Part shown: piece after piece, positions 1 through 64,000 of the stretch
Numbering within the stretch: the first letter of the stretch is position 1
Layout: every line of letters begins with the position of its first letter
Source of the DNA: an uncultured Bacilli bacterium
GTDB lineage: Bacteria > Bacillota_I > Bacilli_A > RF39 > UBA660
Length of the DNA stretch: 64,000 nucleotides
NCBI GenBank assembly: GCA_944350485.1
Contig: CALVPE010000074.1
Coordinates: forward strand, 13,989 to 77,988
Direction of reading: 5' to 3'
The notes under the pieces: model-generated
Told to the model about the DNA's origin: nothing
What the model saw: only the letters and a program-made list of their open reading frames with translations
Databases searched by the model: none
Position numbers and translations under genes: made by a program

Positions 1-550
1 TTTCATCTAATAATAATTGAGCGACTGGTTTGCCAACTATATTTGAGCGACCAATAACACATACATTTTTACCCGTTAAATCTTCATTTATAGATTTAAT
101 TAATTTTACACAACCTTTTGGAGTACATGGTAATAATGACTTTTCTATATCAAAATCTCCAACGAATAATTTTCCAATATTTATTGGATGGAAACAATCA
201 ACATCTTTGTATGGATTAATTTTTTCTATAATTTTAGTAGTATTGATATGTTTAGGAAGTGGTAATTGAACTAAAATTCCATTCACTTCATCATTATTAT
301 TTAATTTTTCAATAATTTTAATTAATTCTTCTTCTGGTGTTTCTTGTGGCAATTCATATTTTAAAGATTTAATACCACATTTTTCACAAGCTTTTTCTTT
401 ATTTTTTACATATACTTTACTAGCTGGATCATCACCAACTATGATAACGGCAAGACAAGGTATTTTATTGCATTCATTTTTGATTTCATCAATTTTTTCT
501 TTAAGATTAGCTTTTATTTTATTTGCTAATTCTGTTCCACTAATAATCAT
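1..550 (-). CDS. folD: Bifunctional methylenetetrahydrofolate dehydrogenase/cyclohydrolase FolD, N-terminal ~183 aa. Gene continues past the left edge
   Basis: Minus-strand translation from ATG at 550: MIISGTELANKIKANLKEKIDEIK...GILVQLPLPKHI...GKNVCVIGRSNIVGKPVAQLLLDE. Classic FolD motifs. Not in the ORF track because there is no stop within the window. Confidence 0.85.
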   Translation of the reverse strand, partial: MIISGTELANKIKANLKEKIDEIKNECNKIPCLAVIIVGDDPASKVYVKNKEKACEKCGIKSLKYELPQETPEEELIKIIEKLNNNDEVNGILVQLPLPKHINTTKIIEKINPYKDVDCFHPINIGKLFVGDFDIEKSLLPCTPKGCVKLIKSINEDLTGKNVCVIGRSNIVGKPVAQLLLDE

Positions 551-722
551 GATTTCTTAAAAATATTAATATATTATAATATTAATATTAAAATATTTTT
601 TGTCAATGAAAAAACTCGGGAGCCACATTAAACTAGTATAAACTAAATAATGATACCTACACCGAGTATAGTATTTAATAATAAATCATAAATGCCACCA
701 TAACTAATGTAAGATATATTTT

Positions 723-971
723 TTAAATGTCAAGTCTTTTTTCCTTTAAGAATTGTTTAACATATTCTCTCTCTTCTAATATACTTTTAATTTTTTTGTT
801 ATGTGCTTCATAACCACCTTCATTATTAAAAATTAATGTTGTAATATCATTAGAAGGCTTAAAAGTTAATAAAAATTCTTCTTCAATATTCAATTGAATA
901 TTTAATTTTTCTATTTTATCTTTTGCTTGCTCCTTTGTATATTTCTTTCTATATCTCATTTTCTTTATCAT
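723..971 (-). CDS. hypothetical protein
   Basis: ORF only. Basic N-terminus. Confidence 0.35.
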   Translation of the reverse strand: MIKKMRYRKKYTKEQAKDKIEKLNIQLNIEEEFLLTFKPSNDITTLIFNNEGGYEAHNKKIKSILEEREYVKQFLKEKRLDI

Positions 972-1215
972 TTATTGCTAATATAAATTCTATTTCTGTT
1001 ATTGCTTTTTTTAAATCACTTTCTTTCTGTCCTTTAAAATTAGATCGCAATAAATATTCAACAGCATTAGAAAAATAATTAAATTCCATTCTGGAACATT
1101 CAATATTATTTTCTTTTAGTTTATTATCTACTGCTTGTAATATATTATTTACATCACAATCAACACCTTTTATATTAAATTGATAATGATTGTTTAAATT
1201 ATTATTTTTTTTCAT
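949..1215 (-). CDS. hypothetical protein
   Basis: ORF only. Overlaps the downstream ORF in operon fashion. Confidence 0.35.
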   Translation of the reverse strand: MKKNNNLNNHYQFNIKGVDCDVNNILQAVDNKLKENNIECSRMEFNYFSNAVEYLLRSNFKGQKESDLKKAITEIEFILAINDKENEI

Positions 1216-1265
1216 AATTTTTACCTTTATTTTTTTAAATATTTTTTTAAAAAAGAAATAATGTT

Positions 1266-2561
1266 TTATTTTTTTTCTATCTCTTTAATGTAATCAAAAA
1301 CACTATCCGAAAATCCAGATATATGTATATATCCTTGCTTGTAACCAACACCCCTTTGACAAGTTGAGACATTTATGATATAACTTTTTTCTGTCATTGC
1401 ATTTGGAATGGTATCTGATGTTTGTTCGTCTGTTATAATAATAATTCTATCATATTTAGTTTTTTTGTTAATAGAATTTAATGATTCTCCTAAATTTGTT
1501 CCCCAATGTCCTTGAGAATAATTTATAGCATCTCTTAAAGCAAATCCCCTTCTACTAGGAACTAATTTTTCTATTTGACTAAAAGTCCAAATTTCAACAT
1601 ATTCACTAATTTCTCTACCTATCATAGCTAATGAACAAGCATAATCTAAACAAGAAAATTTACTATTTTTTGAAGTACATTCCATAGAACCAGATACATC
1701 AACCAAAATAAGTGTTTTTCCAGAAATTTTATCTTTATTTTTACTCATATTTTTTAAAAATACTTTTTCTATTTCACTTTCAAAATTTGGATTCATAATA
1801 CCGGCTCTTATATAGTCAATAGGTAATAGCTTGTTTAAAGATATTTTTGATATTCTATCTTTTATTAATTTTTTATCAACACCACTTCTTGAAATTCCAG
1901 CAATATTTTTTAAGAAAGCCATATCAGGTATTTTATTTTTTAGAAGTAATTTTTCCCAAGCATTCTTCTTTTTTTCTATATCACTTCCAGCTTCTGATAT
2001 TAATACTTCCCATGTTTCTGGTGTTTTTAATGTTCCATTCATTAGTTTATTTATTGCTTCTGTTGGTTTTGGATGACATAAATTAGCAATATCTACCAAA
2101 TTATATTCTGCTTTTCTATTCCATTTTGCTAATTGAAATTCATCAAATTTAGTAAAAGCTTTTGCTAAACCTTTTTTAATTGAATTTGAAAGAGAATAAT
2201 TATTAGTTTTATATAAAGCTAAAAGCTCTCCCATGTCATCTGGCCTAGTTACAATTTCTTCAATTAAATCTTTTAAACCAGTTACACCTTTTGCTAATAA
2301 ACAACTAATCATATATAATGGGCAATGTCTAAGTTTCATATCAAACTTAGCTTTTTTAATTAAATCTATTATTTTTTGATTATCATTTATTGAATTTATG
2401 AGTGTTTGTATTCTTTCTGAAACTGATATTCCATTTTCATAAAAGCCATCTTCCCATAATAAACAAGCACAAACTGTTCTTTCAAGTTCTTCAAAAGCAT
2501 TTATTTTTGAAGCCTTACCATTTTCATAAGTAGTTAAAGTATTTTTTTTGTTTTTTTTCAT
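1266..2561 (-). CDS. Ro60/Rsr-like protein: TROVE-like N-terminal region plus C-terminal von Willebrand A domain
   Basis: C-terminal vWA MIDAS motif LILVDVSGSM...IIIITDEQT. N-terminal ...RTVCACLLWEDGFYENG...LPIDYIRAGI... parallels Ro60 FLCFGSEGGTYY.../...IHPFHILIAL.../LLAVDVSASM by eye. Confidence 0.55.
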   Translation of the reverse strand: MKKNKKNTLTTYENGKASKINAFEELERTVCACLLWEDGFYENGISVSERIQTLINSINDNQKIIDLIKKAKFDMKLRHCPLYMISCLLAKGVTGLKDLIEEIVTRPDDMGELLALYKTNNYSLSNSIKKGLAKAFTKFDEFQLAKWNRKAEYNLVDIANLCHPKPTEAINKLMNGTLKTPETWEVLISEAGSDIEKKKNAWEKLLLKNKIPDMAFLKNIAGISRSGVDKKLIKDRISKISLNKLLPIDYIRAGIMNPNFESEIEKVFLKNMSKNKDKISGKTLILVDVSGSMECTSKNSKFSCLDYACSLAMIGREISEYVEIWTFSQIEKLVPSRRGFALRDAINYSQGHWGTNLGESLNSINKKTKYDRIIIITDEQTSDTIPNAMTEKSYIINVSTCQRGVGYKQGYIHISGFSDSVFDYIKEIEKK

Positions 2562-2772
2562 TTTTTTTCCTATTGTTAATTAATAAATAGCAATAGGTTT
2601 TTCTTTAATCATTTTTGTGAAGAAAATTTTATTAAGTTATATAATATAATTACCCAAATATATGTAAACCTAATATTCACTATCACAAAAAATATAGCAA
2701 AGAATAACAAAAAAGATTTTTTAAAAATATACCTTATACTATGTAAATCTTTTTTTCACTATTGCTATACAT

Positions 2773-2801
2773 ATTTTAAAAAACTATTTTTTATTTGTCA
2801 A
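2773..2801 (-). promoter_or_regulatory. sigma70-like promoter (TTGACA-17-TAAAAT) for the Ro60-like gene
   Basis: Minus-strand TTGACAaataaaaaatagtttttTAAAAT, about 200 nt upstream of the start at 2561. Confidence 0.5.
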
Positions 2802-2808
2802 ATATTTT

Positions 2809-3423
2809 TTAATTAAACCATCTAACAATTGGTTCACCTTTAAAACCTTTTTGCCATACAAACCAAGCATAGCAAACAGCAGAACTACCAATATTAGAAA
2901 AATCACCATTCATAGCACATTTAATTCTAGATGAAGACACAAAAATATATTTTGGTGGATTGTTTTCAAAAAACTTTTTTCTTTCTTTACCTTCTAAAAA
3001 TTGAATTTTTAAAAACATACAAACATATCTACCTTCTTCAATTAATTCTAATGAGTGTTTACAAAAATCTAATGCCATAGAATATGGTGGATTAGTTACA
3101 ATATCACCATTCCATTTATTCTGTATCATTAAAAAATCTTCTCCATATCTATATGAAATACTAGGATAATAACCTCTATCAATTAAATCTGTTGCTAAAC
3201 CTAATTTGTTATGATCTTCAAATACTTTTGCTAAATGTCCACCACCCACACAATTCTCCCAAATATTATCTAATTGTGGCATTAATTCTAATAACATTTC
3301 ACCAGCTTTTGGGTCTGTTGCATAAAAAGCATTTTTTTCATAATCATGTTCGCAATGACTATTTGCACCTAAACATTTAAAAATAGAATTTTTATCTCCT
3401 GTCCAGTCTTTATTTTGTGTCAT
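2809..3423 (-). CDS. DNA methyltransferase (N6-adenine/N4-cytosine type, NPPY motif)
   Basis: DIVTNPPYS catalytic motif IV. Confidence 0.65.
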   Translation of the reverse strand: MTQNKDWTGDKNSIFKCLGANSHCEHDYEKNAFYATDPKAGEMLLELMPQLDNIWENCVGGGHLAKVFEDHNKLGLATDLIDRGYYPSISYRYGEDFLMIQNKWNGDIVTNPPYSMALDFCKHSLELIEEGRYVCMFLKIQFLEGKERKKFFENNPPKYIFVSSSRIKCAMNGDFSNIGSSAVCYAWFVWQKGFKGEPIVRWFN

Positions 3424-3434
3424 TTTTATTTTAA

Positions 3435-3884
3435 TTATTTATTAATAATAAAATTATAATGATTATTTGAATAAAAATATTTAAAAAGCCAAGATTCTTT
3501 TCTCATTATAGTATTTTGATACCAATCTCCTTCATTTTCTTCATTATTTTCAAAAAATTTATTAACAACTTTTCCATTATCTAAAACAATAGTTAATATT
3601 TGTCTAACTATTAATTTAAATTGACCTTTTAAAATTTTTATTTTATCTAATAAATCGCATAATATATCATTATTTTCATTTAATATAATATAAATTAATT
3701 CATGAATATTTATTCTATTAACTATATAAACATGTGTTAAATGTTTTATACTATCTTTGTTTTTTTCTTCATCTTCAACTTTTATGCAAAACTTACTAGA
3801 TTTAATTTCTACATTATCAATCATAATTTTTTCGGTTTCTTTATCAATTACACTACAATAATATATAAAATTATACTCTTTCAT
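3435..3884 (-). CDS. hypothetical protein
   Basis: ORF only. Confidence 0.35.
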   Translation of the reverse strand: MKEYNFIYYCSVIDKETEKIMIDNVEIKSSKFCIKVEDEEKNKDSIKHLTHVYIVNRINIHELIYIILNENNDILCDLLDKIKILKGQFKLIVRQILTIVLDNGKVVNKFFENNEENEGDWYQNTIMRKESWLFKYFYSNNHYNFIINK

Positions 3885-3892
3885 TTCTTTTT

Positions 3893-4618
3893 TTAATTAT
3901 TTAACAATCTTTCATTCATAATATTATAATAAAAATTATTAATTTCAATACCTATAAAATTTCTATTGGTATTTTTGCATGCTATACCTGTTGAACCAGC
4001 ACCAGCAAAACAATCTAAGACTAAATCATTTTCTTTTGTTGTTAGTTTGATTAAAATTTCTAATAATTTTATATTTTTTTCATTAGGATGCAAATTTTTT
4101 GATGCTCTTTTCTCTGTTGCAAAACATATTTTAGTATCCCAAAAGTTAGGATAAGCATAAGTAAATGGTTTAGGATTTTTATTTCTTTTATCTTTTAACC
4201 ATTCTTTTGAAGTAGGTATGAAATCAACTTCATTTAATGGTTTTCCCTTTCCTTTTGAAAATACTAAAATTGGTTGAAATTGAAATCCAAAATTATTTTT
4301 AGGACTAGGTGATCCATTATAAAAAGAACGAGTTGCTATAATGTTTTTATAATTAAATCCAGCTTTAATACCTTCTTGTATCCAATAATGAATTGTTTTT
4401 ACACCAACAAATAAAATCAAATAAGAATCTTCCTTTAATATTCTATACCATTCTTTATACCATAAAGGCATTTGTTCTAAAATATTAGATAATGAATCAT
4501 CATAGAAATTGTTTTTAAAATTAACTCCATATGGTGGGTCTGTTAATATTAAATCTATACTATTGTTGGATATATCTTTTATTATATCTAAACAATCACC
4601 ATTATATAAACCTGTCAT
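3893..4618 (-). CDS. DNA methyltransferase, beta-class (N-terminal DPPY, C-terminal FxGxG)
   Basis: LILTDPPYG near the N-terminus and DCFAGAGSTGIAC near the C-terminus. This is the circularly permuted beta-class N4/N6 MTase layout. Confidence 0.8.
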   Translation of the reverse strand: MTGLYNGDCLDIIKDISNNSIDLILTDPPYGVNFKNNFYDDSLSNILEQMPLWYKEWYRILKEDSYLILFVGVKTIHYWIQEGIKAGFNYKNIIATRSFYNGSPSPKNNFGFQFQPILVFSKGKGKPLNEVDFIPTSKEWLKDKRNKNPKPFTYAYPNFWDTKICFATEKRASKNLHPNEKNIKLLEILIKLTTKENDLVLDCFAGAGSTGIACKNTNRNFIGIEINNFYYNIMNERLLNN

Positions 4619-4930
4619 TAAGATACTATTCCTTTATATTGTTAATATTTTTGCCATATAATTCATAATATTTTTCTATATTATCACAAATATTTATAGT
4701 ATATATTGTATATTCAGAACAATATCTTCTTCTTCCTACTAAACATTTATAAATTTGTTTTTCTATTTTATTATTAGATTTATTGCATAATTCTATTAAT
4801 TTTTCTTTTTCTATTTTTGTTTGTTTATTAACTTTAATAGAACTAACAATTGTAAGAAAAATTCCTAAAAATAAAATAATATATGAAAAAGTTAATGTAA
4901 ACTTTATTGCATTTATTTTTATAAAACCCC

Positions 4931-5371
4931 CTAATATTCAGTTTTTTTATGTATAGTTTTCCATTGATTAGCTTTTTTCCATTCAATGTAATCAAAATAA
5001 TTTCTACAACCACTTTTACCAAAAAGACCTTTCCAATATGTCATTGGTTCATTTTTTAAAAGATTAGAATATTGTTCTAATATATATAAAATATTTTTAT
5101 GTTCTACTTTTTTTCTTAATTTATATTCTTGTAAGTAGGCTTTTAATAAGTTTAACAACCACAAAACATTACCATTACTTTCTTGTAGCCATTTTTGACA
5201 AGGATGATTTTGATAACATTCTTTATATAATCTATTATCTTCAACACCCTTTAATCTAAAAAAAGTGCTTAACAATTGTGTTGTTTCTAAAATCATTTTA
5301 TTTAATAAGATATCATCTAATTCTTTTGCATTAGCTTCAAAATTATTTATATAAAACATGAATATATTCAA
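4931..5371 (-). CDS. hypothetical protein with weak resemblance to the T4 endonuclease V (DenV) pyrimidine-dimer glycosylase family
   Basis: Size about 146 aa. C-terminal PMTYWKGLFGK resembles the endoV C-terminal PTWYKYYGK. The N-terminal catalytic region is not convincingly matched. Confidence 0.3.
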   Translation of the reverse strand: MNIFMFYINNFEANAKELDDILLNKMILETTQLLSTFFRLKGVEDNRLYKECYQNHPCQKWLQESNGNVLWLLNLLKAYLQEYKLRKKVEHKNILYILEQYSNLLKNEPMTYWKGLFGKSGCRNYFDYIEWKKANQWKTIHKKTEY

Positions 5372-5462
5372 ATTAATTCCTTGTTATTTTTTATAATATT
5401 AAAACCATTTTTTTAAAAGTCAATATAATATCTATATTTTATTGTTAGTCAACTACCCCCAG

Positions 5463-6622
5463 CTAAAGCAAGGAGCTTGTCAGTTCACAGTGAGAAACAA
5501 CTTTCTCAACTCCCTGACCATAAAGGGACGTTGCATCCCCATATTTTCCATAATTGAGTATATTTACAGAAGCATTATAATCTCTATTATGAATAGTGCC
5601 ACAATTAGGACAAGTCCATTCTCTAATAGATAAATCTTTTACTTTATCATTTTTATAACCACAATGATTACAAATTTGACTAGAAGCAAAAATCTATCTA
5701 CTTTTTTTATAGTTCTTCCATACATTTTTGCTTTGTATTCTAACATACTAACAAATTTACTAAAACTACATTCCATTATCTTTTCTGCTAATTTATAATT
5801 TTTAATCATCCCACTAACATTAAGATTTTCAAGATATATAACTTGGTTCTCGTTTATAATATCTTTACTAATATTATGTAGATAATTATTTTTTATATTT
5901 TCAATTTTTTCATATATTTTTGTTAATTTTAATCTTGTTTGTTTTCTTCTATTACTTCCTTTTTTTCTTCTCATTAATTCTCTTTGTGTTCTTTTTAGTT
6001 TCTTTTTTAATTTAATTTGTTTTTTATCTTTCATTATGTTTTTATATGTTTTACCATTAGAGCAAACTAATAATTCCTTTATTCCTAAATCAATTCCAAT
6101 TTCATTTTTAGTAATTGATAAATATTTTCTATTTTCTTCAACTAATATAGAAACAAAATATTTGTTAGTTGGTGTTTTTGATATTGTAACACTTTTTATA
6201 TTTCCTTTTACTTCTCTATGTTTTTTTATTTTAACATATTTTATTTTTGGCAATTTTATTTTATTATTTTGTAATTTTATATTGTTATTGACATTGTTAG
6301 TTTTATATGTTTGCTTTCCATTTTTACTATGAAATTTTGGTAATCTTTGTTTTCCTTTATAAAAATTCTTATAAGCAGTCTCTAAATCAATTTTAGCATT
6401 ACATAATGCTAAACTATCAATATCTTTTAACCATTTATATTTTTCTTTGTAATATGATAAAGAAAATAATTTTCTCTGTATTCCATATTCTTTATATTCA
6501 TTATAATTATAATTACTTTGTTCTAAATATTTATTATATATAAATCTAGTAGCACCAAAACATTTCTCAAAATATTCTTTTTGAGTTTTATTTGGATATA
6601 ATCTAAATTTATATGCTAACAT
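5463..6622 (-). pseudogene. tnpB: tnpB (TnpB/OMEGA RNA-guided nuclease family) interrupted by a 1-nt frameshift in a homopolymer run
   Basis: N-terminal MLAYKFRLYPNKTQKEYFEKCFGATRFIYNKYL is canonical TnpB. The ORF in the track stops at 5639. One T added to the T5 run (plus-strand A-run around 5688-5692) restores ...[52 protein letters not shown]..., the zinc finger plus RuvC-III, ending at 5463. Confidence 0.8.
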
Positions 6623-7080
6623 TATTTTTCCTGTTCTTCTATATACTTTACTAATTTTTGTAAACTAATATTTCCACTTGTTGCTAAATAATAACTATTG
6701 CTCCAAAAATGTTTACCCCATAACTTATCTGCTAAATATTGTTTATATTTATTTCTTATATATTTACTTGTTGACCCTTTTATAGTATTTATATATTTTT
6801 TTATGTCTAATGTAGGTTTTGTTTTTATCATTATATGTATATGGTCTTTATCAACTTCTTGTTCTATAACTTCAACATCAAAATTTTTTGATAAATCAAT
6901 TATTTTTGTTTTTAAATCATCTACAAGTTTATTATTATCAAATATTTTTTTTCTATATTTTACTACTAATATCAAATGATATATTAGTAAAAAAACAGAA
7001 TTACAACTTTTATCTAATTTATTCATATTTATTTTTTTTGTTATACTAATATTATAATAACCAAAAATATAAAAAGTCAA
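6622..7080 (-). CDS. tnpA: IS200-like Y1 (HuH) transposase TnpA
   Basis: HIHIMI (HuH motif) and SNSYYLATSGN. Size 152 aa. Confidence 0.85.
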   Translation of the reverse strand: MTFYIFGYYNISITKKINMNKLDKSCNSVFLLIYHLILVVKYRKKIFDNNKLVDDLKTKIIDLSKNFDVEVIEQEVDKDHIHIMIKTKPTLDIKKYINTIKGSTSKYIRNKYKQYLADKLWGKHFWSNSYYLATSGNISLQKLVKYIEEQEK

Positions 7081-7263
7081 GAAAATATTTTATTTTTAGC
7101 AATTTATCCCCCACTTAAAAGCAGGGGAATTCTTGCTATCTTACATTTAAATTTTTAATACTTTTATAAACATATTCTAAAAAGCTTATAAGCAATAAAA
7201 TTGGAATAACAAATAATTGCAATATAAATTCCAATATATCTATTATATAATGTATTATCTTTT

Positions 7264-7758
7264 TTAAATCTTCTTGCATATATTAAAATTATTAGTAATA
7301 ATTATTTCATCTTGTTTATTATATTTAAAATAATCTGATAAAATTTTTAAAGCTTGTTTACTATTAAAAACTAAACCTTGTTCTTCATCACAAGACAAAC
7401 CTACTAAAATACATCCCCTTGAATCACATCTCCAACAGTTGCCTTTTTTATCTTTAAAATATCTAACACTATTTCCGGCATGTATTCTAATATATTTTCT
7501 TATATTTTTAACATTATGATTATCATCATATTCTATACAGGCATCTAAACCATTATTTTCAACTTTTACACATTCACCAAATGTATAGCTTTTAAAATAT
7601 TTTCCAATATATTTACCTTCTGGTATTGATGAAATATTATTTTGATTATTTTTATAAGGTAATTCCAATGTAAAAATATTTACTTTTTTTTCACCTAAAT
7701 TGTTTATTTTTCCAATTATAAAATTATTATTAATTATATATCTATCTATTTTTATCAT
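7264..7758 (-). CDS. YkuD/L,D-transpeptidase-fold-like protein (possible cell-wall-active enzyme)
   Basis: RIHAGN...(about 20 aa)...SRGCILVG reproduces the L,D-transpeptidase His ... S-x-G-C-[IV] catalytic arrangement. Own sigma70-like promoter at about 7775-7815. Confidence 0.35.
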   Translation of the reverse strand: MIKIDRYIINNNFIIGKINNLGEKKVNIFTLELPYKNNQNNISSIPEGKYIGKYFKSYTFGECVKVENNGLDACIEYDDNHNVKNIRKYIRIHAGNSVRYFKDKKGNCWRCDSRGCILVGLSCDEEQGLVFNSKQALKILSDYFKYNKQDEIIITNNFNICKKI

Positions 7759-7837
7759 AACAAAAACAAAATTAGTATAATAATATATATTATATTATAA
7801 TTTTATTAAGTCAATATTTATAGGTAAAATATTTTAC

Positions 7838-8314
7838 CTATTTTTTACCTTTATTTACCTTTTCAAGATTTTTTAAATATAAATATTTTTGTTTTCTTAA
7901 TTCTTTTTGTTTTTTTAAAATATTTTTTTCATATTCAGTTTTTTCCCTTTTTATTTTAGGCTTATGAATTAAATTTTTATTTTTTGTATTAATAGTTATT
8001 TTTTTTCCAGAAAGTTCCTGATATTTATTAATCATAAATTCATCAATAGTCAATATATTATCTTGTAAAAAATCTTTAATATTATTTGTATTATTAATTA
8101 TTTCTGGTTCTTTTAAAAAACCATCATGTATTTTTCTATGACAACACATACAAACTGGCAATATATTTTTTTCATCCCAGCGATATAATAAATTTGCTCT
8201 TCTAATTATATGATGACCTACAACATTTTTTGTAGTTCCACAATAATAACATCGTTTTTTACTAGCTCTTTCTTGTATTATTTGATCTAATTTTTTCATT
8301 AAATTTTTATTCAT
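7838..8314 (-). CDS. HNH endonuclease
   Basis: CYYCG...VGHHIIRR...CMCCHRKIH (Cys4 plus HNH). Confidence 0.8.
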   Translation of the reverse strand: MNKNLMKKLDQIIQERASKKRCYYCGTTKNVVGHHIIRRANLLYRWDEKNILPVCMCCHRKIHDGFLKEPEIINNTNNIKDFLQDNILTIDEFMINKYQELSGKKITINTKNKNLIHKPKIKREKTEYEKNILKKQKELRKQKYLYLKNLEKVNKGKK

Positions 8315-8321
8315 AATATTC

Positions 8322-10511
8322 CTATTTTTTGCATTTCCATGAAAATAAAGCTTTTCCAGTAATAATATTTCCGGTAACTCTATTTATTAAACAATCTTTA
8401 AATCCTTCTTCTTTTGCTAATATATAATCTTCTGCTTTTCCAAATTTATCATAAGTTTTTGTACAGTCAACAAAAATTGGTTTTTTACCTTCTTGAAATC
8501 TTACAAGTCTTCCAACAGATTGTATTAACAAAGACAAAGACATCATTTGTCTAGCATTTATTATACAATCTAAACTAGGGCAATCAAAACCAATATTTAA
8601 AGCATTAACATTAACTAATATTTGTTTATTATTATTTTTAAATTTTTCAATTATTTCTTGTCTTTGTTTTTTAGGTGTATCTCCATAAATTTCCATAACT
8701 TCGTAACTCTTTTTTCTTAAAGTATCACATATTATATTAGCTTGTTGTTTACAACTAGTTATTATAAGAATCTTATTTTTTATAGGAAAAAATTCTTCAA
8801 CTGCTTTTATTGTATTATCTATTCTATCTTGTCTAGTAGTATATTTAACTATACTTTCTTCCGTATAATCACATCCTGTTGAATTTACTTGTAATTGTGA
8901 CAAATCAAAACCATTACTATAATCTATATATTCTGGTTTCATAATATAACCAGCTTCCATTAAATCCTTTAATTCCATTTTATAAACAATAGATCCAAAG
9001 AAAAATGGATGAATACGATTTAACATCATTAGAGAACCTGTATAGTATTTTTCACCACCATCATAACAAAATCTATTTACAAGACGATACGGGGTAGCGG
9101 AAAAAGAAAGTACTCGACTACATTTTATTTCTCCAAAAAATTTTGAATACATACCATTTGTATTTTGAGGATTTACTGTATGACAATTACCAGAAATAAA
9201 AGTCAATCCATCACTTCTAACTACTATTTTATGATTTGGGACTTCTACACAATAAACGTAATTATTATAATCTTGGATTATTTGTTTATTCGCTGCCTGC
9301 AAACTTCTATAATCGCTATCAAAAAAAATTACTCTATATAAAGTTTTTCTATTGTCGCCTCTTTCTCTTTGCTCCATTACTGTTCTATATCCAGCTTGTG
9401 TAGCTATTGCATTAACAAAATCTACATTATCTTTTATAATAGAAGAATAACTTTTTGGCATTTCATTTTTTCTAGTTCCATCCCATAAACATATTTCTTC
9501 TATAAAATCTCTTGCTCTATCATACCCCATATTTATATTAAAACATTTAGATAAATATTTTGCTCGTTTATTTAAAAAATCATTACCTAATAAAATATGC
9601 CATGCTTCATATCCTTCTCTTGTTATATTTAATTGTTTAATATTTGTCATGTTTTTTGTTAATAATTTCCATCTATCTTTTTTTCTTTGTTTTTTTAAAG
9701 AAATACTATAACGACCAACATCTTTTTTATTACGGTTAAAACTAACTGAACCATCAGCTTGTAAAGCAACCAAGACTCTTTCAAAATCTGTAAGTAAAAC
9801 ATTATTTCCTGTCCCCTTTCCTGCACAAATAAGTTGATTTTTACTAGAAGCACTATGTCCGACTGTTAAATCTTTTACTAAACAATTATTTATTGTATAT
9901 TTGTCCGAACTAATTTTTCTTCTATAAACTTGATTATGATTTGGCGTCATTAAGCAACCTCTGATATTTTTATAATTAGAGAAATTTATTTTTATCATTT
10001 CACCATTATGCTTCCTTTTTATGTATCTCAATGGTTTCACAAATTCTATTTTACCATCATCATATTGCGCAACTAATTCTGTTTGGTCTAAATCTTTAAA
10101 TTTTTTAAAACCTCTATCAGTTAATATTTCTACACCACCATCAAAACACTCATCTATTATGCAATTTTTTACATCTTTAAATAATTCTGGATGTTTATAT
10201 GCAGATTGTATAGTAGAAAATATAACATTTTTATCTGTTTCTTTTCTGTCTTTTCCAGCAGAAAAAACACTAGCTTCATAACCATAACTTTCATATTTAG
10301 ATAAATTTTGTTCTAATATTTCTTGTGATGGTTGAAATACTATTGTTTTATCTTGTAATTCTTTTGCTATATTTGCTATTACTATTGACTTTCCAAAAGC
10401 TGTACATGCTTGCATTATAATTGGTTTTTTAGAATTTTGTAAATAGTATAAGCCAGTTTTAACAGCAACTTTTTGATATTCTCTTAATTGTATCATTTTT
10501 TTTCTTTCCAA
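8322..10511 (-). CDS. SF2 DNA helicase (DECH box) interrupted by an intein
   Basis: Walker A QACTAFGKS, motif II IIDE|...|CHT, motif III LSFSATP. A 321-aa insertion lies exactly inside the DECH box. Confidence 0.75.
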   Translation of the reverse strand: MERKKMIQLREYQKVAVKTGLYYLQNSKKPIIMQACTAFGKSIVIANIAKELQDKTIVFQPSQEILEQNLSKYESYGYEASVFSAGKDRKETDKNVIFSTIQSAYKHPELFKDVKNCIIDECFDGGVEILTDRGFKKFKDLDQTELVAQYDDGKIEFVKPLRYIKRKHNGEMIKINFSNYKNIRGCLMTPNHNQVYRRKISSDKYTINNCLVKDLTVGHSASSKNQLICAGKGTGNNVLLTDFERVLVALQADGSVSFNRNKKDVGRYSISLKKQRKKDRWKLLTKNMTNIKQLNITREGYEAWHILLGNDFLNKRAKYLSKCFNINMGYDRARDFIEEICLWDGTRKNEMPKSYSSIIKDNVDFVNAIATQAGYRTVMEQRERGDNRKTLYRVIFFDSDYRSLQAANKQIIQDYNNYVYCVEVPNHKIVVRSDGLTFISGNCHTVNPQNTNGMYSKFFGEIKCSRVLSFSATPYRLVNRFCYDGGEKYYTGSLMMLNRIHPFFFGSIVYKMELKDLMEAGYIMKPEYIDYSNGFDLSQLQVNSTGCDYTEESIVKYTTRQDRIDNTIKAVEEFFPIKNKILIITSCKQQANIICDTLRKKSYEVMEIYGDTPKKQRQEIIEKFKNNNKQILVNVNALNIGFDCPSLDCIINARQMMSLSLLIQSVGRLVRFQEGKKPIFVDCTKTYDKFGKAEDYILAKEEGFKDCLINRVTGNIITGKALFSWKCKK
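9186..10148 (-). other. Intein (321 aa) with LAGLIDADG homing-endonuclease domain, inserted in helicase motif II
   Basis: Begins at C of CFDGGVEILTDRG and ends ...FISGN followed by +1 Cys of CHTV. Block B has T..H in CLMTPNHNQ, the LAGLIDADG-like motif is VLVALQADGSVS, and block F is YVYCVEVPNHK. Excision restores IIDECHTV. The penultimate residue is Gly rather than His. Confidence 0.7.
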
Positions 10512-10954
10512 ATTTTTAATATTTTTAAATTTCTTTCCCTATATCTTGAATGTTGATTTATATTTTTCTTATTAAATTTTTTTAAATATTGTTTTTTAAA
10601 TTTATTAAAAGCTTCATTAAAATATTTATTTTTATTTGTTTTAAAGTCAAAAGTTTCTTCAAATTTTATTCCAAGTTTTTTATATTTATATTTTTTATAA
10701 TAAAAAGCATCTAAATTTTTTTTATATTCTTTATTTTCTTCTCTCCATTTTTTTGCATATTTAGATTGACATTCTTTACATTTTGTTCTATGGCCCACTT
10801 CTATTTTTATTTTTCCATTTTCTGTTATAAATTTTTTTGTTTCTTTATGAAATTCACTTAATCTTTTCCATTGTTTACAAACTCTACATTGTTGTAAAAG
10901 AATACCATGTTCTCTTTTTCTAAAAGAGTTTTTATATTCATAAATATTTTCCAT
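10493..10954 (-). CDS. hypothetical basic protein with two CxxC pairs (zinc-ribbon-like)
   Basis: CRVCKQ...CKECQ. Overlaps the helicase start. Confidence 0.4.
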   Translation of the reverse strand: MENIYEYKNSFRKREHGILLQQCRVCKQWKRLSEFHKETKKFITENGKIKIEVGHRTKCKECQSKYAKKWREENKEYKKNLDAFYYKKYKYKKLGIKFEETFDFKTNKNKYFNEAFNKFKKQYLKKFNKKNINQHSRYRERNLKILKIWKEKK

Positions 10955-11008
10955 AATAAAAATTAATATTTTTTACAATAATAAAATATTATATTTAAAA
11001 ATCAAGTG

Positions 11009-11224
11009 TTAATTAAAATAATTTTTTAAAGCTTCTTTATCTTGATTAGATTTTTTTAGAGCATTATCATATTTAATGATACATTCTCCATAAGTGTTAT
11101 TTTCACAATCAACATATATTTTTTGCAATCTTATATAATTTAAGGGAATATCATTATGTACAAAATTATGTTTACAAGATACTAATAAAATTAAAATAAA
11201 TAAAAATAAAATATTTTTAAACAT
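11009..11224 (-). CDS. putative o-spanin (outer-membrane lipoprotein)
   Basis: Signal peptide with lipobox LLVSC. Small mature domain. Overlaps the preceding coiled-coil type II membrane protein by 8 nt. Confidence 0.45.
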   Translation of the reverse strand: MFKNILFLFILILLVSCKHNFVHNDIPLNYIRLQKIYVDCENNTYGECIIKYDNALKKSNQDKEALKNYFN

Positions 11225-11525
11225 CTTCTTTTAATATTTTTAATAAATCTTCACTAACTTTTTGATTAACACAAAAATTTTTATCATTTTTTTCTAATTT
11301 ATTAAGCTTATTTTTTAATACATTATATCTATTAATATAATATTTATTTTCTTCTTCACTTTTATTAAAATCTTCTTTTAATATATTATTTTTTTCTTGA
11401 ATATATAATAAATCTTCTTGTAAATTTCTATTAATATATTGTTCCATTTTTATTTTTTCTTTTAACAAAGATATATAAATAATTAAACATAATATAATAC
11501 TTATAAACAATAATTTTTTTATCAT
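11217..11525 (-). CDS. putative i-spanin (N-terminal TM plus periplasmic coiled coil)
   Basis: N-terminal TM LLFISIILCLIIYISLL followed by a charged heptad-like region. Paired with the lipoprotein gene downstream. Confidence 0.45.
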   Translation of the reverse strand: MIKKLLFISIILCLIIYISLLKEKIKMEQYINRNLQEDLLYIQEKNNILKEDFNKSEEENKYYINRYNVLKNKLNKLEKNDKNFCVNQKVSEDLLKILKEDV

Positions 11526-11526
11526 T

Positions 11527-11949
11527 TTATATAAAAAATTTTTGAATAATAATCATTAACACTGCACCACCAGCACCTGATAAAAAATTATAAAATATTT
11601 TTATATTTTTTTTAGTAGTAGTAATATCTTTTACAAAATCTTTAATTTCATTTATAGCCCCCTTTAATTCCTTAATTTCATTAATTAAACCTTTTGAATA
11701 ACAGCCATCTCCTTTTAAAAACATATTTATTTGTTCTAAATTTTTTTCTATTTGTTCTATTTTATGTTTTTGTATATTTTGTTCATCTTCTATTTCTTTT
11801 ATATTTTCATATATTTTAGATTTGCAATCCTTATTTATCATATTTTTATTTAACATATCAGCTTGTCTCTCCAAAATTTCATTGTGGTTATTGGTTGTTT
11901 TTACAAATGTTTCTACAACTTGTTTTAAATTATCTAATGTTTCCTTCAT
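11527..11949 (-). CDS. hypothetical coiled-coil protein with C-terminal TM segment
   Basis: C-terminal FLSGAGGAVLMIIIQKFFI. Confidence 0.35.
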   Translation of the reverse strand: MKETLDNLKQVVETFVKTTNNHNEILERQADMLNKNMINKDCKSKIYENIKEIEDEQNIQKHKIEQIEKNLEQINMFLKGDGCYSKGLINEIKELKGAINEIKDFVKDITTTKKNIKIFYNFLSGAGGAVLMIIIQKFFI

Positions 11950-12635
11950 TTTCTAAATTTCTTTATTTTTAAAATTAATAAATAAATACAAGGGAATATA
12001 TATTCTGACTTATATTCATATCCTTTAATTTGATTTAAAACATATCTTAAACTTCTTAAACAATTGAATCTAAAATAAAATGTTCTTTTTTGTCTAGCAT
12101 GTTGTGATAAAAGATTTTTTTCCCAATCTCCATTTAAATTTTTAAAATTAAATCCAGTATCTATAATTAAATATTTTTCTTTTAAATAATTTAGAGTTTT
12201 ATCAGTAAAAGGTATTTTTTGTAAAGTTTTAGCTTCATATCTCATCTGATATATATTTTTATTTATAATTAAACCTGCAGAACTATATGATAGACCAAAT
12301 ATTGATAATATAAATTGTTTTATTTTTTTAGGTTTATAAAAAATAATAAGTACATTATTATTATTTATTTCATCGCTTTTTATATAAGAAAATAATTTAC
12401 AAAATAAAAAATAAAATAAAAATAAAGATTGTATTATATAATATATAGAATAATTAATATTAAATATATAATTTAAAAAAGAAAAAAATATATCTATTAT
12501 AAAAAATATATTTAATGCTCTTAATATAAAATATTTATACTCTAATTTTAAATAATTATCAATTAGAATATATAATAAAATTATATAATATAAATTTTCT
12601 ATAATAAAATTAAACATTACTTCTATTGTCATCAT
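11946..12635 (-). CDS. hypothetical polytopic membrane protein
   Basis: Several hydrophobic segments in the N-terminal half. Confidence 0.35.
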   Translation of the reverse strand: MMTIEVMFNFIIENLYYIILLYILIDNYLKLEYKYFILRALNIFFIIDIFFSFLNYIFNINYSIYYIIQSLFLFYFLFCKLFSYIKSDEINNNNVLIIFYKPKKIKQFILSIFGLSYSSAGLIINKNIYQMRYEAKTLQKIPFTDKTLNYLKEKYLIIDTGFNFKNLNGDWEKNLLSQHARQKRTFYFRFNCLRSLRYVLNQIKGYEYKSEYIFPCIYLLILKIKKFRK

Positions 12636-12840
12636 TTAAAAAATTATCTAGCTCCCTTAATATAATTTTTTTATTTTTATTGTTGTAACTATTATTAGCT
12701 ATTAAATCTTTATTTATTTTTTCTAAATCTTTATTGTTAATAATATCATTTTTTTTATTTTTAGCAAAAATTTTATCAATACTTTGCTGAAAATAAGATC
12801 TTCTTTTAATATTTTCAAATGATTTTTTTGTTAAAGCCAT
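12610..12840 (-). CDS. hypothetical protein (first gene after a late-promoter motif)
   Basis: ORF. AGACTTCCATT motif lies about 50 bp upstream. Confidence 0.35.
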   Translation of the reverse strand: MALTKKSFENIKRRSYFQQSIDKIFAKNKKNDIINNKDLEKINKDLIANNSYNNKNKKIILRELDNFLNDDNRSNV

Positions 12841-12866
12841 AAAAAAATAAATATATTTATACTAAT

Positions 12867-12899
12867 ATAATATATAATTTTTTTAAATAATGGAAGTCT
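12867..12899 (-). promoter_or_regulatory. late-type promoter: AGACTTCCATT - 16 nt - TATTAT
   Basis: Minus strand AGACTTCCATTatttaaaaaaattataTATTAT, about 50 bp upstream of the gene starting at 12840. Confidence 0.5.
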
Positions 12900-12960
12900 A
12901 AAAAATAGTTTTTTATAACAAAAAAGGCTTGTAAAAAACAAGCCTAACAAAAGTTATAAA

Positions 12961-13167
12961 TTATTTAGCATTATCTATTTTCTTTTGATCTGCTTTTGTA
13001 TTTATAATTGAGAATTTAGATAATACTTTTATAATATTATCTAATACTGTATTATCCTTCATGGTTGGTGTAAGCCTTACAATAATACTAGCTACTGATA
13101 CAACACCACCAATAATTGCTAATAATTCATCCCAATGATTTTGAATAAAAGAAATTATTTCACTCAT
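12961..13167 (-). CDS. putative holin (single-TM small protein)
   Basis: 68 aa. TM AIIGGVVSVASIIVRL followed by LTPTMKD and a charged tail. Heads the membrane-protein/spanin block. Confidence 0.4.
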   Translation of the reverse strand: MSEIISFIQNHWDELLAIIGGVVSVASIIVRLTPTMKDNTVLDNIIKVLSKFSIINTKADQKKIDNAK

Positions 13168-13239
13168 TTTTTATAAGGTTATTAATATATAATATATTAT
13201 TAAATATATAATTTAATTTGTCAAGATAAATAATATTTG

Positions 13240-13267
13240 TTGACTTTAAAAAAAATAGTAATAATAT
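13240..13267 (+). promoter_or_regulatory. sigma70-like promoter (TTGACT-16-TAATAT) for the HU-like gene. A divergent minus-strand TTGACA sits at about 13225
   Basis: ttgtcaagataaataatatttgTTGACTttaaaaaaaatagtaaTAATAT. Confidence 0.45.
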
Positions 13268-13296
13268 TTAATTGTTATTAATAATTTTATAAAAAA

Positions 13297-13602
13297 ATGA
13301 ATAAAGTAGAACTTTCAAAACAAATTTCTAATAAATTTAATAATTTAGGTTTAACAGTTTCAAATACTGTTTCAAAGACAATTATTGAAATGGTAATTGC
13401 TAAAATCATTGATGAGTTAAATACTTATGGTGAAAGTAAAGTAGATGGTTTAGGAACTTTTAAAGTTAAAGAAGTTAAAAAGAGAAAATTCGTAATAAAA
13501 TCACCTATTGCTAAAAAAAGAATAGGAGAAGAAATTGAAATTGGTGGATTTAAAAAAATAACTTTCAAAGACTATAAAAGCACAAGAAAAAAATTAAAAT
13601 AA
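13297..13602 (+). CDS. HU/IHF-family histone-like DNA-binding protein
   Basis: GLGTFKVKEVKKRKFVIKSPIAKKRIGEEIEIGGFKKITFK, the beta-arm pattern of HU. Confidence 0.75.
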   Translation: MNKVELSKQISNKFNNLGLTVSNTVSKTIIEMVIAKIIDELNTYGESKVDGLGTFKVKEVKKRKFVIKSPIAKKRIGEEIEIGGFKKITFKDYKSTRKKLK

Positions 13603-13625
13603 ACAAATTAAATTATAAGAATAAA

Positions 13626-13666
13626 CTGGCATAAAAATACACGAAAAAAATGCCAGTTATTTTTTA
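13626..13666. terminator. bidirectional rho-independent terminator between the convergent HU gene and the minus-strand gene
   Basis: CTGGCAT-N18-ATGCCAG followed by TTATTTTTT on plus. The reverse complement is also followed by a T-rich tract. Confidence 0.45.
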
Positions 13667-13672
13667 ATAAAA

Positions 13673-13990
13673 TTAGTATTTTATTTTATTATTCTTTTTA
13701 AAAGATTTTTTGTTATATTTTGTTTCTTCTTCGTCTAAAACTTCATCTTCATCTTTATTATCTTCTGTTGTTTCATTTTGTAATGAATCTTCTACTAATG
13801 TTACATCTTTATTTTCTACTTTAAGATCATTATTTTGTAATTTAAGATCATTATGCAAAATAACAACATTTTTATTATGTTTAATAATATTATAAGTATT
13901 ATCAGTAATATCTTGAACACCTTTATATAATACTTTTCTATCAACTTGATTAGTTGTATAATAAATATCTTCTTTAATTTCTACTTTCAT
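13673..13990 (-). CDS. hypothetical acidic protein
   Basis: ORF only. Confidence 0.35.
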   Translation of the reverse strand: MKVEIKEDIYYTTNQVDRKVLYKGVQDITDNTYNIIKHNKNVVILHNDLKLQNNDLKVENKDVTLVEDSLQNETTEDNKDEDEVLDEEETKYNKKSFKKNNKIKY

Positions 13991-14040
13991 ATTAGTATTT
14001 TTTTTATTAATAAGAAGGGGAAAATATTTCCCCTTTTAAA

Positions 14041-14496
14041 TTATAATGTTGGAGCAACTTTCTTGTCCATAACAACAACTGCATTTAAAGCTGTTGTAAC
14101 AGCAGCTGATCCATCTGGTTGATATGTAATTTTAATATATTCATCACATAATTCTTTATAAATACCAAATATGGATTTTTCTTTTTTATCTGTTCCAGAT
14201 GTAAAATATAGAGCAGCTAATTCTGCTTCGTTTTCTCTATGTATTTCACCATCTTTTATAATTGGTTTTATAACTTTATCAGTAATGTCAACTACATTGG
14301 TATCAAAATCAGCATTAGAAGCTGTTTCAACTTTAACACCGATTTTTCCAGCAGTAATATCTGCTTCCATACATACCATAATGTCATTATAGTCTGTGGT
14401 TTTAATTACTTTTCCTGCAATATCAGTAGAAGCTGTTACTGATTTACCAGCAACATCTATAATAACATCTAATTCTTGACTTAAATCTTTCTTCAT
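14041..14496 (-). CDS. hypothetical protein immediately downstream of the major capsid gene (possible head decoration or auxiliary protein)
   Basis: Position only. Confidence 0.3.
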   Translation of the reverse strand: MKKDLSQELDVIIDVAGKSVTASTDIAGKVIKTTDYNDIMVCMEADITAGKIGVKVETASNADFDTNVVDITDKVIKPIIKDGEIHRENEAELAALYFTSGTDKKEKSIFGIYKELCDEYIKITYQPDGSAAVTTALNAVVVMDKKVAPTL

Positions 14497-14510
14497 AAAT
14501 TCTCCTTTAA

Positions 14511-15863
14511 TTAAGCTTTTTTAATAATAGTTAAACTATCAAATCCTTTTGCAGCACCACCACATCTTTGTCTCAACATATAATGAATTATTTCATTATT
14601 ATTTGCATAAGGGTTAAATTCAATAGTTCTTCCTGTTCTTTGAACAAAAGTGTAAGCTTTTGAGAAATTACCTACATAAACTGCTTTTGAACCGGTATCA
14701 GTAAATTTAGGACAATAGATAGATGTATAAACATTCATACCATTTATCATATAAACTGCCCCTTCTAATAACATATTAGGTTGAACTAATGGTCTACCTT
14801 GTGAATCTTTAACATCAAGTATTTCTGCAAGTGTCATAGGATTCATAACAACAACATTATTATTTGTTGACATAGTAATGTTAGCTTTTACAATAGCACT
14901 AATTAATTCTTCTGCATCATTTGCAACCATTGTTTTAAATTTACCAACAACATAAGGACTTTCTTTCTTTAATTCAGCTTCTGATAATTCATCATATTGA
15001 GAAATTCCTTTTGGTTTTCCTTGTGTAGCATTACCAGTAAATAAAGCTCTTTCAACAGCATTTGTTAAACTCTCATCAAGTAAAGGATATAAATATGTAT
15101 AAATGTTACCATTATAATCTTCTACTAATGTTCTTGTTAATGGAACAGATCCTTTAACAATTGATGTTGGAATAATTATTTTACCTTGGCTAACATTTGA
15201 TGTTTTATCAGAACCAAATTCATCTTCCCAAAAACCTTCATTAGAAGCATCAGAAGCTAAAACTTCTGCTTGGTTTGTAGAAGTAGACACCTTTTCAACT
15301 AAATCATATAAACATTTTTTAGTCTTATTTGCGGTATAGTCTGGTAATTTTTTAGCTGGTGTGATACCAAAACCACCATCACTTCCTACATATGTACTTT
15401 GTGCTTGTGCTTTTATATTTAAATCTAATACTGGAAATTGTGTAGATGTAACATCTTGCATAGCAGATTTAACATACTTTTTTTCCATATCTTCATTAGC
15501 TAAATTCATACTTTTAGCTAACATTTTAGCACATTTTTCAGCATTTTCAAGATATTCAGATTTTATTTCTGCTTTACCAGATGCAAAATCTCTTAATACT
15601 TGATCAAGATTTGATAAATATTTTTTTTGTATTTCATCATTGCCTTGATCATTTTTAATAGAAACTTTATAAAAATCGCTAATTTGTCTAGCATTTTCTA
15701 AATTTTCTTTTTTCAAATCATTGATCTCTTGCAATGCTTCATTATATTTTTTTTCCATATCAGCATTTTTTTGTTCTAATGCTTCAATTTTTTTTACATT
15801 GTCTTCTTTGAAGCTTTTTACTTCATCAACAATATTTTTTATATTTGTATTGATTTCTTCCAT
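14511..15863 (-). CDS. HK97-fold major capsid protein with N-terminal coiled-coil (delta/scaffold-like) domain
   Basis: About 100-aa charged coiled-coil, then a typical Phage_capsid core (...NPMTLAEILDVKDSQGRPLVQP...VYVGNFSKAYTF...). Follows the prohead protease. Confidence 0.7.
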   Translation of the reverse strand: MEEINTNIKNIVDEVKSFKEDNVKKIEALEQKNADMEKKYNEALQEINDLKKENLENARQISDFYKVSIKNDQGNDEIQKKYLSNLDQVLRDFASGKAEIKSEYLENAEKCAKMLAKSMNLANEDMEKKYVKSAMQDVTSTQFPVLDLNIKAQAQSTYVGSDGGFGITPAKKLPDYTANKTKKCLYDLVEKVSTSTNQAEVLASDASNEGFWEDEFGSDKTSNVSQGKIIIPTSIVKGSVPLTRTLVEDYNGNIYTYLYPLLDESLTNAVERALFTGNATQGKPKGISQYDELSEAELKKESPYVVGKFKTMVANDAEELISAIVKANITMSTNNNVVVMNPMTLAEILDVKDSQGRPLVQPNMLLEGAVYMINGMNVYTSIYCPKFTDTGSKAVYVGNFSKAYTFVQRTGRTIEFNPYANNNEIIHYMLRQRCGGAAKGFDSLTIIKKA

Positions 15864-15866
15864 AAT

Positions 15867-16979
15867 TTACTCTTTATTTTTTAATAATGAACTTAAATTT
15901 TTTAAATATTGATTAAATTTTTCTAACTCCTCAGGAGTTTTATCATTCTCATCAAGAGAATTTTCACTTGAAGATTCCTGTAAATCTTCTAATTCCTTTT
16001 TTGGTTTTTTTCTATTAGTACCACAAGCTTTTAATTCAGCAAGTCTACTAAAGAAAGTTTTAAAACCAGAATTCGTTAAACCAGACTTTTTTAAAAATCT
16101 TTCACAATCCTTAATGGTAAAGTTTTTAATAATATTTTGTTGATTTTCATAAGGTGAAATATAACTATTATCATTAGTGTTTTTTCTTATAATATCAAAA
16201 AGTAAATTTATTTTTTCTTTTAATTTTAATCTTTCATTTTCACTAATATTTAATGTATCAATATTATCTTTTCTTGAAAATTCAATAAGAGATTTAATAT
16301 TTATTTCTGGTTCACCTTCATTATTTATATCAATGAATAAACCATATTTTTTTTCACCATTAGCTAATAAATAAAAATCTTCATCCTTAAATTCTTCATT
16401 TTTTAAAATATTATTTAATTTTTGTTCAATATCTTTTTTATTAATAATTTTTTCTGGTGAACTTACTTTAATTTCATTAAGATTAATATTTTTAACATTT
16501 AAAATTTTTGCACTATCATTTGCTGGAAACATAACTAAACTTATTTCATGTAATTCAATATCTAATAATTCTCTTGTTTTATTGCTTTCGTTATAGAAAT
16601 CTTTTTTAACAATATATCCTATTGACATTTTTTTACATACACCAGCTTTTATTAAATTATAAGCTGTTCTTCCTTGTGGAATATTTAATAAAATTTTACC
16701 TTTTACAAATAATCCTATTTCATCTTCAAATATACTATTTATATCAAAAAATCCTATTGGATTATCAGTTTCATGAGACCATAGCATAGGTATATTTGTA
16801 TCATTTTTATTTTTTCTATTTTCTATGCTTTTTTGAAAAGCACCCTTTTTTACAACATCTCTATAACTATCTATTACTTCAAAAACAGAAGCATAACCTT
16901 CAAAATATCCATATTTGTCATCTTCTGTAAATTGTTTTATTTCAAAATTACTATCTAATTTTAATTCTTGCATTATCAA
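15867..16979 (-). CDS. HK97-family prohead protease (S78) with C-terminal extension
   Basis: GYASVFEVIDSYRDVVKKGAF...PMLWSHE signature. AGACTTCCATT motif about 55 bp upstream. Confidence 0.8.
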   Translation of the reverse strand: MIMQELKLDSNFEIKQFTEDDKYGYFEGYASVFEVIDSYRDVVKKGAFQKSIENRKNKNDTNIPMLWSHETDNPIGFFDINSIFEDEIGLFVKGKILLNIPQGRTAYNLIKAGVCKKMSIGYIVKKDFYNESNKTRELLDIELHEISLVMFPANDSAKILNVKNINLNEIKVSSPEKIINKKDIEQKLNNILKNEEFKDEDFYLLANGEKKYGLFIDINNEGEPEINIKSLIEFSRKDNIDTLNISENERLKLKEKINLLFDIIRKNTNDNSYISPYENQQNIIKNFTIKDCERFLKKSGLTNSGFKTFFSRLAELKACGTNRKKPKKELEDLQESSSENSLDENDKTPEELEKFNQYLKNLSSLLKNKE

Positions 16980-17000
16980 ATATATTAATATACTAATTTT

Positions 17001-17033
17001 AGTATAAAATATATACTTAAATAATGGAAGTCT
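17001..17033 (-). promoter_or_regulatory. late-type promoter: AGACTTCCATT - 16 nt - TATACT, upstream of prohead protease/major capsid genes
   Basis: Minus strand AGACTTCCATTatttaagtatatatttTATACT. Gene start at 16979. Confidence 0.5.
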
Positions 17034-17040
17034 TTTTTTT

Positions 17041-17076
17041 TAAAAAAATAAAAAACTTAGGAAATTTATTCCTAAG
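17041..17076 (-). terminator. rho-independent terminator of the RecT/exonuclease operon
   Basis: Perfect 8-bp stem CTTAGGAA/TTCCTAAG with a 5-nt loop, followed on the minus strand by TTTTTTATTTTTTT. Confidence 0.6.
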
Positions 17077-17150
17077 TTATAATATTAAAAAATTACGTTA
17101 CTAAAATCATTAAAAATATAAAATAATATTTTTTATTTGTCAAGCATTTT

Positions 17151-18017
17151 TTAATCTAATGATGAAGTTTTTTCCAATTCATCTATTGTAGGTATATCTG
17201 GTTTTTTTTCTTCACTTATTGTTATAAGTCTACCTTCTTCATCATAATATTTAGCTTTATCATCATACATTCCATTATCTATATCATTAAGCATTTCTAA
17301 ATCAACATCTTTTATAAACCATTTTCCCAATCTTCTTACAACTGTTTTTTTAATCATTTCATCTTCAAAATCTTTCCAAAAATTTGTAAGTTCTTTTTTC
17401 TTAGTATCATAATTAAAATATAAAGGAGCTAATTTTAAAATCTCTTCATATGTCATAACTACTATTTGTGGTTGTCTTCCGGTATTTTCTTTATATCTTA
17501 ATACAGCTACACCATATAATTTTTTTGCATTTTTTTTATCAATACTAAAATTTGGCTTATAAGTAAAATGATTTCCTTTATCATCCGAATAGTATTCAAA
17601 TTGATCTCCTTCATAAACTATAAAAGGTTCTATATTATCTATATCTTTATCCTTTTTAGCCAAATAAAGATAGGCTTGATATCCTATAATTAAACTACAT
17701 AATAATGTGCCGTTCTTATCTTTATATGGAACTAAATAAGCATAATGTTTAGAATCAACTGGTAATTTTAAATTAGCACTAGTTAATATTGAATATATTA
17801 TACTTTTTGTAGAGCATTTTAATAATTTATCATTGGTTCTAATTGTATTCATAACACCTGATATATATTTATTTATATCATTATTTTTTCCATTAATAGA
17901 ACCATACATAATATCACCAATTATATTTTTAAAATCTTGCGAATTTAAAGCATCTCCTATTGGCATATCACATATTTTTTGTAATACAGATTTTTTATTT
18001 TCTTGTGTTTCTAACAT
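17151..18017 (-). CDS. RecT-family single-strand annealing protein
   Basis: ...HYAYLVPYKDKNGTLLCSLIIGYQAYLYLAKK.... Partnered with an upstream PD-(D/E)xK exonuclease. Confidence 0.65.
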   Translation of the reverse strand: MLETQENKKSVLQKICDMPIGDALNSQDFKNIIGDIMYGSINGKNNDINKYISGVMNTIRTNDKLLKCSTKSIIYSILTSANLKLPVDSKHYAYLVPYKDKNGTLLCSLIIGYQAYLYLAKKDKDIDNIEPFIVYEGDQFEYYSDDKGNHFTYKPNFSIDKKNAKKLYGVAVLRYKENTGRQPQIVVMTYEEILKLAPLYFNYDTKKKELTNFWKDFEDEMIKKTVVRRLGKWFIKDVDLEMLNDIDNGMYDDKAKYYDEEGRLITISEEKKPDIPTIDELEKTSSLD

Positions 18018-18034
18018 TTTTACTCCTATATTTA

Positions 18035-18925
18035 TTAATAATCACTAACAATTTTAAATTCTCTATACATATTAGACATTAATTTAACTTCTTTAAAATA
18101 TTTAAAAACATCTAAATCTTTACCGCTAAAAAAATTATATAAATCTCGTTTACATTTATATAAAATTCCACAATCATCATCTAATAAAACTTCATCATTT
18201 TCTATTTTAAAATTTACATCTCTATTTTTACCAAAAACATAATCTATTGCTCTATCTACTGACTGCATGTCATATTCAAAAATTTGATATAAATCTTCAT
18301 AATCTTCTTTTGTAGATTGTACTAAAAAATAGAAATGTTTAGGATATGTTTTGTATTTTAAATAACATAATTGAGCATATACTGCATTTTGTATATCATG
18401 TCCATTATATACATTTCTTTTTTCCCATTTATCTAAATCTTCACTAGTAGTTTTATAATCAATAATAATTATATCCCCATTAGATAATTTTTTTATAGAA
18501 TCAGTTTTTCCTTTTAACCAAAAGCCATCTCCTATATCAACTATAAAAGGTTTTTCACTAATACCATTTTTTAATAAAGCACCAACAAATTTATCTTTAT
18601 ATAAATTATTTATCATTTTTTTAGCATGTTGATAATCATTTAAACTGACTATTTCTTTTGTTTGCTTATTTTTCCAATCTTTACCTTCTTTTGTTCTAAA
18701 ATCTAAATTATCTAAATTAACAATATAATTTTCTTCAAATTTTTTAGGTTCTAAAAGTAAACAATGAGCTAATGATCCAAAGTTAGTTGATTTAGTATCT
18801 ATTTTAATAGCTTCACTATTATATACACTTCTTTTCCAAAAATGATAAGGAGATTCATCATAATCTTTTAATTGACTAGCAGAAAGTGCAGGATAGTCAT
18901 AATAATTTTTATCACTTATTTCCAT
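18035..18925 (-). CDS. PD-(D/E)xK recombination exonuclease (lambda Exo/YqaJ-like)
   Basis: ...DIGDGFWLKGKTDSI...IIDYKTT (D ... E/D-x-K arrangement). Own sigma70-like promoter at about 18950-18985. Confidence 0.6.
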   Translation of the reverse strand: MEISDKNYYDYPALSASQLKDYDESPYHFWKRSVYNSEAIKIDTKSTNFGSLAHCLLLEPKKFEENYIVNLDNLDFRTKEGKDWKNKQTKEIVSLNDYQHAKKMINNLYKDKFVGALLKNGISEKPFIVDIGDGFWLKGKTDSIKKLSNGDIIIIDYKTTSEDLDKWEKRNVYNGHDIQNAVYAQLCYLKYKTYPKHFYFLVQSTKEDYEDLYQIFEYDMQSVDRAIDYVFGKNRDVNFKIENDEVLLDDDCGILYKCKRDLYNFFSGKDLDVFKYFKEVKLMSNMYREFKIVSDY

Positions 18926-18995
18926 ATTAATATTTAAAATTGATATAATAATATATTAGGACTATTTTTATAAATGTCAAGTTTTTTTAAAAAAA

Positions 18996-19559
18996 TTATA
19001 ATTTTTTTGAATTAGGAAAAAAAATTTTTATAGCAGATTCTGTATCGTTACCTTCTTCTGGAAAATATTCACCAAGACCTTTTAAAATTTCTTGGACTTT
19101 TAAATCCGTATTAGCGCCAGTTGTAAAAATATCTCTTATTAAAGCTTTTATTCCAATAGTAACTTGTTTTTCTGTTGCTAAACTAAAACTTTTAAATACT
19201 TTATTAACTGCTACTACATTTTTTGGTAAATCTTTTATATCTTCTACCTTATGTGGTTTAGGAAATTTTTTATTTTTAACTGCATTAAATAATTCATCTT
19301 TTAAAAAATATACATAATAATCAATATCCATTCCCATTTCTTCTTTATATATATTTTTTAAGTCTATTATATTATCATATGAAGTTAATCCAGTTTCAAA
19401 AAATGCATAAAGTAATGCATGAAATGTTTTATTTTGTTTATCTGTTTTATATTTTTTAATAGTAGAAATTTCTAGAACAAAACCTTTATCAAAATTTTCA
19501 TTAGGAATTTCTTTTATAATTTTTTCTAAATGATTTCTACTATTAATTATTACTTTCAT
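18996..19559 (-). CDS. hypothetical protein
   Basis: ORF only. Confidence 0.35.
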   Translation of the reverse strand: MKVIINSRNHLEKIIKEIPNENFDKGFVLEISTIKKYKTDKQNKTFHALLYAFFETGLTSYDNIIDLKNIYKEEMGMDIDYYVYFLKDELFNAVKNKKFPKPHKVEDIKDLPKNVVAVNKVFKSFSLATEKQVTIGIKALIRDIFTTGANTDLKVQEILKGLGEYFPEEGNDTESAIKIFFPNSKKL

Positions 19560-19573
19560 ATTTTTAAATTTTA

Positions 19574-19999
19574 TTAAAATGGAATTGAATCGCTAACTTC
19601 TTTACTTAATTGTTTTTCTTCATTATTTTTATTATCTGTCATGTTATTTTTATTTTTTTCAGATAAAATTTCTATCTTTGAATCAAAACCTTTTAATACT
19701 ACTTGTGTTATAGTTCTTTCAACTCCTTCTTTATCTGTATATTTTGTTGTTTGTAAAGAACCTTCAACATATATTTTATCACCTTGTTTAATATATGTTT
19801 TAGCAATATTTACTAAACCAGATGCATAAATAACAACTCTATGCCATTCGGTTTTTTCTTTTTTTTCACCAGAAACTTTATCTTTCCAGGATTCACTAGT
19901 AGCCAAATTTATTAAAACAACTTCATTATTATCACCAGATTTTTTAATTTCTGGATCTTTACCAACATTACCTATTAAAATTACTTTATTTAAAGACAT
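19574..19999 (-). CDS. ssb: single-stranded DNA-binding protein
   Basis: OB-fold N-terminus (ILIGNVGKDPEIKK...WHRVVIY) and acidic C-terminal tail ...SDSIPF. Confidence 0.8.
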   Translation of the reverse strand: MSLNKVILIGNVGKDPEIKKSGDNNEVVLINLATSESWKDKVSGEKKEKTEWHRVVIYASGLVNIAKTYIKQGDKIYVEGSLQTTKYTDKEGVERTITQVVLKGFDSKIEILSEKNKNNMTDNKNNEEKQLSKEVSDSIPF

Positions 20000-20061
20000 A
20001 TTTTTTTATTTTTATTTATAACAAATATATTATTACTTTTATTTTTTTTAAAGTCAATAAT

Positions 20062-20823
20062 TTATAAAACATATTTTTCTAATTCAGCATAATTTGGTTT
20101 ATTATTATATGATTTTTTGTTTTGTTTTGGTTCAAATATACCTTTATATCCATTAGCAATAGAAAAATTAATTATTTCTCTTGCTTTTTCTATATCATTA
20201 TTTGAATATTTTAATAAAGTGTTATAAAAAACTTTAATAGATTTACTAGATTTATAACTATTTTTTATCTCCTTTTTATATTCTAACCATTCTTCTAATA
20301 AGTTTTTAAAATCTTCATTTTCTACAAAATCTAAATTTTCTTTTTCTTTTATATTTTCTTTTTTGGATATAGTAGATTGATTTATTATAGTTACTGGATC
20401 TTTTTGTCTTTTATTTTCATAAAAGCCCCCCATTTTATTTTCATCAAAGGGGGTTATATTTTCATCAAATTGATTTTTATTTTCATTTTCTATTGTATCA
20501 GTCAATAATTCAAAATATTTTTCAGTTAAGGAAACATAGGAAAATGTTCCTTTTTCATTTCTTACACATTTTTTTAAAATAATACCTTTTTCTTGTAGTT
20601 TTAATAGTCTAGTAGAAATTGTTATTGTTTTTTTTATCTTTAATATAGGATATTCATTAATAAATGATCCATAATTAAACCAAACATACTCTTTATCATC
20701 TTCAATCATTTTATTCATTCTTGGATAAAAGTTTTTTATATAACTTAATATTAAAATATCGGTCATATCTAAATCATTTTCAACACATTTTTGTTGATTA
20801 AAATCATAAATACTATATTTCAT
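20062..20823 (-). CDS. putative replication initiator/replisome-organiser-like protein
   Basis: Position at the divergent control region next to the DnaC/DnaB genes. N-terminal winged-helix-like region. Weak. Confidence 0.3.
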   Translation of the reverse strand: MKYSIYDFNQQKCVENDLDMTDILILSYIKNFYPRMNKMIEDDKEYVWFNYGSFINEYPILKIKKTITISTRLLKLQEKGIILKKCVRNEKGTFSYVSLTEKYFELLTDTIENENKNQFDENITPFDENKMGGFYENKRQKDPVTIINQSTISKKENIKEKENLDFVENEDFKNLLEEWLEYKKEIKNSYKSSKSIKVFYNTLLKYSNNDIEKAREIINFSIANGYKGIFEPKQNKKSYNNKPNYAELEKYVL

Positions 20824-21090
20824 AATTATATTATTTTTATTATTAAAAAAGACTACACTTAAAAGGCAAGTTAGTGTAGTCTCTAATCTAATAACTAGAT
20901 TATGTAAATAAACTTGCCGACATTTATAAAATCTAATTATGTTTTAAATATAAAATAAGTATTTTTAAAGTCAATAAAAAATATTTTTTATAATTATATT
21001 TTTAAACCAATAAAAAAATAAGTGTTAAAACTTGACAAATAAAATTTATATTATAATCTATTTCTATAAACATAATTTTAATAAAATATT

Positions 21091-21531
21091 ATGGATATAA
21101 AATTTTTAAAATTAGCAGAAGACATATCCAAAAAATCAAAAGATCCTAGTACCAAGGTTGGATGTGTTATTTATGATGAATTAGAAGAAAAAATAGTTTC
21201 AATAGGTTTTAATGATTTTATAAGTAATTGTGATAGAACTTATATGACTTTTGAAAAACCTATGAAATATAGATTAATAGTTCATGCAGAAATGAATGCT
21301 TTGTTATCAAGTAAACAAAATTTGCAAAATTGTATTATGTATGTTACACACTTACCTTGTGATAACTGTTTAAAACATATAGCTTCAAAAGGAATTAAAA
21401 AAATAGTTTGTAAACATATGGATACTAATGGTAAAATGTTTAATGATGAAATGATGGAAGCTATAAAAAGAATTATTATGGCAACTAAAATTGAGATATT
21501 TAATGAAAAATTAGAAAAAATGGAATTTTAA
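21091..21531 (+). CDS. dCMP deaminase (cytidine/deoxycytidylate deaminase family)
   Basis: HAEMNAL and PCDNC zinc-binding motifs. Confidence 0.8.
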   Translation: MDIKFLKLAEDISKKSKDPSTKVGCVIYDELEEKIVSIGFNDFISNCDRTYMTFEKPMKYRLIVHAEMNALLSSKQNLQNCIMYVTHLPCDNCLKHIASKGIKKIVCKHMDTNGKMFNDEMMEAIKRIIMATKIEIFNEKLEKMEF

Positions 21532-21532
21532 T

Positions 21533-22153
21533 ATGACAATATTAATAAAAAATAGATTTAATAATTTATCAATGGATAATTTAATAATTAATGATTATAA
21601 TAAAAATTTAATTACATATTTAAAAGATTATAAAAAAAATATTGAAGAAAAAATAAATAATTACGAAAATATTATTTTAACTGGAAGTGTTGGAAGTGGA
21701 AAAACTTTTATTATGAGAAGTTTTTTTAATGATATCCAAAAAATTAAAATTAAAAGACAAAAAAGTTTTTATTATAATCAAATAGAAGAAGAAGATTATA
21801 TTTCTTCTATGTATGTAAATATGTATGATTTAATAAATGAATTAAGAAAAGAATATAAAGGTGAACATGTTGATAGTTTATTATTTACATGTGATTTGTT
21901 ATTTATTGATGAAATAGGTATACAATTTTGTACAGATGCAGAAAGACAAATACTTTTTAAATTAATAAATTATAGATATGAAAATTTTAAACCAATATTT
22001 TTAATTTCAAATCATCCTTTAAGGTCCACCAATGAAATTAAAGGTCTTTATTATATTTTAGGTGATAGAATAATGGATAGAATTTGTGATTGTAATTGTA
22101 AAGTATTTTGTTTTAATAATATAGAATCAATGAGAAAAAAATGTTTGAAATAA
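21533..22153 (+). CDS. DnaC/IstB-like helicase loader ATPase
   Basis: Walker A GSVGSGKT and Walker B LLFIDEIG. Confidence 0.7.
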   Translation: MTILIKNRFNNLSMDNLIINDYNKNLITYLKDYKKNIEEKINNYENIILTGSVGSGKTFIMRSFFNDIQKIKIKRQKSFYYNQIEEEDYISSMYVNMYDLINELRKEYKGEHVDSLLFTCDLLFIDEIGIQFCTDAERQILFKLINYRYENFKPIFLISNHPLRSTNEIKGLYYILGDRIMDRICDCNCKVFCFNNIESMRKKCLK

Positions 22154-24180
22154 AATTATATGATATTGAATGTGAACAAGTATTATTAGGATGTTTAATA
22201 TTAAATTCTGAAACATATTTTAAAATAAATTCAATAATAAAAAGTGAGTATTTTTTTGAAAGTGCTCATAAAGATATTTTTATTTTACTAAAAAATTTTT
22301 ATGAAAATGATAAGGTACAAGATTTAAAATCATTATCAGGCGAAATAAAAAATATTTTAAGAAAACATCATTATACAGATGATTATTTAAAATGCTTATT
22401 AAATATGGGAGCAGGAATAATTGATGTAGAAAGTTATTGTAATATAATTAAAAATTTTTATTTAAAAAGACAATTGAAAGATTTAGAAGAAAAAATTGAA
22501 TTAGAAATTAAAAAAAATACTAAAGCAGAAGATATATATGATAAAATAAAAAACAATTTAGAAAATATAGGAGAACAATCAAAAGAAGAACAATATACTT
22601 TTGATAATGCTATGGATATATGTGCTAAAAGAATATTGGATATAGAAAATACTATTAATAATAAAAATGAACCTGATAATATTATAAAAACTAATATTAT
22701 AGATTTTGATAGAAAGTTAGGTGGAATTTTTAGAAAAAAATTATTTGTTTTAGCTGGAAGGAGTTCGTCGGGAAAAGCGTTACCATTAGATACTAAAATA
22801 TTAACTAATAAAGGATGGATAAAAAATAAAAATATTAAAATAGGTGATAAAGTTATTGATCCATTTGGTAAAGAAGTTGTAGTTAATGGTGTTTTTCCAC
22901 AAGGAAGAAGAAGATGTTATAAAATATTTTTTGAAGATAGAATTATAGAAGCGGATAAAAATCATTTATGGGAGATATTTTTTGAAGATGAAATAGAACC
23001 AAAAATATTAAGCACTAAACAAATATATAAAATATTAAAAGATAAAAAAAATAATAAAAAGTTATGTATAAGGCTTTTTTGTGGAAAATATGGGCTTAAT
23101 AATAATAAAAGTATTTTATTTAAAAAATATGAAGCTAGAAAAAATTTTTTATTTAATTATCTTAATAAAAGAAAATATGAAATAAAAAGTTATAAAAAAT
23201 CTTTAATATTGCAACAATTAGCTTTTAGTTTAGGCATGAAGTGCCATATTATTTTTGATAAAATAAATAAAATATATAAAATAGATATTTATAAAAATAT
23301 TTCTAAAAAATTATATATTAATAAAATAGAAAAATCAAATTTTAAACATACACAATGTATTAGTGTTGATAGTAATGAACATCTCTATGTAATTCAAGAC
23401 TATATTGTTACTCATAATACTACACTTTCTTTACAAATTGCATTAAATGTAGCTAAACAAAATAAAAATGTTTTATTTTTTTCACAAGAAATGTGTTCTG
23501 AAGAGCAGGGAGATAAAATATTATCTAATGTTGCACAAATTAATTCTTCAAATATAAGAAAATCAGATGTTACTTATGAACAAATACAAAAAATGAAAAA
23601 TAATATGGAAGAAATAAATAAATTACCATTATATTTTAATGAAAAGTTAGGTATTAGTGGTGATTATGTAAGAAATGTTATTAAAAATTTTGAAAAAAAA
23701 GTCGGTAAAATTGATTTAGTTATTATAGATCACTTGCAAATAATGAGAACAGAAGATAATCAAAATAATAGGGTATTAGCTCTTGATAAATTATCTATGG
23801 ATTGTAAAAATATAGCAAAAGAATTTGATTGTGGCATGATATTGTTAAGTCAATTATCAAGAAAAACAGAAGAAAGAGATGATCCACGACCACAATTATC
23901 CGATTTAAGAGAAAGTGGTGGTATTGAACAAAATGCGGATGTTGTAGTTTTTATTTATCGGGAAGCTTATTATACAGAAAGAAAACTAAATGGGTTATTA
24001 GAAACAGATCCAAGATTCACTAGTTTATCTAATCAATTGAAAACTCAAAAAAATCAAGCAGATTTAATAATACAAAAAGATAGGGGGGGAAATTTAGGAA
24101 ATATAAAATTATATTTTGTCCCTGAATTTTCTTATTTTTCCGATATATATACTAAATATCTAGAAGATGCAAAAAAATAA
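22141..24180 (+). CDS. dnaB: Replicative DNA helicase DnaB interrupted by an intein in the P-loop
   Basis: N-terminal ECEQVLLGCLILNSE. P-loop LAGRSSSGK|...|TTLSLQIALNVA split by a 214-aa insert. C-terminal ...IIDHLQIM...ESGGIEQNADVVVFIYRE. Confidence 0.85.
   Translation: MFEIKLYDIECEQVLLGCLILNSETYFKINSIIKSEYFFESAHKDIFILLKNFYENDKVQDLKSLSGEIKNILRKHHYTDDYLKCLLNMGAGIIDVESYCNIIKNFYLKRQLKDLEEKIELEIKKNTKAEDIYDKIKNNLENIGEQSKEEQYTFDNAMDICAKRILDIENTINNKNEPDNIIKTNIIDFDRKLGGIFRKKLFVLAGRSSSGKALPLDTKILTNKGWIKNKNIKIGDKVIDPFGKEVVVNGVFPQGRRRCYKIFFEDRIIEADKNHLWEIFFEDEIEPKILSTKQIYKILKDKKNNKKLCIRLFCGKYGLNNNKSILFKKYEARKNFLFNYLNKRKYEIKSYKKSLILQQLAFSLGMKCHIIFDKINKIYKIDIYKNISKKLYINKIEKSNFKHTQCISVDSNEHLYVIQDYIVTHNTTLSLQIALNVAKQNKNVLFFSQEMCSEEQGDKILSNVAQINSSNIRKSDVTYEQIQKMKNNMEEINKLPLYFNEKLGISGDYVRNVIKNFEKKVGKIDLVIIDHLQIMRTEDNQNNRVLALDKLSMDCKNIAKEFDCGMILLSQLSRKTEERDDPRPQLSDLRESGGIEQNADVVVFIYREAYYTERKLNGLLETDPRFTSLSNQLKTQKNQADLIIQKDRGGNLGNIKLYFVPEFSYFSDIYTKYLEDAKK
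22777..23418 (+). other. Intein (214 aa) in the DnaB Walker A motif. It has a non-nucleophilic Ala1, ends ...VTHN, and the +1 residue is Thr
   Basis: Starts ALPLDTKILTNKGW (block A), ends ...DYIVTHN|TT. Excision gives GRSSSGKTTLSLQ. Ala at position 1 plus Cys in block F (TQCISVD) suggests a class 2/3-type intein. Its size leaves room for only a reduced endonuclease domain. Confidence 0.75.
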
Positions 24181-24191
24181 TATAAAAAATA

Positions 24192-24219
24192 TTGACATTA
24201 AAAAAAATTAATATAATAT
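24192..24219 (+). promoter_or_regulatory. sigma70-like promoter upstream of the GapR-like gene
   Basis: TTGACAttaaaaaaaattaaTATAATATA. Confidence 0.4.
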
Positions 24220-24248
24220 AATATTATGTTCAATTTTAAATTAAAAAA

Positions 24249-24500
24249 ATGGAAGAAAATAAAAAAAATGATGAAATAGATCTTAAATTAAAAAGATTTG
24301 TTGAAAATATAGAAAGGCTTGAAGAAGATAAAAAAGAAATTTCAAGACAAATTTCTGAAGTTTATTCTGAAGCAAAAGGTTTTGGTTTTAATTCAAAAGC
24401 TATCAGAGAAATAGTTAAAATAAGAAAAACTGATACTGAAAAAAGAATTGAATTAGAACAATTATTAGAAGTTTATAAAGAAGCATTGGGGATGTTATAA
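24249..24500 (+). CDS. GapR-like DUF2312 DNA-binding protein
   Basis: LKRFVENIERLEEDKKEISRQISEVYSEAKGFGFNSKAIREIVKIRKTDTEKRIELEQLLEVYKEALGM closely parallels the GapR core (...FIERIERLEEEK..I...IKEVYAEAKGNGFD.KA.R.II.LRK...E..E....LY..ALGM). Confidence 0.7.
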   Translation: MEENKKNDEIDLKLKRFVENIERLEEDKKEISRQISEVYSEAKGFGFNSKAIREIVKIRKTDTEKRIELEQLLEVYKEALGML

Positions 24501-24501
24501 T

Positions 24502-24723
24502 ATGGTTACTGCATTAGGATTTTGTACTTTTTTTATGTTAATAATATTAAAAGTACTAGAAGTAATAAATTTAAGCTGGTGGATTGTTATTTTGCCATTA
24601 TTTGCCGGTTTGTTTTATTTTATATTTATATTTTTAATTGTTTTTTTGTTTGGAACATCAATAATATCAATTAAAAGTTTAAAAGATTTTATTAATAAAA
24701 AAAAGGAAAATAAGAATGATTAA
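24502..24723 (+). CDS. small hydrophobic membrane protein
   Basis: Two predicted TM segments. Confidence 0.35.
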   Translation: MVTALGFCTFFMLIILKVLEVINLSWWIVILPLFAGLFYFIFIFLIVFLFGTSIISIKSLKDFINKKKENKND

Positions 24724-25171
24724 ATTAAAAGTTAAAAAAATTACAGAAGATGCTATTTTGCCTACACAAGCACACAAAGGTGATCTATTTGATGTATGCT
24801 CTAATAAAGATATGACAATTAATTCTTTTGAAAGTACAATAGTACCATTAGGTATTGCTATGGATATACCAGAAGGTTATAGAGTTAAGGTTTTTTCTAG
24901 ATCAAGCTTACCATTAAAAAAGAAAATAATAGTATCAAATAGTGTGGGTATTATAGACCAACAATACAAAAATGAACTCGGCTTAATATGTCATAGTTTA
25001 CCAAATATTAATGATAATGGACAATTAATAAATAATCCAGTAAAAATTAAAAAAGGTGATAAAATAGCTCAAATTCAATTAGAAAAAATAGAAGATTTTG
25101 AAATTGAAGAAGTTGCAGAACTTGACACTTCAAATGATAGGGGTGGTGGTTTTGGTTCAACGGGAAATTAA
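24716..25171 (+). CDS. dut: dUTP diphosphatase
   Basis: Motifs RSS, GIIDQQY and C-terminal RGGGFGSTG. Confidence 0.85.
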   Translation: MIKLKVKKITEDAILPTQAHKGDLFDVCSNKDMTINSFESTIVPLGIAMDIPEGYRVKVFSRSSLPLKKKIIVSNSVGIIDQQYKNELGLICHSLPNINDNGQLINNPVKIKKGDKIAQIQLEKIEDFEIEEVAELDTSNDRGGGFGSTGN

Positions 25172-25217
25172 AAATAAAAGCTGGATTTTTTCCAGCTTTT
25201 TTTATGAAAAAATATTA

Positions 25218-25727
25218 TTAATCATGTTGACTTTCTTGTTCTAATTTTTCCATAGATTCACAATACCATTTAGTATAAGATATTTTTCCCATTCCAGGAA
25301 AATCATGATCTTTTAAATATGCTAATGCTACTGCAATTATTTTATCATTATCAAAATTTAATATTGGTCCTAAATCAGAATATACTAAATTGATTTGTGT
25401 ATATAAATCATAGAAACTATAAACATCAGTATCTTTTTCTATATGTTTACTCATTAATGATCCAGAAACTTGTTCCATAGAAAAATGTGGTCCTTTTGTT
25501 CCATCAGAATTTACTATTTTATTTACATAATGTATAGCTTTTTCTTCTGTTAAAAAAGGATATAATGTATCTTCTATTTTATCCATTAAAGAATCATATT
25601 CCAACATATCTAATTTGTCTTTATGTTCACACATAAAATCATCAATTAGTTCTATTGCTTTTACTACATTATCATAACTAGCAACATCTTCATATTTTTT
25701 CATAATATCATTTATTTTTTTTGTCAT
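25218..25727 (-). CDS. hypothetical protein
   Basis: ORF only. Confidence 0.35.
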   Translation of the reverse strand: MTKKINDIMKKYEDVASYDNVVKAIELIDDFMCEHKDKLDMLEYDSLMDKIEDTLYPFLTEEKAIHYVNKIVNSDGTKGPHFSMEQVSGSLMSKHIEKDTDVYSFYDLYTQINLVYSDLGPILNFDNDKIIAVALAYLKDHDFPGMGKISYTKWYCESMEKLEQESQHD

Positions 25728-25741
25728 ATATATTTCCCTTT

Positions 25742-25948
25742 TTAATTAATATTAAGACAATTTTTATCATCCATAGTCGGTTGTTTTAAAGTATCTTTAT
25801 TATTTTTTAGGTATTCTACATTATTTTTTTGTAAATTATTTTTAGCTATATTAACAGCTTTATTTACAATATTATTTGCAGTATTTTTACCTTCTTTTGT
25901 ATAAAGTATCCAACCAATTATCATGTCTAATAAAAATTGTCTAGTCAT
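25742..25948 (-). CDS. small membrane protein
   Basis: N-terminal TM. Confidence 0.3.
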   Translation of the reverse strand: MTRQFLLDMIIGWILYTKEGKNTANNIVNKAVNIAKNNLQKNNVEYLKNNKDTLKQPTMDDKNCLNIN

Positions 25949-25959
25949 ATATTCTCCTT

Positions 25960-26268
25960 CTATTTAATTGAAATAAAATTTCTTAAAACAAAAGAAGTTC
26001 CATTATACCATGTTTTTAAGCCACAAGTATCAACTATATATTTAGTTAATAATATATCTCCCTTTCTGGTCATAACATTATAGTTTGTAGTACCATTAGT
26101 AATTACCACAGAAGAACCTAATGTAGCTTCATCAGGTAATGGTTGACAAAAAATAATATTATATGCCTGATTAACATTTAAACCAGTTGTTGCTGGTATG
26201 GTATAAACAACTTGGTTACTTTGAAAAGTAACAGCAGTAGTTTTTATATTTTGTACACAGTTACACAT
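25960..26268 (-). CDS. hypothetical protein
   Basis: ORF only. Confidence 0.3.
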   Translation of the reverse strand: MCNCVQNIKTTAVTFQSNQVVYTIPATTGLNVNQAYNIIFCQPLPDEATLGSSVVITNGTTNYNVMTRKGDILLTKYIVDTCGLKTWYNGTSFVLRNFISIK

Positions 26269-26387
26269 AATAGATTTACCCCTTAAATAATAATATTAAA
26301 AATGTAAAAAATATTTTTTTATTTAAGGAGAAATATTATTCTCCTTAAATTTATTTAATATTGTTTACAATATAAAACAACTTTAGT

Positions 26388-26996
26388 TTAAGCTAAATTG
26401 CTGTTATAGCAGCTATAACCACAATTATTGTTTAAACCATTAAAATAACCATTATAGTAACCGCTAGCTATAATTGGGCTAACTATTGGAGTACAACTAG
26501 CACCAATACTTGTTACTTCTGGTTTTTTCATCATTTCACATTGAATTTTACTAATTTGATTAGATAAAGTATCAAATTTTGCATTCAATGAGTTAGCTAA
26601 TGTCATTCTTTCAATTGTAGCATTCTTTTCGGAAAGAGCTAAATTGTAAGCATTCTGTTGAGCTAAGTTATTAATCTTTAAATCAAAGATTTTTTCACCT
26701 TGTTCAGCATCATATTGTGCTCTTAATTGAGCAGAAATAGCATCTGTTGATTTTCTATTTTCCTCAATTATTCTAAAATTAGTTTCGGCTGCTGTTATTA
26801 AGTTTTGTTTTTCAACTTCACAATTAGAAACTCTGTTGCAACCATTATTAGCTAATGCTTCACCAGCTAAAAATCCAGCTGCTCCTCTGTTTCCCCAACC
26901 GAAGCCAAAACCATTTCCACCAGAAAAGAACCATAAGATCAAGATTATAAAGATAACCCAACCCCATGAGAAAGTTCCCATTTCTTTTGTGTCCAT
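26388..26996 (-). CDS. membrane-anchored Gly-rich / coiled-coil / Cys-rich protein of unknown function
   Basis: TM WGWVIFIILILWFF, then GGNGFGFGWGNRGAAGF, a coiled-coil, and a C-terminal Cys/Tyr/Gly/Asn-rich tail. Confidence 0.4.
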   Translation of the reverse strand: MDTKEMGTFSWGWVIFIILILWFFSGGNGFGFGWGNRGAAGFLAGEALANNGCNRVSNCEVEKQNLITAAETNFRIIEENRKSTDAISAQLRAQYDAEQGEKIFDLKINNLAQQNAYNLALSEKNATIERMTLANSLNAKFDTLSNQISKIQCEMMKKPEVTSIGASCTPIVSPIIASGYYNGYFNGLNNNCGYSCYNSNLA

Positions 26997-27038
26997 AATT
27001 TTTTCCTTTTTTAATTATTAATAAAAAAAAATATAAAG

Positions 27039-27410
27039 CTAATTTTTCTTGACTTTTTTAAGACCTTGTTTTAATGTTTCTATATCATCTTTTTTATCAG
27101 AATCATAAGATGAAATTGGATTAGATACATTATAGCTACTTCTTATATTATCAAGGATTGAATTAGCTTTATTAACATCTAATCCAATTGCCTTCATAAA
27201 CATTTCAGCGATCGGGTTAGATGTATTCTGTCGTAATTTATCAATAAAATTACTTGAAATTCCTGTATTTCTTAAAATTTCTTCTGGACTTTTATCAGCA
27301 CTATTTTTAAGTATTGTTTGTGCTTTTTCTATTGCTATTTGTAAATCCTTAACCTTATTAGGCATAAAAGTATTTGCTAAATTTAAAATTTTATTAATAT
27401 CAATATTCAT
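27039..27410 (-). CDS. hypothetical protein
   Basis: ORF only. Confidence 0.3.
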   Translation of the reverse strand: MNIDINKILNLANTFMPNKVKDLQIAIEKAQTILKNSADKSPEEILRNTGISSNFIDKLRQNTSNPIAEMFMKAIGLDVNKANSILDNIRSSYNVSNPISSYDSDKKDDIETLKQGLKKVKKN

Positions 27411-27418
27411 GTTTTTAC

Positions 27419-27850
27419 CTATTTAAAATTTAATAATTTTTTATCACTTTTTTTATTTTCTTGAAGAACTATATTTTCTTGTATATCATTTTTATTATCT
27501 TTTGTTAGCATAATATTTAAATCTTCAATATTATTTTTTTCACTTTTTTTTAAGTCTTTTATTTCTTCTTGCATAATCTTCATTTGATTAAGCATATCAG
27601 TCATAATTTTTTGTTGTTCTTTTGCTATTTCTTCGGCTGTTTTTGGTTTTTCTATAATTCCTTTTTCAACAAGTACATTATAATAACCATCTGCTATTTC
27701 TTTTAATTCATTATACTTTTTTAAAGTAACACCTATTTTATTTTTTTGAGCATTCCAACCAATAATTTGATAAATTTCATCATTTTCTATTGAAGCATTA
27801 ATCATACTATTCATTTGAAATATACCCCTTTCATAAGTTACATTATCCAT
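27419..27850 (-). CDS. hypothetical coiled-coil protein
   Basis: ORF only. Confidence 0.3.
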   Translation of the reverse strand: MDNVTYERGIFQMNSMINASIENDEIYQIIGWNAQKNKIGVTLKKYNELKEIADGYYNVLVEKGIIEKPKTAEEIAKEQQKIMTDMLNQMKIMQEEIKDLKKSEKNNIEDLNIMLTKDNKNDIQENIVLQENKKSDKKLLNFK

Positions 27851-27963
27851 ATTTTTTAAATTATTTTTTACATAAAAAATATTAAAACATAACTAGTTAA
27901 AAAGAAAGTATATTGTATTATGTGTTTTTTATATAAAAATTATATTTTTTTTATAAAATTTTG

Positions 27964-28275
27964 TTAAAAATATGATATATTTTCTATGTTTATATTTTGT
28001 TTTATTAAATAACTATCAATTTTTAATAATGCTCTATCTAAATAATCTCTTAAAGAAGGTATAGATTGCATTTTACATAAATCAACTATTTGTTTATCAA
28101 CTCTATGTTGAATTTTTAAAGCTATTGCTCTATGCATTTTAAGATTTATATTTTTACCAGTTTCGGGATCTTTTATTACAAAAATATAATTTAATAAATC
28201 TTCACATTCTTTTCCTGGTAAACTTCTTAAATATTTTAATATAAGAGTTTTTCTTTCTGATTTTAATTTTTGCAT
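27964..28275 (-). CDS. hypothetical protein
   Basis: ORF only. Confidence 0.3.
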   Translation of the reverse strand: MQKLKSERKTLILKYLRSLPGKECEDLLNYIFVIKDPETGKNINLKMHRAIALKIQHRVDKQIVDLCKMQSIPSLRDYLDRALLKIDSYLIKQNINIENISYF

Positions 28276-28280
28276 ATGTC

Positions 28281-28565
28281 TTAATTATTATTCATGTATT
28301 TTTTTAAATTATCAAATTCTATTTCTATATTTTTTAATTCCTGTATTGAATTAGATTTATTTATTCTTTTTTCAAAAAAATCATATTTATAAATCATATC
28401 TTTTAAAAATCTTTCCCAAAATATTTTTTCACTTTCTACATAATTAATAAGATTATATTGCATATTTAAAAAATTAAATAAGGAAAAACCTTTATTTTTA
28501 ATATATTTATCTCTTTTTCTTTTTAATTCTTTTATTTTTTTATATTTTTCATAATTTAAATCCAT
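28281..28565 (-). CDS. hypothetical protein
   Basis: ORF only. Confidence 0.3.
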   Translation of the reverse strand: MDLNYEKYKKIKELKRKRDKYIKNKGFSLFNFLNMQYNLINYVESEKIFWERFLKDMIYKYDFFEKRINKSNSIQELKNIEIEFDNLKKYMNNN

Positions 28566-28567
28566 AA

Positions 28568-29017
28568 TTATTCCTTAAAATTAATATTAATCTTATCTAA
28601 TAAACTCTTTAAATTACAATTTTCAATTAATTTTTTTGTTGTATCATAAATTTTTGCGATACTTGATATTTTAGATTTATATAACTCTAAATCTTCGCTT
28701 GTAAATTCACCAATACCTAGTAATAAACTAATTAATAAATGTTGATTATTTAAATTTTCTATATCATATAAAGATATATTATCTTTTATAAATATATTTT
28801 TTTTAAATTCATCTCTTACTTTTTTTAATTCTTGTATTTTTTCTTGTTTTAGAAGTTCTAATGGTTTTTGTGGCGCATAACCTTTTAAATAATGAGCTCC
28901 ATCATAACCTTGTTCAACTTTACCTTCAATCATACCAATAGATTTGTAAAATTCTTCATTAGTTCCTAAACCAACATCTACTTTTTTTGTTTTTTCGTCT
29001 ATTATTTTATAAAACAT
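28568..29017 (-). CDS. hypothetical protein downstream of a tail fibre (possible fibre assembly chaperone)
   Basis: Position only. Confidence 0.3.
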   Translation of the reverse strand: MFYKIIDEKTKKVDVGLGTNEEFYKSIGMIEGKVEQGYDGAHYLKGYAPQKPLELLKQEKIQELKKVRDEFKKNIFIKDNISLYDIENLNNQHLLISLLLGIGEFTSEDLELYKSKISSIAKIYDTTKKLIENCNLKSLLDKININFKE

Positions 29018-29026
29018 ATTTTGCTC

Positions 29027-30667
29027 CTATATTTGATTTTTAAAAGGATAAAATGTAACATTTGAATTAACCATATCAATTTTATATTCTTCACCTTTAT
29101 TGACTAAAATAAAAGTGCTTGAAAATTGTCCTGTGGCACCATTGGAAATACCAGCAATTCTTTGAGTATTGTTATAAAAAGCACCGAAAGAATTAGCACC
29201 AGTAGATTGAAATTCGCTTATAATTATACCATTTGTTGGTGGAGTATAAGTAGTAGAAGAAATTGATATACCAGCAGAATAATCAACTTGAAATAAATTA
29301 ATTATATTATTTTTAGCATTTGTAGATATATTACTTAAATCATTATTTGCTAGTGTAAGTGGATAAAAAATATCTAAATCACAAAAATATAAACCATTAC
29401 CCAAAGATCCACCACTATTAATTAATGTATTTCCTATAATACATGAATATAAAAAACTTTCTTTATTTTCATTATCATATATTGTATTTAAATTTGAATC
29501 ATAAGTAAAATTTCTAAAATAAGGAACCTTACCTCTAGTAATAGCTATTTGTCTATTACCATAATATTCTTTGTTATCTTTAAATATAACATCTCCAACA
29601 ATATTTTCATTTTTTGTTTGTGTATATAATAAATTATTATTATTATCTCTTCCATCAGCTGTTATATATTCTACACCCGGAAGAATAAAAAAATATTCAC
29701 CAATAAAACCAAAACCATTAAAGGGAATAATCTTACTATCTATTCTACCGTTTATTGTTTCTAAACTTTTTATATAACAGCATACAGGCATTGATATACT
29801 TTCTATTAACCATTCATTAGTATTTTGATACTTTATTTTAATTACTTTATTTGTTAAATCATACCATAAATAATCTCGTGTAGTATCTAATTCTGGTTGT
29901 GTTTTAGATGCTATAACTTGTGAAGATTGATTATATGAATAAAAATTATCTTTATTTTTATTATAAACAATAATAAAAGTTCCTGTTCCTAAAATACTAG
30001 CAGTATAATCATGTTCTATAATTTTTTCTTCATATGTTGATCCAGATTTAATATATATATTAGTATTCTTTTTTATTTTAATATTTTGTAAACCTGCTAA
30101 ACTACTTCCTATATAACATTCAACAGTTTGTGGTACTTTTTTTAAATAATTAGTAATATATTTTAAATCTTGTTCTTGTGGATTATCATCATTATTATTA
30201 TTATCATTTTTTAAAATTATAAAACTATCTAATGCACTATTAAAAATTAATTGTACATATTCATTTTGCTTTATATATCCATTAGATATTCCTTCTTGGG
30301 ATATTTTTTCTCTTATTGATTTATCACCTAAACCATTAACATTTATAGTTGCATTAGTTAAATTATTTCCTTTTGAAAGAAAAATAACTACCATACCATC
30401 ATAATACATATTTGGTGCTTTAAAAGGATTTTTAGTTGATAATAAAATATGATTATAATCAGTAGTTACATCATCATAAAAATTACCTTTTGCAACATAA
30501 TTTGCTATTGATTTTGCCATTTGGTCTTCTTCATTCATAGAAGGAGTTAAATTAGCAGAATTAATAGTATTTATAAGTTCATTTCCTAAGATATTAAAGT
30601 CTTTAGCAGTACATTCACCAAATTTTGTATCACTTTCATCTTTTGGAAAATTTTCAAATTTAGACAT
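29027..30667 (-). CDS. tail fibre / receptor-binding protein
   Basis: Position in the fibre module. Size and Asn/Gly/Ser/Thr-rich beta-type composition. Confidence 0.45.
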   Translation of the reverse strand: MSKFENFPKDESDTKFGECTAKDFNILGNELINTINSANLTPSMNEEDQMAKSIANYVAKGNFYDDVTTDYNHILLSTKNPFKAPNMYYDGMVVIFLSKGNNLTNATINVNGLGDKSIREKISQEGISNGYIKQNEYVQLIFNSALDSFIILKNDNNNNDDNPQEQDLKYITNYLKKVPQTVECYIGSSLAGLQNIKIKKNTNIYIKSGSTYEEKIIEHDYTASILGTGTFIIVYNKNKDNFYSYNQSSQVIASKTQPELDTTRDYLWYDLTNKVIKIKYQNTNEWLIESISMPVCCYIKSLETINGRIDSKIIPFNGFGFIGEYFFILPGVEYITADGRDNNNNLLYTQTKNENIVGDVIFKDNKEYYGNRQIAITRGKVPYFRNFTYDSNLNTIYDNENKESFLYSCIIGNTLINSGGSLGNGLYFCDLDIFYPLTLANNDLSNISTNAKNNIINLFQVDYSAGISISSTTYTPPTNGIIISEFQSTGANSFGAFYNNTQRIAGISNGATGQFSSTFILVNKGEEYKIDMVNSNVTFYPFKNQI

Positions 30668-31281
30668 TATTTATCTCCTTTAATTATTTTTTTATCTAAA
30701 AATGTTATTTTAACATAACCATCACCACCTTTTCCACCAAATCCAGGGCTACTTGCTGTATTAGCATATCCACCACTACCACAGTATGTGTTTGGAATAA
30801 ATTCACTATATACAGTTGGATTTGCTCCAATATTTTTTGTAGCATTTATTCCTTTTTTTGCATTTTGTGGCTGTAAAATAGCATTACTATTTAAAATAGA
30901 TATATCTCCCCCTTCACCTTGTCTATATACAGATCCCTCTCTATTTGCTTGTCCGCCAAATCCACAACCACAAATAATTAAATTTTCTATTAAAGAATTA
31001 CTTCCTTGTTTAGCATTATTATTTCTATTACCATTACCACCACCAGCACCAACTTGTATATTATAAATTCCCGCATTTAAAAAAGCATTTCCTATATATA
31101 CAGCAGCTGAACCACCAGGGCTATTAGCACCACCACCACCACCACCAACTATTTCTATATAGTATGTTCCTCTGACATATATTTGTAATTGATAAGTTCC
31201 AGGAGTTCCTTGATCAAAAATAACTTGATTTTTTTGATATTTTGATATTCCGCCTAAATTATTTAAATGACTAATAAACAT
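30667..31281 (-). CDS. glycine-rich tail-fibre-associated protein
   Basis: Long GGGGG/GNG repeats (VGGGGGGANSPGG...GAGGGNGNRNN...GSGGYANTASSPGFGGKGGDG). Confidence 0.4.
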   Translation of the reverse strand: MFISHLNNLGGISKYQKNQVIFDQGTPGTYQLQIYVRGTYYIEIVGGGGGGANSPGGSAAVYIGNAFLNAGIYNIQVGAGGGNGNRNNNAKQGSNSLIENLIICGCGFGGQANREGSVYRQGEGGDISILNSNAILQPQNAKKGINATKNIGANPTVYSEFIPNTYCGSGGYANTASSPGFGGKGGDGYVKITFLDKKIIKGDK

Positions 31282-32462
31282 TACTTATATACTCCTTGTG
31301 TATTTCCTATCCACTTTTGTAAATTACCATCATATAAAAATACTAATGGATATACTCCACTTTCATTAAAAACAGGAGGCGAATTATCTAACCATGTATT
31401 AACATTGCTAAAAGTTAAATTACCAACTGTATTTATATTTAAAAAAACTTGTATTTTTTGCATATGATTAGGATTTCCAGATAATGTTATAGTTCTATCA
31501 CCAGATAAAGAATTGACATAAACAAAATCTGATTGATCTGTATCAATAGTTAAAATAGAACCATTATCAGTATATGCATTTAATACATATTTTCCATCAG
31601 CTCCATTTTTTATTAAATATTCCCCATTAAAAAAATAAAATTCTTTTTCTTCTTCAACAAAAACTATATCGCCTGCTTTTAAAATATTTTCATGATAATG
31701 AATAGTCCCATCTAAATCAATTTTATATACATAATAAATTGCATTTTTTACAACTTTTGTGCCATTTTCTTCTACTTTATCTTTTATTAAGGTTCCATCT
31801 TGCGTATTAATTATACTCTGTGATATTTGTGCAGTAGTGTTTAAATTATTTACTAAGTCAAATCTTTTAAGAACATTATATTTACCACATATATATTGAA
31901 CTAAATCAGAAGATAGAAGTTCATACAGAATAAAACAAGGTTGTTCAGCTCTATAATTATAAGCAATTATACATAAACTATCAGCTATAATATCACCTTC
32001 TTGTAGTTCTACTAATTTATTATTTGTTCCTAATTTTAATAATTTTAAAGTAGACTGTCCATATATTTGTAAATTAACATTATTAGAAGTATTTGTAAAA
32101 CTAGGCATAAAGAAAAAAATACCTTTATGTAAAGAATTTCCTAAATGTTTTGTATTGTTTTGAAAATCTATTCTATCAGCTATATAAAGATCTGTTATAT
32201 TATTATGTTGTTCTATTGTTGATCTATCTTCTAATATATTTTCAAAAGTATAGTTTGCAACTGATATAGCTGTTTTATTTTGTGTTGTAGTATTTAATTG
32301 AACATTTGCACTTGACCAAAAATATCCAAATTCATTTTGCGATTGGTTTACATTTTGTGCAAAAACTTTTTTTTGATTTTCAATACTTAATTCTGAACCA
32401 TCTGTATCACTTTTTGGTGAATATATAAAAGCATCATTAATATTAAAATTTGGTGTAGCCAT
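31281..32462 (-). CDS. tail fibre protein (first gene after a late-promoter motif)
   Basis: Position after the baseplate gpI-like gene. AGACTTCCATT motif about 45 bp upstream. Confidence 0.45.
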   Translation of the reverse strand: MATPNFNINDAFIYSPKSDTDGSELSIENQKKVFAQNVNQSQNEFGYFWSSANVQLNTTTQNKTAISVANYTFENILEDRSTIEQHNNITDLYIADRIDFQNNTKHLGNSLHKGIFFFMPSFTNTSNNVNLQIYGQSTLKLLKLGTNNKLVELQEGDIIADSLCIIAYNYRAEQPCFILYELLSSDLVQYICGKYNVLKRFDLVNNLNTTAQISQSIINTQDGTLIKDKVEENGTKVVKNAIYYVYKIDLDGTIHYHENILKAGDIVFVEEEKEFYFFNGEYLIKNGADGKYVLNAYTDNGSILTIDTDQSDFVYVNSLSGDRTITLSGNPNHMQKIQVFLNINTVGNLTFSNVNTWLDNSPPVFNESGVYPLVFLYDGNLQKWIGNTQGVYK

Positions 32463-32488
32463 AAAAAAAATATTATTTTTCTAGTATA

Positions 32489-32521
32489 ATTATAGAAACT
32501 ATTATTAAATAATGGAAGTCT
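32489..32521 (-). promoter_or_regulatory. late-type promoter: AGACTTCCATT - 16 nt - TATAAT, upstream of a tail fibre gene
   Basis: Minus strand AGACTTCCATTatttaataatagtttcTATAAT. Gene start at 32462. Confidence 0.5.
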
Positions 32522-33155
32522 AAATATATACTATTTTTAAATCTATATCAATAATTAAATCTAAAAGCATTTTTATTGTATCAGTAAAATTATCCCTATT
32601 AATTAAAGCAAAAGGTATTTTTTTAGTAGCTAATACATTTTCATCATTAATTTCATTTGCTGTTGGTAATCTAACAACAACAGTATTGTCAGTAGCATCA
32701 AAAGAAGCAAATTTAAAAGGAAATTTACATGTAAATCTATTATTGTATTTACTAGTTTTAATATCGGAAATATAAATACTAATATCTAAATCAAAAATTT
32801 CATTTATAAAATCTTCTATTTGTCTTGATGTTGATATTCCAGAACTTGCTTTTGCAAATGCATTAATAATTTTATATTTTTTTACATTATTTTCTGGTTT
32901 TTCTTTAATATATTTTGAAATACCAAACATATCCCAATATTCATCTAAAAATTGGCTATTTTCATCTAATTTTAAACTATTAAATCTTTCCGCAAAATTT
33001 GCATCTCTTTGTCTAAAAACTTCCGCTATACAAGATAAAAACTTATATATATTTGTATTTTTATTATCTATGCCATTCCATAATATACCTTGTGGCATAG
33101 CATTATTGATAATTTTTCTCCATTCTTCTAAATTTTTTGCATTATAAACACTCAT
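32520..33155 (-). CDS. P2 gpI / Mu gp48-like tail protein
   Basis: About 210 aa, immediately after the baseplate J-like gene. Canonical position. Confidence 0.45.
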   Translation of the reverse strand: MSVYNAKNLEEWRKIINNAMPQGILWNGIDNKNTNIYKFLSCIAEVFRQRDANFAERFNSLKLDENSQFLDEYWDMFGISKYIKEKPENNVKKYKIINAFAKASSGISTSRQIEDFINEIFDLDISIYISDIKTSKYNNRFTCKFPFKFASFDATDNTVVVRLPTANEINDENVLATKKIPFALINRDNFTDTIKMLLDLIIDIDLKIVYI

Positions 33156-33156
33156 A

Positions 33157-34545
33157 TTATTCCCATGTTATTTTTAAAATTGGAAATTCATTGTATTGTA
33201 ATTCTATATCATCTTCTGGATTATTTAAAATATAATTATCTTCCAAAATATTACCATTTGAATCTATAACCTGATCTAACCAATATTGTATAGTTTTTTT
33301 AAATATTTTTTTTCTAAAATAACATACATTTTGATCATTCTGCATTTCTTTTATAGTTTCTTCAACTGCTTTTTTCATATCTAATGTATTGGCTTCATTT
33401 AATAAAGAAACATTAATTTCTATTTCCCTTAGTACTGGATTAACAACATTAACTTGATCTTCTGTTGGATTAATTTTATAAATAGTATCAACTAAATATT
33501 GTTTAATATCTTGTAATTCTGTATTTGATAGAGTTGTAAAATCATTTTTTATCATATATATAGTAGTATATCCACTAACAATAGTTCCATCAGTTTTTTC
33601 TGCTCTTGGAATAAAAATTAATGCATTAGTATATTTTCCATATTGAAATTCCCTTATTTTTAATATTATATTACTTCTATTCCATCCTTGTGGTATTCCT
33701 CTAATTCTTTCTAAAATTCTTTTTCTATAATCTTCCATTTCTTCTTCATCTTTTCCACCATTAATTCCATCATAGTATACATAGCATGTACTATCAACAC
33801 CTTGTTGTTCCACATTCATTTTTAAAGTTGATCCAGCAATTAAATTTTGATTTGATCCTGTATCACTTGATTCAACTAAAACAGAAGCGCTAATTATATC
33901 AACAAAAATATCACCAGTAGCAGTATTTGGTGCATCAGTGTCAATATCATAAGTAAAGCTATTTGTACTAATAGTAGTTATTTTAAAATTTTCTTTATTA
34001 TATTGTTCTTCATTAGCTCCATATATTCTGCTAATAGGCATGCCACTAGCTGTTTTAAAATCTTGTGATAATACCACTGTTGCTTTTCCTTGTGAACTTG
34101 TTAAACTTTTAACTTGTATAGTACTTTTTGATATAACAACAGTTTCTTGTGTTAAATAATTATTTCCATTTGAAGATATTTGCGTTCCTTGCATTATTGA
34201 TCCACCTTCTATTCCAGTAAATATTATATAACCAGTAGCTGGTGTTGATGTATAATGATAAACCCCCCAAGTATTTCCATGAAATTCTTTTAAGGGAGTA
34301 TAATCAGCTGTTTGTGGAAAAAATTGTTTTAACAAAAATTCTGAATTAATATCATTATTGTAAGAAGCATTTGTTAACGTATTTAAAAAGGCATATAATA
34401 CTTTACCTTGAACTGTATTATAATCTATTGTTACAATTTCATTTGTAGAAGTATTTATTATTTTTTGTTCTTCCAATGACTGTTTAAAAAAATTTAAATT
34501 ACTTTGTAATAATTCTTCATAACTTTTTGACATATTATTTACCAC
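33157..34545 (-). CDS. baseplate J-like protein (P2 gpJ / Mu gp47 family)
   Basis: Size and position between the W/gp46-like and gpI-like genes. Confidence 0.5.
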   Translation of the reverse strand: MVNNMSKSYEELLQSNLNFFKQSLEEQKIINTSTNEIVTIDYNTVQGKVLYAFLNTLTNASYNNDINSEFLLKQFFPQTADYTPLKEFHGNTWGVYHYTSTPATGYIIFTGIEGGSIMQGTQISSNGNNYLTQETVVISKSTIQVKSLTSSQGKATVVLSQDFKTASGMPISRIYGANEEQYNKENFKITTISTNSFTYDIDTDAPNTATGDIFVDIISASVLVESSDTGSNQNLIAGSTLKMNVEQQGVDSTCYVYYDGINGGKDEEEMEDYRKRILERIRGIPQGWNRSNIILKIREFQYGKYTNALIFIPRAEKTDGTIVSGYTTIYMIKNDFTTLSNTELQDIKQYLVDTIYKINPTEDQVNVVNPVLREIEINVSLLNEANTLDMKKAVEETIKEMQNDQNVCYFRKKIFKKTIQYWLDQVIDSNGNILEDNYILNNPEDDIELQYNEFPILKITWE

Positions 34546-34957
34546 TTATTTTATAATTATATGAAAATTTATTATCGCTATTTATATTTTTATTACCTTT
34601 TATTGAAATATATAATTGATTAAAAGCACTATTAATTTCAATATTATTAAAATTATAAACATTATTTTCAACAAAATCTTGATTTAGGGCATTGTTATAA
34701 ATATTATTAACATAAGATATAACTTCTTCATCATTATATCTTGAATGATATAATTTAGTCCATGCATTATTTCCATAATATAAGCCATAACATCCTCTTT
34801 TTTGTCCAAAATTTAATGTATTGTCATAGTCATCTGTAAATAATGTTGCAGCTATACTAGTTTCTAATGTATCGTCTATTTTTAAACCACCATTGTCAAA
34901 AACTAAATCAAATATACCATTTTTATTTTGTTGCATTTTTAGATCTATAAAATCCAT
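34535..34957 (-). CDS. baseplate wedge protein (P2 gpW / Mu gp46-like)
   Basis: About 140 aa between the gpV-like and J-like genes. Confidence 0.45.
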   Translation of the reverse strand: MDFIDLKMQQNKNGIFDLVFDNGGLKIDDTLETSIAATLFTDDYDNTLNFGQKRGCYGLYYGNNAWTKLYHSRYNDEEVISYVNNIYNNALNQDFVENNVYNFNNIEINSAFNQLYISIKGNKNINSDNKFSYNYKISGK

Positions 34958-35577
34958 CAGCTAACTCCCCCTGTATTATCTTTACCACCTGTTACACCAA
35001 TATGTGTATGAATATCATTTATAACTTTTCCATTTACTGTCATTCCCAAAGGTGTTGTTATCATGCCTGTAATATCCATTTTTCCATTAATTGTTAAATT
35101 ACCTTTAATACTTATATCTCCTTCAATAGTAATATTAGGTGATTTAATAATAATATTATTTTCTGATATTAATTCTATTGTATTTTGACTATTAATGGAA
35201 GTCTTATTATTTGCTTTTATATATATTTGTTCTGTTCCATTTTCTTCAATTTTTATTTCATTATCATTTATTCTAATATAATTGTTAGTTTTAAAATTAC
35301 CAATAGCGACTTCATTTGGATTTGTATCTGGTTTATAATAATTATCAGTTGCTATACAAAATTTTTCACCAGAATTTTCCAAAAAAACATAAGCAATATC
35401 ATTTGTATCTGGCGTTGATGTAAAACCAACTGGATTGATGATATAAATATCACTTTTAATAAAATTTTGAGATTTTAATTCAAATTCTTTTATTTCTGGA
35501 CTTGAATAACCTATATATTTTATATTATAAGGTCTTTGATTTCTTTCTGTATCTTGTATTTTTATTAATTCTACCAT
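34957..35577 (-). CDS. baseplate assembly / spike protein V-like
   Basis: C-terminal ...INDIHTHIGVTGG resembles the gpV family His-x-His tip. Correct position. Contains an internal copy of the late-promoter motif. Confidence 0.5.
   Translation of the reverse strand: MVELIKIQDTERNQRPYNIKYIGYSSPEIKEFELKSQNFIKSDIYIINPVGFTSTPDTNDIAYVFLENSGEKFCIATDNYYKPDTNPNEVAIGNFKTNNYIRINDNEIKIEENGTEQIYIKANNKTSINSQNTIELISENNIIIKSPNITIEGDISIKGNLTINGKMDITGMITTPLGMTVNGKVINDIHTHIGVTGGKDNTGGVS
35182..35214 (-). promoter_or_regulatory. late-type promoter motif internal to the gpV-like gene: AGACTTCCATT - 16 nt - TAGAAT
   Basis: Minus strand AGACTTCCATTaatagtcaaaatacaaTAGAAT, inside CDS 34957..35577 and about 240 bp upstream of the next gene start. 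Confidence 0.35.
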
Positions 35578-35579
35578 AA

Positions 35580-37322
35580 TTATACCTTTAATAATTCCAC
35601 CTTTTTTGTCCCGTCTTTATAATAAATTATTTTAGTATTTTTTGTAAAATCTATTTTTTTAATTTTAGCTTCCTCTTTTTTCTTTTCTAATATTTTTTTA
35701 TTTTCTTCTTTTTTAAAATCTTCTGTATTTAATTCACTAGCATTATAAGATAATGGTGGTATTAATGTCAAATTAGTATAAGCTCCACTATCACTATCAT
35801 AATTTATTTCTAATTCTCCAACAATTAAAGATAAATTATTTATACCTTGTGCCGGTGAATTAACTATTACCTTTCTGTTTATTTCCCAAAATTTATCTTG
35901 TTTTTCTTCACAATAATTTACTTTCGCAAAATTCATATCTATTGTATATCCTATAACTTTTGCTTGTATTCTATAACTTTCAGCTCTCATAGCATTTATT
36001 TCATAATTTAATCTCCTACTAGCAGCATATTCTGTCAAATTTTCTTCAACAAAAATATTTTTTATATTTCCCATTAAATTTTGTCCTAAGTATTTACTTT
36101 TGTTAAAATATAAGTCTTTTTGTCTCATGGTTTCTATTGATTCTTTATCATATATACCCTGTCCATTAGCAGCTAAAAATTGTCCTTCTTTATTTCTAAG
36201 AATGTAAACAGAATATTCATTTGATCCGGAATATTCTTCCGTTAATTCTTCAAGGCAATTACTGTTATCTGTTCCATCATTTGTTACATAACCAGTTAAT
36301 TCCATAAAGGCATATGTGAACCATTTTGTATTTCTAGAAGCAGTATATAAAAATGGCATTTTAGTATATGACCAATTACCATAAGCTGGTATACTTTGTT
36401 TTAAATTATATTGCAATTTTAATGGATTATAAATATCTGCATCAATTCCAGGCCTATATAATAATAAAACATAAACAATAGTTTCTTTTGTATTATTTGG
36501 TTTTGGATAAATATATTGATCTACTAAATATTCTTTTATATCAGAATATAAACCTATACATTTTACAAAAACATTTATATTCTTTGTTATACTTTTTATA
36601 TAATCAAAAACCGTTTGGTCATAAGAACTTGTTCTTTTATTTTTTTTAGAAAAAACAGATATTTTTGTATTATATAAGTTAAATGGATCATATAAAACAA
36701 ATTGTATATATTTTTTTTCTAAATTACTTTTATATAATTGTCCATTTAAAATTATATTAAATATTTTATCTGATGTATTTTGTAATTCTTTTTTTATTTT
36801 CATTGTTTTACTATTATCAAAATATTTATAGGTATATTGTTTATTTTCACCTATTATTGTTTCTTTTCTAGTTTTTATTATAGGGGATAAATTTCTATTT
36901 TCTTTTATGCTTTCTATTGTTGGTTGATATGTACAAACAAAATTTTTTTCACAAGTATTTTTAATAAAATCCCCTAAACAATCACCACCCGTATATTCTT
37001 CTGATTCATATATATCGCTATTACATAATTGCCAACCATGTGTAGAACATTCACAAGTTATATAATTATTTTTTACTCTTCTGTTTAATAATATTCCACT
37101 AACATAGAAACAATCATTTACATAAACATCTATCTTTAATCCTAAAAAATTTGGTATATATGTTTCATATCCATTTTCATTAACAATAGGAATTGTAAAA
37201 GAAAAACTATCAGTTACTGTTGATATATTTTTTTTAATTGAAATACTTTTAGGATATAATATTTCATCAAATATTTTTATAAAAATTTTTCCTGCATATA
37301 AACTAGTAGCTTCTTTTTTCAT
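35580..37322 (-). CDS. baseplate hub / tail protein (Mu gp44 or P2 gpD-like position)
   Basis: Position between the DNA-circulation-like and V-like genes. Confidence 0.4.
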   Translation of the reverse strand: MKKEATSLYAGKIFIKIFDEILYPKSISIKKNISTVTDSFSFTIPIVNENGYETYIPNFLGLKIDVYVNDCFYVSGILLNRRVKNNYITCECSTHGWQLCNSDIYESEEYTGGDCLGDFIKNTCEKNFVCTYQPTIESIKENRNLSPIIKTRKETIIGENKQYTYKYFDNSKTMKIKKELQNTSDKIFNIILNGQLYKSNLEKKYIQFVLYDPFNLYNTKISVFSKKNKRTSSYDQTVFDYIKSITKNINVFVKCIGLYSDIKEYLVDQYIYPKPNNTKETIVYVLLLYRPGIDADIYNPLKLQYNLKQSIPAYGNWSYTKMPFLYTASRNTKWFTYAFMELTGYVTNDGTDNSNCLEELTEEYSGSNEYSVYILRNKEGQFLAANGQGIYDKESIETMRQKDLYFNKSKYLGQNLMGNIKNIFVEENLTEYAASRRLNYEINAMRAESYRIQAKVIGYTIDMNFAKVNYCEEKQDKFWEINRKVIVNSPAQGINNLSLIVGELEINYDSDSGAYTNLTLIPPLSYNASELNTEDFKKEENKKILEKKKEEAKIKKIDFTKNTKIIYYKDGTKKVELLKV

Positions 37323-38659
37323 ATATCAAATATTTTTATTTTACCACTAACATTTAAAATATCATCTATAATATTATTATTCAACAATAAAATATCTTCA
37401 AATAAATCTTCATTACCATAATAATCATAAACTATTTTATGAAGCGTTTGTGGTGTTTTAATTTCTAAATATTTTATATTATTTTTAGCAACAGCTTCTT
37501 CTAACAAATATTGTTTTGTTTCATTAAAACAAGAAAACAATAAATCTTTTATTTTTATACTTATACTATCATTATAATATAAATTATTGTACATTTCATT
37601 TATTTGTTTGTATAAACTTTCTATTTCTTCATCTGTATTAAAATCCACTTCTGTTGATAATTCCATAATATTTGTAAAATATACAATATTTGAACTATCT
37701 TTTATTTCTTTTTCCATTATTGCTTCTTGTAATTTATTTATATTATAATATTCTACTAATTTATCATTATTACTAGTTGAAAAGTCAAACATTGTATATA
37801 AAAATTTAATAGTATTTTTTGTATCATTAAAATAACTATAAATACCATCGCAAATTTCTTCTATTGTATCTACTATTTTACCTGGTGTTTTTGCAATATT
37901 GACTAATTGTCCATTTATATATTTTAACATGTTTAATATTCTTAAAGGTTCTTGTAACGTTGATACAAAAAAATTAATATTATCTTGTACTGTATTTAAT
38001 ATATTCTGAACTTTTGTTACATATGATTTAACTAAATTAGAATATTTTCTAAAACTTTTATAAATATTTTTTATATTTTCATTTGTAGTTGATAACAAAC
38101 TAGCATTTTTAGTATTATTAATTTTTTGCATAAATGAATTTGGTAATTCACCATTTTGTATTTCTGTTTTTAATTCATTTAAAATTTGTGATTTTAAATT
38201 TTTTATTTTATTTACATCAGCTTTTTGTTCTGTTTTGTAAGAATATTGTAAAGCGACAAATTCTAATGATTCTGTATTTAATCCTAATGAAAAATAACCT
38301 TTATTTGCACTTCTTAAAACACCATAAAAAATATCGCCATCAGGAAATTCTATTTTAACATTTTTACATTTTTCAGTATTTATAATATTTTCTAAAAAAT
38401 TTTTTTGTTCTAAAAAACTATTTTTTAATTCTTCTTTTGAACTATTCTCACCACTCTTATATATACCACCATATTTTATGGTTATTGAAAAAGTTGTTTC
38501 ATTAGGTCCCAAATATTGTATAACCGGTCTATATAATCCATTAATATTATCAATTACTAATCTTTTTCCTCTACTATTAGATATATCATCCCAGAGAAAT
38601 TCTCTATCATTTATTTTTATATAATTTTTATAATATTTATAAACCGCTGTATTTTCCAT
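37319..38659 (-). CDS. tail protein in the position of Mu gp43 (DNA circulation protein)
   Basis: Directly follows the tape measure gene. Size 446 aa. Confidence 0.35.
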   Translation of the reverse strand: MENTAVYKYYKNYIKINDREFLWDDISNSRGKRLVIDNINGLYRPVIQYLGPNETTFSITIKYGGIYKSGENSSKEELKNSFLEQKNFLENIINTEKCKNVKIEFPDGDIFYGVLRSANKGYFSLGLNTESLEFVALQYSYKTEQKADVNKIKNLKSQILNELKTEIQNGELPNSFMQKINNTKNASLLSTTNENIKNIYKSFRKYSNLVKSYVTKVQNILNTVQDNINFFVSTLQEPLRILNMLKYINGQLVNIAKTPGKIVDTIEEICDGIYSYFNDTKNTIKFLYTMFDFSTSNNDKLVEYYNINKLQEAIMEKEIKDSSNIVYFTNIMELSTEVDFNTDEEIESLYKQINEMYNNLYYNDSISIKIKDLLFSCFNETKQYLLEEAVAKNNIKYLEIKTPQTLHKIVYDYYGNEDLFEDILLLNNNIIDDILNVSGKIKIFDI

Positions 38660-38666
38660 ATATTTC

Positions 38667-41162
38667 CTAAATATTACTACCTAAATTTAATCTACTTCTT
38701 ACAGATACATCCAAATTACCACTATTAATATTTTGTGATTTAACCGGAAAATCTGCTACAACATCAACTCTTGCATAATTATTTTGCATTGATGATGAAT
38801 TTAAAACTAATGCTCTTGACATAACTTCTCTTTCCCTATTTTCTCTTTGTTTTTGTTTATTTTTATCATCAAAATATTTAAAAATTTTAAATGATAAAAG
38901 TGCTAAAATAATTAAACCAATTACATAAGGATTTAAAATTAAACTTAACATACTAGGTAATAATGATGTTATAGCTTTAGTAGTTCCACCAATTATTCCT
39001 GAAGTTTTATATCCTTTTCTATAATTTATAAGTGAAATTTTTTCCATTTTATTAAATGTCTTTTTCATATTATCAAAAGATTTTTTAAAATTATCCTTTG
39101 AAAAAAAAGACGAAAAAGAAAAAGCATTAGATATTATTTCTCCACTTATATCTCTATTAATTTTTTTATGTAAAATAGCTCCTGTACCTAATAATCCAAC
39201 CTTTTCTAGATTATTCATATGTCCTATTGAAGCAACTCTCTTAAATAAAAATAAAGTTTTTAAACCACCTAATATATTAGCAATTCCACTGATAGTAAAG
39301 AGAGAAGATAAAATTAATTGTAATGTATTAGAAAAATTTAATCCCTCTGAATTTATACTATCTAATGCATTCTCTAAATTTGAATAAGCTATTGATAATG
39401 TTAATACAGATGAACCTAATCCTATAAAACTTTGTTTTAAAAATTCATTTCTTAATGACATCATATCTAAAATTTTTCCTTCTTGGAAGGCTTTTTGCAT
39501 TGATGTTAAATATATCGTCATATCCTTTAATGATTTACTAGAAGTAAAAGTAATAGATTTAAAAGCTGCAAAACCAACTACTGATAAATTAATTAAAGGC
39601 ATTAATTTTGTAAATAGTTGTACTAATGATGTTAATGTTGATATACCAGATGTTAATGAATTTAAAATTGGATTAAATTCTGTTAAACCACCAGTTAATG
39701 ATAATTTAAAATCTTGTATAGCATTATTTAATCTAGATATATCTGCCCCTAAACTATAAATATATAAATTTTCTTTATTTCTAGGATCTAATTTAGATTC
39801 TTCAAAAACTGTTTTAAAAAATTCAGCTGTTGATATATTATTACTTCTTAAATAATTTTGTAAATCATCAAAATTCTTTAATGTATCATTAGCCATTTTA
39901 TTATAGCCTTTTAAAGCATATTGTAAAACTGGTGCTCTTAATGGGGTGTTACCTAATTGCCTATTAAATTCTTCTGCCGATAATGAACCTTTTTCAAGCA
40001 TTTGATAAAAAGCCCTTATAGCTCCTTGTTGTTCATCAGCTGTTGCACCAACTAATGTAAACATTTTCATCATTTCTTTATATGATGATAATGTATCATT
40101 AAATGTTATAGTACCTTTTGGAACAGCATTAGCTAATTTAGAAAATCCCTTTTCCATTTCTCCATATTCAACACCAAGTTCATTTGCATAGTTTCTTAAA
40201 TCTTTCATTAAGTTTTTAGCTTCAACTATATTTTGTGAAGATGAATTTTGAGAAAATTCTTCAAAATTTCCTAAAACTCTACCAAGCATAATTGAAGTTG
40301 ATTCAAATTCTTTTCTAACACTTACTATATCTTTTACAAAAGTAAATAAACTTAATGCTCCTAAATAAAGTCCAAAAGTTTTTACTTTTTCCATGAAATC
40401 GTCAAAAAAATCACCAAAATTTATTAATGGCTTTGAATATTGTTCAATATCTTTAATATATGTATTATCTATTATTTTTTTTAATTTATTATCTTTTGTA
40501 GTTAATTTTGAATATTCCCTTTGTTGTTCTTTTATTTCATTTTTTAAATTTTTTATTTTATCCAAAAATCTTTTATTTAAAATTTTATCTTCAAGTCTAC
40601 CAAGTTTTTGTATCTCTTTTTGTTGTTTTACTATTTCATTAGTTTGTTTCTTTAATTCTTTTATTTTTTCAATAAATCTTTTATCTAAAATATTACTTTC
40701 TAATATTCTAATTTTTCCTATTTGTTCATATTGTTTTTTATATTCAATAGTTTGCTCTCTTAAATCTTTTATTTTTTGTTTATTACCATCAACATCATAT
40801 ACTTTTTTTAATAATTCAGCAGAAGCATATGATTTTAAAGGAAATTTTTTTGATAATATTTTTTCTTGTTGTTCAGGTAATAAATTTGCAAATTCTTTTG
40901 TGGAAATAAAATTTGACATTTTTAAAAATTTATTACTATAAGTTCTAGCCATAAATTCTGGATCAGTAAAATTTTTCAAAAATGTGGCCATACCTTTTTT
41001 GCCAAATCTTCCATTATAAGAAGATAGTTCACCAAAAAATCTATTTTTATAATTTTTTATATTTAGATTTTTTAGTTGTTTTTGTAAAGTAGAAAAATTT
41101 TTAATTAATTTTTCTAATAATTTTGTATCAACACCAAATGTAACATCAACAGAACTAGCCAT
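38667..41162 (-). CDS. tail tape measure protein
   Basis: 831 aa. Coiled-coil N-terminal half and hydrophobic segments in the C-terminal half. Follows the chaperone pair. Confidence 0.65.
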   Translation of the reverse strand: MASSVDVTFGVDTKLLEKLIKNFSTLQKQLKNLNIKNYKNRFFGELSSYNGRFGKKGMATFLKNFTDPEFMARTYSNKFLKMSNFISTKEFANLLPEQQEKILSKKFPLKSYASAELLKKVYDVDGNKQKIKDLREQTIEYKKQYEQIGKIRILESNILDKRFIEKIKELKKQTNEIVKQQKEIQKLGRLEDKILNKRFLDKIKNLKNEIKEQQREYSKLTTKDNKLKKIIDNTYIKDIEQYSKPLINFGDFFDDFMEKVKTFGLYLGALSLFTFVKDIVSVRKEFESTSIMLGRVLGNFEEFSQNSSSQNIVEAKNLMKDLRNYANELGVEYGEMEKGFSKLANAVPKGTITFNDTLSSYKEMMKMFTLVGATADEQQGAIRAFYQMLEKGSLSAEEFNRQLGNTPLRAPVLQYALKGYNKMANDTLKNFDDLQNYLRSNNISTAEFFKTVFEESKLDPRNKENLYIYSLGADISRLNNAIQDFKLSLTGGLTEFNPILNSLTSGISTLTSLVQLFTKLMPLINLSVVGFAAFKSITFTSSKSLKDMTIYLTSMQKAFQEGKILDMMSLRNEFLKQSFIGLGSSVLTLSIAYSNLENALDSINSEGLNFSNTLQLILSSLFTISGIANILGGLKTLFLFKRVASIGHMNNLEKVGLLGTGAILHKKINRDISGEIISNAFSFSSFFSKDNFKKSFDNMKKTFNKMEKISLINYRKGYKTSGIIGGTTKAITSLLPSMLSLILNPYVIGLIILALLSFKIFKYFDDKNKQKQRENREREVMSRALVLNSSSMQNNYARVDVVADFPVKSQNINSGNLDVSVRSRLNLGSNI

Positions 41163-41163
41163 T

Positions 41164-41933
41164 TTATTTTATTTTATTATTTTTTTTCATATTATTTAAT
41201 GTGGATTCAATTTCATCAGAAATATCATTAGCAACTTTATTTTCTAAAAGTAATTCATCTATTGTTAAAGTATTTAGATATTCTGCTGTCATACCACCTT
41301 CATAAAATTTTATTATCTTGTTTCTAGTTTTAATAATTTCCTCTCTTACATATTCTAGTGAAAAAGACAAATTAATATTTTTTATATCACATTTTGTCTC
41401 TTTCACTTTTTCAATTATTTTTCTATCTTCCTCGTTGATGAAGAGTTGGATACTTGAAAAAAAAATGCAAAAATGATTTTGTATAAATCAAAAATATCAC
41501 CACTTTCTTCAAGTTGTTTTTTTATCATATTACCTGAAATATTTTTTTCCATTTCTTCGTCAACAAATAAAAATTTATCAAAATAAACTGGACATTTTTC
41601 TAATAAGTCCTTTTCAAAATCATCATAACCACCCATAACACATCCATATACTAGACTATTAGCAGTTTGTAAAATATTTTCATCATTATCAAATATATTA
41701 TCTGCTTTTTCTTGTATTTCTTCATCATTTTCATCAACAATAATATTATCAGAAATAACCTTTTGTCCTAACACTAAATATTTTTGTGTCTTATGAATAA
41801 TTGCAGAAAACAAACCAATATTTTTTCTAATTAAATCTTCAACAGTAGGTTTTTTAATATAAATATAGTCAGTTTCTACTAATTCATTATTTTTATCTTG
41901 ATAACTTATTTTTTCCGATAGTTTAAGTTTCAT
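41164..41933 (-). CDS. tail assembly chaperone pair (G-like 41415..41933; G-T-like fusion product made by -1 frameshift into 41164..41406)
   Basis: Two short ORFs between tube and tape measure. A slippery T9 run on the minus strand (plus 41457-41465) sits at the end of the upstream ORF. The -1 frame continues directly into the downstream ORF frame without a stop. Confidence 0.6.
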
Positions 41934-41954
41934 GTATTTTTTCCTTTTTAATTA

Positions 41955-42380
41955 TTAAATTAATAAAAATTCAACTGGATCTCCCTTAAATACTAGTCTC
42001 ATATCGTTTCCAGAATTTAATGAAACACCAGTAATAAAATCTGCTACACAATTAGATACTTTTGCACAAACCCCTAATTCAGCATCAATAATTGTCAATG
42101 TAAAAGAAGGTCCTTGTGCTAATTCTGTACAGTATCCTAATGTATACATATCAGGCGACATAGGTACAGATATTTCAGACTGTGTATTATCATAGGTAAT
42201 AAAAGTCACTATACCACCATCCTTCAATGATATTGTATCATTTGTACCATAACCTAAATTTTCAAATGTATAATCACCATTTGTCAAATTGGTTTTTAAA
42301 AGTTCTCCATTTATATACACATGAGGCTTTGTATCAGATTTTTTTCCTTGAACACCATTAATTTCAAAAATTCCTGCCAT
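41955..42380 (-). CDS. tail tube protein
   Basis: 141 aa immediately downstream of the sheath gene. Confidence 0.6.
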   Translation of the reverse strand: MAGIFEINGVQGKKSDTKPHVYINGELLKTNLTNGDYTFENLGYGTNDTISLKDGGIVTFITYDNTQSEISVPMSPDMYTLGYCTELAQGPSFTLTIIDAELGVCAKVSNCVADFITGVSLNSGNDMRLVFKGDPVEFLLI

Positions 42381-42389
42381 TTCTTCTCC

Positions 42390-43934
42390 TTAACTTATAT
42401 AACCAAATTTATAATTCATAAAAATTTCTCTTAATTGAGAATAAACTACAGTCTCTATTAAAGTACTTGTAATTTTACCATCAGCATAATCTTCAACAGT
42501 ATTATTTTTTAAGGCATTTAAGAATGTAGTTAAACCTTCTGGTTCTACAAACTTATATGATCTTTTAGTTTCTGAATCTGTTTCTTGACCAGAACAAACC
42601 TTATATCCTGTCTGACAATCAATTATAAAATTAGCCTTTGTAATTCCACTTTCCATTCTTTTATGTGCCATAGTTCTTTTTTGTCTATTAAATAAATAGC
42701 TTAAAAAACTAGAAACACATTCATCAAAAGCCATCCAATGGAAATTTTTATCTAAATTACCTTCACTATCTTTTGTGTATGTAGTTACTAAATCACCAAT
42801 AACTAATTTATTTTCTTTATTAATTGTAAATACAGAAACACCTGAATCATTAAGTAATTGAACTTCATCTCCATCTTCATTTTCTAACCATTCTTCACCT
42901 TCTTCTATTGTATATTTTTCTAAAATAGTTTCAGCTAATGGTAATGATACATTATTAGGATCACCCAAAGGAATTAGTGAATTTATTTTTCCAAAATTTG
43001 TTCCTTCTGTATAGCATAAATTTAATACACCAGCTATTAAAGAAGATAAATAACATGGTTGAATAATTATATGACCACAATTATAACCATCTTTATTAAT
43101 TTTCTTTAATCCCAATATTGTTTGTGAACTCTCATTTAGTCCTTCAGCTTGTTCAATTAAATTTTCTAATGTATCAACTTTGGTTTGTATCATTCTACCC
43201 CTTTTATCAACATTAGAATAATTTTGCCATTTCTTTAATTCATTAATAAAATTAGTAGTATCTATACCATCTTCAAAAATATATAATCTATTTTTTTCTT
43301 TTTTACTATTAATATAGTTAATTAATTCATCTGCAGTAGCACTATTTGTTCCAGCATTAATAGTAATTGAAGATGTTATACCTTCACCAATTATTTTTGC
43401 TTTAACTGGTGTACTTGCACCACATGAACCATCAACTCTTGAAGTAAATGTTACCTTTGTGTCTGAAGCAGAATAGTTAGTAACATCAAATGGTATATCT
43501 TCCCATTTTTTTGCTTCTGTTATAATAGCTTCCACTATTTGTGTAGGTGTAACACTACTTTCAAAATTTAAAGAAAAACTATGTATTTTATCAAAAAATG
43601 AAAAATCTACTTGAATAGCACTTGTAGCAGTTCCTTCAAATTCAACTTCAATGGTTGTTGCTGTTGCTTCTTCTGGCGTAGGTAAAACATCAACAGAAAC
43701 TTGGCATTCATATTCACTATCTGCCTCCAAATAAGCTAAGTACATACCATATAAAAAACTTCTTTCACCAGCTACATCACTAACTTGTTTTTTAGTTTTT
43801 ACAGATGGTAAATGAACTATTTCTTGTAAATTTTTACTTTTTTCAGCAGTACCAATTAATTTAACACTATAATCGGCATTTTGCTGACCTTGTTTTGTAG
43901 TAGTATAATTAATTTTTGCCATTATTTTCCCCAA
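42390..43934 (-). CDS. contractile tail sheath protein
   Basis: 514 aa. Sheath-like size, directly upstream of the tube, chaperones and tape measure. Confidence 0.6.
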   Translation of the reverse strand: MGKIMAKINYTTTKQGQQNADYSVKLIGTAEKSKNLQEIVHLPSVKTKKQVSDVAGERSFLYGMYLAYLEADSEYECQVSVDVLPTPEEATATTIEVEFEGTATSAIQVDFSFFDKIHSFSLNFESSVTPTQIVEAIITEAKKWEDIPFDVTNYSASDTKVTFTSRVDGSCGASTPVKAKIIGEGITSSITINAGTNSATADELINYINSKKEKNRLYIFEDGIDTTNFINELKKWQNYSNVDKRGRMIQTKVDTLENLIEQAEGLNESSQTILGLKKINKDGYNCGHIIIQPCYLSSLIAGVLNLCYTEGTNFGKINSLIPLGDPNNVSLPLAETILEKYTIEEGEEWLENEDGDEVQLLNDSGVSVFTINKENKLVIGDLVTTYTKDSEGNLDKNFHWMAFDECVSSFLSYLFNRQKRTMAHKRMESGITKANFIIDCQTGYKVCSGQETDSETKRSYKFVEPEGLTTFLNALKNNTVEDYADGKITSTLIETVVYSQLREIFMNYKFGYIS

Positions 43935-44133
43935 CTTTATTATTTACAAAAACCTTTTTTTGTGTATCTTTTTTATTATTATCAATTATAATTTTTAAAT
44001 CTCCATCTTGTTTTCTTCTTTCACAGAATGTTTTTAAATTATAATTGTTATCATCAACCAAAATAGTATCGTTCTTTTTATAAACTTTACCATCTGGCAT
44101 CTTAATTTTTTCTCTTTTTACTTTATATAACAT
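43909..44133 (-). CDS. small basic protein (first gene after a late-promoter motif)
   Basis: ORF. AGACTTCCATT about 55 bp upstream. Confidence 0.3.
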   Translation of the reverse strand: MLYKVKREKIKMPDGKVYKKNDTILVDDNNYNLKTFCERRKQDGDLKIIIDNNKKDTQKKVFVNNKVGENNGKN

Positions 44134-44163
44134 ATTTTTATTTAAATATTAATTTACATTACT

Positions 44164-44197
44164 ATTATAAAATATAAATATATCACAATGGAAGTCT
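44164..44197 (-). promoter_or_regulatory. late-type promoter: AGACTTCCATT - 17 nt - TATAAT, upstream of the sheath gene block
   Basis: Minus strand AGACTTCCATTgtgatatatttatattttTATAAT. Gene start at 44133. Confidence 0.5.
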
Positions 44198-44201
44198 AAT
44201 T

Positions 44202-45341
44202 TTAACAATCTAATTCAATTTTTGAAAAATTATTACTATCCCTATTAGTTATATCCATTTCTATATTATTTAATCTTACATCCATAATAGGTAATTTATA
44301 ATCATCAACAAAAGTTTGTATTCTAAATTCATATTGAAAATCAATAACACTTAAATCATTTTCTCTATTTTCTGCAAAAGAAGATTTAATAAATTTTATT
44401 TTTTCGGTTTTATCTATTAATAAATTTTTATCAGTTAAAAATATATTTTTTTCTCCAAAAATTTTATTAAAAACTTTATGTAATAAAAAATCTTGAAAAT
44501 CTCTTAAAATATATTTATTAATATTTCTATGCATAAAAAAAGTATATACATGAAATTTATAACTATAATAACCAACAGAAGTAAAATTACTAGCAGTATT
44601 ATTAACTTCGTCATCTAAAACTATAAAGCATGTTATTTGATTACTTTTTTTAATATTAATTATTGGTTTATTTTCCTTGGTTATTTTATCTTCTATAAGA
44701 CCATTTTGTATATTTCTACTGAATTGTGCTTTTGCATCTAAAAAATCATAAGCTGGAAAGATTCTAGTATTAAAGGTAATATACATATCATCTTTATCTT
44801 CAATTATAAAATTTAATTTTGTATCATCTTCTTGAAAAGAAAATTTATTTTTATCTAATATTTTTACTCTTTTTATTCCATTGCCTTTAAAATAATTATA
44901 TATATAAAAAAATGCATTTTCTACATTTGGATTATCTGTTGTATTTTGATTAACTTTTATTCTTAACTTAAAACCTGCATCTTGATAATCTTCTAAAACT
45001 TCAGTTTTAACATTATATAAATTATCTTCGCAACCTTGTATATTTATAAAAACTTTATCTTTTTTTGAAGGATCTTTTGTTTGATTATGATTTTGTTTTG
45101 AATATAAAAAAGCTTCATCAGATTTAATTTTCTCTATTTTTTCTATATCTATTCTTAAAGGTATGTTTTGTATAAAAAAAACAGCTTCGGTATCTTTTTC
45201 TAATTTTAAATCTTCTTTTGTAGTAACAGTAAAAAGTCCATCAATAACTTCTACCTTTTGAATATAAATTTTATCACTAAACATATCAGTTAATAGTGGT
45301 AAATATTTTTTTGCTTGGTTAACTAAAAATTCTACTTTCAT
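44202..45341 (-). CDS. hypothetical virion protein (neck / head-tail joining region)
   Basis: Position only. Confidence 0.3.
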   Translation of the reverse strand: MKVEFLVNQAKKYLPLLTDMFSDKIYIQKVEVIDGLFTVTTKEDLKLEKDTEAVFFIQNIPLRIDIEKIEKIKSDEAFLYSKQNHNQTKDPSKKDKVFINIQGCEDNLYNVKTEVLEDYQDAGFKLRIKVNQNTTDNPNVENAFFYIYNYFKGNGIKRVKILDKNKFSFQEDDTKLNFIIEDKDDMYITFNTRIFPAYDFLDAKAQFSRNIQNGLIEDKITKENKPIINIKKSNQITCFIVLDDEVNNTASNFTSVGYYSYKFHVYTFFMHRNINKYILRDFQDFLLHKVFNKIFGEKNIFLTDKNLLIDKTEKIKFIKSSFAENRENDLSVIDFQYEFRIQTFVDDYKLPIMDVRLNNIEMDITNRDSNNFSKIELDC

Positions 45342-45345
45342 ATTT

Positions 45346-45897
45346 TTACCAATTTTTTAAAGTTATTATACTTGCATTTGACAATTTTTTTTCTTCATTA
45401 AATTTTTTAATAGCATTATATAAGCCATAACCATAACTTGTTCTACCATTAATTAAATATCCTTTATTATCTCTATTTTTAAATAAATCTCTTTTATTAG
45501 AAACATATATTTTTTTGCCATTTTTTAAATATTCTGATTTATATTTTGCTCTTTCCGATGTATCTTTAAGACTAATATTAAAGTTTATGGTTTTATTATT
45601 ACTATCACTTCTTAAAAATGTAACATCTGATTTTAAACCTCTATATGTTCCTATATCACTTTTTCTTGACCTAATTGAGTTTGGTTCTCTTCCAATAACT
45701 TCTCCTAATGCTGATCTTCTATATCTAAATTTTATATATTTTTTTGTTATTAAATTTCCGGTTTTTTTTCCATGAATCATTTCATCTTTTGTAATTTTAA
45801 GAGCATTATTAGCAATATTTTCTGCTTCTATTCTAGCTACTTTCTTAATTTTATCATTAATTTTTTTTCTAAAAACAGACAGTTTTACTTGCTTCAT
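45346..45897 (-). CDS. hypothetical virion protein (head completion / tail terminator-like position)
   Basis: Position only. Confidence 0.3.
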   Translation of the reverse strand: MKQVKLSVFRKKINDKIKKVARIEAENIANNALKITKDEMIHGKKTGNLITKKYIKFRYRRSALGEVIGREPNSIRSRKSDIGTYRGLKSDVTFLRSDSNNKTINFNISLKDTSERAKYKSEYLKNGKKIYVSNKRDLFKNRDNKGYLINGRTSYGYGLYNAIKKFNEEKKLSNASIITLKNW

Positions 45898-46310
45898 TAT
45901 ATACCCTCATTTCCTTTTAATTGTTCATTACCCATTGTCATTAAAGAACATTTTAAAAACATTCCCATATTATCAACATTTTCTATATCTATAATTTTAT
46001 ACCTTATAGTTCTATATAAAACATAACATTCACAATCAATATTATTTCTATATGGTATAATCATTTCAGCATTTTTTATAGATTTAATTTTTTCAGCAAT
46101 ACCTAATCCATCTTCATCATATTCAACAAAATCAGGTTTTAAAACTTTCCAATAACAATTTACTTCAAATATTGTTTCAAATTTATTAACTACTGATAAA
46201 TCATCAAAATCATTATTAGACTGGTATCTTTTTTGTACCTTAACAGTATGTACCATATCACCTATATTATAAAATTTTTTTTCAGCAAAATTTGATTTTT
46301 TGAATCCCAT
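45897..46310 (-). CDS. hypothetical virion protein (head-tail adaptor-like position)
   Basis: Position. AGACTTCCATT about 45 bp upstream. Confidence 0.3.
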   Translation of the reverse strand: MGFKKSNFAEKKFYNIGDMVHTVKVQKRYQSNNDFDDLSVVNKFETIFEVNCYWKVLKPDFVEYDEDGLGIAEKIKSIKNAEMIIPYRNNIDCECYVLYRTIRYKIIDIENVDNMGMFLKCSLMTMGNEQLKGNEGI

Positions 46311-46331
46311 AATAAATTTGTTTTTTTTATA

Positions 46332-46364
46332 AAAATAACATAATTTTATTATTAATGGAAGTCT
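46332..46364 (-). promoter_or_regulatory. late-type promoter: AGACTTCCATT - 16 nt - TATTTT/TATAAA, upstream of the neck gene block
   Basis: Minus strand AGACTTCCATTaataataaaattatgtTATTTTTATAAA. Gene start at 46310. Confidence 0.45.
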
Positions 46365-47585
46365 TTAAATTTGTATATATTTATAATTTTTAAATATATT
46401 TTTTACTAAATCAGTAGTATTTGAAGTTTTATTAGCTATTGTTAATATATCTGAACCCCTGTTCATCATTTTAAATTGAACATCATTCATAAAAGCTAAT
46501 TTTAAATCTTCTGGAAAAATATTATTTTCATATCCTACTGAAAAATAAAAAATATAAGGCATTTCAGATTCTATACTTCCATCATTTAATATATCTTCTG
46601 GTACTTCAAAATCACTACTTATTTGCACTATTCTTTGTTCATTATAATTACCAACTTTTAAAACAGTAAAATAACTTGGGTCTATTTCTTTTTCAACTAT
46701 TTCATATTCTGGTTCAGTACTTTCTTGATTATCTTCATTATTTTCTATATTTTCATTATCTTGTATATCTTGGTTATTTTCTTCTTCTGTTTGTATATTA
46801 TCATCAATAATTTCTTCTTTTTTTTCTTGTAATGTTAAATAGCAAACTTTATCTATTTTTCTAATATCAACCATTGGTAATATAATATCACCATCTGAAA
46901 TACTATCTATATAATATTTGTAATCACAATCTAGAACATTTCTTGAATATTTTTTTTCAAAATCTTTTATTGATGAAATTATTGTATTATAATACATATT
47001 ATAATTACTTTCTAATAAATTAGATTTTAAATTTTCTATATATTTTATTCTAAAATAAAAAATTTCTTTTGTTATTGTTTCTGTTTCTTCAACAGGTATT
47101 GTACCACCCATTCCATCATCTTTATCTACTATTATAGTTTGTTCTTCTTCTATAATTTCTTTAATATATTCCAAAATAACAAATGAATCAACAGGTATTG
47201 AATTTAATATAAACTTTTCTTCATTAAAAATATTTCTTAAATTATATACATTATTATTTATTTTTATTCTAATATCTTCTAGTTCATTAGTATTAATAAA
47301 TTTTGTTCTTATTTGATCACCTTCAAAAAAAGTATTTTTAGATAATATTTTATTTTCCGGAACTAAATTAAATAATTCATATTTTATAATAGTTTCTTCT
47401 GGTGGTGTTTCTTCATCAATATTATCATCATTAATAATTATTTCTTCTACTATTTGTGATTCTTCACTACAATAATTATCTCTTATTTCAGAAATTTGAA
47501 ACATTTGGTTATTGAATTGATATTCTTCTTCAACAGTTATAGGTAATTTTAAAAATTTTTCTACTTTTTCTAATTTATCTTTCAT
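46365..47585 (-). CDS. acidic protein following the portal (Mu F-like minor head protein position)
   Basis: Position. Very acidic Glu/Asp/Asn-rich C-terminal half. Confidence 0.3.
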   Translation of the reverse strand: MKDKLEKVEKFLKLPITVEEEYQFNNQMFQISEIRDNYCSEESQIVEEIIINDDNIDEETPPEETIIKYELFNLVPENKILSKNTFFEGDQIRTKFINTNELEDIRIKINNNVYNLRNIFNEEKFILNSIPVDSFVILEYIKEIIEEEQTIIVDKDDGMGGTIPVEETETITKEIFYFRIKYIENLKSNLLESNYNMYYNTIISSIKDFEKKYSRNVLDCDYKYYIDSISDGDIILPMVDIRKIDKVCYLTLQEKKEEIIDDNIQTEEENNQDIQDNENIENNEDNQESTEPEYEIVEKEIDPSYFTVLKVGNYNEQRIVQISSDFEVPEDILNDGSIESEMPYIFYFSVGYENNIFPEDLKLAFMNDVQFKMMNRGSDILTIANKTSNTTDLVKNIFKNYKYIQI

Positions 47586-47587
47586 AG

Positions 47588-48892
47588 TTATTCCTTTTTA
47601 TTTGTACTTTCAAAATTTTTAGAAATTGCTTCATTTAATGGGGCAGTAGACATACCAACTCTAACTTTATCACCACCTTCAACTGCATCCAAATCATTAA
47701 TACTTCTAACTTCATTAGTTGTATAAGCTTCTGTCTTTTTAGCCTTTTCCATAACATCTAAAATATCTTTCATTAATAAATTAATATTAGACTTATTATA
47801 TGTGAGTTTATATCTTCCAGTTTTATCATATTTTGGCATTAAAAAACTATCAAGTTTATCATATAATAAGTTTGTAAAAGGTATAATTGTATTAATTATA
47901 AAGGCTTTTCTTGCTTCTTCTGCTGAATTATATGTTTTTGCACTTATAACACCACATTCTTCTGCTGGAATTCCCATAACCATACATATCATTTGAATAG
48001 ATAATTCAATTAATTTTGAAAAATCCATATCTTTTATACTGCTTGATAGATTTTGTACTTTTATACCACCTTCTAATAAAATAGGTCTACCTGCATTTTC
48101 TGAACCACTATATCTACTATTTAATTGTTCATTTAATATAGTTCTTTGTTCATCAGTTAAAATACCATCATAACCATCTTTTGGTTCAACAATAAAAGCT
48201 ATACTAGGTCTAGCTCCATTTTGTAAAAATGATAAATTAAACTTATTTGCTATATCTATATGATTAATAGCATCAGAAGCGGATTCTAATGGACTTGTTC
48301 CATTATCTTTAAAATTATCACTTGTGGGATTATAAAAAGTTTGTTTAAAAAAATAACTTTTTTCATCATAGTATGGAATATTTTTAATTGTTTTATTTTC
48401 TTGTCCCATTGTAACATTATAATCTATTACATTTCCCTTTTCATCATTATTAGATACATTTACATTACCTGGCATAATTCTTTTTAATGATAAAATATTA
48501 TTACCTTTCATTTCAGCATACAAATAATAAACTCCATAAATAAAAAGATCATTTACTAAATCTCTAATTATTTCTTTCCAAACTTGTTCTCTATTAGGTC
48601 TTTTTAAAATTTCATTTAATAATAATTTTGTATCTCTCTTATGTTCTAGTGTATCAATAATCATTGGCTCTAAACTACAAACAGCATTAGAAAATCTATC
48701 AATAACTGTTCTTAAAATAGCATTTTTTGTATATTTATCTGATAAATCAACAGTTACCACATTTAAAGAATTCCATCTAAAAATTTTTAAAGCTCCATTA
48801 TTATATGTACTTATTTCTTCTAGTTTATTATTATTACTATTAGGAATAAAACTTTTTATATTGAAAATGTTTTGAGATTTATTAAAAATCAT
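47588..48892 (-). CDS. portal protein
   Basis: 434 aa. Portal-like conserved core (...GIPAEECGVISAKTYNSAEEARKAFIINTIIPF...). Follows the terminase. Confidence 0.7.
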   Translation of the reverse strand: MIFNKSQNIFNIKSFIPNSNNNKLEEISTYNNGALKIFRWNSLNVVTVDLSDKYTKNAILRTVIDRFSNAVCSLEPMIIDTLEHKRDTKLLLNEILKRPNREQVWKEIIRDLVNDLFIYGVYYLYAEMKGNNILSLKRIMPGNVNVSNNDEKGNVIDYNVTMGQENKTIKNIPYYDEKSYFFKQTFYNPTSDNFKDNGTSPLESASDAINHIDIANKFNLSFLQNGARPSIAFIVEPKDGYDGILTDEQRTILNEQLNSRYSGSENAGRPILLEGGIKVQNLSSSIKDMDFSKLIELSIQMICMVMGIPAEECGVISAKTYNSAEEARKAFIINTIIPFTNLLYDKLDSFLMPKYDKTGRYKLTYNKSNINLLMKDILDVMEKAKKTEAYTTNEVRSINDLDAVEGGDKVRVGMSTAPLNEAISKNFESTNKKE

Positions 48893-48894
48893 TT

Positions 48895-49122
48895 TTATTT
48901 TTTACTTATTATTAAAACAGAAATTATAAAAAATATAAACATTAGAGAATATTTTAAAATATCAAAATATGTACTTGCATTTAATAAAAAAAATGGTGTA
49001 TAAATCATACATGCAACACAAATAATAATACATATATTGCTAATATTTTCTAATATTTTTATTATAATATTTTTTAAAAAAAGATAAAATTTATTTAAAA
49101 TCATTGATATTTTTTTAAACAT
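48895..49122 (-). CDS. small hydrophobic protein between terminase and portal
   Basis: Two TM-like segments. Confidence 0.3.
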   Translation of the reverse strand: MFKKISMILNKFYLFLKNIIIKILENISNICIIICVACMIYTPFFLLNASTYFDILKYSLMFIFFIISVLIISKK

Positions 49123-51688
49123 AACTTATATTTATTCTCCTTTGTTTAGTTTTATTAAAATAATTTCTAGCCCAATTAATTACTTGTGATAAAGAATCAA
49201 CTGCATCATCATGTACACTATCATTTTTGCTAGGAAATACATTTAATTCTCTCTCTATTTCTTTTATAACATATATTTGTTTTTTGTCAAGTCTAGTAAT
49301 TTTATTATATTCTTTTGGAAAAAATACTCTACCATTATTTATTTCAAGGGAACATGATTTTGCTCTATCTTCTTTTGATAATTTTGGAGAAAAACAAATA
49401 ACAATTTTATTTTTTCTAGGATCTTTTTTTTCTAATAAACCACCATATATTAATATTTCAAGTTCATTAATAATTTCATAACCACTACTTTTTTCTTCAA
49501 CTATTATAAAGTCTGGTTGATATTCAATATACCAATCAATAACTCTTCTAACAAACAATGGTGTTTTTTCTTGTGTTAAACTAGCTTCTAAAAGATATGA
49601 TTGTAATTCTTTTCTTTTTGTAATATTATTTGTATAAGTATTAAATCCCCATAATTGCATTGATTGATAATCATTTTCTCCATTAGATGAATCTATTGAA
49701 ATAACTCTTTTTTCAAAAATAATATCTTTTATATTATCATTAGTATATTTATTAATACAATTTATATTAAATATTTTTGTATCTTCTTCTTCACATTTTT
49801 GAAACATTTGCCATTGAAAATCAATATCATTGTTTATTAAGTTTCTATGAAGTTCAAATCTATTATCATCAAATTTATCTGGAAATATAAAATCTCCATT
49901 TTTGACAAACCATTTTCTATAAGGACTAATAAAATATTTTCCAGATAATAATTTATTATTTTTTGCATCATAATATTCTTCTACTTGATTTTCTATTTTT
50001 GCAGGTATTTCTATATGTTTCCATTTGGAACTGTTAGGAAGTCTTAATAAATATCCAGTTGTGTCATTTTCTGCTATTCTTTGCATACAAATGATTAATG
50101 GAGCTTCGGAACCTATTATACCCCTATCCCTTGTAATACAACCACTTACAATTTCATTCATTTTTGTTAAATAAGTATCTTTTTCTGTTTTAAATCTAGT
50201 ATAATCATTTGGATCATCAAAAATTGTAAAATCAGAATCGGTACCTGTTATATTACCTTGCATTGTTTTTATTGTAATACTACCACCACCTTCTATTTGT
50301 TCTCCATAATTAAATTTTTCTAAGAAAAATACTTCTTCTGTATTTTTTTGATTTTTATCTATTTTAACTTGTGGAAATAATTGTTGATAATAATCAGAAT
50401 TTAATATTTCTTTAATATGTCTAACATATTTATTTCTAACGGTATCAGCACCGGAAATAATTAAAAATCTAGTATGTGGAAAAAATCCAATATAAAGACA
50501 TACAAAAGATATTAAACTATTGGTATTATGGCAAACTGTATAATTATCAAGTAAATATAAATGATTACCATCTAATTCAAAACCATAATATTTATCATAT
50601 CCCATGCTTTCAATATTAAATTTTTGTAAAGATAAATATATAGGATTATCTTTAAAATGATTTTTTTTATTTTTTAATGATATTTTTTCTATATTACCAT
50701 GAATATATATTTTATAAAATTGTTTATTTTTAATAAATTTTGTATACTTTTTTGTATAAAATCCTAAACTTCTTGATAAATCAATTATAAAATTTGTTTT
50801 TTCTAAATTATTGCAAATTATTTCAATTTCATTATTTGATTTTATAAATCCCCTTCCATCAACTATTCCGGATAATAGTTTTAATCTTATATCTTCATTA
50901 TTAAAAATATAATCATTTAAAAATTCTTTATTTTTTTCTATTTTATCTAATATTTTAAATTTCTTATTATTAAAAAATTTATTATTTAGTTTATTTAATT
51001 CTATTGTATGTAATGTTTTATTTTTATTTGATAAATATAAACCAACAAAATAAGGATTTATATCTACTTTTTTATATTTATAAAGTATCTTATTTTTTAC
51101 CATTCTATGATTTTTTTTAAAATCTTCATCTTGTTTTAAATAGTCATCAACAGTGATTTTAATAAAATTTTTATCATTTATATTATATAAATATAAAATA
51201 TGTTCTTTATTACAAGTAAATTGTGTATCATCATCCATAGTAATTTTATACATATTAGAATAACTACTTCCTAATGATATGACATTTCTAGGAGTACTAT
51301 CATCTCCCATTATTTTATCTCCTATTACTATGTCTTCAACTTTTTTTAAAGTTCCATCATACATTCTTATTAATGTACCTTTACCATGACATTTACCATG
51401 TCCAGGTGGAATATTAATAATTAAAAATTTATTTCTTTTTTCTAAAATTTCTTTTAAAAAATCAAAATAATACTTAAAATACCAATTAAATTTAAAATTT
51501 ACTTGCGGTTCACATATTCTACAACATATTTCATGAAACAGAACCATATTATTTATTAACCAGTAATAATCTGGATAAAAATTACCATTTTCATCAACTT
51601 CTAATGTTATATTATCAGTTATTCTTTTAGAAAAAACTGTTTTATAATATTCTAATGTATTTTTTTTATTTTCTAACTCAGAAGTCAT
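49115..51688 (-). CDS. terminase large subunit interrupted by an intein in the ATPase P-loop
   Basis: NIPPGHGK|...|TNSLISF reconstitutes the Walker A motif PPGHGKT after removal of a 289-aa insert. The C-terminal nuclease-like region includes FIIVEEKSSG and DDAVDSLSQ. Confidence 0.8.
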   Translation of the reverse strand: MTSELENKKNTLEYYKTVFSKRITDNITLEVDENGNFYPDYYWLINNMVLFHEICCRICEPQVNFKFNWYFKYYFDFLKEILEKRNKFLIINIPPGHGKCHGKGTLIRMYDGTLKKVEDIVIGDKIMGDDSTPRNVISLGSSYSNMYKITMDDDTQFTCNKEHILYLYNINDKNFIKITVDDYLKQDEDFKKNHRMVKNKILYKYKKVDINPYFVGLYLSNKNKTLHTIELNKLNNKFFNNKKFKILDKIEKNKEFLNDYIFNNEDIRLKLLSGIVDGRGFIKSNNEIEIICNNLEKTNFIIDLSRSLGFYTKKYTKFIKNKQFYKIYIHGNIEKISLKNKKNHFKDNPIYLSLQKFNIESMGYDKYYGFELDGNHLYLLDNYTVCHNTNSLISFVCLYIGFFPHTRFLIISGADTVRNKYVRHIKEILNSDYYQQLFPQVKIDKNQKNTEEVFFLEKFNYGEQIEGGGSITIKTMQGNITGTDSDFTIFDDPNDYTRFKTEKDTYLTKMNEIVSGCITRDRGIIGSEAPLIICMQRIAENDTTGYLLRLPNSSKWKHIEIPAKIENQVEEYYDAKNNKLLSGKYFISPYRKWFVKNGDFIFPDKFDDNRFELHRNLINNDIDFQWQMFQKCEEEDTKIFNINCINKYTNDNIKDIIFEKRVISIDSSNGENDYQSMQLWGFNTYTNNITKRKELQSYLLEASLTQEKTPLFVRRVIDWYIEYQPDFIIVEEKSSGYEIINELEILIYGGLLEKKDPRKNKIVICFSPKLSKEDRAKSCSLEINNGRVFFPKEYNKITRLDKKQIYVIKEIERELNVFPSKNDSVHDDAVDSLSQVINWARNYFNKTKQRRINISYV
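50525..51391 (-). other. Intein (289 aa) with LAGLIDADG homing-endonuclease domain in the terminase Walker A motif
   Basis: Cys1 at CHGKGTLIRMYDGTL (block A). Block B T..H in FTCNKEH. Two LAGLIDADG-like motifs (YFVGLYLSNKNK and LSGIVDGRGF). Block F YGFELDGNHLYLL. Terminal TVCHN with +1 Thr. Confidence 0.8.
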
Positions 51689-51811
51689 TGTTAAAAATTT
51701 TTAAACTAAATATAGTTTATAAATATTTTTTTAAAAGTCAACTATCAAAAAAAATACTTGACAAAAATAAAAAAATTTTAGAAAATTAAAAAAAATCTAT
51801 AAAAACAAAAA

Positions 51812-52165
51812 ATGGAAGAAAACTTAACAAGAGAAGAATTAATAGATTTTGAAAGAACTACATTTTTTTTTAAATATTTAGTGCTTTTTTTTATGTGTGA
51901 AGCATTGAAAGATTCAAGAAAGATTAAAAGGGGACACACATTATCAAGAGAAAGAGAAAGAAGTATAAAAGATACACAGGAATGGTTTCAAAAAGATAAT
52001 AAATTATTACAAGAATATTGTAAATTAGCTATGATAGATATAGACGATTTATTTTTTGAATTTGAAAGAATAAAATTAGAAAAAAATAATAAAAATACTC
52101 CTTATTTAAAACCAAAATTAATAATAAAAAATAAAAAAAAATTGACTTTAAAAAAAAATAAATAA
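51812..52165 (+). CDS. hypothetical basic protein
   Basis: ORF only. Confidence 0.3.
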   Translation: MEENLTREELIDFERTTFFFKYLVLFFMCEALKDSRKIKRGHTLSRERERSIKDTQEWFQKDNKLLQEYCKLAMIDIDDLFFEFERIKLEKNNKNTPYLKPKLIIKNKKKLTLKKNK

Positions 52166-52198
52166 TAATTAAATTATTATTAATAACTTTTAAAAAAA

Positions 52199-52684
52199 AT
52201 GGATTTAGAAAAAATATTTAAATATAAAAAAGAAATTTTAGAAGATTTAAAAGAAAAAATTAATGATATAGAAGATAATGTATATTTAACTGATGATTCT
52301 TCTTTATTGGTAATTTTTGGAGAACAAAAAAAGCCTACTCAATTTGATATTGAAATTAAATTTCATAAATTTGATGATTTAGATCATTTTAATATTGTTA
52401 ATCCAATAAATAAAAAAATATTAGAAAAAATTGATAAGGATTCTTTAAATGATATTACAAAAGAATTAGAAAATATTGAAAAAAAATATAATGATTTAAT
52501 AAATAAAGCAAAAAATAAAGTTGAAAAAGAAAAATTGCAAAATAAAAAAATGTCAGAAAAGAATAATATATCACTTCCTAAAACTAAAAAATTTGAAAAT
52601 ATGGACGAGTTTGAATTATTGAAAGCTCTACAAGATTATTCTAAAAAAATTAATAATATGTTAAATTTTAGGTTTAAAAAATAA
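52199..52684 (+). CDS. hypothetical coiled-coil protein
   Basis: ORF only. Confidence 0.3.
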   Translation: MDLEKIFKYKKEILEDLKEKINDIEDNVYLTDDSSLLVIFGEQKKPTQFDIEIKFHKFDDLDHFNIVNPINKKILEKIDKDSLNDITKELENIEKKYNDLINKAKNKVEKEKLQNKKMSEKNNISLPKTKKFENMDEFELLKALQDYSKKINNMLNFRFKK

Positions 52685-52975
52685 ATGCTTGAAGACGATA
52701 AATTTAGACTAAAAAATATTGATGTAGATTGTAAGAGATTATGGAAGGCAGTAGTCTTACAAATTATACTTGATATTTATTCTTTTAAAAAAGAATTCAG
52801 TAAGAATTTATCTCTTTCTCAAAAAGAATCTTTTAAAAATAAAAGAAAAGCAGAGTTTTTTTTAAACTCTGCTGACTTTGATATTATTTGTGAATATGCC
52901 AATTTAGATCCTAATTTTATTAGAGAAAATAAAGAAAAAATATATCAAAGAATTATAAAAACAAAAATTAAGTAA
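52685..52975 (+). CDS. hypothetical protein
   Basis: ORF only. Confidence 0.3.
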   Translation: MLEDDKFRLKNIDVDCKRLWKAVVLQIILDIYSFKKEFSKNLSLSQKESFKNKRKAEFFLNSADFDIICEYANLDPNFIRENKEKIYQRIIKTKIK

Positions 52976-52976
52976 A

Positions 52977-53606
52977 TTATTCATAATCTGCAAAATCACT
53001 ATTTCCATAATATTTAATACCAGTAATAGTATTTAAAAAGCAGGCTTTGTCGTTTTCGTCTAAAATAGGTACTAAATTATAAAGTAGTGTATCATCTTCG
53101 TATATTTGAAAGTAATATAACTTATAGTTTCTCAAACCCTGTGTAGCAACATCTCTTCTATTATTGGTAAAAAGAGACAAGTTATAACTACCTTGCCAAT
53201 CATAAGTTGGTTCAACAATAGTTGTTATAAGTTCATCATCAACAAATATTTGAGCATTGTATAGCATATATTTTCTTCTAACACCAACAACTGTTGGACT
53301 ATCCCATATATTCTGTCCTACATCCCTTCCCCAAGTTGAAGAATAAACATTGTTATTCCTCAAATATAAAGTAAAACTTAAATTACTCCAAGAAATTTCA
53401 CCACCAAAAATAAAACCTTCTTTAAAACCACTTGTTTTTCCTTCACCTTCAAAAATTATTTTTGTCTTTTGATTAGGTGTATAATCAAGTTTTACATAAT
53501 TACCATCTCCATTAGCAATATAAGTCAAATATTTATATTTTGATTGACTTTTATTTAATAACAAATGATGTCTTAATAATAAACTAGACATAAGCAATAA
53601 CTCCAA
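52977..53606 (-). CDS. tail-fibre-associated / receptor-binding-domain-like protein
   Basis: Directly downstream of, and overlapping, the repeat-containing fibre gene. Confidence 0.3.
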   Translation of the reverse strand: MELLLMSSLLLRHHLLLNKSQSKYKYLTYIANGDGNYVKLDYTPNQKTKIIFEGEGKTSGFKEGFIFGGEISWSNLSFTLYLRNNNVYSSTWGRDVGQNIWDSPTVVGVRRKYMLYNAQIFVDDELITTIVEPTYDWQGSYNLSLFTNNRRDVATQGLRNYKLYYFQIYEDDTLLYNLVPILDENDKACFLNTITGIKYYGNSDFADYE

Positions 53607-54645
53607 TGTTATTAAGAATAGATACTTGATAAGTTTTGCTTGCTTCTATTGTAGGTGTACCACCAACCCAAGAAATACCTTCAATATTTAAAGTTGTAGG
53701 TGTCGTTCCACTTATAAACTCAAAAGCATATAAAGGTGTTTTATTTTCTTGTGGAGCTGTTAATGTGATATTAAGCTGTGCTACCTCACCAAAGCTATAA
53801 AACTTTTCTGCTTCTAATGATACAGTTGTATTTGTTTCTGTAATCATATCAGTAAGAACATCATTTTTAGTAGCATAAGCAGATAAATCAATAGTTCCAC
53901 CTAATTTATCCCATTGTGTACCATTCCAAGCATAATTATCATCTGTATCTAATACATTATATACATCACCAATCTTATTATTTTCTTGTGGAAGTTCACT
54001 TACTGTGTCAACATTTCCCTTATAAACAAAAACAGAACTAATTTTAGAATCTATTTCACTTTTAGTATAGGCATCTTCAATACCATATCCTGAAAGTGTG
54101 GTAGATTTATTTGCTTTACTATCAAGACTTGTTATTGTAGCATATGTTGAATTAGCTTCGTTTTTAGTTAAATAATCACTCAAATCTTCTGGTTGAATAG
54201 CAGAATCGGCTTTAACACCTTGCTCATATGTAGCATATTTTGTATCTGATTGTGTCTTTGTATAAGCATCTGTAATACCATAACCAGATAATGTTGTTGA
54301 TTTATTAGCTTTATTAGCTAAATCATTTGTTGTTGCATAACTACCAGCTGGTTGAAGCCCTAAATCAGTTGAAGTCTTATTACCAGTTAATGTAATTCCA
54401 TTAATTTGTGGTTTATTAGAGAGTAAGTTATAGTTTGTAGTACCACCAGAACCACCACCTCCACCAATTATATCGGAAAGTAATGAAATTGAACCATCAG
54501 GATTTAAAACTTTATTAACAATAGGTAATCTTTTTTTATATTCTTCTGCTTGATAATCAATAGAACTTCCATTTAATGTAGTTATTGATCCATCTTCATT
54601 AAGCATTTTATTTGCTATTGGACTATATTTATCATATTTGTTCAT
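53584..54645 (-). CDS. tail fibre protein with internal tandem repeats
   Basis: G-run GGGGGSGG. Duplicated KANKSTTLSGYGI(T/E)DAYTK units. Ser/Thr/Asn-rich. Confidence 0.5.
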   Translation of the reverse strand: MNKYDKYSPIANKMLNEDGSITTLNGSSIDYQAEEYKKRLPIVNKVLNPDGSISLLSDIIGGGGGSGGTTNYNLLSNKPQINGITLTGNKTSTDLGLQPAGSYATTNDLANKANKSTTLSGYGITDAYTKTQSDTKYATYEQGVKADSAIQPEDLSDYLTKNEANSTYATITSLDSKANKSTTLSGYGIEDAYTKSEIDSKISSVFVYKGNVDTVSELPQENNKIGDVYNVLDTDDNYAWNGTQWDKLGGTIDLSAYATKNDVLTDMITETNTTVSLEAEKFYSFGEVAQLNITLTAPQENKTPLYAFEFISGTTPTTLNIEGISWVGGTPTIEASKTYQVSILNNIGVIAYV

Positions 54646-54713
54646 AAAAAATTAAGTGTTATTATTTTAATTAGATAATAACACTAAAAAATACTAAAAA
54701 GCAAGATTAAAAA

Positions 54714-55160
54714 TTAATTACATTTGCTAGAACTTATTTTATTATAATAATTAAATTTTTTTATTTTATTATCATCGCAGTAAACATTTCCAAGTTCTTT
54801 TTTAAGTACTTGCTCTCCATAATCTTTACCATCAACTTCAACATATCTAAGTTTACGATTGTATCTATCCCTGTCTCTTCTATCTTTAATTAAGGTAACC
54901 TTTTTTCCTTGAAGTTTTTGAGTAGCAAATTTTTTTCCTTTGCTAGATAACTTTTTTATTTTGCTTTTGCTATATCCAGTTCTATCTTGCTGTTTTTTAA
55001 CCATTCTACTATTAGTGTCATAAGTATCTATTCCTAAAATTCTTATTTTTCCATTGTTTTTAGTCTCAATAGTATCCCCATCTATAACACGAATAACAAC
55101 ATCTTCTTCCTTAAAACCACAAAGAAATAATAATATTAAACAAAATAATATTTTTTTCAT
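54714..55160 (-). CDS. secreted thermonuclease (staphylococcal nuclease-like)
   Basis: Signal peptide MKKILFCLILLFLCGF, then VIDGDTIETKNNGKIRILGIDTYDTN (SNase catalytic signature) and RDRDRYNRKLRYVEV. Confidence 0.7.
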   Translation of the reverse strand: MKKILFCLILLFLCGFKEEDVVIRVIDGDTIETKNNGKIRILGIDTYDTNSRMVKKQQDRTGYSKSKIKKLSSKGKKFATQKLQGKKVTLIKDRRDRDRYNRKLRYVEVDGKDYGEQVLKKELGNVYCDDNKIKKFNYYNKISSSKCN

Positions 55161-55169
55161 AACAACCCC

Positions 55170-56225
55170 TTATTTTTTTAATAAATATTTATTAGAAATA
55201 ACTTTAAAAGATAAATCGTAGTTTAAACTTCTAATAACAAAACCTTCTCTTAATGATTGTTTATTAATTAATGAATTACCATCAGCTTCATTTAATATAT
55301 CATCAATATTATCAAATTTAAGAGTTTTTCTATCAAATAAAGGCACAATATCAAACAAATTATTAAAATATTGCATAAGACTATAGTCTATTTTTTGTCC
55401 ATTTATAAAAATATTAAATATATATAGTTTATTTTCTGTTAATTTATAGTTATTTTGTTGTATATTTGGACCTATAAGCTCACCTTGTAATACCACACTG
55501 TTAACTTTATCATTTAAAAGAGATAAAGTTTTATTTTTTAAGTCATGTTTTTCTACATAATCTACATATTTTCTAGTATCTTTATTTGGTTTTTGCATAT
55601 TAATTTGATAATTTCTAGTACAAATACCAAATTCTATGACTTCTCTCTTAAAAAATAAATATTTTCTCTTTTGTACTTTTCTAGCAAATAAAGTAAATGA
55701 TGTACCATCTAGCTTTTCTGTAATATAAAACTTATCTTCTACATCTTTTAGAACTTTTGTCATATTTTGTATTCTTTCTTCATCTGTTTTTTGTATCCAA
55801 TTAGGAAAAGGTAGATAAGAATTGTTTTTCTTTTTATTTTTATTAGCCTTTTTTTCATCTTCATACTTTTCAAATTTAGTAATACCTAGTAAATAAGTGA
55901 CATCTTGACCTTCTTTTATTTTTTTTATTTCAGTAAATTTTGAAATAGGCATAGCTAATCCTTGTGATAAAACACCAGCCATTTTAATAGTTTTAATTTT
56001 ATAACCAACTTTTTCAAATTGTTTAAATCTTTGATCTTCTTTTGGTAATAAGCTATCTATTTCAAAATAAACAACTAAATCTCCCTTTTTTATTTCATTT
56101 TTATCTACTATAACTTTCCATCCTAATATGGTTGCTAATGCAATCTTGTCTTTATTAGGAATTGGTTGTACATCTAAAACTCTTTCTATATGTGCTAATT
56201 TTCTAGTCATTTTATTTTTTCTCAA
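55170..56225 (-). CDS. ATP-dependent RNA ligase with N-terminal OB-like domain (Rnl5 / DraRnl-like architecture)
   Basis: Nucleotidyltransferase motif I ITEKLDGTS (KxDG). N-terminal approximately 140-aa region preceding the NTase core. Confidence 0.55.
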   Translation of the reverse strand: MRKNKMTRKLAHIERVLDVQPIPNKDKIALATILGWKVIVDKNEIKKGDLVVYFEIDSLLPKEDQRFKQFEKVGYKIKTIKMAGVLSQGLAMPISKFTEIKKIKEGQDVTYLLGITKFEKYEDEKKANKNKKKNNSYLPFPNWIQKTDEERIQNMTKVLKDVEDKFYITEKLDGTSFTLFARKVQKRKYLFFKREVIEFGICTRNYQINMQKPNKDTRKYVDYVEKHDLKNKTLSLLNDKVNSVVLQGELIGPNIQQNNYKLTENKLYIFNIFINGQKIDYSLMQYFNNLFDIVPLFDRKTLKFDNIDDILNEADGNSLINKQSLREGFVIRSLNYDLSFKVISNKYLLKK

Positions 56226-56544
56226 AATTAATAAATGGATAATAAGCTATTTTTCTAGTTTCTATTTTACTAATACCGTAAATAACATCGTCTGTATTTA
56301 GTATTTCTATAAGATGTGTAACATCACTTATAAATTCTTTTTTATCTTTATAAACACTTGCGATCTTTCTATTATTATCTAAAACAATTTCGTAAATGTA
56401 GTAATGTTTTTCTGGTGAATCTTCAACTTCAAAAAAATTAACAATAGATATATGTTCCAGTCCTATTATTACTTCTGAATCAGTTATATCATCTTTAAAA
56501 AATTTATATCTCATATTTACATATCCTTTATTATTAAATAGCAA
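56212..56544 (-). CDS. hypothetical protein
   Basis: ORF overlapping the start of the ligase gene. sigma70-like promoter about 120 bp upstream. Confidence 0.3.
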   Translation of the reverse strand: MLFNNKGYVNMRYKFFKDDITDSEVIIGLEHISIVNFFEVEDSPEKHYYIYEIVLDNNRKIASVYKDKKEFISDVTHLIEILNTDDVIYGISKIETRKIAYYPFINFEKK

Positions 56545-56814
56545 GCACTTTTTGCTGTGATATGTCTAATCTGACACCATACAGACAATAAGTATAATAC
56601 AAATAAATAGTATAACATAGATAATTTTCTTTATTACATAGTATAATTTTATAAGGTGAATTTATAAAGTCAATAATCTTTGATTAGTTTTGTTAAAAAA
56701 ATTGTGTTGGTGGGAGATGGGGCTACCCACTTTTGTTATGCCCCTTAAACTCATTTTTTTCAATGCTAGGGGGGTATTTACATTAAAAATATTTTTAAAA
56801 AATTAAAAATAAAG

Positions 56815-56844
56815 TTGACTTTAAAAATAAAATAGTGTTATAAT
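56815..56844 (+). promoter_or_regulatory. strong sigma70-like promoter (TTGACT-18-TATAAT) for the right-hand plus-strand operon
   Basis: aaagTTGACTttaaaaataaaatagtgtTATAATaat. Confidence 0.55.
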
Positions 56845-57038
56845 AATAATGTAATTAATAATTTTTAAAATAAATTTTAAAAAATAAAAAAAATATATAT
56901 ATTATATAAAATTTTAAAAAAATAGCCCTGCGAGAGAACACCTATAAAAAGGCTTCTGCTGGCAGTGTATCAAAAAATAGATTGTCAGCAATCGCGGGGC
57001 TGTATTATATATTATTAATAATTAAAATGAGGTTCAAA

Positions 57039-57470
57039 ATGACAAATATATTACAAAAATATTCTAAAAATGATATAAGTAAAGCAATTAATGTAAACAT
57101 ATCATATATTGAGAAGTACATTGAACTAACTTCTAATAAGGACTTCTTGTTAAAGTTAATTGACTTAAATTTAAAAAGTATTAATAAAATCTTGCAAGAG
57201 CAAGAGCAAGCAAGAGCTGAAGCTTTGCAAAATAACACTTTAGTCAATGTTGAGGAGTTCTTAGAAAAGTATAAGACTATAGATAGTCTTATAAAAGAGC
57301 TTTATAATCAAGTGCTATTCTATACAAAGTGTGACGTTGTAGCTTCTTGTGTTATAGAGAACTCTTTTAAAAATTTAAAAATGCAAGTAAAGAGTTTAGC
57401 AGCTGAGGAGCGCGCATTCTTATTATTGCAACAAGAAAAGCAAGAGCAACAAAAGCAAGAAAATAAATAA
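57039..57470 (+). CDS. hypothetical protein, possible HTH regulator. Start revised to the ATG with a GAGG Shine-Dalgarno
   Basis: The ORF track start at 56982 lacks an RBS. ATG at 57039 is preceded by aaatGAGGttcaaa. Gln/Glu-rich C-terminus. Confidence 0.4.
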   Translation: MTNILQKYSKNDISKAINVNISYIEKYIELTSNKDFLLKLIDLNLKSINKILQEQEQARAEALQNNTLVNVEEFLEKYKTIDSLIKELYNQVLFYTKCDVVASCVIENSFKNLKMQVKSLAAEERAFLLLQQEKQEQQKQENK

Positions 57471-57474
57471 ATCA

Positions 57475-57498
57475 AGGGGCGAGAGCCCCTATTATTAA
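57475..57498 (+). terminator. GC-rich hairpin terminator after the first gene of the plus-strand operon
   Basis: AGGGGC-GAGA-GCCCCT followed by an AT-rich tract. Confidence 0.4.
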
Positions 57499-57516
57499 TA
57501 AATAGGACTTAATAAA

Positions 57517-58023
57517 ATGCAAGACAAAATAAAATATATAATAAAAATAAACAATTTTATATCTAAACATAATTTTAAAATGAATGATTTACATTTATTA
57601 ATTAATGTAATTAATAAAAAAATTTTAATTAATGACAAAGTTTATTGTTGTCTTTATAATAGCAACAATTTACAATTCTTAAGATATGTAAATATCTTAA
57701 TAAATTCCTGCTTGTTTACCTCTATAAGAAGCGAGCAGAATATAGATATAATTAATATTAAAAAAGATATTCAATTGAATAATGAATTTTATAAAATTGT
57801 TGAGTACTGTAAAACTAACAAAATAAATTTTTACACTGGCGCCGAAGTTATTAATAAAAACAAACGCAGCAGCTTGTCAAGAATAGGACAAGGTGACCCT
57901 ATAATGTCAAGAGAGGACAAAATAAATAAAAAGGGCGTTGTCAATAAAAAATTAAACGGACAACCACTTTTTAAAAATATTATTAGATATAAACAATTTT
58001 ATTATGGAGAGTTTAAAAAATAA
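57517..58023 (+). CDS. hypothetical protein
   Basis: ORF only. Confidence 0.3.
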   Translation: MQDKIKYIIKINNFISKHNFKMNDLHLLINVINKKILINDKVYCCLYNSNNLQFLRYVNILINSCLFTSIRSEQNIDIINIKKDIQLNNEFYKIVEYCKTNKINFYTGAEVINKNKRSSLSRIGQGDPIMSREDKINKKGVVNKKLNGQPLFKNIIRYKQFYYGEFKK

Positions 58024-58255
58024 ACAACTTGTATTTTTAAGTCCGCCCTCCATACTTTTTTAGTAGGGAGCCCCTCCATATTTATCATATTTTTTTTATG
58101 ATAAATTTTTTTTATTCTAAATTTACAACTACAAGTAAGTAAATTTTTTTGTGGTGTATATAAACCCCGAGTTTTTATTTACTTATAGTTGTATTTTTAT
58201 TTTGATTGTTTAAAAAACAATTGATTGATTATTAATAACATAAAAAGATATAAAA

Positions 58256-58768
58256 ATGATTTTTAAAAATAAAAAAGATTTTAATTTTATAAATAATAAA
58301 CTCATTAATCTAAATGAGCGACTATTTACAATAAATAATACTCTAGATTATAGAGTAGATTATGATAATCTAAAAATTACAATTGGCACTCTTGATTTAC
58401 AAAGTGTGCAAGATTTTCTTGATTTTATTAAAAAGAAAAATGGCAAAGTGCAAGCTTATCAAGATAAGATTAGATTGCAAAAGCAACAAGAAAAAGAAGA
58501 AAAGAAAAAAAGAGAGGACGAACTTTTTAAAAATAATAAAGATAAAGTATGTTTTCAAGATATGAAAGAAATATTTGACTATGATGAAATGCCGATTGGT
58601 GTAACATTCATTTTTAAATATGGCAATCTTATAAAAGATATAGATTGTTATTTTAATGACTATGACTGCCTCTCTGATTTATGGGACGATTGGCAAAGTA
58701 ATAAATTTAATACTGGAATTATTGATTTTGCTAGAAAAGTAGCAGATGATTATATTAAAAATTTATAA
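58256..58768 (+). CDS. hypothetical protein
   Basis: ORF only. Confidence 0.3.
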   Translation: MIFKNKKDFNFINNKLINLNERLFTINNTLDYRVDYDNLKITIGTLDLQSVQDFLDFIKKKNGKVQAYQDKIRLQKQQEKEEKKKREDELFKNNKDKVCFQDMKEIFDYDEMPIGVTFIFKYGNLIKDIDCYFNDYDCLSDLWDDWQSNKFNTGIIDFARKVADDYIKNL

Positions 58769-58865
58769 TTATAAGAAAAATATGCATAAAGTCAAGTGTT
58801 TTGTCGGGAAAACACCTGACAAAGTATGCATAAAATAGATATTTATTAATTTTAGGAGATTAAAA

Positions 58866-59246
58866 ATGACAAAAGACGAATTAAAAGAATTATTTAAAGA
58901 ATCACTATATTACAATGATTTAGTTGTAGTAGGTGAATATTACAGAGGATTTTTGTATACAGATGGTTATGAAAACTTGAAGCAACTTTATTTTGATAAA
59001 GCTTGCGAGTTATGGATTGATAATTTATATCTTAAAAAGGATGGCGATTATATGCTAAATGAAGAAGTATATAATGACTTGACTATTCAGGATATCAAAA
59101 GCGACGTACAGCAAGTATTGACCGGCGACAATATCATAGACCACATAGTAGACACAGACACAGAAGAAGACTATTTTAAAGTGCAAGTGTCAATAAATGG
59201 TGGTTATGATTATGTTAAAGTACATAAAGATTATATAATAAAATAA
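58866..59246 (+). CDS. hypothetical acidic protein
   Basis: ORF with AGGAG RBS. Confidence 0.35.
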   Translation: MTKDELKELFKESLYYNDLVVVGEYYRGFLYTDGYENLKQLYFDKACELWIDNLYLKKDGDYMLNEEVYNDLTIQDIKSDVQQVLTGDNIIDHIVDTDTEEDYFKVQVSINGGYDYVKVHKDYIIK

Positions 59247-59255
59247 GGAGCAAAA

Positions 59256-59813
59256 ATGTCAACAAATAATTTTAATATTTTTAATGAACCTTTTGCATTA
59301 AATAATGAAAAAGCAGAAAATTTTTATTTAGAAAATCAAGATTTATTACAAGAAAATTCTAAATTATCAACAATGAGTTTTCCTGTATATACTATTAAAA
59401 AGTTTAAGACAGTAGAAGTAATATACTGTCCTGCATATTATGAAGGAGCAACTTTAGATTATGATTGTTTTGAAATTGATAATTATGATTTAGATTTATT
59501 TTTTAAATATGATGTTCAAGGTTATCTTGATTATAATGAAAAGACAATTAATCAACTAAACAAGCAAACTCTTTTAGAATTAATAAGAGATTATATTTTT
59601 GATGGATTTTTAGATATAGAACAATTTAAAAATATAACTTTTAGAAACAAAGATAAGAAGCAATTTGTTCAAGAAGTAGTTAATAAAGCAATTAGCAAAG
59701 ATAAGAAAGAAGCTTTAAAATATCTAAAAGATTTAGCTAAACAATATAAAGCTATTGCTATAAATAAGATTGGAAGTTTTAACAATGGAGAAGCAATTTA
59801 TTCAACAAAATAA
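59256..59813 (+). CDS. hypothetical protein
   Basis: ORF with RBS. Confidence 0.35.
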   Translation: MSTNNFNIFNEPFALNNEKAENFYLENQDLLQENSKLSTMSFPVYTIKKFKTVEVIYCPAYYEGATLDYDCFEIDNYDLDLFFKYDVQGYLDYNEKTINQLNKQTLLELIRDYIFDGFLDIEQFKNITFRNKDKKQFVQEVVNKAISKDKKEALKYLKDLAKQYKAIAINKIGSFNNGEAIYSTK

Positions 59814-59822
59814 GGTAATAAA

Positions 59823-59975
59823 ATGAAAAAAAGTTTAAAACTTAGATTAAATTTAACAAAATTTTTGATTAACAAGTTTGATTTAATAATTTTTAAAGAC
59901 AAACTTTTTTCTAAACTAATAGATAATGCTAAAAGTTTAGAAGAAATAGAAAAGATTAAAAATATAATGAGGTAA
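59823..59975 (+). CDS. small ORF (50 aa), not in the ORF track
   Basis: ATG with AAGG RBS. Tightly packed between neighbours. Confidence 0.3.
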   Translation: MKKSLKLRLNLTKFLINKFDLIIFKDKLFSKLIDNAKSLEEIEKIKNIMR

Positions 59976-59978
59976 AAA

Positions 59979-60143
59979 ATGTCAAAAGAAAAGAAACAAA
60001 AATTATTTACAAAATTTATAAACTTTATTAAAGATTGTAAAGATGACTTTGATAAAGATATAAAAGCTGTTGAATTTTTAAAAACTTTAAATAATTCAGC
60101 AGAAAGAAGTTTTATTATTAATTATATTGAGTACAGATTATGA
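59979..60143 (+). CDS. small ORF (54 aa), not in the ORF track
   Basis: ATG with GAGG RBS 7 nt upstream. Confidence 0.3.
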   Translation: MSKEKKQKLFTKFINFIKDCKDDFDKDIKAVEFLKTLNNSAERSFIINYIEYRL

Positions 60144-60265
60144 AGATTTTGATTATTATTTTAAGTTTAATATCTTATGCAAGTGCAAAAGATGTTTGCT
60201 ATACTAACAAAGCAGATAATATTACATATTGTTATAATGCTGAAGGTAGTTATATTAAAGATTAA
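60140..60265 (+). CDS. small secreted peptide (41 aa: signal peptide plus 25-aa Cys-containing mature peptide), not in the ORF track
   Basis: MKILIIILSLISYASA|KDVCYTNKADNITYCYNAEGSYIKD. Start overlaps the preceding stop (ATGA). Confidence 0.3.
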   Translation: MKILIIILSLISYASAKDVCYTNKADNITYCYNAEGSYIKD

Positions 60266-60307
60266 AATATTTTTAGATTACTAACAAATAAAAATATAAG
60301 GAGTAAA

Positions 60308-60637
60308 ATGAAAAAAATACATTTAAATTGTGATAAAATAAAACATCTAGATAGAGAAAAAAAATTTGATATATTTAAAAAATATATATATAAAAAATAT
60401 AATATAAATGAAGAAAAATACCCGTATTTTGGTGTAAGTCAATTATATAACATTATTAGTTTTTCTAATGGAACATTAAAAAGAACTGGCTTTGGTTATG
60501 AACATTTTGATAAAAATGGAAATATGTTAAGTATTTATAGTAACAGCTTGAAAAAAATATATAGAAAATTAAGAGAAGAAGATAAAAATAATGTTTTAAA
60601 ATTACAATTAGGTTGTTTTGGCAATTTTAGTTGTTAG
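60308..60637 (+). CDS. hypothetical protein
   Basis: ORF with AGGAG RBS. Confidence 0.35.
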   Translation: MKKIHLNCDKIKHLDREKKFDIFKKYIYKKYNINEEKYPYFGVSQLYNIISFSNGTLKRTGFGYEHFDKNGNMLSIYSNSLKKIYRKLREEDKNNVLKLQLGCFGNFSC

Positions 60638-60661
60638 ATTATTAATAAATAGGAGTAAAAA

Positions 60662-60943
60662 ATGAAAATAAAATTAAAAAAATTATACATAAAGGGTAAC
60701 TTTGAAAATATTTATCAATATACCAATGCAATTAAAGAAGCATTTAGTAGTTGTACTTATGATAATAATACAGTAGAACCAAAAGAAATTGATATTGAAG
60801 ATATTGATTTTTATAATGACTACTTTTTTTATTCAAGTGATTTTTTGGATATAGTAGAAAATTTTAAAGATGAGGATTATATTCAATATATTCAAGAATC
60901 TTTTGATGTTGAAATAGTATATATTTTTAAAAAAATAAAATAA
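60662..60943 (+). CDS. hypothetical acidic protein
   Basis: ORF with RBS. Confidence 0.35.
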   Translation: MKIKLKKLYIKGNFENIYQYTNAIKEAFSSCTYDNNTVEPKEIDIEDIDFYNDYFFYSSDFLDIVENFKDEDYIQYIQESFDVEIVYIFKKIK

Positions 60944-60952
60944 GGAGAAAAA

Positions 60953-61213
60953 ATGATAAAATTACAAAGAATAATATTAGATTTTAACTATGAATCTCAA
61001 TTTATTGAAACTATACTAGAATCTATAAAAAAAGCTTTTAATGATGATGATGGAATAACAGAAGAAGAATTATTAAAAATTGATGAATGTTGGTTGCCTC
61101 ATGATTATATACAAGAAAACTATAAAAATTATAAAGGAAGTATTCATTTTAAATATGAAGTTGCTAGTGAAAATTATATAGAGTTGTTTTTAGAAGATGA
61201 TTTTAATGATTAA
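60953..61213 (+). CDS. hypothetical acidic protein
   Basis: ORF with RBS. Confidence 0.35.
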   Translation: MIKLQRIILDFNYESQFIETILESIKKAFNDDDGITEEELLKIDECWLPHDYIQENYKNYKGSIHFKYEVASENYIELFLEDDFND

Positions 61214-61230
61214 TAATAAAAGGAAAAAAA

Positions 61231-61512
61231 ATGAATAATATAATTAATGAATTAGAAAAAGTTTATCAAGATGTAGATTATAATGAATACGAAAATATAA
61301 TATGTCTAGATTATATATTACCTACAATTCAAGAAAAAAATCTTGATAAAGCTAACAATCTAGAAATTGATAATGATTGTTATATTATAAGAATTCTATA
61401 CGAAGAAATTAATGAGAGTAGAATTGATATAATAATTAAGAATAAAGATTTTAATATTAATAATCTTATAAAAGATATTAATGAATTAATTAATGAATGT
61501 AATAAATTATAA
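61231..61512 (+). CDS. hypothetical acidic protein
   Basis: ORF with RBS. Confidence 0.35.
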   Translation: MNNIINELEKVYQDVDYNEYENIICLDYILPTIQEKNLDKANNLEIDNDCYIIRILYEEINESRIDIIIKNKDFNINNLIKDINELINECNKL

Positions 61513-61524
61513 TAGGAGTTTAAA

Positions 61525-62364
61525 ATGGAAAATAAAAAATACAAAATTAGAGAAGATTTATCAATAATATATAAAAATAGAAAGCTTTATAGAATAGAAG
61601 CTTTAAAAGATTTTTCTGGTGATAATTTTCAAATTGAAAAAGGAAAATTAGGTGGTTATGTTGAAAGTGAAAAAAACTTATCACAAGAAGGCAACTGTTG
61701 GATATTTTGTAATGCAAAAGTTTATGATAATGCTTGTATATTTGATAACTCATTAGTATTAAATAAAGCAAAAGTATATGGAAATGCTTGGATATTAGGC
61801 GAATGTAAAATAGAAGACAATGCTTGTGTATATGATAATGCAGTAGTAAGTGATAATGTATGTATAAGAGATGATGCTAAAGTATTTGAAAATAGTAGAA
61901 TAAATGGATATGTTCATATTAGAGATAAAGCAAAAGTATATGGAAATGCTGAAATATTTGATAATGTGGTAATAAGAGATAATGCTGAATTATATGAAAA
62001 ATGTTATATTTATGGAAATGCAGTAATTGCTGATAATGCAAAAGTTTATGGACAAGCTTATATAAGTGGAAATGCTGTAATTTTAGAAAATGCAGAAATT
62101 TTTGGTAATACTATAATAAAAGGAACTAGTCATATAAAAGATGAAAAAATAAGTTCTACAAATCAAGTAACAAATATATTTGGTGAAATAGATCTTACAA
62201 TAACACCTAATTATATATCAATATATAGTAATTTTTTTAAAAAAGAAGATTTTTGGAAAATACCAGATGAGGATATTATTCGTCTTTTTTATTGTACAAA
62301 TGAAAATCCTAAAAAACTTTGGAAAAAATGGAAGCCTATATTAAAAGCAATTTGTGAATGTTAA
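61525..62364 (+). CDS. hexapeptide-repeat (left-handed parallel beta-helix) protein
   Basis: About 19 consecutive [IV]-x-[GDE]-[NDK]-[AVC]-x hexads (VYGNAW/ILGECK/IEDNAC/VYDNAV/VSDNVC/IRDDAK...), about six 18-residue turns. Confidence 0.6.
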   Translation: MENKKYKIREDLSIIYKNRKLYRIEALKDFSGDNFQIEKGKLGGYVESEKNLSQEGNCWIFCNAKVYDNACIFDNSLVLNKAKVYGNAWILGECKIEDNACVYDNAVVSDNVCIRDDAKVFENSRINGYVHIRDKAKVYGNAEIFDNVVIRDNAELYEKCYIYGNAVIADNAKVYGQAYISGNAVILENAEIFGNTIIKGTSHIKDEKISSTNQVTNIFGEIDLTITPNYISIYSNFFKKEDFWKIPDEDIIRLFYCTNENPKKLWKKWKPILKAICEC

Positions 62365-62384
62365 TAATAAAATAGGAGATTAAT

Positions 62385-62900
62385 ATGTTAAATTATGAAA
62401 AAATATTAAAAATGAGTAATTATGATTTGTATTATGATAATAATGCTACCATAGAATATAAAGAATATAATAAATTAAAAGATTTTTTATTTGAAAGAGA
62501 TTTTAAATTATATCTTGATTATGTTATAGAAGAAATAAAGAAGCTAAAAGTTCATTGGGATAAAATAGAAAATTATGATATTGATAAATATATAGAAAAA
62601 TATGAAGAAAATTTAGCAGATAGAATTGTAGATTATATAAGAGAAAATAATAAAGAAATACAACCACTTACTTTTGATGCTGAAAAATTTATTAATAAAA
62701 ATAATTTAGAATATTTAAAAGATGAATCTATTAATTTAGTATGTGAATTTTCTAAAAAAGAATTATATGAAATATTAAAATATAACTACATAAAAGATGT
62801 AGATGATGAAGAATTAAGATATAAAATATCAGAACATATTTTATATGATAGTGAATATTTTAATGTTACAGATTTAGTATTAACAAAATTAGGAAAATAA
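62385..62900 (+). CDS. hypothetical acidic protein
   Basis: ORF with RBS. Confidence 0.35.
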   Translation: MLNYEKILKMSNYDLYYDNNATIEYKEYNKLKDFLFERDFKLYLDYVIEEIKKLKVHWDKIENYDIDKYIEKYEENLADRIVDYIRENNKEIQPLTFDAEKFINKNNLEYLKDESINLVCEFSKKELYEILKYNYIKDVDDEELRYKISEHILYDSEYFNVTDLVLTKLGK

Positions 62901-62910
62901 AGGAGATATT

Positions 62911-63324
62911 ATGGGTAGATATTATTATGGAGATATAGAGGGTAAATTTTGGTTTGGTTTACAATCAAGCGATGCACCAGAAAGATTTGGATGTGAAGCT
63001 TGCGAACCATCAACTGTAACTTATTATACAGAAGATAAAAAATTTGTTGAAGATGAAATTGAATTTATAAAAGAAAATTTGGGAAAATATAAAGAACCAA
63101 TGGAATTATTTTTTAAAAATAATGATAGTTTTAATGAAGAAGAAGTATTGGACTTTCTTGTTGACTATTTTTATAAAGATAAAAGTGAAGAAGAAAAAAT
63201 AAAAGAAAAAGATAAGATAAATATTATATATCTTTTAAGAGAATATGCAGATTTACAACTAGGGCAAAAAATATTAGATTGTTTAGAAAAAAATAATTGT
63301 TGTGAATTTGAAGCAGAATATTAA
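62911..63324 (+). CDS. hypothetical acidic protein
   Basis: ORF with RBS. Confidence 0.35.
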   Translation: MGRYYYGDIEGKFWFGLQSSDAPERFGCEACEPSTVTYYTEDKKFVEDEIEFIKENLGKYKEPMELFFKNNDSFNEEEVLDFLVDYFYKDKSEEEKIKEKDKINIIYLLREYADLQLGQKILDCLEKNNCCEFEAEY

Positions 63325-63343
63325 TAAAATAAAGGAGTAAGAT

Positions 63344-63811
63344 ATGAATAATTTTTATATAATATTAAATGAGTTAAAAAAATTAAATATAAATAAAAAA
63401 AAGAATAATGTTATCTTTAAATATGATAATAGACTAATGGTTTTATTAGAAAATAATTTATTTATAGAAATAGATATTATATATAATGATACATACTTAT
63501 TTGAAGATAAAAAATATTATGATTTTAATAAATTGATTTCAAAGAATATGTTAAAAAAAATAGATTATTCTTTGCCTTCAAGAAAATTAATTATGAATGA
63601 TTTTCTTAATCAAGATAATTATGAATTATTAAGAGCAATTGATTTTACAAAAGAAAAAACTTATTTTTGTAAACCTTTTAATAATCAATTCATAGAAGAT
63701 ATAGATTTTAGAAATAATGATTGTGTTAAAGTTTACAAAAATGATAAACAAAAACTTATTATGTTAAATTATAACTATATAAAAATTTATAAAACTAATT
63801 TAGTTTATTAA
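63344..63811 (+). CDS. hypothetical protein
   Basis: ORF with RBS. Confidence 0.35.
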   Translation: MNNFYIILNELKKLNINKKKNNVIFKYDNRLMVLLENNLFIEIDIIYNDTYLFEDKKYYDFNKLISKNMLKKIDYSLPSRKLIMNDFLNQDNYELLRAIDFTKEKTYFCKPFNNQFIEDIDFRNNDCVKVYKNDKQKLIMLNYNYIKIYKTNLVY

Positions 63812-63837
63812 TAATAAAGAAAAAATTATGGAAGAAA

Positions 63838-64000
63838 ATGAATAAAAAAGAAATAAAACAAGAAATGATATCTTTTATACAAGACAATATAGAAGTCTTT
63901 TTAAAAGGTTGGGACTATAATACACAAATAGATGGTTGTGATATTGGTTATTGGATAACAGAAATTGCGGAAAATTGTAGTGACAATGAATATAACCAAA
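63838..64000 (+). CDS. hypothetical protein, 5' partial (runs off the right edge)
   Basis: ATG at 63838 (MNKKEIKQEMISFIQDN...). No stop before the window end. Confidence 0.3.
   Translation, partial: MNKKEIKQEMISFIQDNIEVFLKGWDYNTQIDGCDIGYWITEIAENCSDNEYNQ

Follow-up and report, generated by a model that had tools for sequence, protein, structure and literature searches.

A short asymmetric box in the -35 position marks a candidate class of late promoters in a clade of metagenomic phages

Six exact copies of the 11-mer AGACTTCCATT, all on the minus (late-gene) strand of a 64-kb stretch of phage DNA (the window), are each followed at a nearly constant distance by a hexamer of the host -10 type. 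We read this box as the upstream recognition element of a clade-specific class of late promoters, at which the host sigma would read the -10 element and a phage protein would read the box, and we put the probability of this reading at a little under one half (about 0.45). A host-type -10 joined to a phage-specific box in the -35 position would be analogous to the T4 middle promoters. Metagenome assemblies are the only source of this phage. Its genome is ~82.9 kb long; the window accounts for 64 kb, and ~18.5 kb more was recovered (~82.5 kb in total).

By chance 0.04 copies of the 11-mer are expected in the window and none of 100 dinucleotide shuffles reached six, which confirms the claim of an earlier, sequence-only reading that the repeat lies far above chance. 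It is the GC-containing 11-mer with the strongest over-representation in the window; the phage DNA is 78% AT. Since copies with one or two mismatches occur in the window only at chance level, the six boxes form a discrete class. The box takes the form AGACTTCC-ATT, a single element of 8-11 bases that is neither palindromic nor repeated. All six sites are on the sense strand inside the structural region (12.8-46.4 kb), and none is found in the early, replication or accessory regions of the recovered genome. The genome-wide motif search that the sequence-only reading had proposed gave no further copy in the ~18.5 kb recovered beyond the window. The predicted promoters and the two terminator-like sites next to them are as follows.

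12867..12899, minus strand: late promoter 1, box 12899-12889, spacer 16 nt, -10 TATTAT at 12872-12867
12925..12945, minus strand: intrinsic-terminator-like hairpin and T-run, 25 nt upstream of late promoter 1
17001..17033, minus strand: late promoter 2, box 17033-17023, spacer 16 nt, -10 TATACT at 17006-17001
17054..17078, minus strand: intrinsic-terminator-like hairpin after recT, 20 nt upstream of late promoter 2
32489..32521, minus strand: late promoter 3, box 3' end at 32511, spacer 16 nt, -10 TATAAT at 32494-32489
35172..35204, minus strand: late promoter 4 (intragenic), box 3' end at 35194, spacer 16 nt, -10 TAGAAT at 35177-35172
44164..44197, minus strand: late promoter 5, box 3' end at 44187, spacer 17 nt, -10 TATAAT at 44169-44164
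46332..46364, minus strand: late promoter 6, box 3' end at 46354, spacer 16 nt, -10 TATTTT at 46337-46332

The geometry of the sites resembles that of a promoter. A TAnnnT hexamer stands exactly 16 nt 3' of the box at five of the six sites (TATTAT, TATACT, TATAAT, TAGAAT and TATTTT) and 17 nt at the other (TATAAT), so the hexamers reported earlier at 16-17 nt are all present. With a minus-strand background for TAnnnT of 0.0445 per position, the exact +16 placement in five of six sites has P = 1e-6. Of 26 sites counted over the clade, nearly all likewise have TAnnnT at +15 to +17, these orthologous sites being statistically non-independent. Column statistics pick out the box and the -10 alone, with spacer and flanks at background. 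The box spans about -39 to -29, over the normal position of the -35 hexamer, and places TTCCAT where TTGACA would be expected; only two of six positions match, and an invariant CC replaces GA, so that a canonical sigma-70 promoter is represented by its TATAAT-like -10 and not by its -35. Transcription would start ~7 nt past the -10 (~12860 for late promoter 1), giving uniform predicted 5'UTRs of 15-24 nt. From the 3' end of the box to the start codon we measured 44-54 nt at five sites, in agreement with the earlier placement of five copies shortly before the first gene of a structural or lysis block; that the sixth (35194) is intragenic was implied by the list of five and left unstated. Intrinsic-terminator-like sites number nine against 0.9 expected, and two of them are those directly upstream of late promoters 1 and 2.

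Late promoter 1 precedes an ORF at 12610..12840 and then a membrane/lipoprotein (lysis-like) block that extends down to ~11009; the terminator upstream of it closes a small sigma-70-type unit (12961..13167). Late promoter 2 precedes the genes for the prohead protease (15867..16979) and the major capsid protein (14511..15863) and has orthologous sites at L067:1201, L068:4213 and L076:13890; in L067 a hairpin and T-run again lie directly before the box. The box of late promoter 3 overlaps the TAG stop of ORF 32520..33155 and lies ahead of a 393-aa tail-fibre-like gene (31281..32462) and the genes downstream, with orthologous sites at L072:21209, L074:6741, L078:3455 and L076:11974 and the variant TAACTTCCATT in L075. 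Late promoter 5 (orthologous sites L072:9737, L075:9729, L078:9166 and L076:1059) is followed by a 74-aa ORF (43909..44133), the tail sheath gene (42390..43934; phrog_165), a tube-like gene and the tape measure protein gene. The box of late promoter 6, directly 3' of the TAA stop of ORF 46365..47585, is followed by genes of 137, 183 and 379 aa (44202..46310), a neck/connector-like block by position; its orthologous sites are L072:7596 (AGACTTCCTTT) and L078:6987 (TGACTTCCAAA).

Late promoter 4 lies inside a gpV-like baseplate/spike gene (34957..35577; weak match to P2 gpV, E = 1.6e-4); the gpW-like, baseplate J and gpI-like genes (32520..34957) would be under its control. Here the box encodes K-T-S-I as AAG ACT TCC ATT, in which AAG accounts for 9.5% of Lys codons and TCC for 2.8% of Ser codons; only one of 64 Thr-Ser dipeptides is spelled ACTTCC. 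The rare-codon spelling recurs in every phage compared, and the site is kept in all six relatives that cover it (among them L072:18540, L074:4063, L075:18624, L079:12794 and L076:9395).

Conservation in relatives defines the element more closely. The 7-mer GACTTCC (box positions 2-8, preceded by R or T at position 1) and its -10 recur at orthologous positions in six metagenomic relatives, whose flanks and spacers have diverged; protein identities are 38-70%, with baseplate J down to 38%. The box is missing from one relative at 33% identity. The positions that are kept lie before the protease/capsid genes, the sheath operon, the 137-aa gene and the tail fibre gene, and inside the gpV-like gene; in three relatives a box also precedes terminase. 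In the relatives GACTTCC occurs 20 times in the sense and twice in the antisense orientation, against 1.3 expected per strand. A weight matrix built from the relatives' sites alone has as its top matches exactly the six window sites (scores 22-25, the next being 18.6). The conserved 11-mer of the sequence-only reading thus stands for the window, but across the clade it contracts to the 7-mer core: in the distant relative L076, positions 9-11 have changed together at all four sites (ATT to GTA, CTA or GTG), which is what co-evolution of these positions with a reader specific to each genome would produce.

A second promoter type, used by early, replication and accessory genes, provides the contrast. 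TTGAC(A/T)-N16-18-TAnnnT lies upstream of terminase, folD, the replication genes and the right-hand operon, where TTGACA-type promoters had been proposed; its sequence TTGACTTTAAAA has six copies in the window against 0.12 expected, while a scan of the 78% AT DNA with a generic sigma-70 pattern shows no enrichment over shuffles. The -10 hexamers of the late sites (TATAAT, TATACT, TATTAT, TAGAAT and others) match those of this class, and because -10 and spacing are the same, the two classes differ only in the -35 region. Both have TT at -35/-34 and C at -36, so part of the box may be degenerate -35 context, which counts against our preferred explanation. The position before terminase bears the second type in the window (see the list below) and a late box in relatives (L072:2176 and L078:2480; variant AAGCTTCCATA in L075).

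51714..51741, minus strand: sigma-70-type promoter before terminase, TTGACT-N16-TAAACT
51812..52684, plus strand: two-gene cassette (117 aa and 161 aa), divergent from terminase, with a TTGACT-type promoter
13297..13602, plus strand: IHF-alpha-like gene inside the late region, conserved in all relatives

The closest known arrangement is that of T4, in which early promoters are canonical sigma-70 promoters and middle promoters keep a host-type -10 (TAtaaT) and replace the -35 by the MotA box, (a/t)(a/t)(a/t)TGCTTtA, centred at -30 and 12 +/- 1 bp from the -10 (PMC2988021). The phage described here likewise has a host-type -10 and, at a constant distance from it, a short box that is asymmetric and phage-specific, and its other promoter class is of sigma-70 type; the host sigma-70-type -10 that is retained in sigma appropriation of the T4 type is found at +16/17 at all six sites of the window and at the majority of the 26 clade sites. 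The two systems differ in box sequence (AGACTTCC against TGCTT), in geometry (16 nt, in one case 17 nt, separate the box from the -10, and the box centre is at about -35, not -30), in the genes marked (structural and presumably late, against middle) and in the likely host (a low-GC alphaproteobacterium, not E. coli). Unlike in T4, homologues of MotA and AsiA were not detected among all ORFs in family-level scans of Pfam-A and PHROGs, which may miss remote structural homologues.

Other promoter types agree in part. Consensus sequences read by phage sigmas mark temporal gene classes, the T4 gp55 late promoter being TATAAATA, and like those of SPO1 gp28 and gp33/34 and of T4 gp55 the box is a phage-specific consensus with several copies before structural operons. 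Such classes, however, have a -10 of their own (in T4 late promoters, a -10 only) and need a phage sigma-like protein. Here the -10 is not distinct from the host consensus and no protein with sigma region 2 or 4 was found in ~82.5 of the ~82.9 kb, both of which speak against a phage sigma-70-family class. Promoters of class II activators (lambda cII PRE, the PhoB pho box, Mu Mor/C, P1 Lpa) also combine a poor -35 with a good -10, and their activator sites overlap or adjoin the -35 as repeats or dyads bound by oligomers; the present box is single and non-palindromic, and no homologue of these activators was detected. The likeness to ECF-sigma promoters (-35 GGAAC(TT), -10 CGT/TCAAA) is superficial, (A/G)GACTT against GGAACTT. 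With AGACTT as the -35 the spacer to the conserved downstream element would be 21 nt, there is no conserved CGT-type -10 at ECF spacing (about 16 nt) and no ECF sigma is encoded, so this type does not fit.

Searches for the protein that reads the box covered all ORFs in ~82.5 of the ~82.9 kb. At lenient thresholds none matched sigma-70-family, region 2/region 4 or ECF domains, and Pfam, PHROGs and NCBIfam gave no match to MotA/AsiA or other late regulators in the window or the rest of the genome, which extends to the whole phage the earlier remark that no sigma or activator is obvious in the window. A phage-encoded reader is thus an assumption, as no candidate was identified, and continued use of the host sigma for the -10 is favoured because the genome has no detectable sigma-70-family protein. 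The phage-specific promoter class first suggested by the sequence-only reading is supported by strand and placement, the fixed -10, the upstream terminators and the orthologous conservation. Under our preferred reading, host primary-sigma holoenzyme would read the ordinary TAnnnT -10, and an early or middle protein, probably of the phage, would read the box, replacing or re-targeting sigma region 4 in a manner resembling sigma appropriation (cf. MotA/AsiA at T4 middle promoters); alternatively, the reader could be a monomeric class II activator that touches sigma or polymerase. Structural and lysis-like genes would fire only once this protein had been made, and expression from the box sites would presumably be late.

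A divergent phage-encoded sigma, in the manner of SPO1 gp28/gp34 or T4 gp55, that escaped the family models could read both box and -10. A short asymmetric -35 element with 7-8 invariant bp and a hexamer-equivalent spacing of 17 bp is what sigma region 4 reads, known phage sigmas can be highly divergent, and many small early ORFs have no detectable family. We nevertheless consider it doubtful, since no ORF of the ~82.5 kb matches Sigma70_r2, r4 or ECF even at lenient thresholds, and nothing distinguishes the -10 from its counterpart in the host-type early promoters, whereas characterised phage sigmas specify a -10 of their own. It is very unlikely that the class is not phage-specified and that a host factor reads the box, either an activator or an alternative sigma (essentially RpoH in Rickettsiales-like hosts). 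CTTCCA agrees with the sigma-32 -35 consensus, CTTGAA, at four of six positions and lies at a roughly compatible distance from the -10, no phage factor was found, and the variant box of L076 could reflect a different host; but the -10 is TATAAT-like, neither CCCCAT-like nor CYTAT-like, the sole GACTTCC in 18.5 kb of putative host DNA is inside the ndk coding region, and confinement to structural genes is characteristic of a temporal programme of the phage.

It is also quite unlikely that the sites work as sigma-70 promoters of the ordinary kind, weak in the -35 and independent of any extra factor, with the box in another role at the DNA level, for instance as a site where a repressor or nucleoid protein (e.g. 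the conserved IHF/HU-like protein of the phage) delays or adjusts late expression. The sites do keep a good -10 and the TT at -35/-34, the IHF-alpha-like gene listed above is present in the late region of all relatives, and the tail-fibre site of the relative L141 reads AGAC-TTGACA-N16-TACAAT. Against this, the box is unlike the IHF consensus, the operator of a dimeric repressor is normally palindromic or repeated, and unaided activity should be poor because the invariant CC at -33/-32 in place of GA removes key -35 contacts. A non-promoter role, as an RNA processing or translation signal in read-through late mRNA, a mobile or homing remnant, or a methylation, packaging or recombination motif, is extremely improbable. 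A 20-kb co-directional cluster that has no terminators includes four of the sites, so that the box would be present in read-through RNA as well, and the first genes 3' of the boxes lack Shine-Dalgarno sequences. A TAnnnT at fixed distance has, however, no rationale in an RNA, methylation or pac signal, the unconserved flanks are not those of a repeated mobile segment, the window has no Rfam match, and placement ~50 nt ahead of start codons and after terminators is strict.

It is through temporal promoter classes that phages gain control of the host's RNA polymerase, and the characterisation of every new reader (MotA/AsiA, gp55/gp33, gp28, P23-45 gp39/gp76) has taught something about polymerase mechanism. 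Here a cis-element is defined by cross-genome comparison (a core of 7 invariant bp, a fixed spacing and conservation at six positions) in a clade that has no cultured member and no recognisable transcription factor. It can serve as a marker to delimit late operons in these genomes, as bait for the reader protein (DNA pull-down, one-hybrid screening) and as a test case for sigma-appropriation-like mechanisms beyond T4-like phages. If the reader is an ordinary divergent sigma or activator, the box will be one more routine entry among known phage promoters. We tentatively propose an undescribed polymerase-redirecting system, in which one or two small phage proteins unlike MotA/AsiA, sigmas and known late activators would make host holoenzyme read AGACTTCC for TTGACA, in phages of uncultivated, very low-GC, gut-associated alphaproteobacteria labelled 'Rickettsiales'; the likely host, an alphaproteobacterium of very low GC, is represented by metagenome bins alone.

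The cassette of 117-aa and 161-aa genes has no family or PDB match. Its products are, speculatively, candidate regulators, and they are a possible small-protein pair for the polymerase-redirecting system; the cassette adjoins terminase also in L072, L075 and L078.

The window has exactly six copies of the 11-mer box, AGACTTCCATT, which lie only on the minus strand, over the -35 position of six putative promoters (late promoters 1-6). Dinucleotide-preserving shuffles of the window contained it 0.04 times on average and at most once, and in an unbiased k-mer survey no other GC-containing 11-mer of this DNA (22% GC) was as over-represented. Variants with one or two mismatches are present in the window at the frequency expected by chance; the six sites are thus a discrete class and not the tip of a degenerate family. 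The spacing from the box to a -10-like hexamer is 16 nt in five of the six sites and 17 nt in the other. Since TAnnnT occupies 4.45% of minus-strand positions, five of six at a fixed offset corresponds to P of about 1e-6.

Box sites (position of box 3' end, strand, location)
12889 (-), late promoter 1, before the membrane/lipoprotein block (first start codon 12840)
17023 (-), late promoter 2, before the protease and capsid genes (start codon 16973)
32511 (-), late promoter 3, before the tail fibre (first start codon 32462)
35194 (-), late promoter 4, intragenic, within the gpV-like gene
44187 (-), late promoter 5, before a small gene and the sheath (first start codon 44133)
46354 (-), late promoter 6, before a 137-aa gene (first start codon 46310)

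The sequence-only reading had counted six exact minus-strand copies against a chance expectation far below one, which the shuffles bear out. It had also placed a -10-like hexamer after every box, and all six were found at 16-17 nt; the five copies that it put 45-55 bp before the first gene of a structural or lysis block lie 44-54 nt from the start codon. It further proposed a search beyond the window. By exact-protein look-up the window proved to be 64 kb of a metagenome-assembled genome of ~82.9 kb, recovered in two independent assemblies (82,865 and 82,896 bp) whose end points differ, as expected of a circular or terminally redundant phage. Stitching the extra loci onto the window gave ~82.5 kb, in which neither strand holds a further copy. 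Family scans (Pfam, PHROGs, NCBIfam) identified the following genes.

14511..15863 (-), major capsid protein
15867..16979 (-), prohead protease
33157..34545, baseplate J
34957..35577 (-), gpV-like protein
35580..38659, baseplate hub proteins
38667..41162, tape measure protein
42390..43934 (-), tail sheath
47588..48892, portal
49115..51688 (-), intein-containing terminase

Five of the boxes are intergenic or overlap the upstream stop codon, and the predicted 5'UTRs are uniform in length (15-24 nt). These short leaders are AT-only and carry no Shine-Dalgarno sequence; in the window as a whole, a GGA/AGG-type motif is found upstream of only about 45% of ORFs. Intrinsic-terminator-like hairpins stand 20-25 nt upstream of two of the box sites, which requires new transcription units to start at these two. 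The remaining four boxes lie within a 20-kb co-directional cluster without terminators, where they would be internal re-initiation points. The intragenic box spells K-T-S-I as AAG ACT TCC ATT. Both AAG and TCC are rare in this genome (9.5% of Lys and 2.8% of Ser codons, respectively), and among 64 Thr-Ser dipeptides no other is spelled ACTTCC. All relatives keep this spelling, which indicates selection on the DNA and not only on the protein.

No DNA-level relative is present in the phage collection, where protein matches are remote and confined to capsid or terminase; capsid protein searches of IMG/VR, JGI metagenomes and GTDB genomes returned none, and no cultured relatives were found. Scanned for AGACTTCCATTATTTAA, viral contigs yielded 56 chance matches, each single and unrelated; the two loci with two copies each (L018 and L045) have no protein in common with the phage. 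Protein searches of ENA and Logan assemblies did identify relatives, whose contigs were fetched. Protein identity among the box-bearing phages, measured in sheath, baseplate J or capsid, is only 38-70%. The core of the box, GACTTCC (positions 2-8), is nevertheless found at the orthologous position before the protease and capsid genes (L067, L068, L076), the small gene and sheath (L072, L075, L078, L076), the 137-aa gene (L072, L078) and the tail fibre (L072, L074, L078, L076; L075 reads TAACTTCCATT), and within the gpV-like gene of every relative covering it. L072 and L078 also carry it before the terminase (L075 reads AAGCTTCCATA); in the window phage a TTGACT-type promoter takes this place.

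In the relatives the late-gene strand has 20 copies of the core and the other strand two, where 1.3 would be expected on each. When 26 sites are compared column by column, only two islands are conserved, the box and a TAnnnT that occupies +17 to +22 counted from the end of the box; neither the flanks nor the spacer are conserved. Box positions 2-8 are invariant by selection in this set, whereas position 1, positions 9-11 and the -10 were unselected. A weight matrix built from the relatives alone ranks the six window sites, and no others, at the top, and the next match scores clearly lower. All four sites of L076, the box-bearing relative furthest from the window phage, have the form (A/G)GACTTCC(G/C)T(A/G). 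Positions 9-11 have changed in concert, as co-evolution of the box with a genome-specific reader (a hypothetical protein recognising it) would predict. The box is absent from L141, which is more divergent still (33% baseplate J identity). At the tail-fibre position L141 has AGAC-TTGACA-N16-TACAAT (L141:11992-12052), where a canonical -35 takes the register that TTCCAT has in the late class and is again preceded by the four conserved bases AGAC; this promoter bears out the assigned register, and L141 shows where the clade ends.

A promoter of the form TTGAC(A/T)-N16-18-TAnnnT stands upstream of folD and of the genes for early, replication and accessory functions; in the window phage the terminase has one too. 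Canonical promoters had been proposed for the replication genes, terminase and folD, and this is the form in which they were found. An extended -35, TTGACTTTAAAA, has six copies in the window against 0.12 expected, at the heads of divergent early units:

10639, 20046 and 20963 (-), TTGACTTTAAAA
13240, 52142 and 56815 (+), TTGACTTTAAAA

The two classes have the -10 and spacing in common and differ in the -35 region alone. Scans with generic sigma-70 patterns are uninformative in such AT-rich DNA (109 sites against 105 expected; 204 against 194). A near-consensus promoter, TTGACA-N17-TATATT, lies at 17143-17115 (-) between recT and late promoter 2, and is followed after 37 nt by an intrinsic terminator (17078-17054, -); the pair could be a small-RNA unit of ~50 nt. 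The identical 29-nt promoter recurs outside the window near a second TnpB gene (extended coordinate ~80061, +).

Taken across the relatives, the comparative evidence strongly supports the box and its -10 as a promoter class, as the sequence-only reading had proposed; from the same sequences we infer late timing, the transcription start sites and a reader. A phage-specific class with a host-type -10 is already known as a kind. In T4 middle promoters the -10 is still read by sigma-70 and the -35 is replaced by a MotA box (PMC2988021). Both systems place a short asymmetric element over the -35 and retain a host-type -10. In the present class the -10 stands at the canonical distance and only structural genes are served, the phage's other genes having canonical promoters. 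The box sequence, the temporal class and the spacing (16 nt, versus 12 +/- 1) are unlike those of T4, and no MotA or AsiA homologue was found in the phage; the class is not a member of the MotA/AsiA system.

By analogy in design, a small phage protein may redirect or supplement region 4 of the host sigma. Very divergent phage sigmas exist, and such a factor could read these promoters; however, the -10 is host-like and scans of all ORFs in the genome (Pfam, PHROGs and NCBIfam, including individual lenient scans) detected no sigma-70-family protein, extending genome-wide the earlier remark that no sigma or late factor is obvious in the window. A phage sigma is therefore less likely than a small redirecting protein. 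Lower probabilities attach to reading of the box by a host factor such as RpoH, to a weak promoter that works unaided and carries a regulatory operator, and to a non-promoter role. Other identities were rejected. A known RNA family would have given an Rfam match, and there was none; no tRNAs were found to which the box could be linked. The flanks are not conserved, as they would be in a repeated mobile segment, and the spacing is wrong for an ECF-type promoter. For Chi, methylation or packaging motifs no tie to a -10 or to gene starts is expected. The motif string retrieved only primer noise from the literature.

The promoter class would gain in interest if its reader proved to be a new polymerase-redirecting protein. 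The family scans found only three DNA-binding families, one of them represented by an IHF-alpha/HU-like gene (13297-13602, +). This gene falls within the late region, runs opposite to the late genes and has a TTGACT-type promoter of its own; all relatives covering the region (L067-L070) have it in this position. The other two families are:

24249-24500 (+), GapR-like nucleoid protein (E = 1.8e-24)
extended genome 67297-67662 (L057:13954-14319), XRE-type HTH protein, best NCBIfam match the Wolbachia phage WO male-killing Wmk family (E = 3.6e-16)

A reasonable first candidate for the reader is the conserved cassette of 117-aa and 161-aa genes (51812..52684, +) divergent from the terminase, which is present in four phages. 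Neither protein matches a Pfam, PHROGs or NCBIfam family, and profile searches of PDB sequences gave no match for either family or for a 263-aa protein that has two segments resembling an HTH. When AlphaFold was run on single sequences, the models of the two cassette proteins (pLDDT 43 and 59) were too poor for fold searches.

The phage folD, which runs off the left window end (1-565; full gene L062:2533-3390), is 98% identical in nucleotide sequence to a folD adjoining ndk in an 'uncultured Rickettsiales' MAG from the same study (BRZ_MD__bin29, GC ~25%) and 89% identical to that of BRZ_AG__bin83; on both bin contigs (L080, L081) its flanks are bacterial and unrelated to the phage. This metabolic gene appears to have been exchanged recently and to give a strong hint of the host. 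The GapR family is typical of Alphaproteobacteria, and the GapR-like and Wmk-like HTH proteins are consistent with an alphaproteobacterial, Rickettsiales-like host. Together with folD they point to a very low-GC alphaproteobacterium known only from metagenomes.

The terminase intein is of the Hint/homing-endonuclease type. Inserts of ~250-320 aa that resemble inteins separate conserved domains in the DnaB and DEAD/ResIII helicases (22141-24180, +, and 8322-10511, -); if these are inteins, this 83-kb phage has three. It encodes a TROVE/Ro60-like protein with a vWA domain (1266-2561, -) and an RNA ligase (55170-56225, -), but neither Y-RNA nor any other Rfam family was detected in the window. 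An IS200/IS605 TnpA and TnpB pair lies inside the phage (5639-7080, -), the second TnpB being outside the window. Two paralogous hexapeptide-repeat (left-handed beta-helix) proteins, phrog_5070/7964, are encoded in the early right-hand operon (window 61525-62364, +; extended genome 66406-67032).

Follow-up and report, generated by a model that had tools for sequence, protein, structure and literature searches.

The replicative helicase gene (dnaB) of an AT-rich phage, whose genome is 22% GC, carries a 214-aa insertion in its P-loop that is very probably a splicing-competent class 3 mini-intein at the DnaB-b site. The gene lies in a 64-kb stretch of DNA, referred to here as the window. The helicase gene, its parts and its upstream neighbor are as follows.

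21533..22153, forward strand: DnaC/IstB-like helicase loader (Pfam IstB_IS21, E=1.5e-14).
22141..24180, forward strand: dnaB precursor ORF, replicative helicase, 679 aa plus stop (ORF list, Pfam, NCBIfam, PHROG).
22141..22776, forward strand: N-extein, 212 aa, closing with the first part of Walker A, GRSSSGK (alignment with the intein-less P0006 and P0007).
22777..23418, forward strand: class 3 mini-intein, 214 aa, Ala1 to Asn214 (translation, alignments, profile, model).
23419..24177, forward strand: C-extein, 253 aa, remainder of the RecA-like ATPase domain (Pfam DnaB_C, alignment).

The identity of the host protein was clear from both of its DnaB domains (Pfam N-terminal domain, E=4.4e-15; DnaB_C, E=3.6e-65), and from matches to NCBIfam TIGR00665 DnaB (E=7.4e-96) and to the DnaB-like helicase family PHROG 19 (E=2.4e-83). 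Within the 679-aa protein, the DnaB_C match was broken into two stretches, the best of which covered residues 425-667. The 3' end of the loader gene overlaps the start of dnaB by 13 nt, and the same gene pair was found in loci L001, L005, L008, and L009. An exact-sequence look-up with the 679-aa DnaB returned no identical entry on record, megablast of the 20 kb around dnaB had no match in 50,697 phage records, and pattern scans with DnaB across IMG/VR and GTDB genomes revealed no close relative.

An earlier note on this DNA had placed a 214-aa intein at 22777-23418, and these limits proved exact. The segment is a stop-free, in-frame run of 214 codons (ALPLDTKI...DYIVTHN) inside a single ORF on the forward strand, and no ORF of at least 60 aa was listed over this segment in the other frames. 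In the precursor the junctions read GRSSSGK/A... and ...THN/TTLSLQ, which separates the Walker A Lys from the Thr. P0006 and P0007, two homologues that lack the intein, have a length of 465 aa, which equals 679 minus 214; they align without gaps on either side of the insert and read GRSSMGK/STLALQ. Both junctions are therefore fixed rather than arbitrary. The insert directly follows the invariant Lys of Walker A and precedes the next Ser/Thr of DnaB, as in the DnaB-b (P-loop) site defined in PMC6195587 and PMC5050341, so the same homologues bear out the site that the earlier note had assigned. In third-position GC content (GC3), the intein (7.5%) is similar to the exteins (6.6 to 9.9%).

The earlier note had named as a refutation a true start further upstream, at a Cys or Ser; the intein-less homologues excluded this. 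Serines do lie 3 to 5 residues before the proposed junction, and a class 1 intein could in principle begin at one of them, for example at a serine of GRSSSGK. However, the homologues align gap-free up to the ...GK/(T or S)... point, and the residue preceding the intein was Lys in 114 of the 117 related inteins from one search. An upstream start would also remove from the spliced product the Walker A Gly-Lys, G211 and K212 of the N-extein, both of which are invariant columns in the alignment with P0006 and P0007. We consider this class 1 alternative hardly credible.

Scanning the 214-aa insert alone against Pfam and NCBIfam returned no family, even at E<=1; for this reason, its identification relied on sequence and profile searches of the PDB, on homologues, and on structure. 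The sequence alone matched the PDB inteins 6riz (E=7e-8) and 6bs8 (E=3.5e-6), and a profile of the intein family matched the same inteins at E=5.6e-23 to 1.4e-18, well beyond what chance would give. AlphaFold2 modelled the intein with a pLDDT of 93.5 and a pTM of 0.88, and the model is predicted to have the HINT fold of class 3 inteins. Its top PDB matches by Foldseek (E of about 1e-7, TM of about 0.8 normalised to the target) were 6bs8, which is the M. smegmatis class 3 DnaB intein, 6rix/6riy (MchDnaB-1), and 6riz, although identity to the solved class 3 inteins was just about 16-20% over the structural alignments. PHROGs matches on the insert were to host-protein families (terminase, primase, loader) and confined to the insert region of the query, and are thus uninformative on its function. 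The window contains two further inteins, both class 1-type. Among all ORFs of the window, class 3 N- and C-terminal profiles picked out no further class 3 intein; the one weak hit, to the C-terminal profile (E=1.7e-4), was in a terminase-like ORF whose intein begins with Cys.

The splicing residues lie in two regions that flank the middle of the intein.

22777..23061, forward strand: N-terminal splicing region, intein residues 1-95, blocks A and B (HMMER alignment, model secondary structure, dN/dS).
22777-22779, forward strand: Ala1 codon, GCG, aligned with Ala1 of 6bs8.
22954..22971, forward strand: block B core D60-K-N-H63-L-W65, with the DxxH motif and the WCT Trp at B12 (alignments).
23317..23418, forward strand: C-terminal splicing region, residues 181-214, blocks F and G (alignment, profile, model).
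23356..23358, forward strand: Cys194 codon, block F position 4, predicted initiating nucleophile (alignment).
23380..23382, forward strand: His202 codon, at position 13 of block F; its counterpart in the 6bs8 alignment is the His of 'pehly'.
23410..23418, forward strand: block G, with Thr212 (WCT Thr, G5), His213 (G6), and Asn214 (G7, cyclising Asn) (alignments).
23419..23421, forward strand: Thr+1 codon, ACT, C-extein nucleophile and Walker A Thr once spliced, GRSSSGKT (alignment).

Residues 1-66 aligned with 6bs8 and 6riz by HMMER, and the N-terminal region was modelled as beta-strand HINT secondary structure with a pLDDT of 93-98. H63, L64, and W65 are invariant in the homologue alignment, and H63 and W65 align with H65 and W67 of the M. 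smegmatis intein DnaBi1. Translation confirmed the non-nucleophilic Ala1 and the block F Cys within TQCISVD (residues 192-198), both reported in the earlier note; this Cys194 aligns with Cys118 of 6bs8 and with the engineered Cys107 of 6riz, and is also invariant among the homologues. As the note had proposed, alignment to class 3 DnaB inteins could be used as a check, and the WCT positions match those of 6bs8. In one search, the WCT Trp was present in all related inteins, and every related intein with a resolved C-terminal region had the block F Cys and a T or S at +1. The 214-aa intein thus carries in full the class 3 signature as defined in PMC2807308 and PMC5050341: no nucleophile at position 1, W65, C194, T212-His-Asn, and Thr+1.

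The earlier note had left the choice between class 3 and class 2 open, and only the former stands. In class 2 (KlbA-type) inteins, the N-terminal junction is attacked by the +1 nucleophile itself, and no branched intermediate forms at block F. These inteins have Ala1 in common with the window intein (PMC2807308). They occur in archaeal KlbA proteins and are defined by the absence of the WCT, and the Mja KlbA intein, which has been characterised, relies on Cys+1 (PMC2807308). Here, W65, C194, and T212 are all present and family-invariant, the +1 residue is Thr, and among solved inteins the closest relatives are of class 3, which makes a class 2 route very unlikely.

In biochemical terms, class 3 inteins are defined by an obligate Cys nucleophile in block F and by a branched thioester that forms on it (PMC2807308). 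We infer splicing and its chemistry from these residues and propose the following class 3 route. The 679-aa precursor would be translated with Walker A split as GRSSSGK / T and, because of this split, should not bind or hydrolyse ATP normally. Cys194 would then attack the Lys(-1)-Ala1 peptide bond to give a branched thioester on Cys194, assisted by His63 of block B, with Thr212 and Trp65 positioning the nucleophile. The N-extein would move to the side chain of Thr+1, forming the standard block G branched ester. Cyclisation of Asn214, aided by His213 and His202, would free the intein. Finally, an O-to-N acyl shift would create a native peptide bond, yielding a DnaB of 465 aa whose GRSSSGKT P-loop is intact.

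Between the two splicing regions lies what is left of an endonuclease domain.

23062..23316, forward strand: homing-endonuclease remnant, about intein residues 96-180 with approximate outer limits, a single folded LAGLIDADG half-domain.

Motif 1 is deleted along with the rest of the first LAGLIDADG half, and motif 2 is degenerate, reading FLFNYLNKRK versus LLNGILDTDG; an Arg stands where the catalytic Asp would be. A LAGLIDADG homing endonuclease has two motifs, each ending in an acidic residue, and a single degenerate half-domain remains here; no Pfam LAGLIDADG or HNH family matched the 214-aa insert at E<=1. As the earlier note had anticipated from its length, the intein is too short for a full endonuclease, and its sequence identifies it as a mini-intein predicted to have no functional homing endonuclease. 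In the first MAFFT alignment, helix 118-132 was placed on the helix of the first LAGLIDADG half, a placement superseded when the isolated middle segments were realigned. The helix then sat on the second LAGLIDADG motif helix, which we adopted because this requires fewer deletions and fits a single half-domain fold; the end-points of the deletion are approximate. The remnant is structurally similar to the DNA-binding protein WhiA and is under partial constraint.

Close relatives of the intein still carry the complete domain. The full-length sisters P0004, P0005, P0008, and P0009 (loci L002-L005) are 339-342 aa long, with both LAGLIDADG motifs and a match to Pfam PF14528. They occupy the same site, have the class 3 signature, and share the phage gene neighborhood of the window intein; P0004 and P0005 are 50-68% identical to it in the splicing regions. 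Unlike the window intein, these sisters retain both acidic motifs. P0001-P0003 have in common with the window intein a set of deletions of about 125 aa including motif 1, and the loss of the acidic residue of motif 2. The ancestor of the 214-aa intein would thus have borne the LAGLIDADG endonuclease still found in sister phages. With the first half of the endonuclease gone and the second half stripped of its catalytic acid, the intein should be unable to home on its own, and would persist because its imprecise loss would wreck an essential P-loop. In one search that yielded about 115 related inteins, almost every one had the pattern GK/...W...C...THN/(T or S), and Ala1 was found in 85 of about 117 related P-loop inteins. 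Together with the 1,701 class 3 inteins counted in nr in 2020 (PMC7891396), this contradicts the earlier suggestion that Ala1 is comparatively rare.

We weighed the possibility that the insert is a splicing-dead relic, retained or only cleaving, in a DnaB that either does not function or does so despite a disrupted P-loop. The endonuclease has already decayed, and a 'DnaB' intein of Arthrobacter, whose triplet is the variant WDT (PMC2807308), is reported to be a pseudogene (PMC3196547). Moreover, grafting A1 and the WCT onto the class 1 gp41-1 intein resulted in cleavage, not splicing (PMC7664689); the WCT is therefore no guarantee of splicing, and the class 3 signature alone is insufficient for class 3 activity. 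Against a relic, all catalytic positions are intact. In the comparison with a 96% relative, dN/dS was 0.127 for the intein and 0.099 for the exteins, based on few substitutions (13 nonsynonymous and 19 synonymous differences in the intein). The C-terminal splicing region had no nonsynonymous and four synonymous differences from this relative, and the exteins and splicing regions of the close pair gave values of 0.08-0.13, which argues for purifying selection; for the N-terminal splicing region, dN/dS was 0.11-0.33. Four mini-intein alleles with 52-61% identity, among which dS is saturated, have retained all catalytic residues. In addition, at least five related phage contigs have kept dnaB and the loader gene side by side, and a Walker A split by 214 residues is incompatible with the ATPase function of P-loop NTPases, as also argued in PMC6195587. 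A relic is accordingly improbable. Purifying selection and the host-like composition indicate a long-resident mini-intein that is predicted from its sequence to be splicing competent.

The best structural matches, the mycobacterial DnaB-b class 3 mini-inteins (M. smegmatis DnaBi1, 6bs8; M. leprae DnaB; M. chimaera MchDnaB-1, 6rix/6riy), interrupt the same host protein at the same Walker A Lys/(Ser or Thr) point. For DnaBi1, work on DnaB has established both the position at P-loop site b and the class 3 mechanism there (PMC6195587). These inteins and the window intein have in common Ala1, DxxH plus Trp, the block F Cys, and THN, and neither has a working endonuclease (predicted for the window intein), yet their identity is only about 16-18% in structural alignment. 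The window intein is larger (214 aa versus 139-146 aa for the crystallised mycobacterial chains). At the place of the unresolved linker of DnaBi1, it retains a LAGLIDADG half-domain that is modelled with confidence as folded. The genome that encodes it is that of a phage with 22% GC, and the residue at +1 is Thr, whereas the mycobacterial inteins have Ser+1. The class 3 prototype, the Mycobacteriophage Bethlehem 'DnaB' intein (MP-Be DnaB), was compared by its description (PMC2807308). Like the window intein, it is of phage origin and has a non-nucleophilic residue 1, the WCT, Thr+1, a penultimate His, and a terminal Asn. At 341 aa (PMC2807308), it matches the sisters of 339-342 aa and not the 214-aa form. 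The best PDB sequence match, at E=7e-8 with the single sequence and 5.6e-23 with the profile, was the gp41-1 intein of a cyanophage-like gp41 helicase (6qaz; WCT-grafted mutant, 6riz), which has the same THN ending and identical block B numbering (His63 and position 65). Natural gp41-1, however, is class 1, with Cys1, Phe65, and Asp107, mutated in 6riz as C1A, F65W, and D107C.

One further residue might bear on regulation.

22915..22917, forward strand: Cys47 codon, aligned with Cys48 of M. smegmatis DnaBi1.

In DnaBi1, Cys48 is the disulfide partner of the catalytic Cys and forms a redox trap (PMC6195587). Cys47 is conserved in the six closest DnaB inteins (the window intein and P0001-P0005), and a Cys occupied this column in just 13 of 117 related inteins from one search. 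Conceivably, the intein has been recruited to control phage DNA replication as a conditional switch. A reversible Cys47-Cys194 disulfide would then let the helicase mature only in the reduced host cytoplasm, and the folded, nuclease-dead, WhiA-like half-domain might serve in DNA binding or regulation instead of being mere debris. We regard this reading as unlikely. If confirmed, Cys47 could carry redox-controlled splicing beyond mycobacteria to phages.

The 214-aa element is an ordinary member of the large, well-described class 3 family. Class 3 inteins, their phage association, the GK/T site, and a class 3 mini-intein at the same DnaB site are already documented and structurally solved. Since Pfam and NCBIfam miss this divergent, extremely AT-rich intein, annotation would list the helicase as an unusual DnaB of 679 aa. 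The intein is naturally compact, of class 3, and flanked by native Lys(-1) and Thr(+1), which makes it a candidate tool for protein engineering. Together, the window intein, its endonuclease-bearing sisters, and the empty-site alleles provide a clean life-cycle series of invasion, endonuclease decay, and mini-intein persistence.

Translation of the window revealed a stop-free run of 214 codons at positions 22777-23418 of the forward strand, inside a 679-aa ORF (22141..24180, +); the window ORF list held no ORF of at least 60 aa in the other frames over this interval. The ORF product is a replicative helicase of the DnaB family. It matched the Pfam DnaB N-terminal domain (E=4.4e-15) and DnaB_C (E=3.6e-65, broken into two stretches), TIGR00665 of NCBIfam (E=7.4e-96), and PHROG 19 of PHROGs (E=2.4e-83). 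The flanks of the insert, read in an earlier note as GRSSSGK/ALPLDTKI…DYIVTHN/TTLSLQ (slashes mark junctions), were identical in the translated window. Searching a large protein collection, we found three homologues (P0001-P0003; 679-688 aa, 55-96% identity) with a short insert as in the window, four of 805-817 aa (P0004, P0005, P0008, and P0009) with a 339- to 342-aa insert at the same site containing Pfam LAGLIDADG_3, and two insert-free proteins (P0006 and P0007) of 465 aa, exactly 679 minus 214. The latter read GRSSMGK/STLALQ and aligned without gaps on either side of the junction. Therefore, the intein extends from precursor Ala213 (Ala1) to Asn426 (Asn214), and a true start at an upstream Cys or Ser is excluded. 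Excision in silico regained the canonical Walker A motif GRSSSGKT. The intein separates the Walker A Lys from the Ser/Thr that is later a Mg2+ ligand. As the earlier note had proposed, this is DnaB "insertion site b" (PMC6195587), also named the "classic" P-loop intein insertion (PMC5050341).

The single intein sequence matched 6riz, a gp41-1 mutant (C1A/F65W/D107C), at E=7e-8 and 6bs8, the M. smegmatis class 3 DnaB intein DnaBi1, at E=3.5e-6. A profile of 22 family members gave E values of 5.6e-23 through 1.4e-18 for 6riz, 6rix, 6bs8, and 6riy.

Residues of the window intein in the HMMER alignment
Ala1: in register with Ala1 of 6bs8
D60-x-x-H63-x-W65: in register with DxxH…W of DnaBi1 (Asp62, His65, Trp67)
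Cys194: in register with catalytic Cys118
His202: in register with the block F His
Thr212-His213-Asn214: in register with Thr137-His138-Asn139

The defining features of class 3 inteins are a residue 1 that is not a nucleophile and covaries with the WCT triplet, namely Trp (B12), Cys (F4), and Thr (G5), and a Thr or Ser at +1 (PMC2807308; PMC5050341); all of these sequence features are present. An AlphaFold2 model on the family alignment (pLDDT 93.5, pTM 0.88) had 6bs8, 6rix/6riy, and 6riz as its closest PDB matches in Foldseek (E ~1e-7, TM ~0.8 relative to the target). Junctions, solved-intein matches, and model fold thus confirmed the intein. It had been likened to class 3 or, alternatively, class 2. 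Class 2 inteins lack the WCT triplet by definition (PMC2807308), so that option fails; the full signature and the best fold matches, solved class 3 DnaB inteins, support class 3. DnaBi1 is likewise a class 3 mini-intein at DnaB "insertion site b", in mycobacteria (PMC6195587).

With its P-loop split, a helicase would be of no use, and efficient splicing is the simplest reading. As a caution, the WCT signature was not enough for splicing when grafted onto a class 1 intein (PMC7664689). By the mechanism of the family (PMC2807308, PMC6195587), Cys194 would attack the Lys(-1)-Ala1 bond, forming the block F branched thioester; the N-extein would move onto Thr+1, Asn214 cyclization would release the intein, and an O-to-N shift would produce mature 465-aa DnaB. 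Cys47 (codon 22915-22917, +) aligned with Cys48 of DnaBi1, which is itself needed for splicing and forms a reversible oxidative-stress disulfide with the catalytic Cys, making splicing redox sensitive (PMC6195587). Cys47 is kept in the six closest DnaB inteins (window and P0001-P0005), but a Cys at this position is uncommon among related class 3 inteins (only 13 of 117).

The earlier note allowed at most a reduced endonuclease in 214 aa, and this held. Compared to full-length sister inteins, the first LAGLIDADG half (…HPYLLGVLLGDG… plus its sheet) is wholly missing, and the second carries shorter deletions. The second-motif helix reads FLFNYLNKRK against LLNGILDTDG in the sisters; thus, the catalytic Asp has become Arg. 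Pfam detected no endonuclease domain in the window intein.

Comparison values for the intein middle
TliVMA endonuclease intein: 7.3
WhiA: 6.9 / 6.7
I-Tsp061I: 6.2
PI-PkoII: 5.2
I-DmoI: 4.7

The short alleles of the window and P0001-P0003 (all 214-215 aa) are colinear, and endonuclease decay is therefore placed at a single event in their common ancestor.

Between the window and its 96% relative (contig L001), dN/dS was 0.127 for the intein and 0.099 for the exteins, with 0 nonsynonymous and 4 synonymous changes in the C-terminal splicing region. More distant alleles gave 0.15-0.36 for the splicing regions and 0.56-0.61 for the remnant, values to be taken as indicative because dS was saturated. 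The intein has a GC3 of 7.5%, the same as in the exteins (6.6-9.9%), and is therefore no recent arrival.

With a tape-measure protein gene of its own and capsid and protease homologues in its syntenic relatives, the window is a tailed-phage genome or prophage. GC was uniformly 17-28% (mean 22%), and no tRNA genes were found in the whole 64 kb. GC skew was negative over minus-strand genes; the two plus-strand blocks, at 20-26 kb and 56-64 kb, had positive skew. No close relative was found among GenBank phages, IMG/VR, or GTDB genomes; related contigs came from metagenome assemblies only. The dnaB neighborhood is a conserved phage replication module (dCMP deaminase, DnaC-like loader, DnaB, GapR-like protein, dUTPase), with SSB, RecT, PD-(D/E)XK nuclease, prohead protease, and HK97-type capsid genes nearby. 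L001 carries an additional 391-aa gene (11470-12645, +; weak Pfam Band_7/SPFH match, E=1.7e-5) between the dUTPase and DUF7841 genes, where the window has a mere 46-nt spacer (25172-25217), and this is therefore an accessory-gene indel between near-identical phages. On the 84-kb contig L002, which carries the full-length sister intein of P0005, dnaB is flanked (1-613, 3089-5854) by a 921-aa class I aminoacyl-tRNA-synthetase-like gene and an IS605 OrfB/TnpB-like gene, atypical for a phage replication module. With two further inteins, the window holds three:

50525-51391 (-): second intein, 289 aa, within ORF 49115..51688 (-), a P-loop protein
9186-10148 (-): third intein, 321 aa, within ORF 8322..10511 (-), an SF2 helicase

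The second (NIPPGHGK/CHGKGTLIRM...DNYTVCHN/TNSLIS; Cys1, Thr+1) has LAGLIDADG-like motifs NPYFVGLYLS and LLSGIVDGRG and a Pfam Hom_end_hint match (residues 100-387, E=7.7e-18). By sequence it looks like a class 1 intein at a GK/T site like that of the DnaB intein. Its host is probably a terminase large subunit, given weak, sub-threshold ResIII and Terminase_6C matches of the product spliced in silico. The third (VKNCIIDE/CFDGGVEILT...GLTFISGN/CHTVNP; Cys1, Cys+1) interrupts the DExH Walker B motif of a protein with ResIII (residues 7-122) and Helicase_C (residues 577-672) domains; its Pfam Intein_splicing match was weak and under cutoff (E=0.0045).

We scanned the 120 proteins listed by the protein-collection search with profiles of both splicing regions (N- and C-terminal) and found ~117 intein copies. 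By precomputed Pfam annotation, their hosts are DnaB, SNF2/SF2 helicases, PhoH, RecA, UvrD-like, TraD-like, and AAA proteins. Lys precedes the intein in 114 of ~117, and wherever the C-terminal region was resolved, the copy had W…C…T-H-N with T or S as the next residue. Records of cultured phages of Vibrio, Klebsiella/Serratia, and Aeromonas also contain distant relatives, most of them in host genes annotated as helicases. Ala1 inteins had been thought comparatively rare. This did not stand: 85 of ~117 copies start with Ala, and nr contained 1701 class 3 inteins in a 2020 survey (PMC7891396); thus, Ala1 is the rule for phage-ATPase P-loop inteins, not the exception. The window element belongs to a kind already known: it is a class 3 mini-intein at the DnaB-b site, phage-borne, divergent, and AT-rich, with a dead LAGLIDADG half-domain still in place. 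Pfam-A and NCBIfam models did not detect it even at E<=1, and precomputed Pfam annotation of P0001-P0003 lists DnaB domains only. Therefore, automated annotation probably under-counts class 3 mini-inteins that are, like this one, divergent and AT-rich.

Follow-up and report, generated by a model that had tools for sequence, protein, structure and literature searches.

The locus analyzed here lies on contig CALVPE010000074.1 of an uncultured RF39 Bacilli bacterium, within a 64-kb stretch of DNA with a GC content of 22%, which is referred to below as the window. The window carries a phage tail module in which the genes are arranged in the order sheath, tube, ORF-A/ORF-B, tape measure, and baseplate hub, that is, two overlapping ORFs are located directly between the genes for the tube and the tape measure; all related loci show the same synteny. 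The features of the module are the following (coordinates are those of the window):

42390..43934, minus strand: tail sheath gene (phrog_165, E = 2.6e-22)
41955..42380, minus strand: tail tube gene, 141 aa, assigned with an AlphaFold model and Foldseek
41415..41933, minus strand: ORF-A, by direct reading; 0-frame product of 172 aa, putative gpG/gpE-like short tail assembly chaperone
41457..41465, minus strand: slippery run T9 (U9 in the mRNA; A9 on the plus strand), read in the 0 frame as TTT TTT TTT
41415..41456, minus strand: dual-coding overlap of 14 codons, from the slip site to the 0-frame stop, with flat substitution periodicity
41164..41487, minus strand: -1 frame ORF (putative T/E'-like extension), open in all lineages
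38667..41162, minus strand: tape measure protein gene, 831 aa (PF20155 TMP_3, E = 2.8e-16; TIGR02675, E = 1.4e-9)
35580..38659, minus strand: two baseplate-hub-like genes downstream of the tape measure gene (phrog_184, E = 5.3e-8, and phrog_177, E = 7.4e-15, both annotated as baseplate hub)
33157-34545: Baseplate J

The sheath gene is found in the same place in every related locus, and because it is present, the tail is contractile. The listed start of this gene is a TTG; because the sheath proteins of the relatives are 510 aa long, translation probably begins four codons further downstream, at an ATG (43922). The tube protein matched no family in Pfam, PHROGs, or NCBIfam; its AlphaFold model (pLDDT 65), when compared to the PDB with Foldseek, produced matches nearly all of which were tube or Hcp proteins of contractile tails (phage 812, Mu, diffocin, Sf14, PVC, AFP, and Pam3), with E values from 2.7e-4 to 1e-2 and TM-scores of 0.4-0.56. 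The ATG of the tape measure gene, which shows no SD (duplex dG +1.6), lies 1 nt past the stop of ORF-B in the window (TAA A ATG) and overlaps the end of ORF-B in the relatives. The tube fold, the TMP_3 match, and the sheath gene upstream bear out the original prediction for this DNA, which had placed a frameshifting chaperone pair between the tube and the tape measure.

Reading frames around the run of nine Ts

The run of nine Ts that had been predicted in the 172-aa ORF (plus-strand A9, 41457-41465) is present by direct reading. Around the run, ORF-A reads ...ATC ATT TTT GCA TTT TTT TTT CAA GTA TCC..., and an in-phase heptamer U_UUU_UUU occupies positions 41463-41457 of the minus strand. The run lies inside the ORF and near its end, as originally described, but the ORF does not terminate "just after" it: the 0-frame TAA (41417-41415) comes 14 codons later. 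The overlap thus delimited holds a conserved box, AGGAAGATAGA (41432-41422), which varies hardly at all among the six closer lineages.

In the -1 frame, a stop at 41490-41488 is followed by an open frame that begins at 41487 and extends to the next stop, at 41166-41164. This frame crosses the T9 run, reads FFSSIQLFINEEDRKIIEKVKETKCDIKN..., and then passes the GTG (41406) from which ORF-B is annotated; the annotated 80-aa ORF-B is the distal part of the -1 ORF. The prediction that the -1 frame continues into that of the 80-aa ORF, with this very peptide, is therefore confirmed, and a stop codon, which would speak against such a continuation, occurs nowhere between 41487 and the stop at 41166-41164. 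The frame arithmetic on the minus strand, where codons start at 2 mod 3 in ORF-A and at 0 mod 3 in ORF-B, gives a shift of -1. If the shift takes place on the last TTT codon, the fusion corresponds to join(41933..41457, 41457..41164) and comprises 256 aa, of which the 159 N-terminal residues are common to the fusion and ORF-A, and the remaining 97 make up the extension; the predicted junction peptide is ...IIFAFFFSSIQLFINEEDR.

The length of this open frame was compared with the chance expectation for the 179 A/T runs of at least 7 nt that the 64-kb window has within ORFs of 100 aa or more. The stop-free -1 stretches after such runs are short (median of 4 codons, compared to 97 codons at the T9 site) because off-frame stops are frequent, and for random in-gene positions, the 99th percentile is about 37 codons. 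The open -1 frame at the T9 run is far beyond chance. Only three runs are followed by longer open -1 frames, and all three are located 1-4 codons ahead of the stop, with the next gene overlapping. One of these three, at 10497-10493, was considered as a frameshift and rejected, being an ordinary ATGA start/stop overlap.

Conservation of the run and of both frames

A word-indexed search with ORF-A yielded three clusters with 48-55% identity, and an exhaustive profile search added one more remote homolog (P0006, E = 1.5e-8); the more conserved tube protein, used as the query, recovered two further lineages. The comparison set comprised seven lineages (the window, L001, L003, L005, L010, L013, and L019) represented by 18 sequences from ENA, Logan, and JGI assemblies, and homologs of ORF-A were found only in the six lineages related to the window. 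Searches of viral, genome, and metagenome contig collections with single-sequence and alignment queries gave no confirmed relative, and a tblastn search of 50,697 phage records with the fusion and the sheath gave no match.

Divergence from the window proceeds alike in the A part and the B part, both of which show 29-58% protein identity to it. All 18 sequences of the seven lineages have, at the homologous place, a T run whose length is exactly nine. In every lineage, the open -1 frame has its start just 4-10 codons ahead of the run and is free of stops over 95-100 codons; fusion proteins deduced from the sequences can be aligned over the junction with no gaps; and the position of the 0-frame stop, 14 codons on, is common to six lineages. 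The YEGG motif in ORF-B is kept as far as L010, at 29% identity.

Both parts evolve as coding sequences. Pairwise differences at codon positions 1, 2, and 3 amount to 88, 53, and 148 upstream of the run in the 0 frame, and to 91, 48, and 137 in the distal portion of ORF-B in the -1 frame, in each case the typical coding pattern. In the overlap, of which 13 codons were counted in the -1 frame, the respective numbers are 32, 27, and 26, a flat pattern of the kind that a doubly constrained stretch would show.

We consider it very probable that -1 recoding at the T9 run gives rise to the fusion, whichever the route. The original prediction of a programmed -1 ribosomal frameshift holds, then, with respect to -1 recoding, which is supported in seven lineages; the qualifier "ribosomal" is not established by these data, given that the T9 run fits slippage by RNA polymerase (RNAP) as well.

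Ribosome or RNA polymerase, and other explanations

The single likeliest route is tandem -1 slippage of two tRNA-Phe on U_UUU_UUU, which would proceed without a dedicated RNA stimulator. Under this mechanism, most ribosomes would read ORF-A to its TAA, yielding the 172-aa protein, and a minority would enter the -1 frame at U9, yielding the 256-aa fusion. Whether the ribosome is the main slipping route is, in our estimate, an evenly balanced question. A serious although more tentative possibility is that the shift is mainly the work of RNAP: the nascent RNA would realign on the 9-bp rU:dA hybrid, an extra U would be incorporated, and the resulting U10 mRNAs would be translated into the fusion. 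One inserted U yields the same protein (A-F-F-F-S...) as a ribosomal -1 shift. Against the RNAP route, the documented precedents at this gene position (lambda, P2, and HK97-like) are ribosomal, and no tail chaperone pair made by transcriptional slippage was found in the literature searched.

The stem-loop or pseudoknot that had been suggested as a check on the prediction did not materialize as a conserved structure. The best downstream hairpin in the window (-4.2 kcal/mol, z = +0.34) is no better than those of shuffled sequences; downstream folding resembles that of shuffles in five of the seven lineages (the window, L003, L013, L019, and L010; z from -0.5 to +0.75), hairpins being confined to L001 and L005 (z of about -2.3 and -2.7, respectively); and RNAalifold detected no covariation across the lineages. 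With five of seven lineages no better than shuffles and no covariation, a hairpin or pseudoknot was rejected as a conserved stimulator. Upstream, no SD-like stimulator is visible in the sequence. The lack of a conserved ribosomal stimulator is in line with RNAP slippage; it is not evidence against the ribosome because the lambda frameshift likewise is not known to need a stimulator.

The phase of the heptamer was considered as a discriminator between ribosome and RNAP and rejected, since any T9 run contains an in-phase X_XXY_YYZ heptamer in every register, and all seven lineages have one. The run itself occurs in two registers. In five lineages (register 0), it reads NNN TTT TTT TTT C, preceded by the codons GCA, TGC, GGC, GGA, and TAC, three of which (TGC, GGC, and TAC) are minority codons in their own genomes. 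In the other two (register 2), it reads NNT TTT TTT TT(A/C), the run having been shifted by one base via paired substitutions and still consisting of nine Ts. The wobble base before the run is T only where it is required to make nine, that is, in the two register-2 lineages, and is not T in the five register-0 lineages. This pattern points to selection on the length of the run, not on a phased heptamer, and thus favors RNAP slippage; the avoidance of T10, in particular, is not accounted for by a heptamer-only ribosomal model. The joint naive probability of the wobble pattern is 0.0011 if the base is free and the lineages are independent, a value that overstates the evidence because the lineages are related. 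Furthermore, the need for an in-phase U_UUU_UUU alone would account for both T-ending codons in the register-2 lineages, and the avoidance of T10 and of runs of at least nine could reflect instability in DNA replication.

Runs of this length are nearly missing from the coding sequence of the window. There are six runs of at least nine and none of at least 10; two of the six are intergenic, three are located in one dubious ORF (divergent region 51688-52199), and one is the T9 run of ORF-A, the sole run of at least nine in a trustworthy gene. Runs of A7, A8, T7, and T8, in contrast, are common in coding sequence (49 A8 and 6 T8, with at most two A9, those in the dubious ORF). Heptamers are thus evidently tolerated in genes, which argues that unstimulated ribosomal slippage on such bare homopolymers is low and lends weight to the RNAP route. 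A homopolymeric A/T run of about nine, with its length kept irrespective of register, is the mark of programmed transcriptional slippage sites, and the run in ORF-A bears it. Shigella mxiE uses a T9 run by RNAP slippage. Bacterial RNAP, whose hybrid is 9-10 bp long, slips with high efficiency in vivo at nine As or Ts, and Thermus dnaX uses a 9-nt A/T run productively (PMC5009743).

Far less probable than either route of recoding is that ORF-B is a separate small gene translated from the GTG at 41406, with an incidental overlap with ORF-A. Gene callers do report an ORF of about 80 aa, and four of the seven lineages carry a GTG at the corresponding codon. However, L005 has GTT in its place, L019 has GTA, and L010 lacks the codon; the first possible starts in the -1 ORF of L005, L019, and L010 are at codons 45, 49, and 55, respectively, and so lie beyond a large part of the conserved sequence. 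The -1 frame is open and conserved for 17 codons upstream of the GTG, back to the run, with the conserved peptide F..(E/K)(E/D)DR..I..V extending upstream of the GTG; nor does the opening of the -1 ORF so shortly before the run in every lineage agree with an independent gene. The GTG also has no SD (dG +0.2, compared to -5.6 for ORF-A and -9.2 for the tube gene), although the use of SD is patchy in this genome, so that its absence at the GTG is, by itself, weak evidence. Because L005, L019, and L010 have no start codon at this place and the conserved -1 peptide reaches upstream of the GTG, ORF-B appears to be reachable only from ORF-A and never to be made alone.

In many bacteria, long homopolymers act as contingency loci, and replication slippage between T9 and T10 could, in principle, generate subpopulations restricted to one of the two proteins, short or long. 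Such DNA-level phase variation is highly improbable: there is no length polymorphism of the run among the 18 sequences, including six microdiverse variants from a single lineage, among which a neighboring synonymous site varies (TTC/TTT GGA), and lambda needs both products in one cell, at a fixed ratio (PMC5009743). Finally, homopolymer runs are error-prone in sequencing, but a sequencing or assembly error, or else a frameshifted pseudogene in a decaying prophage, is the least credible explanation of all, given that independent samples and assemblers yielded the same T9 in 18 sequences, in seven lineages differing at about half of the residues, that both parts have coding periodicity, and that six lineages share the 0-frame stop.

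Function of the pair and comparison with known systems

ORF-A, ORF-B, and the fusion showed no family match in Pfam, PHROGs, or NCBIfam, apart from a sub-threshold match to ATG101 that was rejected as spurious, and a search of PDB sequences retrieved nothing. The ORF-A model is of moderate quality (pLDDT 63), and a Foldseek search with this model against the PDB and BFVD found only an uncharacterised Caudovirales protein (E = 1.2e-3). An hmmscan of five family members, carried to E = 10, revealed no PF10109 (Phage_TAC_7) or PF06528 (Phage_P2_GpE). A comparison with P2 gpE at the level of single sequences was not significant. The search for gpE homologs gave close relatives only, and hence a shallow profile, to which the ORF-A profile was aligned by hhalign with Prob 0.6% and E = 0.09, over an N-terminal stretch of 24 columns. 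In that stretch, IYIKKPTVEDL and VTLMKPSAGTL occupy the same position in the two proteins, which is a lead only. The comparison with known chaperone pairs that had been proposed along with the prediction thus revealed no significant similarity. By homology, the pair appears to belong to no described family, and its identification is architectural; the chaperone function rests on position and architecture because no sequence or fold homology to known chaperones was found.

We infer that ORF-A and the -1 ORF form a tail assembly chaperone pair, the functional counterpart of gpE/gpE+E' of P2 and gpG/gpGT of lambda. By analogy with lambda, the role of the part shared by the two products would be binding to the tape measure protein, and that of the extension the recruitment of tube subunits; a fixed slip frequency would presumably set the ratio of the two products.

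In practical terms, the appropriate annotation of ORF-B is as the 3' portion of a single joined CDS of 256 aa. The pair anchors the sheath-tube-chaperone-tape measure order in an uncharacterised, very AT-rich myophage lineage, in which the tube and the chaperone are without a match to any curated family or annotated phage, the sheath matches one PHROG, and the tape measure has TMP-family matches. The understanding of tail assembly is unchanged by these findings, and their general interest is modest; only the strict conservation of the nine Ts is out of the ordinary, and it is what makes RNAP slippage a serious alternative to the ribosomal route. Should the RNAP route prove true, RNAP slippage would have been shown for a tail-assembly-chaperone pair for the first time, which would suggest that some of the "conserved translational frameshifts" annotated in AT-rich phages are not translational. 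The distinction between ribosome and RNAP matters for frameshift predictors, which consider ribosomal signals only, and for the way in which the product ratio is set.

The G/GT-like architecture of the original prediction stands as regards gene order, frame, and conservation, with the reservation that no sequence or fold similarity to G/T of lambda or E/E' of P2 could be detected, and that P2 is the nearer of the two. The closest analog is gpE/gpE+E' of P2 (PF10109 + PF06528), which is a closer precedent than G/GT of lambda because the tail is contractile; the Pfam family of gpE of P2 also contains the Mu gp41-type chaperones. The P2 order FI-FII-E/E+E'-T is the same as that in the window (sheath, tube, pair, tape measure). 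In both cases, the 0-frame stop lies a few codons past the slip, the extension has no start of its own, and the slip site is a T run: the P2 record carries an annotated -1 shift on GGT TTT TTG (T_TTT_TTG). The extension ORF also reaches or overlaps the start of the tape measure gene in both: in P2, T overlaps the end of E', and in the window the tape measure ATG follows the ORF-B stop after 1 nt. The run consists of nine Ts here, compared to six Ts and a G in P2, the ORFs overlap by 14 codons compared to 6, the short product is 172 aa (ORF-A) compared to 91, and the extension is 97 residues compared to about 50; there is no detectable sequence similarity between the window and P2. P2-like phages frameshift 2-3 times more than lambda (PMC5009743).

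With Thermus thermophilus dnaX and with Shigella mxiE and the spa genes, the window shares nine A/T in coding sequence that are kept in evolution. In dnaX, mxiE, and spa, one nucleotide inserted in the mRNA opens the other frame. These are cellular genes with proven heterogeneous mRNA, whereas the pair in the window is known from DNA and is found in a context where ribosomal frameshifting is established.

Frameshifting by -1 of the G-T type is a widespread, conserved trait of dsDNA phages with long tails, although sequence similarity is low (PMC5009743). As in the window, the gpG/gpGT pair of lambda adjoins the tape measure gene on its upstream side and is conserved by position and architecture, not by sequence; lambda differs in its non-contractile tail, its slip site, G_GGA_AAG, and the proteins themselves, and its chaperone function has been demonstrated experimentally, whereas that of the pair in the window is deduced from the genes. 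The lambda pair was reportedly described by Levin in 1993 and by Xu, Hendrix, and Duda in 2004, and Xu et al. are said to have delineated a class of frameshifted tail assembly chaperones that is set by architecture. Judged by its own architecture, the pair described here agrees with this class on every count that sequence can test.

Length distribution of A/T runs

Long A/T homopolymers look actively avoided in the window, which comes from a genome of only 22% GC. From 6 to 8 nt, the number of A/T runs declines smoothly, by a factor of about 0.45 per step (231 A6, 106 A7, and 49 A8 in the coding run counts), and at 9 nt the numbers collapse, with six runs in total across the window and none of 10 nt or longer; the apparent avoidance concerns runs of at least 9 nt. 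Three of these six runs are located in a divergent, intergenic-looking region (51688-52199), possibly a promoter or an origin-like element, that encompasses a low-complexity ORF of 117 aa (51812-52165), probably not a real gene:

51863-51871: 9-nt A/T run
52133-52141: 9-nt A/T run
52150-52158: 9-nt A/T run

Elsewhere in the window, an A8 run closes a 153-aa ORF (10493-10954) and is followed by an open -1 frame of 724 codons (junction at 10493-10511, minus strand). A second frameshift at this position was rejected by direct reading of the sequence: the ATG of the helicase gene overlaps the TGA stop codon (ATGA), and the junction is a case of ordinary translational coupling.

Phage gene content and genome layout

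The genes for the HK97-type major capsid protein (14511-15863, PF05065) and the portal protein (47588-48892, PF04860) are about 32 kb apart, and replication genes, encoding DnaB and a DEAD/ResIII helicase, are found between or near the two. Given this distance and the location of the replication genes, it seems that either the structural module is divided or the genome is permuted and the window extends across its ends. An ORF of 857 aa (49115-51688, minus strand), immediately upstream of the portal gene, contains a Hom_end-associated Hint domain (residues 100-387, E = 7.7e-18); this is probably an intein within a packaging or structural gene, for example, that of the large terminase. The DnaB-type replicative helicase (22141-24180, plus strand) has an N domain at residues 6-104 and a C domain at residues 425-667, and the stretch of about 320 residues between them, which yielded no family match, may represent an insertion or an intein. 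The phage genome also encodes a 431-aa protein (1266-2561, minus strand) with matches to the TROVE (E = 1e-9) and Ro60 vWA (E = 8e-7) domains, by sequence a predicted Ro60-like RNA-binding protein.

Tape measure length and the sheath start codon

The following tape measure protein (TMP) genes were compared:

Window, 38667-41162, minus strand: TMP gene downstream of the putative chaperone frames
L001, 6757-8724: TMP gene of a related locus
L003, 6763-9000: TMP gene of a related locus
L005, 2858-5059: TMP gene of a related locus
L013-L019: TMP genes of further related loci

The length of TMP ranges from 655 to 861 aa across the lineages, and even the microdiverse L013-L018 group includes proteins of 802, 838, and 849 aa, encoded beside near-identical chaperone genes; this variation suggests that tail length changes rapidly. 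The sheath ORF of the window was listed with a TTG start (start region at 43922-43934, minus strand) and a length of 514 aa. In all relatives, the sheath is called at 510 aa, and the ATG four codons downstream of the TTG (MAKINY...) is probably the true start.

Conserved codon after the slip site and possible coupling to the tape measure gene

An invariant Phe, located six codons into the -1 frame extension of the chaperone (41440-41438, minus strand), has the codon TTC in all six closer lineages (the window, L001, L003, L005, L013, and L019), in whose genomes TTT accounts for 73-95% of Phe codons. In the 0 frame, the C of this codon occupies the second position of an invariant Ser codon, and it also takes part in a 4-bp CUUC/GAAG pairing. 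Either dual coding or RNA structure could underlie the use of TTC.

At the distal end of the extension (ORF-B), a single nucleotide separates the stop codon from the TMP start (TAA A ATG; 41162-41166, minus strand), and this ATG is not preceded by a Shine-Dalgarno sequence (dG +1.6). In the five related lineages, the TMP ATG overlaps the final codons of ORF-B (…AAT GGC… = …A ATG GC…). Initiation at the TMP gene may be coupled to termination by frameshifted ribosomes; in phage P2, the overlap between the chaperone extension (E') and the tape measure gene (T) likewise suggests such coupling.

Follow-up and report, generated by a model that had tools for sequence, protein, structure and literature searches.

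The window analysed here, a stretch of 64,000 nucleotides, holds a precursor ORF for a large terminase (TerL) with the portal gene directly downstream of it (Table 1). A genuine class 1 intein interrupts the Walker A P-loop of this terminase. The intein spans aa 100-388, from CHGKGTLIRMYDG at its start to TVCHN at its end, with Thr as the next residue, and its insertion point lies between the Lys and the Thr of Walker A (PPGHGK-C...HN-TNSLISF). Removal of the insert in silico yields ...NIPPGHGK-TNSLISF..., the spliced site reading CCTGGACATGGTAAA-ACCAATAGTTTA. The principal claim of an earlier note on this DNA, that a 289-aa insert occupies the P-loop of TerL and that its removal restores GHGKT, is thus borne out, with coordinates, sequence, Pfam and Foldseek in agreement. 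The phage itself is uncultivated, with 22% G+C, and ARAGORN found no tRNA.

Table 1. Features of the interrupted terminase gene (positions in the window).
Feature	Position	Strand	Remarks
Large terminase (TerL) precursor ORF	49115..51688	-	857 aa, about 101.9 kDa; from the ORF listing
N-extein, aa 1-99	51392..51688	-	its end holds strand beta1 and the start of Walker A, ...FLIINIPPGHGK
Class 1 intein, PI-SceI/VMA1-like	50525..51391	-	289 aa, about 34.3 kDa, CHGKGT...TVCHN, precursor aa 100-388
Degenerate LAGLIDADG endonuclease region, intein aa 106-244	50660..51076	-	from alignment and AF2 model
C-extein, aa 389-857	49118..50524	-	first residue Thr+1 (TNSLISF...)

The host protein is recognised by PHROG phrog_38, 'terminase large subunit', which matches the precursor with E=5.8e-52 (178.3 bits, broken into two stretches) and the spliced protein with E=5.6e-60 (204.8 bits) in a single stretch covering residues 51-561. 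A likely Walker B motif, DFTIFDDP, was assigned by eye in the C-extein. The C-extein also carries the RNase H-like nuclease domain; the spliced protein matches Pfam Terminase_6C weakly (E=0.0044, below Pfam's cut-off). Because phmmer of the spliced extein against the PDB returned nothing beyond chance antibody matches, the TerL fold and the position of the P-loop were judged on an AF2 model of a natural intein-free homologue, P0007. This model is moderate overall (pLDDT 70.6; 74-91 in the ATPase core), and its best matches are solved TerLs, first PhiV-1 (8dgc_E, E=4.5e-16), followed by T4 gp17, D6E and HK97. The modelled strand at 87-92, loop at 93-97 and helix from K98 (98-112) give a strand / P-loop / helix topology, and a strand at 197-201 is followed by the invariant D201-D202. 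The protein has the make-up of a TerL, in which an N-terminal P-loop ATPase with its Walker A and B motifs is joined to a C-terminal RNase H-like nuclease. The TerL gene had no megablast match among 50,697 phage records, the phage group being absent from GenBank phages, and an exact-protein look-up found no database record of an identical protein. No relatives turned up either when P0007 was used for pattern scans of IMG/VR and the portal protein for pattern scans of GTDB genomes.

The identity of the insert is far beyond chance. Pfam PF05203 (Hom_end_hint) matches it end to end, at profile positions 1-228 of 228, with E=6.3e-19 and a score of 69.3 bits against a cut-off of 32.1. By phmmer against the PDB the match is PI-SceI (E=2e-11), and PI-SceI (1dfa, E=9.9e-22, TMq 0.78) is again the best Foldseek match of an AF2 model of the intein, the same search also returning Prp8, gp41-1 and hedgehog Hint domains. 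That model has a pLDDT of 90.3 and a pTM of 0.88, rising to pLDDT 95-98 for the HINT residues, and the insert as modelled adopts a HINT fold. A group I intron and a free-standing endonuclease gene were considered and excluded, since the insert reads through in frame as a single ORF and has HINT termini.

The boundaries of the intein are supported by natural intein-free alleles. An alignment with intein-less homologues, which the earlier note had called for, places the gap in both P0007 (567 aa) and P0121 (568 aa) exactly at GHGK-S, and the in-silico junction agrees with these natural junctions (SPGHGK-SSCLMSF in P0007, PPGHGK-SSTLMSF in P0121). P0003 and P0007 are 99% identical in their exteins and differ by the 338-aa intein of P0003, in which the endonuclease motifs GDG and DSDG are intact. 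These two form a close pair of filled and empty alleles in which the target site has been recoded: between the empty allele L002 and the filled allele L003, seven synonymous changes lie no more than 10 nt from the site on either side (for any 20-nt window, P about 0.0015), a pattern expected from homing pressure or co-conversion. Within this small TerL clade the intein is carried by seven of nine members.

The full set of residues associated with class 1 splicing is there. The N-terminal nucleophile, C1 of the intein, is Cys100 of the precursor, and C1, N61, H64, H288 and N289 are invariant in a 59-sequence family alignment (A2). Block B reads N61-K-E-H64, that is NxxH and not TxxH, which is invariant in the family and corresponds to the Asn/His state of the PI-SceI type. 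The C-terminal pair H288-N289 is followed by Thr+1; the +1 residue is Thr or Ser in every TerL allele, with Ser in P0003-P0006. Thr is a rarer nucleophile at this position than Cys or Ser. From these residues the intein is predicted to splice. The HINT domain would excise itself post-translationally, beginning with an N-S acyl shift at Cys1, after which the thioester would be passed to Thr+1, Asn289 would cyclise with the help of His288, and an O-N shift would produce the peptide bond. The products would be a 568-aa TerL of roughly 67.5 kDa with an intact GHGKT P-loop, and the excised intein, of roughly 34 kDa. Because the insert parts the P-loop from its helix, ATP should not bind to the precursor before splicing, and splicing is therefore proposed to be obligatory for DNA packaging.

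The endonuclease region of the intein presents a different picture. The earlier note described a LAGLIDADG intein, and two such motifs do exist, FVGLYLSNK and LLSGIVDGRG, but the catalytic acids have been lost, the equivalent positions being occupied by Asn122 and Arg180, and the domain is a remnant. Asp is found in these columns of the family alignment in 47 of the 58 relatives (Asn122) and 45 of the 58 (Arg180). In the AF2 model the two motif-bearing helices are retained (113-121 and 166-180), and the second half-domain is an intact alpha-beta-beta-alpha-beta-beta unit with strands at 181-185, 188-193, 212-220 and 223-231. The first half-domain, about 50 residues short of that of P0003, consists of helices without beta strands, and its residues 121-150 have a pLDDT of 52-61. 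The Pfam check proposed in the earlier note was positive for HINT, whilst neither Hom_end (PF05204) nor LAGLIDADG_3 (PF14528), one or both of which are present in most relatives, matched the window's intein at E<=1. In the alignment of the TerL clade the endonuclease part has 38% identity and 19% gaps, against 57-62% identity in the HINT parts, and the whole intein, at 289 aa, falls short of the family median, 336 aa. Of the attributes of an active endonuclease, then, the two packed LAGLIDADG helices remain, whereas the catalytic acids, the saddle of two halves and the Pfam match do not. Loss of the catalytic Asp residues predicts, but does not prove, loss of cleavage; the endonuclease is very probably dead. 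It has decayed in the window's own lineage, with both catalytic Asp residues gone and half of the DNA-binding saddle missing.

Comparison with a 98%-identical relative, L001, gives an impression of the selection acting on the gene. The intein differs by 25 synonymous and 11 non-synonymous codons in 289, and the exteins by 33 and 8 in 568, so that the intein exceeds the exteins about 2.7-fold in its non-synonymous rate. Since synonymous changes outnumber non-synonymous ones, these raw codon counts suggest that the intein is still under purifying selection, albeit more relaxed than that on the exteins. The intein is the most divergent of the TerL clade. Its HINT domain is 48-55% identical to those of the other TerL-clade inteins, which share 58-81% among themselves, and 46-51% identical to those of inteins in unrelated ATPases. 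Neighbour-joining recovered the TerL-clade inteins as monophyletic with a bootstrap of 118/200. Across the clade the similarity of the inteins does not follow that of the exteins: HINT is 77% identical between P0002 and P0003 and the exteins 66%, while the window's TerL and P0002 are 74% identical in the exteins and 49% in HINT. This points to past horizontal movement. The divergence of the window's intein could reflect either a faster decay in which splicing is affected too, or a separate invasion of the site.

Taken together, the locus is very likely to encode a TerL precursor with a self-splicing, PI-SceI-like P-loop intein, derived from a homing family, whose endonuclease has decayed and which is now a passenger. 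Most likely the element is immobile and vertically inherited, persisting solely because splicing remains. It is unlikely that the intein is still mobile, its LAGLIDADG remnant cleaving or nicking DNA or relying on a helper nuclease, and that it spreads to empty TerL alleles during co-infection. Mobility would accord with the retention of both LAGLIDADG helices and of a confidently modelled second half-domain, as well as with the discordant identities and the synonymous changes around the site in L002 and L003. However, these signs of movement come from relatives, among which P0003 has both motifs intact, whilst in the window's intein both catalytic positions are non-acidic, the first half-domain lacks its beta-sheet and the LAGLIDADG Pfam models go unmatched.

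That the insert is instead a non-splicing HINT or bacterial-intein-like domain, or a dead intein, within a TerL copy that is either inactive or functions with the insert in place, is very improbable. The marked divergence of the intein, its raised non-synonymous rate and its strong enrichment in Lys and Asn (K 14.5%, N 11.8%, in keeping with the AT-rich genome) lean in this direction, but they are outweighed by the complete and family-invariant set of splicing residues, by the confidence with which the HINT domain is modelled and by the excess of synonymous over non-synonymous changes. A TerL that kept the insert should, moreover, not bind ATP, and no second terminase-like gene turned up among those ORFs of the window that were annotated. 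That the insert is a conserved domain native to terminases, which the earlier note had named as grounds for refutation, is a vanishingly small possibility despite the presence of the segment in most of the clade. It is precisely absent from P0007 and P0121 and also from the more distant TerLs P0122-P0124 and P0126-P0128 (477-524 aa), the same domain occurs in ClpA/B-type, DnaB, SNF2, RecA and Lon proteins, and its fold is that of HINT plus LAGLIDADG.

Within the passenger-intein interpretation, the window's intein would descend from a large family of homing inteins that targets the GK-T/S-coding site of many P-loop ATPases. Among 119 related inteins, 106 occupy GK-T/S of Walker A and a further 12 other points of the P-loop, their hosts being ClpA/B-type, DnaB, SNF2/SF2, RecA and Lon ATPases; in a set of 5.8 billion proteins the family numbers several hundred members. 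Those numbered P0013-P0120 (in DnaB at site b and in the P-loops of ClpA/B-type, SNF2, RecA and Lon proteins) share with the TerL intein the family, the site, a conserved CHGKGTKI N-terminus and a GDFTVTHN C-terminus; the closest are 32-43% identical to it over the whole intein and 46-51% over HINT. Their exteins differ from those of the TerL, and most keep the GDG and DSDG motifs and a full size of about 336 aa. A bolder proposal, rather unlikely as it stands, is that the PI-SceI-like family is a single lineage of P-loop specialists which has repeatedly crossed between ATPases, and that the window's copy stems from an independent or replacement invasion of the TerL site instead of vertical descent. 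Such an origin would account for a HINT domain that resembles those of TerL inteins no more than those of unrelated ATPases. If true, the lineage would recognise short GK[T/S]-coding DNA and move among TerL, DnaB, ClpA/B-type, SNF2, RecA and Lon genes.

PI-SceI, the VMA1 intein of Saccharomyces cerevisiae, is the best match of the window's intein in both sequence and structure. The two have in common the Hom_end_hint architecture, the Asn/His block B, the YYG...HN C-terminal blocks and a host that is an ATPase catalytic subunit. PI-SceI is longer, at 454 aa; its LAGLIDADG domain has two halves and is active (D218, D326), and it possesses a further DNA-recognition region. The 289-aa intein of the window has Asn and Arg at the equivalents of D218 and D326 and has lost the first beta-sheet. 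Host protein and insertion site also differ, as does the +1 residue, which is Cys in VMA1 and Thr in this TerL.

The earlier note implied that such an intein in TerL is a rarity, a view that finds no support. In actinobacteriophages TerL is the commonest reported intein host, and the point between Lys and Thr of the P-loop has been named the 'classic' insertion site (PMC5050341; bioRxiv 10.1101/2025.01.02.630785). In mycobacteriophages the TerL1-a inteins split the TerL Walker A after its invariant Lys, the nucleophilic Thr being the next extein residue (Kelley et al. 2016, mBio, PMC5050341). The same study demonstrated splicing for five TerL inteins at other sites (b, c, e, f and g), and DNA cleavage for sites b and c; its assays did not extend to site a. 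The insertion points of TerL1-a and of the window's intein are functionally equivalent; TerL1-a resides in Terminase_1 proteins of actinobacteriophages, the window's intein in a phrog_38 / Terminase_6C-like TerL and with a decayed endonuclease domain. Furthermore, 22 Terminase_6 prophage inteins have been tabulated from Firmicutes, Fusobacteria and Proteobacteria, and the P-loops of many ATPases stressed as intein hot spots (Novikova et al. 2016, MBE, PMC4760082, Table 3). These resemble the present case in type of host, large terminases with a Terminase_6-type nuclease domain, to which the window's TerL is weakly similar. With terminase P-loop inteins already described (Kelley 2016; Novikova 2016), the window's copy is a further, ordinary case, and current understanding is unchanged, mycobacteriophages having already provided experimental proof of such inteins, of their splicing and of their homing.

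The locus does illustrate, in nature, how the homing cycle runs in its later part: the splicing domain is maintained while the endonuclease decays differently by lineage. The true TerL would be the 568-aa spliced product, and it is this sequence on which phylogeny and inferences about the packaging mechanism should rest; to gene callers and family models the terminase looks split or oversized.

The earlier note had counted three inteins in the window and a free-standing HNH homing endonuclease at 7838..8314. The other two inserts are indeed inteins, in DnaB at Walker A GK-T and in an SF2 helicase inside the DExH motif II, and neither is related to the TerL intein. The homing role of the HNH protein found no support: it is HNH-like, and scores about equally as a NinG/Rap junction endonuclease. 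That the three inteins are copies of one another was considered and excluded, with all pairwise BLASTP E-values at least 0.01.

Cys287 in the terminal TVCHN of the TerL intein is specific to this lineage, relatives having Thr or Ser. Speculatively, its pairing with Cys1 could make splicing, and hence packaging, conditional on redox state.

The insert in the phage large terminase (TerL) begins with Cys100 (CHGKGTLIRMYDG) and ends with Asn388 (TVCHN). It lies between PPGHGK, whose Lys is residue 99 of the precursor, and TNSLISF, opened by Thr389; all the strings quoted for the insert and its flanks in the earlier note are found in the reading frame. Pfam Hom_end_hint (PF05203), a model built on PI-SceI-type inteins (PI-SceI being the yeast VMA1 intein), aligns with it end to end, profile positions 1-228 of 228 matching insert residues 1-288 with 69.3 bits (E=6.3e-19; cut-off 32.1 bits). 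By sequence, the closest solved relatives are PI-SceI/VMA1 entries (E=2e-11), in an alignment which spans the N-terminal block, the C-terminal YYG...HN blocks and the second LAGLIDADG motif. An AlphaFold2 model of the intein, made with a 59-sequence family alignment, has a mean pLDDT of 90.3 and a pTM of 0.88. Foldseek places PI-SceI structures at the top for this model (1dfa, E=9.9e-22, query-normalised TM 0.78), followed by the TliVMA, Prp8, PI-PfuI and gp41-1 inteins and hedgehog Hint domains. The residues for the four steps of class 1 splicing are complete: Cys1, Asn61 and His64 in a block B of the PI-SceI type (NxxH), His288-Asn289, and Thr at +1. All of these within the intein itself are invariant throughout the family alignment.

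Features of the window and of related loci (window positions, except for L004 and L005, nucleotide loci of relatives)
Feature	Position	Strand	Remarks
Ro60-like phage protein	1266..2561	-	TROVE and Ro60 vWA domains; phrog_850 'RNA-binding protein', E=1.9e-29
HNH-like ORF	7838..8314	-	just downstream of SF2 helicase
SF2 helicase with insert	8322..10511	-	321-aa insert, aa 129-449
DnaB helicase with intein	22141..24180	+	214-aa insert, intein aa 213-426
75-aa ORF	48895..49122	-	hydrophobic; between TerL and portal gene; overlaps TerL stop codon by 8 nt
TerL precursor ORF	49115..51688	-	single unbroken 857 codons, six-frame ORF list
Intein insert in TerL	50525..51391	-	289 aa, Cys100 to Asn388 of precursor
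IS200/IS605-type genes of relatives	L004 10..3618		
	L005 1923..3834		

Intein-free homologues define the insertion precisely. A search of 5.8 billion proteins returned a small TerL clade of nine members, counting that of the window. One (P0001, 857 aa) is 98% identical to the window's TerL and five (P0002-P0006, 831-905 aa) are 53-63% identical, while the remaining two lack the insert: in P0007 (567 aa) the alignment gap coincides exactly with the intein columns, leaving SPGHGK/SSCLMSF (a slash marks the junction), and P0121 (568 aa) reads PPGHGK/SSTLMSF. More distant terminases (P0122-P0124 and P0126-P0128, 477-524 aa) are likewise without it. The earlier note had proposed alignment with intein-less homologues as a check; the intein reading survives it, the insert being precisely absent, and the alternative that the segment is a conserved terminase domain is ruled out by the same insert-free proteins. 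A classic filled/empty pair is made up by P0003, which has a 338-aa intein, and P0007, which has none; their exteins are 99% identical.

The host protein is a large terminase. Against PHROG 38 (terminase large subunit) the precursor scores 178.3 bits in two separate stretches, and TerL spliced in silico gives a single match (residues 51-561, 204.8 bits, E=5.6e-60). A sequence search of the PDB with the spliced protein gave chance matches only, and the natural intein-free homologue P0007 was therefore modelled (pLDDT 70.6 overall, 74-91 in the ATPase core). The structures it matches best are without exception large terminases, headed by that of PhiV-1 (8dgc_E, E=4.5e-16) and continuing with T4 gp17, D6E, HK97, T7, Sf6 and P74-26. 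A beta strand (87-92, LIINV) leads through the loop SPGHG into a helix starting at Lys98, which is the Walker A arrangement, and strand 197-201 terminates in the invariant Asp201-Asp202 of Walker B. The insertion point of the intein falls directly after the Walker A Lys, ahead of the next Thr/Ser. Judged from the model, the unspliced precursor should have its loop torn from the helix and would not be expected to bind ATP. With the profile match, the likeness to PI-SceI and the empty homologues, this position bears out the core of the earlier reading, that an intein splits the Walker A loop.

That note had also called the element a LAGLIDADG intein. Two LAGLIDADG-like motifs are indeed present; the endonuclease, however, was overstated, and it is here that the note needs its chief correction. 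The family consensus at the motifs is DPYxLGLWLGDG and LLAGLIDSDG, with Asp at the catalytic acidic position in 47 and 45 of 58 relatives, respectively; the window's intein has FVGLYLSNK and LLSGIVDGRG, with Asn122 and Arg180 at these positions. In the intein model both LAGLIDADG helices are present (113-121 and 166-180), with a full alpha-beta-beta-alpha-beta-beta unit behind the second, but between the two there are low-confidence helices only (pLDDT 52-61) and no beta strands, so that half of the DNA-binding saddle is lost from the predicted fold. About 50 residues are absent here relative to P0003, and the intein's 289 residues compare with a family median of 336. The Pfam check suggested in the note gave no match of Hom_end (PF05204) or LAGLIDADG_3 (PF14528) to the window's TerL protein at E<=1, while most relatives carry these domains. 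Across the TerL clade, identity is 38% in the endonuclease part, where 19% of positions are gapped, against 57% and 62% in the two parts of the splicing (HINT) domain and 66-69% in the exteins; the deletions and substitutions in the endonuclease part differ between lineages. P0003 alone retains both GDG and DSDG; in P0006 both positions are still acidic (EG, DGDP), and Pro stands in for the final Gly. Residues, fold, length with Pfam content, and the clade-wide pattern all identify the endonuclease part, as read from sequence and model, as a remnant.

Such an element would be late in its homing cycle: near fixation (seven of nine clade members), its nuclease decaying and its splicing kept because the host gene is essential. 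Set against the relative with 98% identity, the 289 intein codons include 25 synonymous and 11 non-synonymous changes, and the 568 extein codons 33 and 8, respectively. The excess of synonymous changes suggests that purifying selection persists on the intein, more relaxed than on the exteins. In the filled/empty pair (L003 941..3658 against L002 1622..3325), the exteins differ at 60 of 1704 nucleotides; 58 codons are affected, 55 of them synonymously. Seven differences, all synonymous and including a TCC/AGT switch of Ser codons, fall within 10 nt either side of the insertion point (P about 0.0015 for any 20-nt window by permutation; 0 of 100,000 permutations at the insertion position itself), a result which concerns relatives with an intact nuclease, the P0003/P0007 pair, rather than the window's intein. 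Such clustering is expected from co-conversion, or from selection favouring an empty site that resists cleavage.

Hundreds of further proteins from the same search share the intein alone with the window's TerL, at 32-43% identity among those aligned. Their hosts, by Pfam domains, include ClpA/B-type proteins, DnaB, SNF2 and other SF2 helicases, RecA, Lon and D5-like primase-helicases; an annotated phage example is the 'intein-containing helicase' of Salmonella Jersey-like phages. Of 119 located junctions, 106 lie at GK/T or GK/S of Walker A, 12 elsewhere in the loop (e.g. G/SGK) and one is mis-located. The family termini are strongly conserved (CHGKGTKI...GDFTVTHN). The seven TerL-clade inteins group together in a neighbour-joining tree on HINT columns, with a bootstrap of just 118/200, and the window's copy has diverged furthest among them. 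The window and P0002 share 74% extein but 49% HINT identity, whereas P0002 and P0003 share 66% and 77%. Thus history within the clade has not been purely vertical, and the sequence discordance suggests intein exchange or replacement among TerL lineages. The region is very rich in A+T, and the G+C content of the intein (17.4%), amid a window of 22.3% and exteins of 19.9% and 23.3%, implies that the insert has adopted the composition of its genome. A 9-nt direct repeat crosses the N-extein/intein junction (51380..51400, minus strand): CATGGTAAA, then the junction, TGT and CATGGTAAA again, so that the extein HGK recurs directly as intein residues 2-4 (C-HGK-G). It may reflect the conserved family N-terminus and not a duplication, since CHGKGT is the family consensus.

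The claim of three inteins within 64 kb also stands. The DnaB insert (GRSSSGK/ALPLDT...IVTHN/TTLSL) lies at Walker A GK/T, like that of TerL. Its best solved match is 6riz (E=7e-8), a gp41-1 intein engineered to class 3 (C1A, F65W, D107C), followed by mycobacterial DnaB inteins, including the class 3 M. smegmatis 6bs8. With Ala, Trp and Cys at the three positions mutated in 6riz, and Thr preceding the terminal His-Asn, it is apparently a natural class 3 intein. The SF2 insert (IIDE/CFDGG...FISGN/CHT) splits the DExH box; its penultimate residue is Gly rather than His, and Cys stands at +1. Its match to Pfam Intein_splicing is only weak (E=0.0045). It matches intein-bearing PHROGs of ribonucleotide reductase (4.9e-25) and PhoH (1e-14), and phage homologues of the helicase match in two pieces, without the insert. 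No relatedness among the three was detectable in pairwise comparison; they are, on this comparison, three independent acquisitions, two of them (TerL and DnaB) at the same kind of site. To call the neighbouring HNH-like ORF a homing endonuclease was unjustified, its scores for HNH (phrog_7370, 2.3e-7) and the NinG/Rap junction endonuclease (phrog_5034, 2.3e-6) being nearly equal and both Pfam matches below cut-off (NinG 0.0016, HNH 0.0022). In Bacteroides phage BS-TP2, HNH and NinG/Rap genes lie just upstream of a distant intein-free helicase homologue.

Kelley et al. (2016, PMC5050341) found that mycobacteriophage inteins are hosted by TerL more often than by any other protein. In that study inteins at sites b, c, e, f and g splice, site a having been left out of the assays, those at b and c cut DNA, and pentamer assembly is argued to need splicing. 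Novikova et al. (2016, PMC4760082) tabulated 22 Terminase_6 prophage inteins and stressed that P-loops are hot spots for inteins. A survey of 2025 counted 293 TerL inteins among nearly 800 from actinobacteriophages, and treats degraded endonuclease domains and 'extein switching' via shared nucleotide-binding motifs (bioRxiv 10.1101/2025.01.02.630785). The window's TerL intein presents the same picture throughout, differing in host terminase family and phage group alone; at the sensitivity used, no relatives of this group were found in GenBank phages, IMG/VR or GTDB genomes. Its interest lies mainly in the clean allele series, which runs from filled through decayed to empty, and in the presence within one phage window of three inteins unrelated to each other.

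After TerL come the 75-aa ORF, conserved in the related loci L001, L004 and L005 with equal size and placement, and then a gene that strongly matches Phage_portal (E=1.3e-47). In relatives, genes for an IS200/IS605-type TnpA (Y1_Tnp) and TnpB (OrfB_IS605/Cas12f-like) lie a few kb from TerL, which gives this phage group a further kind of mobile element.
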